Positions 1 to 28,311 of a DNA stretch of 28,311 bases are shown here, one piece after another. Both the position numbers and the translations under genes were made by a program. The stretch is taken from positions 1-28,311 of the forward strand of contig JBDNHG010000203.1 of the NCBI GenBank assembly GCA_041688925.1. Direction: 5' to 3'. Under the pieces are notes generated by a model. The model saw only the letters and a program-made list of their open reading frames with translations. It was not told where the DNA came from and did no database searches. Source of the DNA: Acidimicrobiales bacterium. GTDB lineage: Bacteria > Actinomycetota > Acidimicrobiia > Acidimicrobiales > UBA10347. Positions within the stretch are counted from its first letter, which is position 1, and every line of letters begins with the position of its first letter.

Positions 1-85
1 CGTCGCCGCCATCAGCATGAGCATGTGCTTCGCTGCCCTGCGTGGTCGAGTGAACCAGAACTGACGCAAGGGCCCAGTGGCGCTG

Positions 86-601
86 TCACAGCACGAGATA
101 CTGGCGCCCGTCGATGAGTTCGCGAGCAGCATCGAGTTGGCCTGCGTGGGTCGCGGTTTCGACGATCATGTGAACGATCACGGCGCGCAGGTCGGGAAAG
201 CTGAGTCCCGCCTCGGCCCACCACGGTTCAGGCCGTTCGGGCGCCGAACTCAGTTCACGCTCGGCGATGATTTCGTCGGATCGAGCGATGGCTGTTCGAT
301 AGGCCTCGATCACCGCTTCGGGCGACTCGTCGTCGCGTACGTGTCAATCTGCGTTCTCGCCGTCTGGCCAAAAATCTAGGTCGCTACCCGCTATCACGAC
401 CTCGAACCAGTAGCGCTCGTCTGACAGGGTCAGGTGCCTGACCAGTCCCCGGCAACTCCAGCCTGACGGAAGAACCGAACGTCGCAGTTGGTCTTCGCTC
501 AGCCCATCGATCTGATTGAGTACGTGCCGACGCTGGCCGGCGAGCCGCCCCACCAGCAGCGCACGGTCGGGCTCGTCGTCAAAAGTATGGGAATCAGTCA
601 T
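86..601 (-). pseudogene. DinB/DUF664 family protein interrupted by one in-frame TGA (344-346)
   Basis: ORFs 344..601 and 86..313 are in the same frame; reading through gives ...WPDGENAD*HVRDDESPEAVIEAYR... DinB-like motifs GLVRHL and HMIVETATHAGQLD are present. Confidence 0.75.
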
Positions 602-628
602 CGCCCGATTCTGCCACCGGACCTATGC

Positions 629-1510
629 CTACGGCTGGAGTTCCTGCAACCCGTCGTTGCGCATCGTCAGCTCGCCGCAGGTGACGTCGTGTAACAGGGC
701 GATGCCGACATCATCGTCTGGCCGGTTGAAGGTTCCCGTTGAGGTAGCCCCGTTTCGTGCTCGAGTTCCCTCGAGCTCGACAATGGTGCGACTCCATTCG
801 ACCGCGTCAGCAGTGTCGTCGGTGACATCGAGGCCAACGAGTTGTCGGCCGCCGTCGATCTCGACACAGCCGACCCCGGTTCCGATGTCCGCGAAACCAA
901 GCGAGAAGGTGTACGTCTCGCCTTGGATGTTCTCGATGTCGACGATGGCACAGTCAACGAACGCCCACAACTCAACGGAACGTCCGTCGTCGGCCAAGAT
1001 GTCGACCGGCGAGCGCTGGTCGACATCGACGACGAGAATCGACCGCGGCACCGGGCTGACAGATTCGAATATCCGCTCGACGCCGCCGCCAGCTGCGGTG
1101 ACGATGCCCACCCGTGTCTCGCCGTTCGGGTCGGTCATGATCCACACCGCGTCGGCGCGTCCGTCGCCGTCGACGTCGACGACCTCACTTTGGGCCGCCC
1201 CGTCAGGAACGCCGGTTGATCCACCGGTGCACGCAGGCGGCGGTTCCTGACTCGTTGGTTGCACGCTCGGAGCGACGGCCGTTGGTTGCTCTGCTGAGCC
1301 CACGGCCGTTGGAGCCGCGCTCGTCGGTTGCTCTGTCGAGGCCGCACTCGTTGGAGCCACGAGGGTTGGCTGCTGTGTCGAGGCCGTGCTCGTTGGAGCC
1401 ACGGTCGTTGGTTCTGCGGCAGATTCGTTGTCGGTGCCACTGCTGCAGCCACCAACAACCAATGCGATCGCCAACACCGTGAAGAGTGGGCCCAGATTCT
1501 TCTGTTTCAT
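629..1510 (-). CDS. Secreted lipoprotein with Ala/Pro/Thr-rich repeat linker and a DxDGDG (possible Ca-binding) motif
   Basis: Signal peptide MKQKNLGPLFTVLAIALVVGG-C with lipobox Cys; low-complexity linker; DVDGDGRAD in the C-terminal domain. Confidence 0.8.
   Translation of the reverse strand: MKQKNLGPLFTVLAIALVVGGCSSGTDNESAAEPTTVAPTSTASTQQPTLVAPTSAASTEQPTSAAPTAVGSAEQPTAVAPSVQPTSQEPPPACTGGSTGVPDGAAQSEVVDVDGDGRADAVWIMTDPNGETRVGIVTAAGGGVERIFESVSPVPRSILVVDVDQRSPVDILADDGRSVELWAFVDCAIVDIENIQGETYTFSLGFADIGTGVGCVEIDGGRQLVGLDVTDDTADAVEWSRTIVELEGTRARNGATSTGTFNRPDDDVGIALLHDVTCGELTMRNDGLQELQP
1266..1414 (-). repeat. Degenerate 42-bp (14-aa) tandem repeat, about 3.5 copies, in the lipoprotein linker
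   Basis: GGAGC recurs at 1269, 1311, 1353 and 1395; protein reads APTSTASTQQPTLV/APTSAASTEQPTSA/APTAVGSAEQPTAV. Confidence 0.85.
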
Positions 1511-1531
1511 CTCGTAACGCTATCTACGCAG

Positions 1532-1563
1532 TCGGAGCGCTTCTGATTCGGAGCGCTTCTGAT
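1532..1563. repeat. Exact 16-bp tandem duplication (TCGGAGCGCTTCTGAT x2) in an intergenic gap
   Basis: Read directly at 1532-1547 and 1548-1563. Confidence 0.9.
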
Positions 1564-2679
1564 TCATTGAACTTGCAGGAAGTCGTCGACCGCGGCGGTG
1601 ATGCGTGCCACCTCGTTTGGGTCGCCCTCGATGGCTGATTCGAGCAGCGGGAGAACCCGGAGGTCGATTTCGATGAGCGAGGCGTGCACATCGGCGCATA
1701 GTTCGTCGACCAGGCGCGGTGACACGGCGGTCTCGGCGAGGTCCAGGCGCTTGAGCAGCCGCGACGCGCGCTGTTCATGGTGTTCGGGATACCAGACCAC
1801 ATCGTCGCCGATACCGGGTTCGAACCTCGATACCAGCGGATAGATGATGTGCTCGACCGCTCGGCGATGGTGCTCGACATCGTCACGCAATCGGTGAATC
1901 TCTTCGCCGCGTTCGCCGACCGTTGCCGAGCGCAGCGTGCCGAGTCGCTGTTCGATTCGACGATGCGCCGCGTGCAGGATCGAGAACACTTCATCGCCGC
2001 CCGGAGCGCGCCCGAAGTCGGTACCGGGGAGATTGGATTCCGCGGTATGGGGCGGGTTGATCGTGACGGGTTGCCCGGCGAGATGTTGTGCAGGCCAAGA
2101 GAAGGAGTCACGCGCCTCAGACGCGTAGGTCCAGTCCGGCTGCTTCTCGAGAAACGCGAGGTCGTAGACGGCCCGGTCGTTCTCGATGTCGACGAGAGGC
2201 ACGATTGGATATCGCTTGACCACTTCGTCCGCGGCGGCAGGGCGAGACAGGGCAATGAGTGCGCCGACGACGCGCTCAGTCTGGCCGGCGAGTGCACAGC
2301 GAGCTCCGCGGGCAACGGTCGAAAGACGGCCATCGAGACCGGTCATGTCGCCGTCGCTGAGACCGTCGGCAATGGCGAGGCCATCTCGTTTACATGGCTC
2401 GCATTGGCCGCAAGACTCGACGGCCAAAAATCGTGCAACACCAGCGGCGACACCCAGCATCGACTCGTCGTCGGCGATCACGATGAAGCTCGCAGAGCCC
2501 AGACCCGAACCGGTCTTCGCCATGTCTTCATACGTGAGCGGCGTATCGAGCTGGTCGGGACCCAACGGCGGATTGGACACGCCCGACAACACGACCCCAA
2601 TCGTTCGGTCATCGCTCAAGCCGTGGCCAAGGGTGTCGAGAACCTGGCGCAAGGGCGTGCCCATGGCGAACTCGCCACG
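1564..2679 (-). pseudogene. 5'-truncated NuoF-like protein (SLBB + 4Fe-4S region) fused to a C-terminal hemerythrin/HHE-like domain
   Basis: GEFAMGTPLR, GSGLGSASFIV and ESCGQCEPCK...RGARCAL are NuoF C-terminal motifs. Then HRRIE...HHRRAVEHIIYP...EHHE...H. The flavin/NADH-binding N-terminus is absent, with an in-frame stop at 2680-2682. Confidence 0.7.
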
Positions 2680-2982
2680 TCAGGTCATCTTGCGTGAGCG
2701 TTCGGGAGGCGACGTGTTTGGCGATTGAGTTCATTCGATCAGCAAACGGGTCGCCGGCACGGCCGGGCCACGCCGCCGCCATGGTCTGCCAGGTACGCCG
2801 GCCGAACAGCAGCGCGTTCGTAGTCTCCATCGCGCTGTTCATCGCAGGGCCCATGGTTTCGGGATCGAAGAACGGCATCGACCAACCACCATTGGCAAAG
2901 CCGTTTTCGGTGTCTTCCTCTGCCCCGCCGGGGCCTGCACAACGCCGTCGAGGCTGATGAATTCGCTAATGACAAGTCTCAT
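2675..2982 (-). pseudogene. Dihydrofolate reductase/RibD-C family protein, frameshifted and 3'-truncated
   Basis: MRLVISEFISLDGVVQAP, a -1 shift near 2925-2932, then GGAEEDTENGFANGGWSMPFFD...LLFGRRTWQTMAAAWP...KHVASRTLTQDDLTW, where similarity stops. ATG overlaps the VOC stop (ATGA). Confidence 0.8.
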
Positions 2983-3410
2983 GCCGGTTGCCCTTCGCTC
3001 GCCGCTGCACGGCTCGAGATCTGTTGGATGGCCCAACCGTTGCCATCGGGATCGGCAAAGAAGACGAAGCCGACATTGTCGAGAGGGTGCGGCATTGGAA
3101 TTGGGCTCTCGCCAAGCACCTGGATGCCGCTGTTCTCGACGCCACGTTCGACAAGCATCTGATGTGCTCGCTCGAGATCGGGCACAACGAGCTGCAAGCC
3201 CTTGGCCGCGCCAGCTGGCATGTCGGGCACAACGCCCGCCCCGATAACGATCGAACAGCCCGATCCCGGCGGCGTGAGCTGGATCACTCGGTTGTTCTCG
3301 TCGATCACCGTGTCGTGGTCGACGGCGAAACCGAGTTGTTCGCTATAGAACGCCTTGGCTTGGTCAAGGTCAGAAACCGGGACCACGATCACCTCGAGCG
3401 TCCACGTCAT
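2979..3410 (-). CDS. VOC family (glyoxalase/bleomycin resistance) protein
   Basis: VPVSDLDQAKAFYSEQLGF, IQLTPPGSGCSI, FFADPDGNGWAIQQ. Start placed at MTWTLE; 3431 is an alternative. Confidence 0.9.
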   Translation of the reverse strand: MTWTLEVIVVPVSDLDQAKAFYSEQLGFAVDHDTVIDENNRVIQLTPPGSGCSIVIGAGVVPDMPAGAAKGLQLVVPDLERAHQMLVERGVENSGIQVLGESPIPMPHPLDNVGFVFFADPDGNGWAIQQISSRAAASEGQPA

Positions 3411-3439
3411 TGGTGCTTCTTCATTGTGCATGCAAGAAA

Positions 3440-3459
3440 CATACCGACCAGTTGGTATG
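3440..3459. promoter_or_regulatory. Palindromic operator (CATACC-gaccagtt-GGTATG) between the divergent VOC and TetR genes
   Basis: Perfect 6-bp inverted arms in the 69-bp divergent gap; resembles NemR-type TetR operators. Confidence 0.65.
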
Positions 3460-3479
3460 GTCGCAAGCCGAGGACAAGT

Positions 3480-4088
3480 ATGTTGAAAACGCGGGCCGAA
3501 CGAGGCACAGCCAGAATCCGATTACTCGATGCAGCCGTCGATGTGATCCGCACTCAGGGCTACAACGCGACCACCGTCGACGACCTGTGCGCCGCCGCCG
3601 GAGTAACCAAAGGAGCGTTCTTCCACCACTTCCACTCGAAGACCGCACTCGCGGTCGCCGCCGCAGATCACTGGTCGACGACGACCGGCGAACTCTTTTC
3701 GTCTGCCGACTATCACGAGCGCTCCACCCCGACCGAACGAGTCTTGGGATACCTCGACTTCCGACGCAACCTCATCGGCGACGACCCAGCCAAGTTCTCG
3801 TGCCTGGTCGGCACGATGACCCAAGAGACGTTCGCCACCTACCCCGACATACGCGATGCGTGTGGCCAGAGCATTCTTGCTCATGCCCAACGCCTCGAAG
3901 CCGACATCGACGCTGCGCTCACCGCCGATGCCAAAGCAGACGGCATCACCGCTGCGAGCCTGGCAATCCACATGCAGGTCGTGATCCAAGGTGCCTTCAT
4001 CCTCAGCAAGGCCGCCGATGACCCGAGCCTGGCAGTCGACAGCATCGACCACCTGCGCCGCTACGTCACCACGCTGCTCGATACCTGA
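3480..4088 (+). CDS. TetR/AcrR family transcriptional regulator (NemR-like)
   Basis: HTH LLDAAVDVIRTQGYNATTVDDLCAAAGVTKGAFFHHFHSK; C-terminal SCLVGTMTQE. Confidence 0.92.
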   Translation: MLKTRAERGTARIRLLDAAVDVIRTQGYNATTVDDLCAAAGVTKGAFFHHFHSKTALAVAAADHWSTTTGELFSSADYHERSTPTERVLGYLDFRRNLIGDDPAKFSCLVGTMTQETFATYPDIRDACGQSILAHAQRLEADIDAALTADAKADGITAASLAIHMQVVIQGAFILSKAADDPSLAVDSIDHLRRYVTTLLDT

Positions 4089-4129
4089 TCCGCGATCCCG
4101 GCGAACACCAAGACGTCGGCAGCGGCCTG

Positions 4130-4496
4130 CCCAGGCCCTTGTCGCCGTTGCCGGTTACCGGCGTGCGACCGAGCAGTGGTGGGCCGATGGATGGGACCTC
4201 CTCGTCACCCCGACGCTGGCCGAGCCACCCCTGCGAATCGGCGAGCTCACCGAAGCCGGCGACGATCCAATGGCCGCCATGGTGCGAGCCGGCGAGTGGG
4301 TGGCCTACACCGCCCAGTTCAACGCCACCGGCCAACCCGCTATCAGCCTGCCGCTGCATTGGAATGCCGACGGCCTGCCGATCGGCGTGCAACTCGTCGC
4401 GTCATACGGACGAGAAGATCTCTTGCTGCAAGTGGCCAACCAACTCGAATCGGCACTGCCCTGGGCGAATCGCCGACCCCCCTATTCGGCGGCTAG
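4130..4496 (+). pseudogene. C-terminal fragment of an amidase-signature family enzyme
   Basis: WDLLVTPTLAEPP...YTAQFNATGQPAISLPLHWNADGLPIGVQLVASYGREDLLLQVANQLE; no start codon and no catalytic N-terminal part. Left boundary approximate. Confidence 0.8.
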
Positions 4497-4849
4497 CCCA
4501 GCGCCTGTTCGAGCATCTCGCCGAGCTCGTCTGGGACGGGCGCTGTTTCGGTCAGCGCCATGGTGGTGCGGCCGGTGTTGCCGATCGGATAGCGGCCGGT
4601 GAGTGAGCCGGGCGCGGCGACGATGATCCGCACGAACTGCCCCAGCGTTTCCTGCGGGTCACGTTGGCGGATCGCGGTGGCGAACATGGCGGCGTGCACG
4701 CGCGTGTGCGGCCATGCCCATGGCTGAGACAGGATGTGGGCTCGTTCGAGAGGAGCCCACGGTTCAGCGGCGGTGCGCGCTGCATCGAGTTCGGCGGCGA
4801 TGAGCTCGCTGATGGCTGGCGGGGCCAACCAGCGGTAGCGGTTAGGCAT
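4493..4849 (-). CDS. DUF3703 domain protein
   Basis: LERAHILSQPWAWPHTRVHAAM...RIIVAAPGSLTGRYPIGNTG; start overlaps the ATPase stop. Confidence 0.85.
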   Translation of the reverse strand: MPNRYRWLAPPAISELIAAELDAARTAAEPWAPLERAHILSQPWAWPHTRVHAAMFATAIRQRDPQETLGQFVRIIVAAPGSLTGRYPIGNTGRTTMALTETAPVPDELGEMLEQALG

Positions 4850-6794
4850 GGACGACTGGCCGGGCGACCGCAGCAGCAACGGGCGCTTCGTGCGTGTGGC
4901 TGATGGCGATGCCGTTGCGGGCCCGCAGGGCGTTGAGGATCACTGCGATCTCGGCGACTTCGTGAATGGCGACCACTGCGCCAAGCCCGAGCAGGCCGCT
5001 CGCAGCGATTGGGATGAGTGCAGCGATGATGAGCCCCGACAGAACAAGGTTCTGGATCATGATCGTGCGAGTACGCCGAGCGTGCCCTATCAGGTCAGGC
5101 AGATGAGTGAGACTGTCACCCATGATGGCGATGTCGGCAGCTTCGAGAGCGACATCGGTGCCACCAACACCCATTGCGATGCCCACATTCGCGGTGGCGA
5201 GCGCGGGCGCATCGTTGATGCCGTCGCCGACCATGGCGACCGGGCCTTGTGCTTGGAGTTCTTCGACAGCAGCGGTCTTGTCGGCAGGAAGCAGCCCACC
5301 GCGGATGTCGTCGATCCCGGCGGCGTGACCAATGGCCGTGGCGGTTGCTCTGTTGTCACCGCTGAGCATCACCACCCGCATCTGGTATCGAGCCTGTAGC
5401 GCTGCAACGACTTCTGCAGCTTCGGGGCGCAGCTCATCACGGATGGCGATCGCTCCGATGGTGGTGCCGGCATGTTCGACGAGAACCACGGTGGCGCCTT
5501 CGGCTTGCAGACGTTCGACCTCGTCGCCAAGTTGTGCCGCATCGACAAAGCCGGGTTTGCCGACCCGCACGAATGCCCGATCGACGTTGCCCGTAATCCC
5601 ATGCCCGGCGACGGTCTGTACATCGTCGGCTTCGGCCAGCGACCCGTCGGTGGCTGCGACGATCGCGGCTGCGAGAGGATGATCGCTGTTCGCTTCCAAC
5701 GCTGCCGCCAGCGCACGCACTTCGCTCGCAGTACGGCCGGGGATGGCGAGCGTGTCGATCACGGTTGGCTGGTTGCGAGTAAGTGTGCCGGTCTTGTCGA
5801 GCGCCAGTGTTGTCACGGTGGCGAGCGCTTCGAGAGCGGCGCCACCCTTGACCACCAAGCCGACCCGAGTAGCGGCACCGATCGCGGCGAAGACCGTGAC
5901 CGGAACTGCAATCGCGAACGCGCACGGCGACGCTGCTACAAGCACTACCAACGCACGCTGGAACCACAGCTCAGGGTCGCCAGCCAGGCCACCAATCACG
6001 GCGATGAGCGCAGCGACAATCAGGATGCCGGGCACGAGCGGCCGGGCGATCCGGTCGGCGAGACGCTGCGATTTTCCTTTGCGGTCTTGGGCTTCTTCGA
6101 CTGCTCGGACGATGCGAGCCAAGGTGCTGTCTGACGCCGGAGCGGTGACCTCGACATCGAGCAAGCCACCTCCGTTCACGCTGCCCGCCAGCACGACATC
6201 ACCGGCGTCGACCTCGACCGGAATCGACTCGCCGGTTACTGCCGACACGTCGAGCGTCGAGTAGCCAGAGCGGATCACTCCATCGGTGGCGACGCGTTCG
6301 CCGGCGCGCACCACCAGCACTTCGCCAACGGTTACGTCGCCGGTCGCCACCTCGATCTGCTCGCCGCTACGTCGAACCGTCGCACTATCTGGCACGAGTT
6401 GCAGTACTGCACGGAGCCCGCGCCGAGACTTGGTGACCGCCCATTCTTCGAGCGCTTCAGACACCGAGAACAGGAAGGCCAGCGCTGCGGCCTCGCCCAG
6501 CTGGCCGAGCAAGATCGCTCCCACGCCGGCGATCGTCATCAACAACGCCACGCCGAGTCGGCCTCGCCGCAAGCCGGTGACTGCGCCCGGCACAAACGTT
6601 GCCCCGCCCACGAGTACAGCGACGAGGAACCCGACATCGGCCACGAGGGTCGCATTGGCGAATCCGGCAATGATCCCGAACGTCCATGCCACCGCTGATA
6701 CGGCCGCCGCTATCGCTTTCCACTGGTCTTTCAGGCCGACATCTTCGACATCCTTGAGCTCGGCGAGGTCGCCGCCGCAGCACGCGCTGCTCAT
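4842..6794 (-). CDS. Heavy-metal P1B-type ATPase (CtpG/CadA-like, SPC motif)
   Basis: TGES, AASPCA, DKTGTLT, HP, GDGINDAPAL and HEVAE motifs; N-terminal CC; start MSSACC overlaps the ArsR stop (ATGA). Confidence 0.95.
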   Translation of the reverse strand: MSSACCGGDLAELKDVEDVGLKDQWKAIAAAVSAVAWTFGIIAGFANATLVADVGFLVAVLVGGATFVPGAVTGLRRGRLGVALLMTIAGVGAILLGQLGEAAALAFLFSVSEALEEWAVTKSRRGLRAVLQLVPDSATVRRSGEQIEVATGDVTVGEVLVVRAGERVATDGVIRSGYSTLDVSAVTGESIPVEVDAGDVVLAGSVNGGGLLDVEVTAPASDSTLARIVRAVEEAQDRKGKSQRLADRIARPLVPGILIVAALIAVIGGLAGDPELWFQRALVVLVAASPCAFAIAVPVTVFAAIGAATRVGLVVKGGAALEALATVTTLALDKTGTLTRNQPTVIDTLAIPGRTASEVRALAAALEANSDHPLAAAIVAATDGSLAEADDVQTVAGHGITGNVDRAFVRVGKPGFVDAAQLGDEVERLQAEGATVVLVEHAGTTIGAIAIRDELRPEAAEVVAALQARYQMRVVMLSGDNRATATAIGHAAGIDDIRGGLLPADKTAAVEELQAQGPVAMVGDGINDAPALATANVGIAMGVGGTDVALEAADIAIMGDSLTHLPDLIGHARRTRTIMIQNLVLSGLIIAALIPIAASGLLGLGAVVAIHEVAEIAVILNALRARNGIAISHTHEAPVAAAVARPVVHA

Positions 6795-7159
6795 GAGCAA
6801 CCCGCTGGAGCATCGCAATCCATGAACGGACTGTCACACAGCTGGACGTTGTGGCCGGTCTCGACAAGCAGACGCTGCGAGGCGACCAGGAGATCACGAA
6901 CCTCGGGCCGGGCGATCGAATAGAACACCTGGCGGCGATCACCGGGGCGATCGGCTACCAGGCCACACTCTCGCAAACACGCCAGATGATTTGAGACGTT
7001 CGACTGCGACGAACCAACGGTTGCGAGGATGTCGGTCACCCGCAGCTCGCCATCGAGTAACGCCAGCAAGATTGCCAATCGAGTCGGGTCACTCAACCCG
7101 TGGAACAAGCGAGCAGCAATGCCCACATCTATTCGGTCCTTTGAAGCAGTCAAATTCAC
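6791..7159 (-). CDS. cmtR: ArsR/SmtB family metal-sensing repressor, CmtR-like
   Basis: LSDPTRLAIL...SNVSNHLACLRECGLV with a CxxxC pair plus C-terminal Cys residues; directly upstream of the P1B ATPase. Confidence 0.85.
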   Translation of the reverse strand: MNLTASKDRIDVGIAARLFHGLSDPTRLAILLALLDGELRVTDILATVGSSQSNVSNHLACLRECGLVADRPGDRRQVFYSIARPEVRDLLVASQRLLVETGHNVQLCDSPFMDCDAPAGCS

Positions 7160-7168
7160 AGAGAGATA

Positions 7169-7207
7169 GTATCAGTAAGTGCTGATGACATCATCCAGGT
7201 CTGATAC
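7169..7207. promoter_or_regulatory. Tandem inverted repeats (ATCA-N8-TGAT x2), putative ArsR operator
   Basis: ATCAgtaagtgcTGAT (7171-7186) and ATCAtccaggtcTGAT (7190-7205), bracketed by GTATCAG...CTGATAC, 10 bp upstream of the repressor start. Confidence 0.6.
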
Positions 7208-7272
7208 AGCATTGTTTGATCGCCTGGCGTTGTGGGTAATGCTTCAGAACCATCCAGATGAGGAGAGCGTCA

Positions 7273-7817
7273 ATGAGACGATTTACCCGTGTGGGCTCAC
7301 CAACACTGTTGGCGCTGGCGCTCTGCTTGTTCCTCTTGCCTTTTCTTTCCGTGTCATGCGACGCCCCGGCGGGTTTGGTCGCATGAATTCAGGCGGAACC
7401 ACTTCGTACACCGGGCTTGATCTCGCCACCGGCTCGTCGGCATCGATCGATGCCGACCACCTCCGACCCGAGGCCGACCAACAAGACGATGGCCTCGGCG
7501 TTCAGCCGCTCATCACCATTGCTGGAATCGGCATCATCGGCGCCCTGGCCGTGTCGCTGACCAAGCGCCGCAGCGGGCTGATTGTCGCTGCAGCCGCCGC
7601 CTTTTCTGCGGTGCTGCTCCTGGTGGGCGAACTACTCATGCGCTCACGACTCGTCGACAAGGTCGCCGAGCTGACAACGGAACAGTTTGCGGCAGGCAAG
7701 TCTGCGGGCGACTTTGTGGCGATCGGCCCAGGGTTCTGGCTGGCGTGGCTGGCCACGATTCTCGGTGCCGTCCTGGCCTTCGTCGGCACACGGCTCGACC
7801 CATCGTCATCAGGCTGA
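7273..7817 (+). pseudogene. Membrane protein with one -1 frameshift near 7365 (possibly a sequencing error)
   Basis: GAGGAG RBS then MRRFTRVGSPTLLALALCLFLLPFLSVSCDAP, shifting into GGFGRMNSGGTTSYTGLDLATG...; several hydrophobic helices follow. Confidence 0.65.
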
Positions 7818-7837
7818 CCCGTATGCGGCCTGACCAC

Positions 7838-8263
7838 CTACCCGTGCTGTAGCTCTTCGAAGCGTCGGCGGGCTCGTCGGACATCGGGAAGGTGCTGTTC
7901 GGACCAGTCTCGGATCGCCTCGAGCGGCTTGGTGACGCTGTGGCCGAGATCGGTCAGTGAGTATTCGACTTGTGGCGGACGCATCTGGACGTGCACTTCG
8001 CGGTGCACCAGGCCATCTTGTTCGAGACGCCGCAGTGTTTGTGTCAGCATCTTTTGGGTGATGCCGGGCACCGCACGTTTCAGCTGCCCGAAGCGGTGGG
8101 GGTTCTCTTGCAGCCTGCCGATGATGAGCGTCGACCATTTCGAGGCAACCAGGTCGAGAATGTCTCGACAGGGGCATTCGGTCGAATAGAGGTCACCCAG
8201 GTGATTCTCGTCTTCACATGAGCTCGGGGTTGCGGTGGTTTCCATAAGGTACCTACCAGTCAT
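7838..8263 (-). CDS. HxlR family winged-helix transcriptional regulator
   Basis: CPCRDILDLVASKWSTLII...RFGQLKRAVPGITQKMLTQTLRRLEQDGLVHR...VEYSLT. Start is 8263 or 8245. Confidence 0.92.
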   Translation of the reverse strand: MTGRYLMETTATPSSCEDENHLGDLYSTECPCRDILDLVASKWSTLIIGRLQENPHRFGQLKRAVPGITQKMLTQTLRRLEQDGLVHREVHVQMRPPQVEYSLTDLGHSVTKPLEAIRDWSEQHLPDVRRARRRFEELQHG

Positions 8264-8290
8264 CAAAGTACCTTCTTGCGTTCGGGTACC
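8248..8290. promoter_or_regulatory. Three GGTACC/AGTACC boxes, possible HxlR operator
   Basis: Boxes at 8248, 8267 and 8285 in the divergent hxlR/oxidoreductase promoter region. Confidence 0.35.
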
Positions 8291-8344
8291 ACGTGGATCA
8301 TGATGCATCCGTCAACCGAACGCAACCCCCGAAAGATCGCATCC

Positions 8345-9292
8345 ATGACTGAGATGACCGCCATCGTCACCAACGCCGACCACACCATGAGCCCTGCACA
8401 GATCGAACGCCCGACCCCCGGACCGACCGAGGTCCTCATCAAGAGCGCTGCCGCCGGGATCAACCCCGTCGACTGGAAGGTCCGTGCCAACCCCGAAGGT
8501 TTCGTAACATTCGATCCAGACGCGCCAATCGTGCTCGGGTGGGATGTCGCCGGCGAGATCGTCGAAGTTGGCGCCGGAGTCACTCGCTTTCAGGTCGGCG
8601 ATCGAGTCTTCGGCATGCCCCGTTTCCCGCGCCCAGCAAGCGCGTACGCCGAATATGTGGTGGCCGGTTCTCGCGAGGTCGCCAAGACCCCCGACAACAT
8701 CACCGACATCGAAGCCGGAGCACTGCCGCTCGCGGTGCTGACCGCGTGGCAGGCCATCGTCGACACGCTGCATGTGGGCGAAGGCGACCGAGTGCTCATT
8801 CATGCCGCATCGGGTGGTGTTGGCCATCTCGCAGTACAGATCGCCAAGGCACGTGGAGCCGAAGTCTGGGGCACTGCCTCGGCCGCTAATCACGATGCGC
8901 TTCGTGAGCTCGGCATCGATCACGTCATCGACTACAAGACTGATCGCTTCGAAGAGATCGCCACCGACATGGATGCGGTCGTCGACCTGGTGGGCACCGG
9001 CGGCTACCCCGCTCGCTCGGTGCAGTCGCTCAAGCGCGGCGGCAAGCTCGTCGTCATCCCATCGCCACAAGGAATGCCGTCACCAGACGAACTCGCTGCG
9101 GCCGGCGTGACCGGCACATGGATGCTGGTCGAACCCGACTACGCATCACTCGAAGCAGTGGCCGCAATGCTCACCGCTGGAACCCTGCGGGTCGTCATCG
9201 GCGATACCCGTCCACTCGCTCAGGTGGCTGAGCTACACATCATTGGCGAAGCCGGCGGGCCAATGGGCAAACTCGTCGCCACCATCGCCTGA
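8345..9292 (+). CDS. NADP-dependent oxidoreductase (MDR/quinone oxidoreductase family)
   Basis: AAGINPVDWK, LGWDVAGEIV, YAEY, VLIHAASGGVGHLAVQIAK, GKLV. Confidence 0.92.
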   Translation: MTEMTAIVTNADHTMSPAQIERPTPGPTEVLIKSAAAGINPVDWKVRANPEGFVTFDPDAPIVLGWDVAGEIVEVGAGVTRFQVGDRVFGMPRFPRPASAYAEYVVAGSREVAKTPDNITDIEAGALPLAVLTAWQAIVDTLHVGEGDRVLIHAASGGVGHLAVQIAKARGAEVWGTASAANHDALRELGIDHVIDYKTDRFEEIATDMDAVVDLVGTGGYPARSVQSLKRGGKLVVIPSPQGMPSPDELAAAGVTGTWMLVEPDYASLEAVAAMLTAGTLRVVIGDTRPLAQVAELHIIGEAGGPMGKLVATIA

Positions 9293-9364
9293 CACCCCAT
9301 CGCCCGAGACACCACCCGATAGACACCGTCGACTGAGACACGATCGCCTGAGAAGGGCTCCGCT

Positions 9365-10171
9365 ATGCAAAAGACCATCCTCATAACCGGATCGACCGAC
9401 GGCATCGGCCTCGAAGCCGCCAAACGCCTGGCAGCCGATGGCCATCATGTCATCCTGCACGGCCGGAACCCGGCGAAGCTCAACGATGCTCAGGCCGAGG
9501 TCCGCGCCCAAAAGGGCGACGGTGCCGTTGACCAGATCGTCGCCGATCTCTCACGCCCTGCCGATGTCGCTACGTTCGCCGACGAGGTGGTCGAACGGTT
9601 CGACTCACTCGACGTGTTGATCAACAACGCCGGCGTGTTCGGAGCAACCGAGCCGCTGACTGTCGACGGTATCGATGTGCGATTCGCCGTCAACACGCTC
9701 GCCCCCTACGTGCTTACCCAGCGGCTCCTGCCGCTGATCGGCGCATCGGGCCGAGTCATCAATCTGTCGTCCGCCGCCCAGGAACCTGTCGATTCCGATG
9801 CCCTTCGCGGCTCGGTGCCGCTGGCCGATCGCGATGCCTATGCACAGAGCAAGCTGGCGCTGAACATGTGGTCGCGGCACCTTGCCGACGAAATCGGCGT
9901 CGACGGAACAACCATCGTCGCCGTCAACCCCGGCTCACTGCTGGCCACCAAGATGGTCAAGGACGCGTTCGGAATCGATGGCAATGACATCGGCATCGGC
10001 GCCGACATCCTGGTCAGAGCGGCCCTGTCCCCCGAGTTCGCCACCGCGACCGGCAAATACTTTGACAACGACTCGGGCCAATTTGCGCCGCCACATGCCG
10101 ATGCACTCGATGCTCAGAAGAACCAGACAGTCGTCGACATCATCGAATCGATTCTTGCCACCCTCCTCTGA
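9365..10171 (+). CDS. SDR family NAD(P)-dependent oxidoreductase
   Basis: TGSTDGIG, LINNAG, YAQSK. Confidence 0.93.
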   Translation: MQKTILITGSTDGIGLEAAKRLAADGHHVILHGRNPAKLNDAQAEVRAQKGDGAVDQIVADLSRPADVATFADEVVERFDSLDVLINNAGVFGATEPLTVDGIDVRFAVNTLAPYVLTQRLLPLIGASGRVINLSSAAQEPVDSDALRGSVPLADRDAYAQSKLALNMWSRHLADEIGVDGTTIVAVNPGSLLATKMVKDAFGIDGNDIGIGADILVRAALSPEFATATGKYFDNDSGQFAPPHADALDAQKNQTVVDIIESILATLL

Positions 10172-10454
10172 AACGGTGGATTGCAACGGAGCGACAACAT
10201 CGTCAGTCGCAAAACAGCACTGGATCACTTGCGAGAGCAATGGCCAGATCTCGAACGAAGACGGGTGGGGCTGCGACAGGCCTGACGTAGCTGGCTCGCC
10301 AGTCGAGGGTTCCTGTCGCTAGTTCATACTTCGCCACGAAACCGGGTTGATCGCGCTCACCACCTGCAACGATGAGCGATTGATCTACTGCCGCTACGGA
10401 CTGTGCTTGCGCCAGGTCTGTTGTCCAGACGGGCTCTAGGTCTGTGTCAGCTAG

Positions 10455-11526
10455 GGCTACGTCAGACGGCGATACCTCACCGCCTCCAACCTCAGACGAG
10501 CAATCACCACCGTCGTCAACGCCACCCACGACGCTCGACACCAACAGCTCTGGGGCGACGTCACCACCACCGCGTCGGACTCAACCAAATTCGGGGCGTG
10601 GGATCAGAACCTGCTCACCGAGTGGCACACCCGCTACAAAGGCCCTGGCGTCATGATCTACTGGCACGTCGACCGCAAAGCGCTCTGCGTGCACAGCCAA
10701 CTCAAATCGTGCTCATCATCTGAAGTCGCCGCGATGATCGAAGGGCTCCTGCGCCACCAATCCAACCTTGAGATCGAAGGCAACTACGTTGACACCCACG
10801 GCCAATCAGAGATCGGGTTCGCATTCACCGAACTCCTCGGCTACAAGCTCCTCCCCCGCCTCAAACGCATCGGCGCCCAACGCCTCTACCTGCCAACCCC
10901 CAAAACCGCGCACCGATGGCCGGCCCTGCGACCAGTACTCACCCGACCCATCAACTGGAAATCCATCGCCGACCAATACGACCAGCTGATCCGGTACGCC
11001 ACCGCCATCAACCTCGGCACCGCTGACACCGCTGACACCGAAACCATCCTGCGACGCTTCACCCGAACCAACGTTTCAACACCCCACGTACAAGGCGCTC
11101 CACGAACTCGGCAAAGCCACCCGCACAATCTTCCTCTGCGACTATCTCACCCTGATCGAACTGCGACGCGAGAGCAACGAAGGCCTCAACGTCGTCGAAA
11201 ACTGGAACTCCGCCAACGGATTCATCCGCTACGGCAACCTCGGTGAGATCCCCAGCAACCAGCGCGACGACCAAGAAGTCGCCGCCCTCTGCCTCCACCT
11301 ACTCCAATCCGTGCTCGTCGACATCAACACCCTCATGATCCAAGACGTCCTCGCAGACGACCGCCACACAATCACACTCAACGCCGAAGACCGACGAGGA
11401 CTCACCCCGCTCTCATTCAGCCATGTAAATCCCTACGGGGAGTTCCATCTAGATCTCGACACCCGGATACCCATAACCGACCAACCCGACAGAAAACACT
11501 TGACAAGCGCCGGAAAAGCCACCTGA
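10455..11526 (+). pseudogene. tnpA: Tn3 family transposase, C-terminal (DDE) remnant with a +1 frameshift near 11075
   Basis: [40 protein letters not shown]...[15 protein letters not shown]; after the extra T it reads [13 protein letters not shown]...[13 protein letters not shown]...VNPYGEF. The 5' part is missing. Confidence 0.9.
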
Positions 11527-11530
11527 CCCC
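11493..11530 (-). mobile_element. Putative Tn3-family right terminal inverted repeat (GGGGTCAGG...)
   Basis: The transposase stop is followed immediately by CCCC; Tn3 IRs start with GGGG. No partner IR in the window to confirm. Confidence 0.4.
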
Positions 11531-11531
11531 T

Positions 11532-11675
11532 CATTACAGCTTCCGTCACGGGGGCCGCCAACCGCAGACGGAGTGCCCCGTGTGCTCAGGCCTCGGTAAG
11601 GCCCCTGGATCGCTCGACCTGCCGTGCCCGAAGTGCAGCGGCGCCAGCGTCATCCGAGCCACACTGGCTCTCTAA
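11532..11675 (+). pseudogene. 5'-truncated small ORF with two CxxCxG motifs (DnaJ-type zinc finger-like)
   Basis: Frame starting at 11532 reads HYSFRHGGRQPQTE-CPVCSGLG-KAPGSLDLP-CPKCSGAS-VIRATLAL*; no start codon between the Tn3 end and the motifs. Confidence 0.45.
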
Positions 11676-11716
11676 CCATCGTGCCACTGTCGTTGCCCCG
11701 TAAAGGTAGTGACACG

Positions 11717-13453
11717 TTAGCGCCCTCGGGATCCGCCCTCATCGGCCGCACCTGCCTGCAGGGCGTCGAGCAACCCCTTGTGCGCCCGGCGCACCGCCTC
11801 CACCTCGTCGGCCTGCAGGGCGAACGCAAGATCGTCCACACACCTCTCAAGGACAGCGGCGAACTCCCCGAGCCGCTCGCCATTCTCGATCAGCAGTCTC
11901 GTCGTGTGATAGAGCGCGAGTTCCGCCTCGTTGTGCGCGCCGGTAGCGTCGCGCCGACGGCGGTCCTCTTCGGCGTGCGACTCCGCCTCCATGACCATCT
12001 CCTCGATGACGTCGGGGGCGAGTGCCGACTGCCCCGTCATCGTGAGTTGCTGCTCCGCCCCCGTGAGCAGGTCCTTGGCGGCGACGTGGAGGATGCCATC
12101 GGCGTCGATCGTGAAGACCACCTCGATCTGCGGCTCGGCGCGTGCCATTCTCAGGATCCCCGCCAGCGTGAGGGTGCCCAGAGACCGGTTCTGGCTGGCC
12201 ATCGGCCGCTCTCCCTGCAGGACGTGCACCTCAACGCTGGTCTGCGCGTCCTCCGCTGTGGTGAAGATCTGCGAATGCTGCGTGGGAATGGTGGTGTTGC
12301 GCTCGATCAGCCTGGTCATGATGCCACCACGCGTCTCGATGCCCAAACTCAGTGGCGTGACATCGACGAGCAGCAGTCCCGTTCGCTCGCCCAGCAGCAC
12401 ACCGGCCTGCAGTGCTGCGCCCACGGCAACGACCCGCTCAGGGTCGATCCCCGCGTGCGGCTCCTTGCCGGTGAGTTCGCGCAGGAGGCTGCGGATCATC
12501 GGCATGCGCGTCGAGCCGCCGACGAGCACGACGTGATCCAATGCGGCGACCTGGATGCCTGCGTCGGACACGGCCCTCAGGAACAGTGCCGTGCATTCGG
12601 TGACCAGATCGGCCGTCTGCGCCTCGAACTCCGTGCGCGTGAGCCGCACGATGGCAGGGCCAGCGTCGGAGTCGCCGCCGACCGGCACGCTGACGGTTGT
12701 CTCGTCCTTGGTGGAGAGCACGACCTTCGCCGCCTCGGCGAGATCGAGCAGCCGCCTACGTAGGCCCGGATCAGAACGGAGGCCGGCGGCGTCGCTGCCG
12801 GGCACCTCGTTGAGCAGCCACGTGGCCAGGCGATCATCCCAGTCATTGCCCCCCAGGGTGACGTTGCCGCATGTCGAGCGCACCTCGAACACTCCGCCAG
12901 CGATGGACACAACGGAGACGTCGCACGTTCCGCCGCCCAGATCGAAGACCAGCACCATCTCGGCACCTTCGTTGCCAAGTCCGTACGCGAGTGCCGCCGC
13001 AGTCGGCTCGCTGAGCAGCCTCAGCACGTCGAGCCCAGCGATCTGGGCAGCATCCATGGTGGCCTGGCGCCCGGCGTCGTCAAAGTACGCTGGCACCGTG
13101 ACGACCGCCTGCGTCACGGGCTTGCCCACAGCGGCGCCGGCATCCCGCATGAGCTTCTGCAGGATTCGCGCCGAGATCTCCTCCGGGAACCACGTGCGCG
13201 AGGCAACCTCGAAAGTGAAGTCCGTGCCCATGTGACGCTTGACGGCGGGCACGACTCGTTCTGGATGCGTGACCGCTAGTTGGCACGCCAGGACGCCCAC
13301 GCAGACCTCCCCGTCGGGCGTGATGCCGACCATCGAGGGCGTGAACGACGATCCCTCAGAGTTGGGCAGCACGACCGGGTGGCCGTCCTTGAGGATCGCG
13401 ACCATCGAGTTGGTCGTTCCGAGGTCGATACCCACTGCAGTGTGTCTAGGCAT
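11717..13453 (-). CDS. dnaK: Hsp70/DnaK paralogue, last gene of the gas vesicle operon
   Basis: GIDLGTTNS, VKRHMG, VPAYFDD, EPTAAA, DLGGGTCDVS, LVGGSTRMP, DVTPLSLGIET, RNTTIPT, PQIEV; start overlaps the upstream gvpL stop by 8 nt. Confidence 0.93.
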   Translation of the reverse strand: MPRHTAVGIDLGTTNSMVAILKDGHPVVLPNSEGSSFTPSMVGITPDGEVCVGVLACQLAVTHPERVVPAVKRHMGTDFTFEVASRTWFPEEISARILQKLMRDAGAAVGKPVTQAVVTVPAYFDDAGRQATMDAAQIAGLDVLRLLSEPTAAALAYGLGNEGAEMVLVFDLGGGTCDVSVVSIAGGVFEVRSTCGNVTLGGNDWDDRLATWLLNEVPGSDAAGLRSDPGLRRRLLDLAEAAKVVLSTKDETTVSVPVGGDSDAGPAIVRLTRTEFEAQTADLVTECTALFLRAVSDAGIQVAALDHVVLVGGSTRMPMIRSLLRELTGKEPHAGIDPERVVAVGAALQAGVLLGERTGLLLVDVTPLSLGIETRGGIMTRLIERNTTIPTQHSQIFTTAEDAQTSVEVHVLQGERPMASQNRSLGTLTLAGILRMARAEPQIEVVFTIDADGILHVAAKDLLTGAEQQLTMTGQSALAPDVIEEMVMEAESHAEEDRRRRDATGAHNEAELALYHTTRLLIENGERLGEFAAVLERCVDDLAFALQADEVEAVRRAHKGLLDALQAGAADEGGSRGR

Positions 13454-14309
13454 CCGTGCCTGCTCCCTGTTCGGTCGCTTGGTCGTCGGTCACCGTGATG
13501 AGCAGGGGCATGTCGAATGCGCCGGCGAACGCGTAGGGGGCCCATGGTCCGGTGAACCGGACGGACAGCCCGGGAGACGCCTCCACCTCAGCCAGGTACT
13601 CACCGATCGAGCGCATCTTGTCAGGATGCGCGAGCACGGCAACGTCGAGCAGCAAGTGTTCGCTAGGCTGCGCCGCGCCCGGGCTGCCTTCACGCGCTGG
13701 ACGCTTAGGATTCACGACGATCCCCTCAGACCGAAGGGCGAGCTCGTCAAACACCGTGCTCGCCGTCAGGGCTTCAGCCGCCCGTGCCCGTTCCCGGTCC
13801 TGACGCTGGCTCAGCCGGGCCTGGAAGTAGGCGCGGCCTCGTGCCGCCGGTGCAGCGTCGGCGTCTGCAGACGGCACGGCGTGCGCCCGACCGGCGAATA
13901 CCTGCACCCCAAGCTCTACTCGGTCGCGCAGCGCATCGAGTCGCGACACGATCTCGTCGTGGCCCGCGTCCAACCAGGCCACGAGCACCTCGGCTGCCGT
14001 GCGATCTCCCGTCGCGGCAACGATCGAGTTGAATCGGATCGGCAGAATCGTGCCGGCATCCGCGTGAGCCGACCTGATCACCTCGTGCTGGGCCAGGACC
14101 CAGGTATGCACCTGCGCCACATCACCCTCGCAAGGATGCGGCGCGCAGTTGTGCGCCAGGACACCGATATCACCATGGGTCACCACGGTCACAGACGCAG
14201 CGTCGAACCCCGGAGCAGAGACGGAGAGGGGATGGCCGTCGAGCGCGACGCTCGGGACTACGCCGTAGAGATACAGCGCGGTGAGCGCCCCGCCACCCAC
14301 GTCCGCCAT
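13446..14309 (-). CDS. gvpL: GvpL/GvpF family gas vesicle protein
   Basis: LYLYGVV...HEVIRSA...TILPIRFNSIV...ELGVQV...FTGPWAPYAF. Confidence 0.88.
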   Translation of the reverse strand: MADVGGGALTALYLYGVVPSVALDGHPLSVSAPGFDAASVTVVTHGDIGVLAHNCAPHPCEGDVAQVHTWVLAQHEVIRSAHADAGTILPIRFNSIVAATGDRTAAEVLVAWLDAGHDEIVSRLDALRDRVELGVQVFAGRAHAVPSADADAAPAARGRAYFQARLSQRQDRERARAAEALTASTVFDELALRSEGIVVNPKRPAREGSPGAAQPSEHLLLDVAVLAHPDKMRSIGEYLAEVEASPGLSVRFTGPWAPYAFAGAFDMPLLITVTDDQATEQGAGTDA

Positions 14310-14324
14310 ACCAACCTCCGACTC

Positions 14325-15278
14325 CTAGGAATCCCCGTGAAAGGGCTGCACTGCTTGGTGTTCCTGACTGCGCTGCCCGACGATGACGAGGGTTCCATTC
14401 GACTGCACACTCACCGACACCTCAGCATACACGACCACCGGAAGCTCGATGTATCGCGAATAACCCCAGGCACCGGTGAGTAGCAAGCCTCGACCGCTGT
14501 CCTCAACGAGCGCTGTCACTGGTGCCTCGCTCAATCGGGTGGGCACGCTCATGATGGCGATGACCGTGTTGCCGTCACATTGCACGTCGCAGGGCTCGCG
14601 CATGGACAGCCAGAGCCCCGCCACCGTGCTATCGAGCCACCAGCTCATCGAATGCACGGCACCTGTCAACAGCTCGAACCGGCTTCTCTCGTAGCGGACG
14701 GCCGAGGCACCCAGCGCCTGGTCGACCGGGGCGAAATGATCGGCCACCATGCCGGGTAGCGCCCCCGCATGGTTCTCGTCGAGGTCGAGCAGCGCAGCCA
14801 GAGTCGCTGACGTCGCCGGACCGCCCGATGCCAGCATATCGAGGACTTGGGCGGTCGAGCCGGAGACCGTCTCGAGCACCCTTGTCAGGGCGACGGCCAT
14901 GCGCATCGGATCTGCCGGTCGTTGCAGGGCGATCCCTGGCGCCTTTGCCGTGAGCCTGGACTCCCATGCATCAAGGTCGCCGGTGAGCAGCCAGACGCGT
15001 CGCAGGGTGGACGTTGAGCGCGTCAGGTACGTCACCACGAGCACGGGCTTCGCCACCACCAGGAACTTGCGTTGCGTCGTCTCGACTCGGCGAACGCTGC
15101 CGAGCGGGATGCGCACGCTACCGCGCGTGCTCGCCGCCATGAACTCTAAATGGTGATCGTCCAGGCGCCACCGGCCCATCGCCCACGGCTTGCGCGAACC
15201 GGTGCTACACACGCCCGAGGCTACGAGCGGTCCGGTCCCTCCGTCAGCCCAGGCCGACCGAATAGCCATCTTGGCCAT
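14325..15278 (-). CDS. Hypothetical gvp-operon protein: PH/GRAM-like domain, helical/HTH-like middle, alpha-crystallin-like C-terminus
   Basis: W..GRWRLDDHHLEF...IPLGSVRRVE (PH-like); VLDMLASGGPATSATLAALLDL (wHTH-like); PCDVQCDGNTVIAIMSVP...YSRYIELP...SNGTLVI (Hsp20-like). The start (15278 or 15269) overlaps gvpK. Confidence 0.65.
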   Translation of the reverse strand: MAKMAIRSAWADGGTGPLVASGVCSTGSRKPWAMGRWRLDDHHLEFMAASTRGSVRIPLGSVRRVETTQRKFLVVAKPVLVVTYLTRSTSTLRRVWLLTGDLDAWESRLTAKAPGIALQRPADPMRMAVALTRVLETVSGSTAQVLDMLASGGPATSATLAALLDLDENHAGALPGMVADHFAPVDQALGASAVRYERSRFELLTGAVHSMSWWLDSTVAGLWLSMREPCDVQCDGNTVIAIMSVPTRLSEAPVTALVEDSGRGLLLTGAWGYSRYIELPVVVYAEVSVSVQSNGTLVIVGQRSQEHQAVQPFHGDS

Positions 15279-15573
15279 CGGCCACCCCTTTCGCGTTGAT
15301 CAGGCTGGTCACGAGATCATTCACCAGATCGTCGAGCTGGTCGCGAATCTCCTGCGTGGCGTCGGTGACGTCCAGCTCCTCCTTGAGCTCGGCGATCGCC
15401 TCCTCAATGTCTGCCATCGCATTTCCGATCCGCTCGACCTCCTCGTCAGTCAGGCTTCCCCGCTCCACGCGCTGCAACGCTGTGTGGGCGAGTACCTCCT
15501 GCACGACCTCGACCAGCGCGAACACCAGCCCGAGCAGTCCCTTCCGCAGGTCGTCCCGCTCAACGTTGATCAC
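15244..15573 (-). CDS. gvpK: Gas vesicle protein GvpK
   Basis: INVERDDLRKGLLGLVFALVEVVQEVL...ALQRVERGSLTDEEVERIG; GTG start overlaps the upstream stop (GTGA). Confidence 0.9.
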   Translation of the reverse strand: MINVERDDLRKGLLGLVFALVEVVQEVLAHTALQRVERGSLTDEEVERIGNAMADIEEAIAELKEELDVTDATQEIRDQLDDLVNDLVTSLINAKGVADGQDGYSVGLG

Positions 15574-16496
15574 GAGCTCAAGCTGTCCTCGTGGGACATG
15601 GCCTGCCGGATAGCGGTCGCCCAATGCTCGACGTCTTTGCTCACAAAGGCCAGCTCTTGGTGATCGTCGCGACGCACCAAGCACAGCACGTCGCAGTCGC
15701 CGAGCGGACCGCTGATAAGCCTTCGCTCGACGGTGACGCGCTCCAGCTCGGTCACCTGGACATCGACCACGCAGCGTCGCTCGAAGTCCGACCAGAATGA
15801 GAAGGAGCCATTGGAGATCGCGCCCCAGCCAGGTCGCCAGCCCCCCTCGCCACCACTGTCATGCCACAGCTGGCTCTCCGCGGTCACGTCCGGGAAGGCG
15901 ATACGCAGCTCCGCTGAGTCGAGCTGCGCGACCCGCACGTCCTGTCGACGCAGGAGGTCGGCGAGGACGGCCTGGAACATCTCCGGCTCACCCGTGCGCA
16001 CCAGCACAAGGGCCCCACTGGCGTCCGCAAGGCACACCACTTCACTGGTGACCCCGGCCTCGACGATGCTGAACGTGCCGATGGCTGCGACATCGCGCAG
16101 CGCCAAACTCACCAGGACCTCGTTCGGGCTGCGGCGCACCAGGAGGAGACGCTGGTCCGTGAGATAGGCACGACCCGGCCGCCACGTGCGCATGATGCCC
16201 TCATTGCTGCGGACCATGGCGAACTGCTCGATCACGATGTTCTCGCCGACGGCCAGTCCCAGCTGCGCCGGTCCCCGCTCGAGGGCAGCATCGGCACGCG
16301 TCGACTTGTCCCAGTCACCAAACATGCCGTAGGTGTTCATGGTCTCGATGGACGCCAGTGCAGCGTGCAGGCTGAGACCGACGAGCGGGATCCCAGCCAC
16401 GCTGATGATGAGATCGAGCTTGACGAATACACCGCGGTCCAGCACGCGTTCCAGAAGGTCGCTCATGCCTGCCTTCGTGTCGACTACAGGTTCCAC
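15570..16496 (-). CDS. gvpM: GvpA-family (GvpM/S-like) domain fused to two PH/GRAM-like domains
   Basis: N-terminus LLERVLDRGVFVKLDLIISVAGIPLVGLSLHAALASIETMNTYGMFGDWD, then two repeats each containing WRPG-[aromatic]...L/I-T/S...L. Confidence 0.7.
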   Translation of the reverse strand: MEPVVDTKAGMSDLLERVLDRGVFVKLDLIISVAGIPLVGLSLHAALASIETMNTYGMFGDWDKSTRADAALERGPAQLGLAVGENIVIEQFAMVRSNEGIMRTWRPGRAYLTDQRLLLVRRSPNEVLVSLALRDVAAIGTFSIVEAGVTSEVVCLADASGALVLVRTGEPEMFQAVLADLLRRQDVRVAQLDSAELRIAFPDVTAESQLWHDSGGEGGWRPGWGAISNGSFSFWSDFERRCVVDVQVTELERVTVERRLISGPLGDCDVLCLVRRDDHQELAFVSKDVEHWATAIRQAMSHEDSLSS

Positions 16497-16539
16497 AGTC
16501 GTGTCCGTCTGCTGGCTGCTACTGGATTGGAGCTAGGTG

Positions 16540-16917
16540 TCATACGGCGGGCGGCGCGTACGTATCGTCGCCAGGTTTAGTATGGGCGAGCGCGCTCTGC
16601 CAGCCGCAAGCCGGGCAGCCCTCCTCGAGCAACTCGGAGCGGCCAGCGAACCGCTCGTCGCACGCCGGACAGGCGACCTTCGCGATCATGGCGTCCTGCC
16701 ACGCCGGCACGGTCAAGTCCGTTCCCGCGGGGAACTCAAGTCCGTATCGTGCGGCGGTCTCGAACGACGCCAGAGCGGCGCGCACCTTGATGCCAAGCAG
16801 CTCGACGCCCGCGAGCGAGATCAGAATATCGGCGTTGATCACCAGCCCCTTGTCGAGGATCGCGTCGATCACGTCGACGAGCGAGCCGCTCGTGTCGTTG
16901 ACTGGCTGAAGCTGCAT
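16540..16917 (-). CDS. gvpJ: Gas vesicle protein GvpJ with C-terminal CxxC...CxxC zinc ribbon
   Basis: SLVDVIDAILDKGLVINADILISLAGVELLGIKVRAALASFETAARYGLEFP; CPAC...CPACGW; purine-rich RBS (GAAGGGGAAG) before ATG 16917. Confidence 0.9.
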   Translation of the reverse strand: MQLQPVNDTSGSLVDVIDAILDKGLVINADILISLAGVELLGIKVRAALASFETAARYGLEFPAGTDLTVPAWQDAMIAKVACPACDERFAGRSELLEEGCPACGWQSALAHTKPGDDTYAPPAV

Positions 16918-16991
16918 CGTCTTCCCCTTCAACTGGTGCTGTGTGTCCATGCCGTAGTCACGCTAATCGCGCTGCACGGCTGGTCGGCTGG

Positions 16992-17279
16992 TCATTCGGG
17001 TACATCTTCGAATCCGATCTGCTGTCCCATGGTCCGCGAGAAGAGTCGCTCCCAAGACAGCAGGCTTCCCTCGCTGTCGAGGATCACCTCGTACACCCCC
17101 ACGATGTTCTGGGTGTCGGGCACGCGCCGGAGCTCGGTGACCTCGACCTGCCCCTCCCAGCCTTCCTCGGCACGCTCCAAGGACACGACACTGAGGGCCT
17201 CGAAGCCGGTCACGAGCCGGATGTCCTCCTTGATGCCCTTCGCGATCTGCACAATGTTGCGTCTGATTACCATCGTCAT
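16992..17279 (-). CDS. gvpO: Gas vesicle protein GvpO (GvpR)
   Basis: VTG...SVVSLERAEEGWEGQVEVTELRRVPDTQNIVGVYEVILDSEGSLLSWER. Confidence 0.9.
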   Translation of the reverse strand: MTMVIRRNIVQIAKGIKEDIRLVTGFEALSVVSLERAEEGWEGQVEVTELRRVPDTQNIVGVYEVILDSEGSLLSWERLFSRTMGQQIGFEDVPE

Positions 17280-17338
17280 TTCCTCTCATATTGGGTTGGC
17301 CTTCGCATTCCCCGGACCGGGCTGGCATGCGCCTTCGT

Positions 17339-17650
17339 CTACGCCCGCCTCCGGCGGCGACCCGCGGGCTGGCTGGCCACGCTGCCGGAGCGTGGCTCCT
17401 CCTGACCCGCCGTCCGGCGCTCCTCGATGCCGTCGAGCCGACTCAACAGGACTGCCTCGGCGGCCTCGTATCGCTCGAGCGTGAGCTCTCCAGCGTCCAG
17501 TCGTCTCTGGAGGTCAGCCAATGCGGCCCGAATCTGCCCCGGATCGTTGAACTCGCGGTCGGCTTGCTCCACGACCTTGTTGAACACGTAGACCAGGCCT
17601 TTCGCAGGCAGCGTCAACGGCCCGAGGAGGATTCCCGTGATGAGGCTCAT
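17339..17650 (-). CDS. gvpG: Gas vesicle protein GvpG
   Basis: LLGPLTLPAKGLVYVFNKVVEQADREFNDPGQIRAALADLQRRLDAGELTLERYE; ATGA overlap with gvpF. Confidence 0.92.
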   Translation of the reverse strand: MSLITGILLGPLTLPAKGLVYVFNKVVEQADREFNDPGQIRAALADLQRRLDAGELTLERYEAAEAVLLSRLDGIEERRTAGQEEPRSGSVASQPAGRRRRRA

Positions 17651-18453
17651 CTTCTCACCCGGCGCCGGCCGCGCTCGCGCCCACGCCGCGGGAGCGCCGA
17701 CTCCAGTTGCGGCACGAAGCCGTACGGCGCCGCTGGTGCACCGACTGTCATCACGTAGCGGCCGTCGATGTTACTGTCGTGGGCCTTGACCGCTGCGGTA
17801 AAGGCGTCGATTCCGTCGCGATGCACCAGGAACGAGGCGTCGAGCACCATCGTCTCTTCGCCATGCTCGTTCAGGTGGACACCGTCCTGCGCAGCACACT
17901 CTTTGAGTGCATTGACGATGTCGTCGCCCTCGGCCAAGCGTTTCGCCGTCAGTGATCGCTCAACTCGCTTGCCGACATCGAGCCGCATGTTCTGCGATGC
18001 CTGAGAGGTCGCCAGTCGACGCCGGGCCTCCCGCAGCCACGGGTCAGCGGCCACGATCTCGGCGATGATGGACTTGATGTTGAACCAGCGCACGACGAGG
18101 CCGATCTCGACCATGCCGTCGACCCGCTCGATCTGGGCGCGCAGCGGCTCGTAGTAGGTCTCGAGCAGCTCGTCCGCGATCGCATCTCGATTTCGGACGC
18201 TGCCGAACCGGGCAGGAAGGACCGCGAACCGCTCCATCAACGCGGTGACCACGGCCTCGTGGCCGAGCACATTTCGCCGGGAGACCTCGTAACGCTCCTT
18301 CTGAGCGTCGCTAACGATCACCGTCAGGTCGCGGTAGGCGATCCCGTAGACTGGTCCGTCGCCGTCAACGGACGTCACCCCGGCCAGCGGGCCGGAGTGG
18401 TCGCCGCGAACGACGCCGTAGAAGTAGACCGAACTGCCGACAGCCTCGGACAT
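17647..18453 (-). CDS. gvpF: Gas vesicle protein GvpF
   Basis: VYFYGVV...HEAVVTALMERFAVLPARFG...EIGLVVRW...LDASFLV...APYGFV; conserved F-G gene pair. Confidence 0.92.
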   Translation of the reverse strand: MSEAVGSSVYFYGVVRGDHSGPLAGVTSVDGDGPVYGIAYRDLTVIVSDAQKERYEVSRRNVLGHEAVVTALMERFAVLPARFGSVRNRDAIADELLETYYEPLRAQIERVDGMVEIGLVVRWFNIKSIIAEIVAADPWLREARRRLATSQASQNMRLDVGKRVERSLTAKRLAEGDDIVNALKECAAQDGVHLNEHGEETMVLDASFLVHRDGIDAFTAAVKAHDSNIDGRYVMTVGAPAAPYGFVPQLESALPRRGRERGRRRVRR

Positions 18454-18454
18454 A

Positions 18455-19489
18455 TCAATCCCTTCCGATACTACGCTCGATGGACGCGAAGAGAACCGCT
18501 GCGTGCGGATCGAAGGCGCGGTCTCCTCGGTGCTGGCACACGGTCACGAGGGTCGCCCGTGCCTTCGTCAGATCCTCGAAATCGCGGACGGCATCCGGAT
18601 CGGCAGTTCGGACATCAGGGTGCCGCTCGAGCGCTAGCCCCCGGTACTGGGCCTGCACCGCCGACTCGTCGAAGGCATGCGGGAGGCCGAGGATGACGCG
18701 GGCCCGCTCGATCTCATCCGGATGGATCCGGTGCGCGTACACCGTGGCGAAGCTGTACGGCGGCAGTGGACCCACTCGCCGGAAATTGTACCGACCCTCG
18801 AGCTCGGCATCGAGGCGATACAACGCCTGGTCGATCCCGGCGACGCCGACGGGATCGACGAGAAGCGCTATGTTGCACACGAGCTCGTCGGAGACGAGTT
18901 CGTTGAGATGCACGTCGCTGGCCAACGGTCGCAGGTGCTCGAGGACCACGCTCTCCAGATGGCTACGCCGCTCGTGGAGCATCGCCTCGACCAGCCGGCC
19001 AACACCGATCACGGCCTCGGGACGCTGCTCGGCCGGAACTGCGTTGGCTGCAGACTTGGCAGCCAAGACCTCCGGATCGAGGGCGATCTGCGCAAGGTTC
19101 TCGCTGAGGTCCCAGGTCGTGGCGATAGCGATCTCCACCGTGCCCGCATGCGCTGCGCAAGCCGTGCGAAGGAGCTGCCCAGACGTGCGTAACAGCGACG
19201 TCACGGCATCGTCGTCGTCCATGACGGTGCCGAGCCGCACCGGCAGCAGGCTGCCGCCACTCATGAGCTGCTCGATGACCTTCTGGTTCAGCAGGAGGCG
19301 CCCGGTCAACTCGTTCTGCGGAACGTCCTCGATGGCCAGACCTCGGTAGGCGCTGACGAAGGCCACCAGGCCCTCAGCAAGGATCGCCCGCACGGGTTCG
19401 AACTGCTCAGGCAGATCGAACCCGTCCAGCGGAGCGGTCCGGTCCTCCGCTGCTCCGATCGCGAACAGATAGGTGCGGCAATCACTCAT
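18455..19489 (-). CDS. GvpF/GvpL family protein with C-terminal J-domain (HPD motif)
   Basis: GvpF/L core (YLFAIG...LLPVRLG...NIALLV...GPLPPYSF), then ARVILGL...AVQAQYRGLALERHPDV...RDFEDLTKARATL. Confidence 0.88.
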   Translation of the reverse strand: MSDCRTYLFAIGAAEDRTAPLDGFDLPEQFEPVRAILAEGLVAFVSAYRGLAIEDVPQNELTGRLLLNQKVIEQLMSGGSLLPVRLGTVMDDDDAVTSLLRTSGQLLRTACAAHAGTVEIAIATTWDLSENLAQIALDPEVLAAKSAANAVPAEQRPEAVIGVGRLVEAMLHERRSHLESVVLEHLRPLASDVHLNELVSDELVCNIALLVDPVGVAGIDQALYRLDAELEGRYNFRRVGPLPPYSFATVYAHRIHPDEIERARVILGLPHAFDESAVQAQYRGLALERHPDVRTADPDAVRDFEDLTKARATLVTVCQHRGDRAFDPHAAVLFASIERSIGRD

Positions 19490-21635
19490 TCCTTACTCCC
19501 GGCCGATGTCGCAGCGTCTCCAGTGCCGCATCGAAGTGCGCTGCCCTCACGGAGAGCTTGGCGCTCTCACTCTCGCCATTGACGATGAATTCGCGTACTG
19601 CCGCCATCGTCGCATCGCGGCACAACTCAGCGAGCTCTGCGCCCTGGTACCCATCCGTCTGCTCTGCGAGAGCGTCAAGGTCGACGTCGTCGGCCAGCAG
19701 GTCGGTCTGGGTGTGAATACCGAGGATAGCCCGACGGGCCGTGCTGTCCGGAGCACCGATTTCGATCACCATGTCGAATCGACCTGGCCGCAGGATTGCT
19801 GCATCGATCATGTCGATGCGGTTCGTCGCACCAAGGACGGTCACGCCGCGAAGGTCCTCGATCCCGTCCAGCTCCGTCAGGACCTGGCCGAGCACTCGCT
19901 CCGAGACGTTGTCACCCGACCCGCGTCCACGCTTCTGCGCGATGACGTCGATCTCGTCGAAGAAGAGGATGCATGGTGCTGCCTGCCTTGCCTTCTTGAA
20001 GATCTCGCGGACCGCCTTCTCAGACTCCCCGACCCACTTCGAGATCAGCTCGGGACCCTTGACCGAGAGGAAGTTGGCATTGACCTCGTGCGCAACTGCC
20101 TTGGCCAGCAGCGTCTTGCCGCAGCCGGGAGGCCCGACGAGGAGGATGCCCTTCGGCGGGCTCACCGACGCCTGTTCGAAGATGTCTGCGTACGTGCGAG
20201 GCCACTCGACCGCTTCGCGAAGCACTTGCTTGACGTTCTCTAGGCCGCCGACGTCCGCCCACGTCGTGTCGGCGATCTCGATGAAGAACTCGCGGATCAT
20301 CGACGGCTGCACCTCCAGCATCGCCGTGGCGAAGTCACCGCCATCCACCGTGAGGGCGAGCAGTTCCTCATCGGGGATCTCGGAGTTCGTGAAGTCGATG
20401 TTCGGGATGATTCTGCGCAGCGCGCCCATGGCGGCTTCCCGGCCCAGCGCCTGCACGTCCGCGCCCACGTAGCCGTGGGTCAACGTCGCGATGCGCTCCA
20501 GGTCGACGTCATCGCCGAGCGGCATGCCCCGTGTGTGGATTTCGAGGATTTCCCGACGGCCGTTGCGGTCCGGGATCGGGATCACGATCTCCCGGTCGAA
20601 CCGCCCCGGTCGCCTGAGTGCCGGGTCGATGTTGTCTGGAAGGTTGGTCGCGCCGATGACCACGACCTGCCCGCGGGCCGCGACACCGTCCATCAGGCCC
20701 AGCAGCTGAGCGACGACGCGCTTCTCCACTTCGCCCTGCACCTCGGCGCGCTTGGGCGCGATGGCATCGATCTCGTCGATAAAGATGATGCTCGGCGCGT
20801 TGGATTCCGCATCGGCAAAGATGCGACGCAGATGCGCCTCGCTCTCGCCATACAGCCGGTGAATGATCTCGGGGCCATTGACGTGGATGAAGTGCGCCGA
20901 CGTCTCGTGCGCGATGGCACGGGCGATCAACGTCTTGCCGCACCCCGGCGGCCCGTGAAGGAGCACGCCCTTGGGTGCGTCGATGCCGAGCCGATCGAAG
21001 ACCTCGGGGAAGCGAAGCGGCAGCTCGATCATCTCCCGGATGCGATGGAGCGTGCGTCCGAGACCGCCGATGTCCTCGTAGGAGATGGCCAGGTCGTTGC
21101 GCGGCTCGCGGGCCGTCGAACCGGACCCGCCGACGATCTTGACGCGCGTGCCATCCCGCAGGAACACGACCCCCTTGGGGGTCGTGCCCTCCACTTGGAA
21201 GTCCTGCGGACGAGAGCCGAAGAGGTTCACCCGTACACGGTCCCCCGTCTGGACGACCATGCCGTCGAGCAGCCGCCCGATGTAGGACCCGTCACGAGCC
21301 TGCGACAGGCGTGGTGCTCCGATCATGCTGAGTGTCACGGACCGGGCCACCTCGCACTGCGCCTTGCGCACCTCCACGCGCTCGTCCAGGCCGGCACCCG
21401 CGTTCTCGCGCGCGATACCGTCGATCTGCACGATCTCGTTCCCGCGGTCGTCGGGATACACCGGCACGACCTTCAGCACAGCGTCACGAGTGCCCGTGAC
21501 AGCGACAACGTCGCCGATCTTCACATCCACTCTCGCCATGTCGCTTGGGTCGAGGCGGGCGATTCCGCGTCCGGCATCCTTGGGCAGGCCCTCGGCCACC
21601 CGAAGAGTCACGCCGGGACGCTCGTCAGGATTCAC
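19482..21635 (-). CDS. Cdc48/p97/VAT family AAA+ ATPase
   Basis: N-domain (DAGRGIARLD), two AAA modules (GPPGCGKT x2, FIDEID/FFDEID, RPGRFD x2); GTG start with GAGG RBS overlapping the hsp20 stop. Confidence 0.95.
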   Translation of the reverse strand: MNPDERPGVTLRVAEGLPKDAGRGIARLDPSDMARVDVKIGDVVAVTGTRDAVLKVVPVYPDDRGNEIVQIDGIARENAGAGLDERVEVRKAQCEVARSVTLSMIGAPRLSQARDGSYIGRLLDGMVVQTGDRVRVNLFGSRPQDFQVEGTTPKGVVFLRDGTRVKIVGGSGSTAREPRNDLAISYEDIGGLGRTLHRIREMIELPLRFPEVFDRLGIDAPKGVLLHGPPGCGKTLIARAIAHETSAHFIHVNGPEIIHRLYGESEAHLRRIFADAESNAPSIIFIDEIDAIAPKRAEVQGEVEKRVVAQLLGLMDGVAARGQVVVIGATNLPDNIDPALRRPGRFDREIVIPIPDRNGRREILEIHTRGMPLGDDVDLERIATLTHGYVGADVQALGREAAMGALRRIIPNIDFTNSEIPDEELLALTVDGGDFATAMLEVQPSMIREFFIEIADTTWADVGGLENVKQVLREAVEWPRTYADIFEQASVSPPKGILLVGPPGCGKTLLAKAVAHEVNANFLSVKGPELISKWVGESEKAVREIFKKARQAAPCILFFDEIDVIAQKRGRGSGDNVSERVLGQVLTELDGIEDLRGVTVLGATNRIDMIDAAILRPGRFDMVIEIGAPDSTARRAILGIHTQTDLLADDVDLDALAEQTDGYQGAELAELCRDATMAAVREFIVNGESESAKLSVRAAHFDAALETLRHRPGVRNE

Positions 21636-22254
21636 CCTGGTCCTCGCCCTCAGCGGCCTTGTCCGCAGCGTCAGGGTCGGGCGATCCCGCCGGCGCTGCC
21701 TTCGCGTATCGGATCTGCAGGTAACCGTTGTCGTAACTCTGCTGCGCTGATCCTGGATCGACGGAAGCGGGCAGCAACGTTTCGCACTCATACCGATGTC
21801 GATTGCCCTTCGCTTCGACCGCCATTACGTCGCCGTTCAGCTCGACGTGGATGTCACGCTCGGCAACTCCTGGCAGCTCAAAGACGATGAGGATCTCGTC
21901 ACCCTCGTCGAAGACGTCCACAAGGGGCTCTCTGGTCTCGCTGACGACAACGCCCTCATTGGTCATCTTGACGTTGCCGAACTCGCTCACCACCGGCTCT
22001 GGATCCCCTAGGCCGGTTCGGATGGAGAGTCCGTATACACCACGGCCACCGCCGGGGATCGAGAACTGCTTGTTTCGGGACATCCCCGGAGGCCGACCGC
22101 CAGAGGAGGAGGATGAGCTCGAGGGCATGGAGTCTGCCGCGTCCTGGAGCGACTGCGCCTGCTCGCTCAGCGTCTGCAGCAACGTGACTAGGTCGGAGAC
22201 CACGTTTGAAGCGCCCTTGATGCCGGGGGGACGCTTGTCGGGGTTAGTCGTCAT
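21625..22254 (-). CDS. gvpH: Hsp20/alpha-crystallin family protein (GvpH-like)
   Basis: GVYGLSIRTGLG...EFGNVK...TREPLVDVFDEGDEILIVFELPGV...YDNGYLQIR. Confidence 0.88.
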   Translation of the reverse strand: MTTNPDKRPPGIKGASNVVSDLVTLLQTLSEQAQSLQDAADSMPSSSSSSSGGRPPGMSRNKQFSIPGGGRGVYGLSIRTGLGDPEPVVSEFGNVKMTNEGVVVSETREPLVDVFDEGDEILIVFELPGVAERDIHVELNGDVMAVEAKGNRHRYECETLLPASVDPGSAQQSYDNGYLQIRYAKAAPAGSPDPDAADKAAEGEDQGES

Positions 22255-22269
22255 GGTGATTCCAATCCA

Positions 22270-22595
22270 CTCTGTGGTTACTGCACGATTTGTCGATCGC
22301 CACGTAAAGGTCGAACCACACGCCCTTGTCCGGACCCCGCAGCGCTGTGGTGCCCCAACCCCACGCGCCCGCAGTACCGGCCAGCGGCTCGATCTCATCG
22401 TAGCAGGCGTCGTACGCCTCCACGATCGCCAGATCGTACTCGGCAGTGAACGTCCGCCGCCGAGGCTTGTGCGCGAAAGTGGGGCCATCATCGGCCATCG
22501 CCCCATCATGGGATCGCTGCATCATCCGGATTGGTATCATCATTGCTGTGCACCTAGTCCAGTCTCGGCCTTTAAGGATCGCGGGCAACCTGACG
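22270..22595 (-). mobile_element. Internally deleted IS3-family remnant inside the gvp operon
   Basis: OrfA-like KPRRRTFTAEYDLAIVEAYD is joined directly to OrfB-like AWGWGTTALRGPDKGVWFDLYVAID; a possible left end (c/t)GTCAGGTTGCCCGCG lies near 22595. Boundaries approximate. Confidence 0.7.
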
Positions 22596-22609
22596 TCCTG
22601 CGCATGACG

Positions 22610-22954
22610 TCAGTAACGAAGCTCAATCACGTCCCAGGCCCGCGGCGAGTCGCCTCGCTTGTTCGGCTGCTTCTCTCCTATGGAGTTCTCTCCTATGGAG
22701 TCGAGCTCCTTATTAAGGCGTGCCATCTGCTGCGCCAGAGTCTCGAGCCGCGAGAGCGCAAGCTGCTCCTTACCACGTAAGATCGCGAGCTGGGCTCGAA
22801 GCCTGGCTTCCTCTGCGCTTAACGTACTGAGCTGGAAATAGACCTCATGCTGGCTCCGTCCAGACCGTCTGCCCGCTCCCTTCGCCCGCGCATCGCCCAT
22901 CGAGGGAACACGTGAGGTACTGCTTCGACCGCGGCCAGCGCCTTGGATAGGCAT
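22610..22954 (-). CDS. gvpV: GvpV-like coiled-coil gas vesicle protein
   Basis: Directly after gvpN; YFQLSTLSAEEARL followed by a coiled coil and a terminal IELRY, the pattern I recall for GvpV. Confidence 0.65.
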   Translation of the reverse strand: MPIQGAGRGRSSTSRVPSMGDARAKGAGRRSGRSQHEVYFQLSTLSAEEARLRAQLAILRGKEQLALSRLETLAQQMARLNKELDSIGENSIGEKQPNKRGDSPRAWDVIELRY

Positions 22955-22956
22955 GG

Positions 22957-23913
22957 CTAAATCGGGGCTAGGTCGACTGAAGTATCCGCCTGCTCGACAG
23001 GGCGCAGTGCAACCTTTGCGCGAACGATGCTCACCAGCTTTTGCCGAACCTCGGACTCGTGGCGATTGGACGCACCACCGCCCGTCGGACGAAGCATGCT
23101 CAGCAGCACGTCGCAGCACGTCGACTCGAACCACGGATCATCAGCAACCGAGTGCTTCTCGTTGGCGAGCACCGCTCCGATCATCACGGCGCTTCGCACC
23201 GTCGGGACGTGACTATCACCGAGCAACTCTCGGACCTCGCGGACGATTGAGACGATGACTGCCGAGTCGGCCGCGTTAGCACCCGATCGCGCCTTGGTGA
23301 TCGCTACCTCGGTCTCGAAGTCGAACGTGCTTACGTCCAGGGTCATCATGCGCTGCACGAGAGCGTCCTGCGCTTGGTGGACGCCGGCGTACTCGGACGG
23401 ATTGCTCGTGAAGATCGCAGTGAAGTCGGGGTGTACCTTGAGGTAGCTCGAGCCGCGTCGACGAGCCGGCAGTACCAGCACGCCCTCCTCAAGTACAGAG
23501 AGAAGAATGTTGTTCGCCTCAGGACGCGATCGCGTGAACTCGTCATAGACGAGGGTCAGGCCCTCGCTGCATGCCAGGGTCAGGCGGTTGTCGACCCACG
23601 ACTCGCGGACCGAGTCCTCCACCTTGCGCACCGAATGGATAAATTTGTCCACGACGCGTTTACGGTCATACCCGGTGGCGCCGCCCACCAGGTCGGAGGT
23701 GCCGAACTCGTCGTCACCCGTCATCAACATGACGGGGCGCCCGATCTGCTGGGCGATGTGCATAGCTATTGTGGTCTTGCCCACGCCTGTGGGCCCTGCC
23801 AGATGAAGCGGGAAACCCGCTCGGATGTAACTGAGCCCACGCTCGGTTAGGGATTGCACGTACGGGGTGGCGACGAAATCCGGCCGTGGACTCAGCTGCA
23901 CGATCGATGGCAT
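22957..23913 (-). CDS. gvpN: Gas vesicle AAA+ ATPase GvpN (MoxR clade)
   Basis: GFPLHLAGPTGVGKT, LVYDEFTRSRPEANNILLSVLEEG, HPDFTAIFTSNPSEYAGVHQAQDAL; AAGGA RBS. Confidence 0.95.
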   Translation of the reverse strand: MPSIVQLSPRPDFVATPYVQSLTERGLSYIRAGFPLHLAGPTGVGKTTIAMHIAQQIGRPVMLMTGDDEFGTSDLVGGATGYDRKRVVDKFIHSVRKVEDSVRESWVDNRLTLACSEGLTLVYDEFTRSRPEANNILLSVLEEGVLVLPARRRGSSYLKVHPDFTAIFTSNPSEYAGVHQAQDALVQRMMTLDVSTFDFETEVAITKARSGANAADSAVIVSIVREVRELLGDSHVPTVRSAVMIGAVLANEKHSVADDPWFESTCCDVLLSMLRPTGGGASNRHESEVRQKLVSIVRAKVALRPVEQADTSVDLAPI

Positions 23914-24000
23914 TAGACTTTTCCTTATTTCCGGGTTCGAAGAGTGGGGATATCCCACGCCCGCCCAGAGGATTGATTGGTTCCTTGCTGTGCCGTGGCC

Positions 24001-24663
24001 CTATACAGCGAAGTATTTGCCGGTCTCATCATCGCGAGTTACCTCGTGATCAGTCTCATACATTTCCTTGACCGGGCGCTGGAGGACGATGCGTGGAGTG
24101 CTGAAGTACTCCTCCATCTCGACGAGCGAGATACCACTCGGGTGGTCCGCTATGAAGGAGAAGATCTCGGCCTTTGTCGGGCGACGATCCTGGGCACCTG
24201 CCGCCGGCTTTGACTTCTTCGGCTCAACAGTCGCCTCTGCCGCCGGCTTCGACTTCTTCGGCTCAACAGCCGCGTCTGCCGCCGGCTTCGACTTTTTCGG
24301 CTCAACAGCCGCGTCTGCCGCCGGCTTCGACTTTTTCGGCTCAACGGTCGTCTCTGCAGCTGGCTTCGACTTCTTCGGCTCTGGGTTCGCATTCCAGCCG
24401 CTGCGGATGTCACTGATCGTGAGCAGCGCCGTCTGCAGGAGGCTCGCCGACTGCACGCGGGTCGCGCTGAGCTCTGCAACCGCAGCATCGGTGTCCGCAC
24501 GCATCTGCGCCACGTCCTCACTCATCGCCGCGATATTTGACAACCGCTCACCCCTATCGACGCTGGCCAACTCCAGGCGGATCACCTGGCCAGCCACTCT
24601 TCGCTCAGTTCCTGCGACCAGACTCTCCACGAGCCTTTGCATGTCATGCACTTGGCTAGTCAT
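24001..24663 (-). CDS. gvpC: GvpC-like protein with Lys/Ala/Pro-rich repeats and C-terminal winged-helix-like domain
   Basis: Position between gvpA and gvpN; helical N-terminus; (VEPKKSKPAAxAx)n; C-terminus IFSFIADHPSGISLVEMEEYF...GKYF; AGGAG RBS. Confidence 0.65.
   Translation of the reverse strand: MTSQVHDMQRLVESLVAGTERRVAGQVIRLELASVDRGERLSNIAAMSEDVAQMRADTDAAVAELSATRVQSASLLQTALLTISDIRSGWNANPEPKKSKPAAETTVEPKKSKPAADAAVEPKKSKPAADAAVEPKKSKPAAEATVEPKKSKPAAGAQDRRPTKAEIFSFIADHPSGISLVEMEEYFSTPRIVLQRPVKEMYETDHEVTRDDETGKYFAV
24199..24381 (-). repeat. 39-bp (13-aa) tandem repeat, about 4.7 copies, within the gvpC-like gene
   Basis: Units start at 24199, 24238, 24277, 24316 and 24355 (TGCCGCCGGCTTCGACTT(C/T)TTCGGCTC...). 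Confidence 0.95.
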
Positions 24664-24757
24664 TGTGAACTCCTACTTGTATGTACGGGATTGGGTACGA
24701 GGGGCGTGTTTTGGTGATGTGACCGGAGCGACCGTGGAAATGAGCGGAATCTCACGC

Positions 24758-24796
24758 GCCCGGAGTCCCGAGACTGGGCTGCGGTCTGCGCCGCAG
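24758..24796 (-). terminator. Two adjacent stem-loops downstream of gvpA (attenuator or RNA stabiliser)
   Basis: GCCCggAGTC-ccga-GACTGGGC and CTGCGG-tctgcg-CCGCAG; no U-tract. Confidence 0.4.
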
Positions 24797-24820
24797 GCCA
24801 ATCTCAGGTGAGCTAGCTGA

Positions 24821-25039
24821 TTACGCGTCGACTTCGTCGGCGTCCTTCAGCAGGCCAACGGCCTCCGCATACTTCAGCCACGTGTCGACCGACGCGATGA
24901 CCACGCGGGCTTCGATAGCGAGCAACTCGATACCAACTAGAGAAACGCGCACCCACGCGTCAACGACGACGCCCTTGTCGAGGATCCGGTCAACAACCTC
25001 AACCAGAGTTGATGCACCATTAGTGGTCTGAACAGCCAT
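24821..25039 (-). CDS. gvpA: Major gas vesicle structural protein GvpA
   Basis: [63 protein letters not shown]; AAGGAG RBS. Confidence 0.97.
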
Positions 25040-25065
25040 AGGTAATCTCCTTATATGGTTACGAT

Positions 25066-25192
25066 GTGAGCCTCTGTGGCTCACCGTAGGTGTAAAGTAT
25101 AGCACTCGCCGAGTGAGCCAGTACGGGAAGTGTTCACTCGTATGGCTACAATTGAGGAGCCATCCGGCCTGCCCTGAGTAGTCAAGTGAGCC
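25066..25192 (-). promoter_or_regulatory. gvpA promoter region: extended -10 (TGcTATACT, 25104-25096) and four GTGAGCC boxes
   Basis: Minus strand gagTGcTATACT; GTGAGCC at 25066, 25113 and 25186, with its inverse GGCTCAC at 25078. Confidence 0.55.
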
Positions 25193-25408
25193 AAGGACGT
25201 CGGAGGTCTGTCCCCCGGGTTCCGCAGCTTGTGGTGACGGTGACATCCTAGCTGCGGCGCAGAAGTAGGGATTGACCTGGGGGGTTCGCTGCTTGCGCGT
25301 GTGTTGACGGGTTAGGGAGGGGTCGGCCACACAGGGGCACTGATACTCCGACTTGTTTGAATAGCGGTCAGCACCAGCGATTCCTGCAGAGTCTTATGGT
25401 GTCAGGAC

Positions 25409-26228
25409 GGCACTGTTGCGTTGATCGATCGTGTGTCAGTTCGCGGTCGATTGACGGCCACTTATTCGCTGGTTCAGATGACTACGGCGAGTTCGTCAAA
25501 TGCCGCGGCTACCCGCGGATGACTAATGGTGTTGGTGCCAAGTTCGTAGTGGCCTCTTCGAATGTTCTGGATGAACGCGTATGACGACCGAGGCGGTTCG
25601 GTCGCGTTTTAGTCCGCGCATTGGTCGAAGCCGCGCCTTCAGTCGACCGTGATCGCATTCGACGTGGTTGTTGGCATATTGCTCGGTGTTGTGGAACGCA
25701 TCGGGAATTTCTATCTCAATCGCTGTCTCTAGCGTCTGGGCCAGATCGGTGATGACCTCGCCGGGTTTACCGTGGGCGGTCAACGCTGCGCCGAAGAATT
25801 TGCGGGCTGCCTCGATGTTGCGGCGCGACGATACGAATACATCGATGACTTGGCCGTGTTGGTCAACAGCCCGGTAGACGTATCGCCATTTGCCGGGGAC
25901 TTTCACATAGGTTTCGTCAACAAACCAACGGCCACCAACCGAATGGCGACACGGCCTAGCCGCGTCAATCAACAACGGTGTGAAACGTTGTACCCAGCGG
26001 TAGATCGTGACGTGATCGGCTTCGATGCCTCGCTCGGCAAGGAGTTCTTCAACATCGCGGTAGGAGAGGCCGTACCGCAGGTACCAGCGCACCGCCAGCA
26101 AGATCACATCCGGCGGGAACCGGTAACCAGAGAACGCCGAACGACCCACCGGTGAAGTCACTGAACGAGCATCACGCATCGTGACAGCCTCGCTGGCAAC
26201 CGACCGGATCCACAAACGCAACAGTGCC
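25409..26228 (-). mobile_element. IS6 family insertion sequence (820 bp)
   Basis: Perfect 14-bp terminal IRs GGCACTGTTGCGTT at 25409 and inverted ending at 26228 (IS26-like); flanks differ, so no target duplication. Confidence 0.93.
25467..26179 (-). pseudogene. IS6 family DDE transposase, frameshifted near its 3' end (about 25582)
   Basis: RFPPDVILLAVRWYLRYGLSYRD...WFVDETYVK...AVD...ITD...NNHVECDH. The normal tail AFIQNIRRGHYEL is out of frame. Confidence 0.85.
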
Positions 26229-27376
26229 GCGTCAACACCATCGACACCACCATGCGTATGTTCGGCCGCTTCATCGCCGATAACCACCTCGATGCCGCTG
26301 GCGCCGCCGGCATCACCCGAATCCATATCGAAGCGTTCAAACCATGGCTCGCCAATCGGCCTGGCCACAAAGGCAAACCTCAACTGTCGCCGACCACCAT
26401 CGGGATGCGACTCGGCCATCTTCGAGCCTTCTTCGCTCGCATCATTGAATGGGACTACAACGACGCACCACGACGAGTCCCCGTCCTCGCCGGTGACATA
26501 CCCATCAAAGACCGGCCGCTCCCCAAATTCCTCGATGACCCATCTTCAGCCAAACTCATGACCGCAGCACGCAACCTCGCTGACCCCTTCGACCGGCTCT
26601 GTGTTGAGATGCTCGCCCGAACCGGCATGCGACGCGGTGAACTGCTCGGCCTCACCATCGACGCAATCGTTCAGATCGGCTCCGCGTTCTGGCTGCGAAC
26701 CCCAGTTGGCAAACTGCACAACGACCGTTACATCCCCCTGCACCCCAACCTCAAAGACCTCCTCGACGACTGGCTCGCTGACCGGCCCAACACGCTCCGC
26801 AGCGACCTCATGTTCTGTGACCGCGGCCGACCAATCCCTTCAGATCGAGTCGACCGCGCCGTCCGCCGAGCCGCAACAGCAGCCGGCATCGGCCACGTCC
26901 ACCCCCACCAGCTCCGACACACCATTGCCACCCTGCTCTGCACCGGTTTCAACCGCGGCATGAGCATCGAAGCCATCGCAGCGCTTCTCGGCCACAAAAC
27001 GCTCGCCATGACCATGGTCTACGCCCGCATTGCCGACAAGACCGTCGCCGACGAATACTTCGCCGTCACCGAAAAAGTCGAAGCGCTCTACGGTCAGCCC
27101 CATCAACTGCCTGCCCACGACGAAGGCAGCGAAATGCGCAATCTACGCAACGAAATGCACCAACGCATGCTCGGCAACGGCTACTGCGCCCGACCCGTCG
27201 AACTCGACTGCCACTTCGAGTCGATCTGCGAATCATGCACCAACTTCGTCACCACCATCGAATTCAAACCCACCCTCAAACGACAACGCGACGACGCCCA
27301 CCACAAAGGCCAAATCGGCCGCCAAAAGATCTTCGACGGACTACTCAACCGACTCGACGACGACAAAGCAAGCTAA
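26229..27376 (+). pseudogene. Tyrosine recombinase/integrase (large Tn554/RIT-like type), 5'-truncated at the IS6 junction
   Basis: RTGMRRGE, VGKLHNDR, HQLRH, LGH, MVYA catalytic set; C-terminal LGNGYC...C...C..C; the reading frame runs up to the IS6 end. Confidence 0.85.
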
Positions 27377-27387
27377 ACCGCAACCAG

Positions 27388-27462
27388 CACTTGACACCGA
27401 TCACCCATATATCACTTGACACCGATCACCCATATATCACTTGACACCGATCACCCATATAT
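27388..27462. repeat. Three exact 25-bp direct repeats (CACTTGACACCGATCACCCATATAT)
   Basis: Units at 27388, 27413 and 27438 with no spacers, 11 bp after the integrase stop. Confidence 0.97.
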
Positions 27463-27750
27463 GCCGCCGCCCGTTTCAATATCTCATTCTCGGTCTCGAG
27501 CACCCTGGCCCGCCGACGCAGATCGACCAGGCCTGACCCCCGTCATCAATGTCGGCCTGTTTCAACCAGTTGTAGATCGGCGCGTCAGACACACCGAAAT
27601 CCTTCGCCAACTACTGCTCAATCGAAGCATCACCCTTCCGGGCGACCCTAACCACGTCCTCGCGGAACTCTTTCGGATACTGCTTTCCCATGATGTCCAT
27701 CCTTGCCGAGGCCAAAGCCCCAAATCAGGAACATCAACCAAACCGGAACC
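27463..27750 (-). mobile_element. Decayed IS3-family left end and orfA
   Basis: ATG 27691: MGKQYPKEFREDVVRVARK...EQ*LAKDFGVS...YNWLKQADIDDG, then out of frame RVLETENEILKRAAAY ending at the 25-bp repeat. Confidence 0.8.
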
Positions 27751-28311
27751 TGTCAAGGGTTGGTTGCGAGGTTTTCTAGTTTTCTGTTTGGACGGTTGGC
27801 TTGTTGATCCAGGCTTCGACGGGTGGTGTCTTGGCGGCTGGTGGTCGGTGTCGGAATCGTTCGGGGTTGGCTGTGTAGGCGGCGTCAAGGACGGCCTGTC
27901 GGGCGGCGATGATGGGGCTGGTGGTGCCGGCGTGAACATCAGCGGGGTGTAGATACGCAATACCGGAGTGGTAGTGGGTGTGGTTGTACCAGGCGACAAA
28001 CTCGCGCATCCAGGCCCGGGCCTGATCGAGGGTTTCGAACCGGTCGGGGTAGTCGGGCCGGTACTTGGCGGTTTTGAAGTTGGCTTCGGAGTACGGGTTG
28101 TCGTTGCTGGTTCGCGGCCGCGACAGGCTTCGGGTCACGCCGAGGTCTTCGAGGAGCTCAGCGATTGTTGTCGAGGTCATCTGCGCGCCACGATCGGAAT
28201 GCAGCGTCAACTGGTCAGCGTCGATGCCTTCGCGTTTGCAGGCGGTTTCGATGAGCGCTTTGGCGACCTTGTCGGACTCGGCGGTGTCGATCGACCAGCC
28301 CACGATTTTGC
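27751..28311 (-). mobile_element. IS3-family element, right part (OrfB integrase core 27776..>28311; right end TGTCAAGGG at 27751)
   Basis: IVGWS...LTLHSDRGAQM...SRPRTSNDNPYSEANFKTAKY...WYNHTHYHSGI; runs off the window. Confidence 0.9.

What the first reader, a model, noticed from the sequence alone, without database searches (positions are those of the whole stretch)
11717..25039. Gas vesicle operon carrying its own proteostasis machinery (Hsp70 + J-domain + sHsp + Cdc48 + GvpN)
Seen: 16 co-oriented genes in which the chaperones are interleaved with gvp genes and overlap them or nearly so (hsp20/cdc48 11 nt, cdc48/gvpF-J 8 nt, gvpL/dnaK 8 nt, gvpF/gvpG and gvpM/gvpK 4 nt). Known: GvpA is very hydrophobic and aggregation-prone; GvpN is a MoxR ATPase; Hsp20-like GvpH and Cdc48 occur in some gvp clusters. 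Inference: a dedicated folding/unfolding line (holdase, Hsp70/J foldase, two AAA+ machines) for shell assembly or disassembly. A coupled DnaK with an in-operon J-protein is not a standard component of characterised gvp clusters that I know of.
Basis: partly seen in the sequence, partly recalled or inferred. Interest (0 to 1): 0.9.

Follow-up and report, generated by a model that had tools for sequence, protein, structure and literature searches.

The report
Gas vesicle genes with private chaperones
This lake bacterium's gene cluster for gas vesicles (protein-walled buoyancy organelles) carries its own Hsp70 chaperone, an assembly protein fused to the J-domain that switches Hsp70 on, a Cdc48 unfoldase and two small-heat-shock-type proteins, an arrangement that recurs across several phyla and that I found in no paper.

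Summary
Window 11717-25039 (minus strand) holds 16 co-oriented intact genes from gvpA to hsp70, and every quoted overlap checks out. The parts are gvpA, gvpN, F, G, O, J, M-like, K and L, an Hsp20/GvpH-like protein, a Cdc48 ATPase, a GvpL/F-J-domain fusion and a third, divergent Hsp70.

- **Extra chaperone part:** the unnamed 317-aa gene ends in another alpha-crystallin domain.
- **Retention:** all eight relatives examined in the actinobacterial Hsp70 clade sit last in a gvp cluster, seven with the same gene order, with differing flanks.
- **J fusion:** it is much wider. All 80 best loci across about ten phyla carry it, and there are more than 140 clusters at 50% identity. HPD is intact in about 82% of them.
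- **In-cluster Hsp70:** 22 of 80 loci have one. It is not one clade (AU p 3.7e-5), so it was recruited at least twice from the host lineage's own DnaK, each time losing DnaK's acidic tail.

Best reading: GvpL-J targets Hsp70 to GvpA-family shell proteins, with small-heat-shock-type holdases and Cdc48 assisting. Whether this serves assembly or recycling of collapsed vesicles is unresolved. Co-transcription could not be tested. This scan has noted the same theme in at least eight other genomes, and no paper on it was found.

The parts
24821..25039 (-). gvpA, major shell protein (72 aa)
   Evidence: PF00741 at 58.8 bits. 99% identical to the GvpA of L015.
24001..24663 (-). 220-aa protein with five EPKKSKPAA-type repeats, in the position where cyanobacterial clusters carry GvpC
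   Evidence: No Pfam or NCBIfam family. Homologues sit after gvpA in L015, L022, L023, L028, L029 and L033.
22957..23958 (-). gvpN, a MoxR-type AAA+ ATPase
   Evidence: TIGR02640 at 343.5 bits against cut-off 266.8. PF07728.
22610..22900 (-). 96-aa coiled-coil protein. The start was chosen by comparison with the 98-113-aa homologues.
   Evidence: Homologues lie between gvpN and hsp20 in L008, L010, L118 and L122. No family hit.
22255..22609 (.). Window-specific 355-nt insertion inside the cluster
   Evidence: The same gap is 49-53 nt in L122, L008 and L118. There is no other copy in the genome. Its 114-aa ORF has no family hit.
21625..22254 (-). Hsp20/GvpH-like small heat-shock protein (209 aa)
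   Evidence: PF00011 at 22.2 bits against 20.8. Archaeal Hsp20 model NF041800 at 121.6 bits, below its cut-off of 140. Weak GvpH hit.
19482..21635 (-). Cdc48-type N-D1-D2 double AAA+ ATPase (717 aa). Its GTG start overlaps the hsp20 stop by 11 nt.
   Evidence: TIGR01243 at 896 bits against 802.65. CDC48_N, CDC48_2 and two AAA domains. Start codon read.
18455..19489 (-). GvpL/F fused to a C-terminal J-domain (344 aa). The J-domain covers about 18530-18724 and the HPD codons are 18614-18622.
   Evidence: PF06386 plus PF00226. HPD is invariant in 17 diverse fusions. AF2 pLDDT 93; Foldseek matches GvpF 6L5D/4QSG and the J-domains of 4J7Z and 5NRO_B.
17647..18453 (-). GvpF
   Evidence: PF06386 at 166.8 bits.
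17339..17650 (-). GvpG
   Evidence: PF05120 at 74.2 bits.
16992..17279 (-). GvpO
   Evidence: PF05800 at 68.6 bits.
16540..16950 (-). GvpJ-like protein with a C-terminal CPxC...CPxCGW zinc-ribbon tail
   Evidence: PF00741 at 55.8 bits. The tail is conserved in 33 of 93 GvpJ-like ORFs of related loci.
15570..16496 (-). GvpM-like GvpA-family domain plus a 240-aa C-terminal extension
   Evidence: NF046091 GvpM over residues 1-67. PF00741. The extension gives only weak PH/Vps36 hits.
15244..15573 (-). GvpK (109 aa; GTGA overlap with the preceding gene)
   Evidence: PF05121. Start codon read.
14325..15278 (-). 317-aa protein made of a PH-like domain, a helical (winged-helix-like) middle and a C-terminal alpha-crystallin domain
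   Evidence: Alignment A3. AF2 pLDDT 82.8. Foldseek matches the Sulfolobus Hsp20.1 alpha-crystallin domain (E 5e-5, TMt 0.69) and PH domains.
13446..14309 (-). GvpL/F, the third paralogue
   Evidence: PF06386 at 133.4 bits.
11717..13453 (-). Divergent Hsp70 (578 aa), the last gene. Its ATG overlaps the gvpL stop by 8 nt.
   Evidence: PF00012 at 585 bits. It barely passes the DnaK model NF001413 and fails TIGR02350. It is a third paralogue beside two dnaK-grpE operons. It belongs to a gvp-linked clade.
25523..27376 (.). Flank: IS6/IS240-type transposase (25523-26419, minus strand) and tyrosine recombinase (26252-27376, plus strand)
   Evidence: PF13610 and PF00589.
10653..11246 (+). Flank: Tn3-family transposase fragment
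   Evidence: PF01526, profile positions 130-270 of 389 only.

Best explanation
This is a gas-vesicle gene cluster of a widespread but uncharacterised type that encodes its own ATP-driven system for handling shell proteins.

Proposed mechanism:
1. One GvpL/F paralogue keeps the GvpF fold, which in studied systems binds GvpA and the other accessory proteins. It carries a canonical J-domain at its C-terminus.
2. The J-domain stimulates ATP hydrolysis by an Hsp70. Here that is the private, tail-less paralogue encoded as the last gene of the cluster. In clusters without one, it would be the housekeeping DnaK.
3. Hsp70 then clamps the hydrophobic GvpA/J/M-family subunits at the nucleation complex and keeps them soluble until they are inserted into the growing shell.
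4. The Hsp20/GvpH-like protein and the PH-winged-helix-alpha-crystallin protein act as ATP-independent holdases.
5. Cdc48 extracts or unfolds mis-assembled subunits, and GvpN drives shell growth.

Shown here: the domain identities, the intact motifs, conserved synteny and start/stop overlap in relatives, and repeated recruitment of Hsp70.

Inferred: the clients, the pairing between this J-domain and this Hsp70, the direction of action (I favour assembly), and co-transcription.
For: Domains and motifs:
- HPD is invariant in 17 fusions at 24-60% identity. It is present in 120 of 146 representatives at 50% identity.
- The AF2 model has pLDDT 93. Foldseek matches GvpF 6L5D/4QSG (E 2e-14) and J-domains 4J7Z and 5NRO_B at 1.9-2.5 A.
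- The Hsp70 keeps the catalytic Lys, E171, the DLGGGT motif, R167, the hydrophobic interdomain linker and the substrate-binding core (alignments to Mtb and E. coli DnaK).

Retention:
- Eight relatives of the actinobacterial gvp-Hsp70 clade were examined (L008, L010, L016, L017, L018, L118, L119, L120). In each the Hsp70 is the last gene of a gvp cluster, with differing downstream flanks. L122 agrees as far as its short contig reaches. Gene order matches the window in all but L016, which is rearranged.

Spread:
- All 80 best loci from species-representative genomes, across about ten phyla, carry the J fusion. 57 have Cdc48, 54 have Hsp20 and 22 have an in-cluster Hsp70.

Independent recruitment:
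- gvp-linked Hsp70s form three groups. Two are sister to the housekeeping DnaK of their own phylum (support 99/98 and 100/99).
- A single origin is rejected (delta lnL 75, p-AU 3.7e-5; groups C+D together p 0.0008).
- All gvp-linked Hsp70s lack the acidic C-terminal motif that all 15 housekeeping DnaKs in the set carry.

Literature:
- GvpF is the only partner found for GvpA, and GvpL binds all accessory Gvp proteins (PMC7688916).
- GvpA2-GvpF-GvpG form an interaction subnetwork (PMC11445434).
- GvpH prevents GvpM aggregation (PMC6107691).
- Heterologous gas-vesicle expression causes proteotoxic stress that is relieved by expressing assembly factors first (PMC12848028).
Against: - There is no expression or biochemical data. 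No RNA run holds this DNA, and the promoter/terminator scan was uninformative.
- Hsp70 is missing from most J-fusion clusters, including actinobacterial ones with the same architecture (L019-L023). It is therefore dispensable, or replaceable by housekeeping DnaK.
- About 15% of full-length fusion representatives have lost HPD, so the J function is not universally kept.
- No grpE lies in the cluster.
- A 355-nt insertion sits inside this particular copy and might affect its expression.
- A combination of sHsp, Hsp70/J and a ring AAA+ unfoldase fits a disaggregase for collapsed vesicles as well as it fits an assembly line.
Confidence: 0.55

Rival explanations
1. Recycling rather than assembly. 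In this reading the sHsp-type proteins, Hsp70/J and Cdc48 form a private disaggregase, with Cdc48 in the role that ClpB plays in the bacterial bi-chaperone system. GvpL-J recognises collapsed or damaged shell sheets and recruits Hsp70. Cdc48 then threads GvpA subunits out so they can be reused or degraded.
For: - The set sHsp + Hsp70/J + hexameric AAA+ unfoldase matches the parts list of known disaggregation systems (established knowledge).
- Cdc48 lies directly upstream of the J fusion, often overlapping it, in most loci.
- Among the 10 loci with complete flanks, every one has Cdc48 or Hsp70.
Against: - The genes are interleaved with, and overlap, assembly genes (gvpF, G, J, K, L) that studied systems need early in vesicle formation.
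- No protease or proteasome gene lies in the cluster.
- The same preprint saw no chaperone induction after collapse in E. coli.
- This reading does not exclude an assembly role; both could hold.
Confidence: 0.3
2. Regulatory use of Hsp70. The J fusion and Hsp70 would control the amount or activity of a Gvp regulator or assembly factor, setting the timing or number of vesicles rather than chaperoning shell protein. This would resemble DnaK control of sigma-32 or HspR.
For: - Two relatives carry a LuxR-type response regulator and histidine kinase immediately downstream of hsp70 (L008 and L118).
- Hsp70 is dispensable in many clusters.
Against: - The J-domain is fused to a GvpF/L fold, whose known partners are structural and accessory Gvp proteins, not regulators (PMC7688916).
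- The two-component genes are absent from the window and from L010, L119 and L120.
- No DNA-binding regulator is consistently linked.
Confidence: 0.07
3. Incidental linkage. The Hsp70 would be a general stress paralogue that happens to travel on a mobile island next to gvp genes, with no gvp-specific role.
For: - The cluster is flanked by IS6 and Tn3 transposase genes and a recombinase.
- It was not found in 8 same-genus and 52 same-order genomes.
- The Hsp70 still scores as DnaK on one NCBIfam model.
Against: - The Hsp70 is the last gene of the gvp cluster in every relative examined, with unrelated flanks, and its start overlaps the gvpL stop in most of them.
- Hsp70 was recruited into J-fusion gvp clusters at least twice independently.
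- The DnaK tail was lost each time.
- Two ordinary dnaK-grpE operons exist elsewhere in the genome.
Confidence: 0.04

Closest known systems
Characterised gas-vesicle clusters (Halobacterium gvpACNO/DEFGHIJKLM, Anabaena/Dolichospermum, Bacillus megaterium pNL29, Serratia 39006)
   Same: They share the core set found here: gvpA, N, F, G, J/M, K, L and O, plus an Hsp20-like GvpH in haloarchaea. GvpF/L act as interaction hubs (PMC7688916, PMC11445434).
   Different: As far as the searched literature shows, none is described with an Hsp70, a J-domain on GvpF/L, a Cdc48 ATPase, a PH-wH-ACD protein or a zinc-ribbon GvpJ.
GvpF crystal structures 4QSG (Microcystis) and 6L5D (Anabaena)
   Same: Residues 1-250 of the fusion model superpose on them (TMt 0.78-0.79, E about 1e-13 to 2e-14).
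   Different: They end after the GvpF fold. The window protein adds a 65-residue J-domain and a final beta-strand.
HscA/HscB, the dedicated Hsp70/J-protein pair for Fe-S cluster assembly
   Same: It follows the same logic: a specialised Hsp70 paralogue lacking the general DnaK tail, paired with a J-protein that is itself the client-specific adaptor, both encoded within the pathway's operon.
   Different: The window Hsp70 is not an HscA (TIGR01991 at 517 bits against cut-off 708.55). In the tree it derives from actinobacterial DnaK. The J-domain here is fused to a GvpF fold, not to an HscB C-domain.
sHsp-DnaK/DnaJ-ClpB bi-chaperone disaggregase
   Same: It combines a holdase, an Hsp70 with a J-protein, and a hexameric AAA+ threading motor.
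   Different: The motor here is a Cdc48-type N-D1-D2 ATPase, not ClpB. There is no M-domain, and cooperation between Cdc48 and Hsp70 is untested.
Gas vesicles of mesophilic Chloroflexales (Oscillochloris, Ca. Viridilinea)
   Same: The J-fusion + Cdc48 cluster type is present in Oscillochloris sp. ZM17-4 (L036) and other Chloroflexales genomes (L083, L089). Mesophilic Chloroflexales make real vesicles, seen by cryo-ET in Ca. Viridilinea (PMC7332563).
   Different: Those clusters lack an in-cluster Hsp70. That paper discusses only gvpA and gvpN.

Membership tests
Gas vesicle (gvp) gene cluster | GvpA shell protein plus GvpN and the accessory set F/L, G, J/M, K, O on one strand | tested here: met
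   Pfam and NCBIfam hits for all of them. This is the only gvp locus in the genome.
Gas vesicle (gvp) gene cluster | The organism actually forms gas vesicles | not testable with these tools
   The genome is an uncultured lake-water MAG. Related cluster types occur in the vesicle-forming Chloroflexales.
J-domain protein (Hsp40/JDP) | HPD tripeptide between helices II and III | tested here: met
   H290-P291-D292. Invariant in alignment A1, at least 90% conserved in A2, and present in 120 of 146 representatives.
J-domain protein (Hsp40/JDP) | Four-helix J-domain fold | tested here: met
   In the AF2 model (pLDDT 93) the C-terminal 59 residues match 4J7Z (rmsd 1.9 A) and 5NRO_B (TMt 0.80). PF00226 at 34.7 bits against 27.8.
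J-domain protein (Hsp40/JDP) | Stimulates Hsp70 ATPase | not testable with these tools
   This needs a biochemical assay.
Hsp70 | Nucleotide-binding domain with its catalytic motifs, a hydrophobic linker and a substrate-binding domain | tested here: met
   PF00012 covers residues 6-564 at 585 bits. Residue-level alignment to Mtb and E. coli DnaK.
Housekeeping DnaK (equivalog) | Scores above the curated DnaK cut-offs | tested here: inconclusive
   NF001413 scores 660.6 against 648, a bare pass. TIGR02350 scores 646.2 against 822.55, a fail.
Housekeeping DnaK (equivalog) | Conserved acidic C-terminal tail and a dnaK-grpE operon context | tested here: not met
   The tail motif is absent here but present in all 15 housekeeping DnaKs compared. 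grpE lies next to the two other dnaK genes and not next to this one.
HscA | Scores above the HscA equivalog cut-off | tested here: not met
   TIGR01991 scores 517.3 against 708.55.
Cdc48/p97/VAT AAA+ ATPase | N domain plus two AAA modules, scoring above the family cut-off | tested here: met
   TIGR01243 scores 896 against 802.65. CDC48_N, CDC48_2, two AAA domains and two AAA_lid_3 domains are found. GPPGCGKT and DEID motifs are readable in both modules.
Small heat-shock protein (alpha-crystallin domain) | An alpha-crystallin domain | tested here: met
   Gene 21625-22254: PF00011 at 22.2 bits against 20.8. Gene 14325-15278: the C-terminal domain matches the Sulfolobus Hsp20.1 alpha-crystallin domain (E 5e-5, rmsd 2.6 A).
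sHsp-Hsp70-ClpB disaggregase | A ClpB/Hsp104 with an M-domain | tested here: not met
   No ClpB lies in the cluster; the AAA+ protein is Cdc48-type. Any resemblance is functional only.

The most novel reading that the evidence does not exclude
In many bacterial phyla gas-vesicle biogenesis would be an Hsp70-dependent, ATP-driven process. An ancestral GvpL/F-J-domain adaptor delivers shell subunits to Hsp70. Lineages have repeatedly duplicated their own DnaK to make a private, tail-less gas-vesicle Hsp70. That Hsp70 works with Cdc48 and sHsp-type proteins as an organelle-specific assembly and disaggregation machine, a bacterial Cdc48-Hsp70 partnership with no described precedent.
Probability: 0.5. 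Interest if true: 0.85.

Novelty: new variant of a known kind. Interest (0 to 1): 0.72.

Why it matters
How the extremely hydrophobic GvpA is kept soluble and inserted into a growing shell is an open question, and it limits the use of gas vesicles as acoustic reporter genes. Heterologous expression causes proteotoxic stress (PMC12848028).

A natural cluster type that carries its own Hsp70, its own J-domain adaptor, a Cdc48 unfoldase and holdases gives a concrete and testable answer. It also offers parts that could be co-expressed to improve assembly in foreign hosts.

The repeated, independent capture of an Hsp70 by these clusters is a clear example of convergent specialisation of a general chaperone for one organelle. 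The only well-known parallel in bacteria is HscA/HscB.

Tried and rejected
- **Co-transcription:** neither of the two run searches found an RNA run holding this DNA, only lake-metagenome DNA runs. The sigma-70 promoter and terminator scan found nothing useful in this 64% GC DNA.
- **Literature:** seven searches found no paper on Hsp70, a J-domain or Cdc48 in gvp clusters. This covers only the open-access library held here. The single Cdc48 mention in a gvp paper refers to a non-specific Ni-NTA binder.
- **One ancient gas-vesicle Hsp70 family spread with the cluster:** rejected by the AU test. However, a common origin of the actinobacterial clade and the Dehalococcoidia-type clade is not rejected (p 0.056). 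I therefore claim at least two origins, not three.
- **IS3 remnant:** by eye the 355-nt insert looked like one, but Pfam and NCBIfam gave no hit and the genome has no second copy. It is left unexplained.
- **Convergent substitutions in the Hsp70 substrate pocket:** few positions are shared across the gvp clades (K to R at window residue 86, loss of Asp at 359 before the linker). I draw no functional conclusion from them.

Full report
**Observation**

The window is 64% GC. Between 25039 and 11717 it carries 16 intact ORFs, all on the minus strand. Pfam and NCBIfam identify them in order as:
1. gvpA
2. a 220-aa protein with EPKKSKPAA repeats and no family
3. gvpN (TIGR02640, above cut-off)
4. 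a 96-aa coiled-coil protein
5. an Hsp20/GvpH-like protein
6. a Cdc48-family N-D1-D2 ATPase (TIGR01243, 896 bits against 803)
7. a GvpL/F protein with a C-terminal DnaJ domain
8. GvpF
9. GvpG
10. GvpO
11. a GvpJ-like protein
12. a GvpM-like domain with a 240-aa extension
13. GvpK
14. an unnamed 317-aa protein
15. a third GvpL/F
16. an Hsp70 of 578 aa (PF00012, 585 bits)

They are 11 nt for hsp20/cdc48 (GTG at 21635 behind a GAGGA), 8 nt for cdc48/gvpL-J, 4 nt for gvpF/gvpG, 4 nt (GTGA) for gvpM-like/gvpK and 8 nt for gvpL/hsp70. One detail differs from a uniformly tight operon. A 355-nt stretch (22255-22609) separates the coiled-coil gene from hsp20, whereas the closest relatives have about 50 nt there.

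**Is the Hsp70 part of the cluster?**

The genome is a lake-water MAG of 4.46 Mb, 76% complete. It has two other full-length dnaK genes, each followed directly by grpE, and no other gvp locus. The cluster's Hsp70 is therefore a third paralogue.

In the 5.8-billion-protein search it belongs to a tight group of 15 clusters at 68-100% identity and 505-588 aa. After that there is a sharp drop to 57% identity with ordinary DnaKs, mostly of 600-630 aa.

I examined the genomic context of eight relatives of this clade and its sister clade (L008, L010, L016, L017, L018, L118, L119, L120). In every one the Hsp70 is the last gene of a gvp cluster, after the final gvpL/F, and seven have the same gene order as the window. 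L016 is rearranged, and the contig of L018 starts at Cdc48. Its start overlaps the gvpL stop by 8 or 4 nt in L010, L118, L119 and L120, while L008 and L122 have a short gap. The DNA beyond the Hsp70 differs from case to case. The closest relative, L122, agrees as far as its short contig reaches. The first refutation criterion, "not retained in homologous clusters", is therefore not met for this lineage.

**The J-domain fusion is the widespread element**

- The fusion has relatives carrying both PF06386 and PF00226 in many metagenomes, including Chloroflexota.
- In an alignment of 17 fusions at 24-60% identity the HPD tripeptide is invariant.
- A scan of one genome per species found 184 related loci. 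The best 80 span Actinomycetota, six classes of Chloroflexota, Planctomycetota, Armatimonadota, Pseudomonadota, Acidobacteriota, Nitrospirota, Gemmatimonadota and others.
- My ORF-level annotation of those 80 loci found a J-domain on a GvpL/F in all 80, Cdc48 in 57 (usually immediately upstream of the fusion), an Hsp20-like gene in 54 and an in-cluster Hsp70 in 22. Many loci are cut by contig ends, so these are lower bounds.
- A profile search of 1.84 billion representatives returned more than 140 distinct 50%-identity clusters matching the profile, nearly all through the J-domain. 120 of 146 keep HPD, and about 15% of full-length ones have lost it.
- The ESM Atlas holds 13 large clusters automatically named as DnaJ/GvpL-GvpF proteins.
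- The AF2 model of the window's fusion is confident (pLDDT 93, pTM 0.86). Its first 250 residues match the GvpF crystal structures 6L5D and 4QSG. Its C-terminal 59 residues match J-domains, including the one bound to DnaK in 5NRO.

**Origin of the private Hsp70**

I built a maximum-likelihood tree of 27 gvp-linked Hsp70s and 15 housekeeping DnaKs. The housekeeping set includes those from the same genomes. The gvp-linked proteins fall into three well-supported groups:
- The actinobacterial group, including the window, is sister to actinobacterial housekeeping DnaK (99/98).
- An Anaerolineales group, where hsp70 sits directly upstream of the J fusion, is sister to Chloroflexota housekeeping DnaK (100/99).
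- A third group, from Dehalococcoidia, other Chloroflexota and a Phycisphaerales genome, stands apart.

Forcing all gvp-linked Hsp70s into one clade costs 75 log-likelihood units (p-AU 3.7e-5). Joining the Anaerolineales and Dehalococcoidia-type groups is rejected (p 0.0008). Joining the actinobacterial and Dehalococcoidia-type groups is not quite rejected (p 0.056). Hsp70 was therefore recruited into J-fusion gvp clusters at least twice by duplication of the lineage's own DnaK. One caveat is that the groups were named after a first quick tree had been seen.

Every gvp-linked Hsp70 lacks the acidic C-terminal motif present in all 15 housekeeping DnaKs. They keep 80-91% of the columns that are invariant among housekeeping DnaKs.

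At residue level the window protein retains the following (E. coli numbering, taken from the tool's alignment to 2KHO):
- the catalytic lysine, E171 and the DLGGGT motif
- R167
- a hydrophobic interdomain linker
- the beta-sandwich substrate-binding core

It barely passes one NCBIfam DnaK model and fails the other. It is not an HscA.

The unnamed 317-aa gene has distant homologues whose C-termini show a textbook alpha-crystallin pattern. Its AF2 model (pLDDT 83) has three parts: an N-terminal PH-like domain, a helical middle and a C-terminal domain. The C-terminal domain matches the Sulfolobus Hsp20.1 alpha-crystallin domain (E 5e-5). The cluster thus encodes two sHsp-type proteins and three ATPases (GvpN, Cdc48, Hsp70).

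**Mechanism**

Published interaction maps make GvpF the only partner found for GvpA, and GvpL the hub for all accessory proteins (PMC7688916; see also PMC11445434). GvpH limits GvpM aggregation (PMC6107691). [quoted passage not shown]

Putting a J-domain on a GvpF/L fold is therefore the expected way to aim Hsp70 at shell subunits held in the nucleation complex. I favour an assembly-side role (0.55). In it the J fusion triggers Hsp70 to clamp GvpA-family proteins and hand them to the growing shell. The ACD (alpha-crystallin domain) proteins act as holdases and Cdc48 removes mis-assembled subunits.

The main rival (0.3) is a private disaggregase for collapsed vesicles. This fits the sHsp + Hsp70/J + ring-ATPase parts list. 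[quoted passage not shown] The two are not exclusive. Regulatory use and incidental linkage are unlikely for the reasons given under the rivals.

**Context**

The cluster is bracketed by an IS6-type transposase and a tyrosine recombinase on one side and a Tn3 transposase fragment on the other. The fusion gene was not found in eight genomes of the same genus (four at least 94% complete) or in 52 of the same order. The cluster therefore looks like an acquired island in this MAG, or else the contig is mis-binned. Neither possibility affects the finding.

**Novelty**

Seven searches of the open-access library found no description of Hsp70, J-domains or Cdc48 in gvp clusters. The cryo-ET paper on the vesicle-forming Chloroflexales, whose relatives carry the J-fusion + Cdc48 type, mentions only gvpA and gvpN. 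Automatic annotation already names the domain pair.

This scan has reported the same theme in at least eight other genomes, and all of those reports also found no paper.

I class it as a new variant of a known kind of system. Interest is 0.72.

Noticed in passing
window 22255-22609: A 355-nt insertion lies inside the cluster between the coiled-coil gene and hsp20. It is absent from the closest relatives, which have a 49-53 nt gap. Its 114-aa ORF has no family hit and the genome has no second copy. By eye it resembles a degraded IS3 orfA/integrase remnant, but that is unverified.
   Followed up: partly
window 16540-16950: The GvpJ-like protein ends in a CPxC...(E)LL..GCPxCGW zinc-ribbon tail. 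The tail is conserved in 33 of 93 GvpJ-like ORFs of related loci, mostly in clusters that also carry the extended GvpM-like gene or an Hsp70.
   Followed up: partly
window 14325-15278: The unnamed 317-aa gene encodes a PH-like domain, a helical (winged-helix-like) middle and an alpha-crystallin domain. This is a second sHsp-type protein in the cluster, with an unusual architecture.
   Followed up: yes
window 15570-16496: A GvpM-like GvpA-family domain (residues 1-67) is followed by a 240-aa extension that gives only weak PH and Vps36-GLUE hits. Homologues of 300-377 aa sit directly before the Hsp70 in many Chloroflexota clusters.
   Followed up: partly
window 24001-24663: The protein in the GvpC position carries five 13-aa Lys/Pro/Ala repeats and has no family hit. 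Homologues of 245-451 aa follow gvpA in several related loci.
   Followed up: no
window 10653-11246 and 25523-27376: A Tn3 transposase fragment, an IS6-type transposase and a tyrosine recombinase bracket the cluster. The GvpL-J gene was not found in 8 same-genus and 52 same-order genomes. This suggests an acquired island or a mis-binned contig.
   Followed up: partly
L008:12454-13991 and L118:11777-13563: In two relatives a LuxR-type response regulator and a histidine kinase lie immediately downstream of hsp70 on the opposite strand. They could be a regulator of the cluster. In the window that position holds the Tn3 fragment.
   Followed up: no
Representatives P0230-P0341: About 15% of full-length GvpL/F-J representatives have a J-like domain without HPD (AYRRLAA... 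with no His-Pro-Asp). I did not check whether these clusters lack an in-cluster Hsp70.
   Followed up: no
ESM Atlas hit: An Actinomycetota cluster of GvpF/L proteins is fused to an Lsr2 (nucleoid-associated) domain. This is another unexpected GvpF/L fusion.
   Followed up: no
G000 contigs C540 and C192 (L001, L002, L116, L117): The MAG holds two complete dnaK-grpE operons. The C192 copy is far from the actinobacterial DnaKs in the tree (end branch 0.54), so it may come from a contaminating contig.
   Followed up: no

What the first reader, a model, noticed from the sequence alone, without database searches (positions are those of the whole stretch)
14325..15278. Unnamed three-domain gvp protein: PH-like + winged-helix-like + alpha-crystallin-like
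Seen: the N-terminus shares the W..G.(W/L).L pattern with the PH-like repeats of the gvpM fusion; the middle resembles a wHTH; the C-terminus mirrors the operon's Hsp20 (PCDVQCDGNTVIAIMSVP vs PLVDVFDEGDEILIVFELP; NGTLVI vs NGYLQI). It matches no standard Gvp name I know. Inference: a scaffold linking PH-tagged shell subunits to the sHsp oligomer, or a regulator coupling assembly to DNA binding.
Basis: inference. Interest (0 to 1): 0.7.

Follow-up and report, generated by a model that had tools for sequence, protein, structure and literature searches.

The report
Three-domain heat-shock-like gas-vesicle protein
This is a real, conserved gene in a gas-vesicle operon whose protein joins a PH-like domain, a winged-helix domain and a small-heat-shock (alpha-crystallin) domain; it is most likely a specialised assembly chaperone or adaptor that docks onto the neighbouring PH-tagged GvpM shell protein, and the papers searched do not describe this design.

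Summary
ORF 14325-15278 (-) encodes 317 aa. It is translationally coupled to gvpK and gvpL, and the gene order is conserved in relatives down to 51% identity.

AlphaFold2 models and fold searches show three domains:
- **PH-like domain (aa 14-118):** VIA Z up to 11.7, with 179 chains at Z>=8.
- **ArsR/SmtB-type winged helix (aa 122-226):** Z about 7.
- **Alpha-crystallin domain (aa 227-304):** Z 11.0, and family profile against PDB Hsp20.1 gives E 9.5e-16.

A profile of the PH-like domain hits, in the whole MAG, only the two PH domains fused to the adjacent GvpM (E 2.8e-10). The ACD profile hits only the operon's own Hsp20 (E 8.6e-14).

All seven distinct loci examined place the gene in a gvp cluster with a GvpM-PH fusion. 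One genome has GvpM-PH without it.

The winged helix is acidic, and its recognition helix has no Lys or Arg, so DNA binding is unlikely.

The best reading is a GvpH-like holdase/adaptor, which is inferred and not shown. The searched literature does not describe this architecture. This scan had noted the same pairing in another genome (e1-955125). I class it as a new variant of a known kind, interest about 0.6.

The parts
14325..15278 (-). Complete ORF, 317 aa, for the PH-like + winged-helix + alpha-crystallin protein. The first 35 nt overlap the gvpK 3' end, and the stop is 15 nt upstream of the gvpL start.
   Evidence: Sixteen close homologues at 46-89% identity. Gene order conserved in L002 and L004.
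15285..15289 (-). Shine-Dalgarno-like AGGGG, 6 nt upstream of the ATG.
   Evidence: Read directly from the sequence.
14925..15239 (-). PH-like domain (aa 14-118): seven strands plus a C-terminal helix. It is strongly basic (net +9, pI 11.4).
   Evidence: AF2 pLDDT 82.4. Foldseek and VIA hits are all PH, PTB, GRAM or GLUE domains. The domain HMM hits the GvpM-fused PH domains. Charge.
14601..14915 (-). ArsR/SmtB-type winged-helix domain (aa 122-226), laid out as a1-a2-a3-a4-b1-b2-a5. It is acidic (net -5). The b-hairpin RYERSRF..TG.V.S.SWWLD is the most conserved stretch of the protein (G190 and W213 invariant).
   Evidence: Model. VIA Z 6.9-7.6 to Csa3, SmtB, PagR, CzrA and BigR. Pfam HTH_20 E 0.014. 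Conservation. Charge.
14367..14600 (-). Alpha-crystallin (Hsp20/CS-type) domain (aa 227-304). It keeps R275, L279-P280 and N294-G295-x-L297, and no conserved C-terminal I-x-I motif follows it.
   Evidence: Foldseek 4rzk E 4.5e-5. VIA Z 11.0. Profile against PDB E 9.5e-16. Invariant columns.
15570..16496 (-). Proposed partner: a GvpM-type shell protein fused to two PH-like domains (about 15921-16238 and 15594-15857) that are homologous to the target's N-terminal domain.
   Evidence: Pfam Gas_vesicle and NCBIfam GvpM on aa 1-67. N-terminal HMM full-sequence E 8.4e-12; domains 4.7e-4 and 6.2e-6. Reciprocal hits of the GvpM-PH profile on target homologues in G253 and G304.
21700..21927 (-). ACD of the operon's Hsp20/GvpH-like protein (ORF 21625-22509). 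It is the only other match in the MAG to the target family's ACD profile.
15244..15684 (-). gvpK, immediately upstream and overlapping the target.
   Evidence: Pfam GvpK E 5.8e-16.
13446..14309 (-). gvpL/F, immediately downstream.
   Evidence: Pfam GvpL_GvpF E 1.8e-38.
11717..13453 (-). Operon-encoded Hsp70. In the distant low-GC clusters the target homologue lies directly after this gene.
   Evidence: Pfam HSP70 E 1.4e-175. Gene order in G253 and G304.

Best explanation
The gene encodes a gas-vesicle-specific, GvpH-like small-heat-shock-type assembly chaperone/adaptor. Its alpha-crystallin domain is the constant element of the family. I infer that it holds exposed hydrophobic beta-segments of GvpA-family proteins (GvpM, GvpJ, GvpA) in an assembly-competent state, as haloarchaeal GvpH does for GvpM. 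The N-terminal PH-like domain replaces the disordered N-terminal arm of ordinary sHsps. It is homologous to the two PH-like domains fused to the neighbouring GvpM. I infer that it is the targeting module, either pairing with the GvpM-borne PH domains or binding the same platform as they do, so that the chaperone is brought to the GvpM-containing nucleation complex. The acidic ArsR-like winged helix most likely serves as a dimerisation or protein-contact module rather than a DNA reader. Shown here: the gene is real, the three folds, the two paralogous relationships inside the operon, and the conserved gvp context. Inferred: chaperone activity, the client, PH-PH docking and dimerisation.
For: Folds. 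ACD homology by sequence profile: (E 9.5e-16); distant members pass or approach the Pfam HSP20 and GvpH cut-offs. The PH domain HMM hits only the adjacent GvpM-PH in the whole MAG and in every related locus, with reciprocal hits. The ACD HMM hits only the operon Hsp20 in the MAG. Context: between gvpK and gvpL in the window, L002, L003, L004 and L001/L005, and after gvpM-PH-hsp70 in G253 and G304 at 21% identity. In the 401-genome phylum sample the family occurs in 3 genomes, all of which carry GvpM-PH. Translational coupling. Literature: GvpH is non-essential but stabilises vesicles, binds GvpM's C-terminal 25 aa and prevents GvpM aggregation (PMC7688916). Hsp20 genes are common in gvp clusters and are presumed to be chaperones (PMC2963123). 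The top structural neighbour of the PH domain is pICln, and PTB domains rank just below it. From general knowledge, pICln is an assembly chaperone and PTB domains bind partner peptides by strand addition.
Against: No interaction, chaperone assay or co-fold was done. The target does not reach the Pfam HSP20 or GvpH threshold. It has no conserved I-x-I tail, so canonical sHsp oligomerisation is doubtful. Charge complementarity between the basic target PH and an acidic GvpM PH2 holds only in the high-GC clade, not in G253 or G304. G052 has gvpJ-gvpM-PH-gvpK-gvpL without this gene, so GvpM-PH does not strictly need it. The gvp context of the non-actinobacterial homologues (Chloroflexota, Bipolaricaulia, Thermoplasmatota) could not be read here.
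Confidence: 0.55

Rival explanations
1. It is a transcriptional or post-transcriptional regulator. The ArsR-like winged helix would bind the gvp promoter, and the PH and ACD domains would sense the state of assembly, for example free GvpM or unfolded Gvp proteins.
For: ArsR/SmtB/MarR-type fold with Z 6.9-7.6 over the whole domain. Weak HTH_20 hit in the target (E 0.014) and HTH_24 hit in an archaeal relative (20.5 bits against a 21.9 cut-off). One relative is named an Lrp-family regulator by JGI.
Against: The domain has net charge -5 and pI 4.8. The recognition-helix segment has pI 4.1 and no Lys or Arg in the target clade, and 22 of 24 aligned family members have a net-negative winged helix. 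PH-ACD variants lack the winged helix. The gene sits mid-operon, overlapping gvpK and 15 nt from gvpL, which is unusual for a regulator. Z around 7 is in the range the tool calls a common arrangement.
Confidence: 0.12
2. It is a membrane or anionic-surface tether. The strongly basic PH-like domain would bind acidic phospholipids or another polyanion, localising nascent vesicles or the chaperone to the cell membrane.
For: The PH-like domain is basic in every family member examined: +5 to +15 in all but one of 24 (pI about 9.4-11.8), with a conserved RRKF-type basic hairpin. Many PH and GRAM domains bind anionic lipids (PMC4704004 and PMC7957428, titles and abstracts listed).
Against: The homologous PH domains on GvpM in the same operon are neutral or acidic, so lipid binding is not a property of this PH family as a whole. 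Most Gvp partners in the operon are themselves acidic (GvpK, GvpL, GvpJ, GvpM-PH and GvpF-J have pI 4.5-5.0), which explains a basic domain equally well. Gas vesicles contain no lipid (general knowledge).
Confidence: 0.13
3. It is a structural or surface component of the mature vesicle, a GvpC-like external stabiliser or vesicle-vesicle linker, rather than a transient chaperone.
For: Haloarchaeal strains lacking GvpH make weaker vesicles (PMC7688916). A multi-domain protein with a possible dimerising winged helix could cross-link PH-tagged GvpM on different vesicles.
Against: It has no repeat structure or amphipathic helices of the GvpC kind. GvpM-type proteins are thought to be minor nucleation components (PMC7688916). 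There is no direct evidence either way.
Confidence: 0.1

Closest known systems
GvpH of Halobacterium salinarum and other gvp-cluster Hsp20 proteins (Pfam PF05455 / PF00011)
   Same: An ACD-containing accessory protein encoded inside the gvp operon. GvpH binds GvpM and keeps it from aggregating (PMC7688916). The ACDs of archaeal relatives of this family score just below the PF05455 cut-off (21.7 against 22 bits).
   Different: The target does not match PF05455 or PF00011. It carries a PH-like and a winged-helix domain ahead of the ACD, and the operon also has a separate GvpH-like Hsp20 gene (21625-22509).
Canonical small heat-shock proteins (Sulfolobus Hsp20.1 4RZK, M. jannaschii Hsp16.5)
   Same: The ACD beta-sandwich with the R...LP and NG.L signature positions.
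   Different: There is no disordered hydrophobic N-terminal arm and no conserved C-terminal I-x-I anchor, so the usual 12-36-mer assembly is not expected. The N-terminal region is two folded domains.
GvpM-PH-PH fusion of the same operon (window 15570-16496)
   Same: The target's N-terminal domain belongs to the same PH-like sequence family as both domains of the fusion.
   Different: The fusion's PH domains are attached to a GvpA-type shell core and are neutral or acidic in this clade. The target's PH is attached to wHTH-ACD and is basic.
PH-superfamily peptide binders and assembly chaperones (pICln 4V98/4F7U, PTB domains, Vps36 GLUE, archaeal CheF 7OVP, bacterial PHb PF08000)
   Same: The fold: Z 11.7 to pICln, 11.1 to the CCM2 PTB and myotubularin GRAM-PH domains, 9.7 to CheF. 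Vps36 combines a PH-type GLUE domain with winged-helix domains (general knowledge; 2CAY appears).
   Different: No sequence-level membership. Pfam CheF-arch E 0.044 and Vps36 E 0.04 are both below their cut-offs. Ligands are unknown.
ArsR/SmtB-family winged-helix repressors (SmtB 1R1T, CzrA 1R1U, PagR 2ZKZ)
   Same: The a1-a2-a3-a4-b1-b2-a5 topology over about 90 aligned residues.
   Different: The domain is acidic, has no basic recognition helix, and shows no metal-site residues. HTH_20 scores 15.7 bits against a cut-off of 27.

Membership tests
Alpha-crystallin domain / Hsp20 superfamily (PF00011) | ACD beta-sandwich fold | tested here: met
   Foldseek 4rzk_A E 4.5e-5, TMt 0.72. VIA Z 11.0, rmsd 2.5, 83 aa aligned.
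Alpha-crystallin domain / Hsp20 superfamily (PF00011) | Significant sequence-profile similarity to solved sHsps | tested here: met
   Family profile A2 against PDB: 4rzk E 9.5e-16 and about 20 further sHsps at E<=0.0016, all on profile positions 213-308.
Alpha-crystallin domain / Hsp20 superfamily (PF00011) | Pfam gathering threshold reached by the protein itself | tested here: not met
   No PF00011 hit for the target even at E<=1. Distant homologues P0032 (30.5 bits), P0053 (21.6) and P0062 (21.0) pass the 20.8-bit cut-off.
Alpha-crystallin domain / Hsp20 superfamily (PF00011) | C-terminal I-x-I/V anchoring motif and flexible N-terminal arm used for oligomer assembly | tested here: not met
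   No conserved I-x-I after beta9 in alignment A1, and the tail is variable. The N-terminal region is two folded domains.
GvpH (PF05455) | Match to the GvpH profile above the 22-bit cut-off | tested here: not met
   A whole-genome search with PF05455 gives no hit on the target. The operon Hsp20 scores only 13.7 bits. Archaeal relatives score 17.5-21.7 bits.
GvpH (PF05455) | ACD protein encoded within a gvp accessory operon | tested here: met
GvpH (PF05455) | Binds GvpM and prevents its aggregation | not testable with these tools
   Known for Halobacterium GvpH (PMC7688916). It needs pull-down or solubility assays.
PH-like fold superfamily | Seven-stranded beta-sandwich capped by a C-terminal helix | tested here: met
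   Strands at 18-25, 33-39, 43-48, 55-58, 62-72, 75-85 and 92-99, then helix 102-112, with pLDDT >=89 across the core. 179 chains at Z>=8, and all of the top 50 are PH, PTB, GRAM, GLUE or RanBD domains.
PH-like fold superfamily | Membership of a curated sequence family (GRAM, bPH, CheF-arch, Vps36 GLUE) | tested here: not met
   Only sub-threshold hits: CheF-arch 14.0 bits against 25, and Vps36_ESCRT-II 14.5 bits against 24.1 in the G253 homologue.
gvp-cluster PH-like module (as on GvpM-PH fusions; no database family) | Profile-level homology to the PH domains fused to GvpM, in both directions | tested here: met
   Target-family HMM against GvpM-PH: E 8.4e-12 (1,313 ORFs) and 2.8e-10 (43,471 ORFs). 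GvpM-PH profile against target homologues: E 1.3e-7 and 4.5e-6 per genome.
ArsR/SmtB winged-helix DNA-binding regulators (PF12840 / PF01022) | wHTH fold with a1-a5 topology | tested here: inconclusive
   Z 6.9-7.6 over 81-94 residues to Csa3, SmtB, PagR, CzrA and BigR. The hits are consistent, but the Z range is one the tool calls common.
ArsR/SmtB winged-helix DNA-binding regulators (PF12840 / PF01022) | Pfam threshold | tested here: not met
   HTH_20 scores 15.7 bits against a cut-off of 27.
ArsR/SmtB winged-helix DNA-binding regulators (PF12840 / PF01022) | Basic or polar recognition helix and wing suited to DNA contact | tested here: not met
   Segment 157-190 has net -5 and pI 4.1 with no K or R in the target clade. 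The whole domain is net-negative in 22 of 24 members.

The most novel reading that the evidence does not exclude
The PH-like domain is a shared address tag of a chaperone-rich type of gas-vesicle cluster. It sits twice on the GvpM nucleator, once on this wHTH-ACD holdase, and in one lineage as a stand-alone protein next to Get3/ArsA-like ATPases. Together these PH modules would form a docking system that brings the sHsp, Hsp70/J-domain, Cdc48 and Get3-type machines to the nascent vesicle seed. That would be a dedicated client-delivery pathway for an extremely hydrophobic shell protein, analogous to tail-anchored protein targeting.
Probability: 0.3. Interest if true: 0.75.

Novelty: new variant of a known kind. 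Interest (0 to 1): 0.6.

Why it matters
How the very hydrophobic GvpA-family proteins are kept soluble and delivered to the growing vesicle is still an open question, and the roles of GvpH-type Hsp20 proteins and of GvpM are only sketched. This protein physically links an sHsp domain to a domain family that otherwise occurs on GvpM in the same operon. That gives a concrete, testable hypothesis for how a chaperone is addressed to the nucleation complex. It also defines three unannotated sequence families (gvp PH-like, gvp wHTH, short gvp ACD) found in Actinomycetota, Chloroflexota, Bipolaricaulia and Thermoplasmatota MAGs. Such accessory factors may matter for transplanting gas-vesicle clusters into other hosts as acoustic reporters.

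Tried and rejected
- **Pairwise BLASTP.** Target against GvpM-PH and against the operon Hsp20 is not significant (E 1.7 and 2.3). Only profiles and folds show the relationships.
- **First full-length AF2 model.** It left the N-terminus at pLDDT below 50. This was solved by folding aa 1-126 with a 48-sequence alignment.
- **P0019 and P0033.** P0019 (7,571 aa, '28 stretches', E 3.5e-29) and P0033 are repeat artefacts. Every single stretch scores 11 bits or less, and neither matches the domain HMMs.
- **Charge-complementarity idea.** A basic target PH pairing with an acidic GvpM PH2 holds in the high-GC clade only. In G253 and G304, PH2 is +9 and +2. I rejected it as a general mechanism.
- **Gene context of distant homologues.** The single genome contigs and metagenome-contig scans returned close relatives only.
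- **ESM Atlas.** It could not read the target. A stored homologue gave only HSP20-labelled clusters, which are leads.
- **Expression.** No RNA holder is listed for the stretch.
- **Class sample.** Among 400 other genomes of the same class, no full-length homologue was found in those searched.
- **Literature.** No paper in the held library combines 'gas vesicle' with PH-domain terms in a relevant way, and none describes Hsp70 or Cdc48 inside gvp clusters.
- **Unpublished genomes.** G336 and G082 were flagged as unpublished. They appear only among the ACD-only hits, and no claim here rests on them.

Full report
**Setting**

The window is a high-GC contig from a lake-water metagenome-assembled genome (G000: 962 contigs, 75.8% complete). 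A long minus-strand operon runs from about 25.3 kb to 11.7 kb. Its genes, in order, are:
- gvpA (24821-25330)
- an unassigned ORF (24001-24663)
- gvpN (22957-23958)
- an unassigned basic ORF (22610-23134)
- an Hsp20/GvpH-like gene (21625-22509)
- a Cdc48-type AAA+ ATPase (19482-21791)
- a GvpF-J-domain fusion (18455-19489)
- gvpF (17647-18453)
- gvpG (17339-17650)
- an unassigned basic ORF (16963-17328)
- gvpJ (16540-16950)
- a GvpM-type protein with a long C-terminal extension (15570-16496)
- gvpK (15244-15684)
- the target (14325-15278)
- gvpL/F (13446-14309)
- Hsp70 (11717-13453)

Transposase remnants flank the cluster.

**Is the gene real?**

Yes. An AGGGG site lies 6 nt before the ATG. 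The first 35 nt overlap gvpK, and the stop is 15 nt from the gvpL ATG, which has its own GGAGG site.

Sixteen proteins at 46-89% alignment identity were found, all from metagenomes or 'Actinomycetes bacterium' MAGs and all unannotated. The conserved N-terminus (L18 and G22 nearly invariant even in the wide alignment) supports the upstream ATG over the internal MGRW start. The first PH strand (aa 18-25) would otherwise be lost.

**Domain 1, aa 14-118: PH-like**

The full-length model was poor in this region. Folding aa 1-126 with 48 homologues gave pLDDT 82.4, at or above 89 across the core.
- Foldseek returned only PH, PTB or GLUE domains at probability 1.00, including GRK2, Sin1, DENND3, pICln and Vps36.
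- VIA-align found 179 chains at Z>=8. The top hits were pICln (Z 11.7, rmsd 3.0, 95 aa), SNX17 FERM-F3, the CCM2 PTB, myotubularin GRAM-PH and Sin1. The archaeal adaptor CheF scored Z 9.7.
- Sub-threshold Pfam hits to CheF-arch in the target and to the Vps36 GLUE domain in the G253 homologue point the same way.

- An HMM of this domain hits both halves of the GvpM extension in the window and in every related locus.
- Against all 43,471 six-frame ORFs of the MAG it hits only the target and that protein (E 2.8e-10).
- In the reverse direction, a profile of the GvpM extension (A4) hits the target homologues of G304 and G253 (E 1.3e-7 and 4.5e-6).

**Domain 2, aa 122-226: winged helix**

This domain is confidently modelled (pLDDT 75-94). 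It has five helices and a beta-hairpin in the ArsR/SmtB order a1-a2-a3-a4-b1-b2-a5. VIA gives Z 7.6 to the Csa3 wHTH, 7.3 to SmtB, 7.1 to PagR, and 6.9 to CzrA, BigR and M. smegmatis SmtB, each spanning the whole domain. That Z range is only moderate, but the hits are consistent, and HTH_20 is the best Pfam lead (E 0.014).

The domain is acidic: net -5 and pI 4.8. The a3-a4 segment has pI 4.1 and no Lys or Arg in the target clade. Twenty-two of 24 aligned relatives also have a net-negative domain.

The best-conserved stretch of the whole protein is the hairpin RYERSRF..TG.V.S.SWWLD. G190 and W213 are invariant across the whole family. That suggests a protein contact surface or a packing surface.

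**Domain 3, aa 227-304: alpha-crystallin**

- Foldseek's best hit is the Sulfolobus Hsp20.1 ACD (E 4.5e-5, TM 0.72), followed by dozens of sHsp and CS/p23 domains.
- VIA gives Z 11.0 to the same entry.
- The family profile against PDB sequences gives E 9.5e-16 to 4RZK, with about twenty further sHsps significant.
- The signature positions are invariant or nearly so: R275, L279-P280 and G295 with L297 in 'NGTL'.
- Distant members pass the Pfam HSP20 cut-off and are annotated as Hsp20 by NCBI and JGI.
- Within the MAG the ACD profile hits only the operon's own Hsp20 (E 8.6e-14). In G253 the gvp-linked ACDs score higher (52 and 43 bits) than the unlinked one (35 bits).
- The target does not reach PF00011 or PF05455 and has no conserved I-x-I tail.

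**Distribution and context**

Gene order is kept at 88%, 70%, 58% and 51% identity in L003, L004, L001/L005 and L002/L007: gvpJ, gvpM-PH, gvpK, target, gvpL, hsp70.

In two small low-GC actinobacterial genomes (G253 and G304, 21% identity) the homologue follows gvpM-PH and hsp70. That cluster also holds cdc48, gvpF-J, two Hsp20 genes and tandem ArsA/Get3-like ATPases.

In a 401-genome sample of the phylum, full-length homologues occur in G000, G253 and G304 only. The GvpM-PH extension occurs in those three plus G052. G052 has gvpJ-gvpM-PH-gvpK-gvpL with nothing between gvpK and gvpL. In a 401-genome sample of the same class only G000 has the gene. This patchy spread fits the flanking transposases.

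More distant full-length relatives come from Dehalococcoidia and Bipolaricaulia, and WH-ACD forms come from Thermoplasmatota. Among 73 collected proteins the architectures are:
- PH-WH-ACD: 48
- WH-ACD: 16
- PH-ACD: 3
- the rest are fragments or artefacts

The ACD is therefore the constant element, and each of the other two domains can be absent.

**Mechanism**

Haloarchaeal GvpH, an Hsp20-like accessory protein, is dispensable. It strengthens vesicles, binds the C-terminal 25 aa of GvpM, keeps GvpM monomeric and non-aggregated, and contacts GvpF, GvpL and GvpI (PMC7688916). Hsp20 genes have long been noted in gvp clusters as presumed chaperones (PMC2963123).

The most economical reading is that this is a GvpH-class holdase whose usual unstructured N-terminal arm has been replaced by two folded modules. 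One of them belongs to the same family as the domains carried by GvpM. This suggests targeting to the GvpM-containing seed, either by PH-PH pairing or by a shared PH ligand. The PH-fold neighbours pICln and PTB domains suggest a mode of binding: from general knowledge, they bind partners by strand addition.

The basic charge of the PH domain is conserved across the family (+6 to +10 in the loci examined) and could match the acidic Gvp partners. A specific basic/acidic PH pairing is not conserved.

A DNA-binding regulator is disfavoured by the acidic winged helix. A lipid tether remains possible. None of these functional steps was tested.

**Novelty**

The searched literature has no description of PH-like domains in gas-vesicle proteins or of this architecture. 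Databases call the family 'hypothetical' or 'Hsp20'. An earlier follow-up in this scan (e1-955125) reported on another genome that GvpM carries two PH/GRAM-like domains and a neighbouring sHsp carries a third. My results agree independently, and they add the winged-helix domain, the architectural variants and the charge analysis. Its claim of 'hundreds of species' was not tested here.

I class the finding as a new variant of a known kind: a gvp-associated sHsp.

Noticed in passing
L029 12330-12761 (G253:C7, about 16330-16760): A stand-alone 143-aa protein consists of the same PH-like module (HMM E 9.5e-11). It lies directly upstream of, and overlaps, the second of two tandem two-domain ArsA/Get3-like ATPases inside a gvp cluster. 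This is a third kind of carrier for the gvp PH module.
   Followed up: partly
L039 11738-14152 (G052:C1, about 1142700-1145150): A complete 4-Mb, 70%-GC actinobacterial genome has gvpJ, gvpM-PH, gvpK and gvpL with no PH-wHTH-ACD gene between gvpK and gvpL, and none elsewhere at E<=1e-5. It is a natural comparator for the gene's function.
   Followed up: partly
window 16963-17328 (-): An unassigned 121-aa ORF, very basic (net +12, pI 11.4), lies between gvpG and gvpJ. This is the position of gvpH and gvpI in the haloarchaeal gvpFGHIJKLM order. It could be a GvpI-like basic partner of the sHsp proteins. BLASTP found no homologue in L004, L029, L030 or L031 among ORFs of 80 aa or more.
   Followed up: no
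window 21625-22509 (-): The 294-aa Hsp20 ORF probably starts later, near the Met at about aa 86 (MTTNPDK). The L004 orthologue is 216 aa and aligns only from aa 82, and the first 80 residues are Arg/Trp-rich. Likewise, the cdc48 ORF as listed (start 21791) overlaps hsp20 by 167 nt, so its true start is probably downstream.
   Followed up: no
L029 15522-17213 (G253:C7): Two proteins with DnaJ-type CXXCXGXG zinc-finger repeats, one also carrying winged-helix hits (wHTH-PRTase_assc, HTH_IclR), lie between a gvpG-like gene and gvpJ in the low-GC gvp cluster. This adds more chaperone-type parts to this cluster type.
   Followed up: no
P0053, P0061-P0070 (Thermoplasmatota MAG proteins, about 250-290 aa): Archaeal relatives have the same wHTH-ACD pair, but it is preceded by about 100 aa that match neither the PH HMM nor any Pfam family. 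Their ACDs score just under the GvpH cut-off (up to 21.7 against 22 bits).
   Followed up: partly
P0024, P0031, P0039: These are short PH-ACD proteins (196-236 aa) that lack the winged-helix domain entirely. They show that the PH and ACD domains can work as a pair.
   Followed up: partly
L030 695-1804 and L031 2942-4051: In the low-GC clade the GvpM-PH-PH fusion is longer (369 aa). It ends in a segment that matches the Cys-rich tail of the window's GvpJ (BLASTP 54-56% identity over 26-27 aa), so shell-protein tails have been shuffled between GvpJ and GvpM.
   Followed up: no
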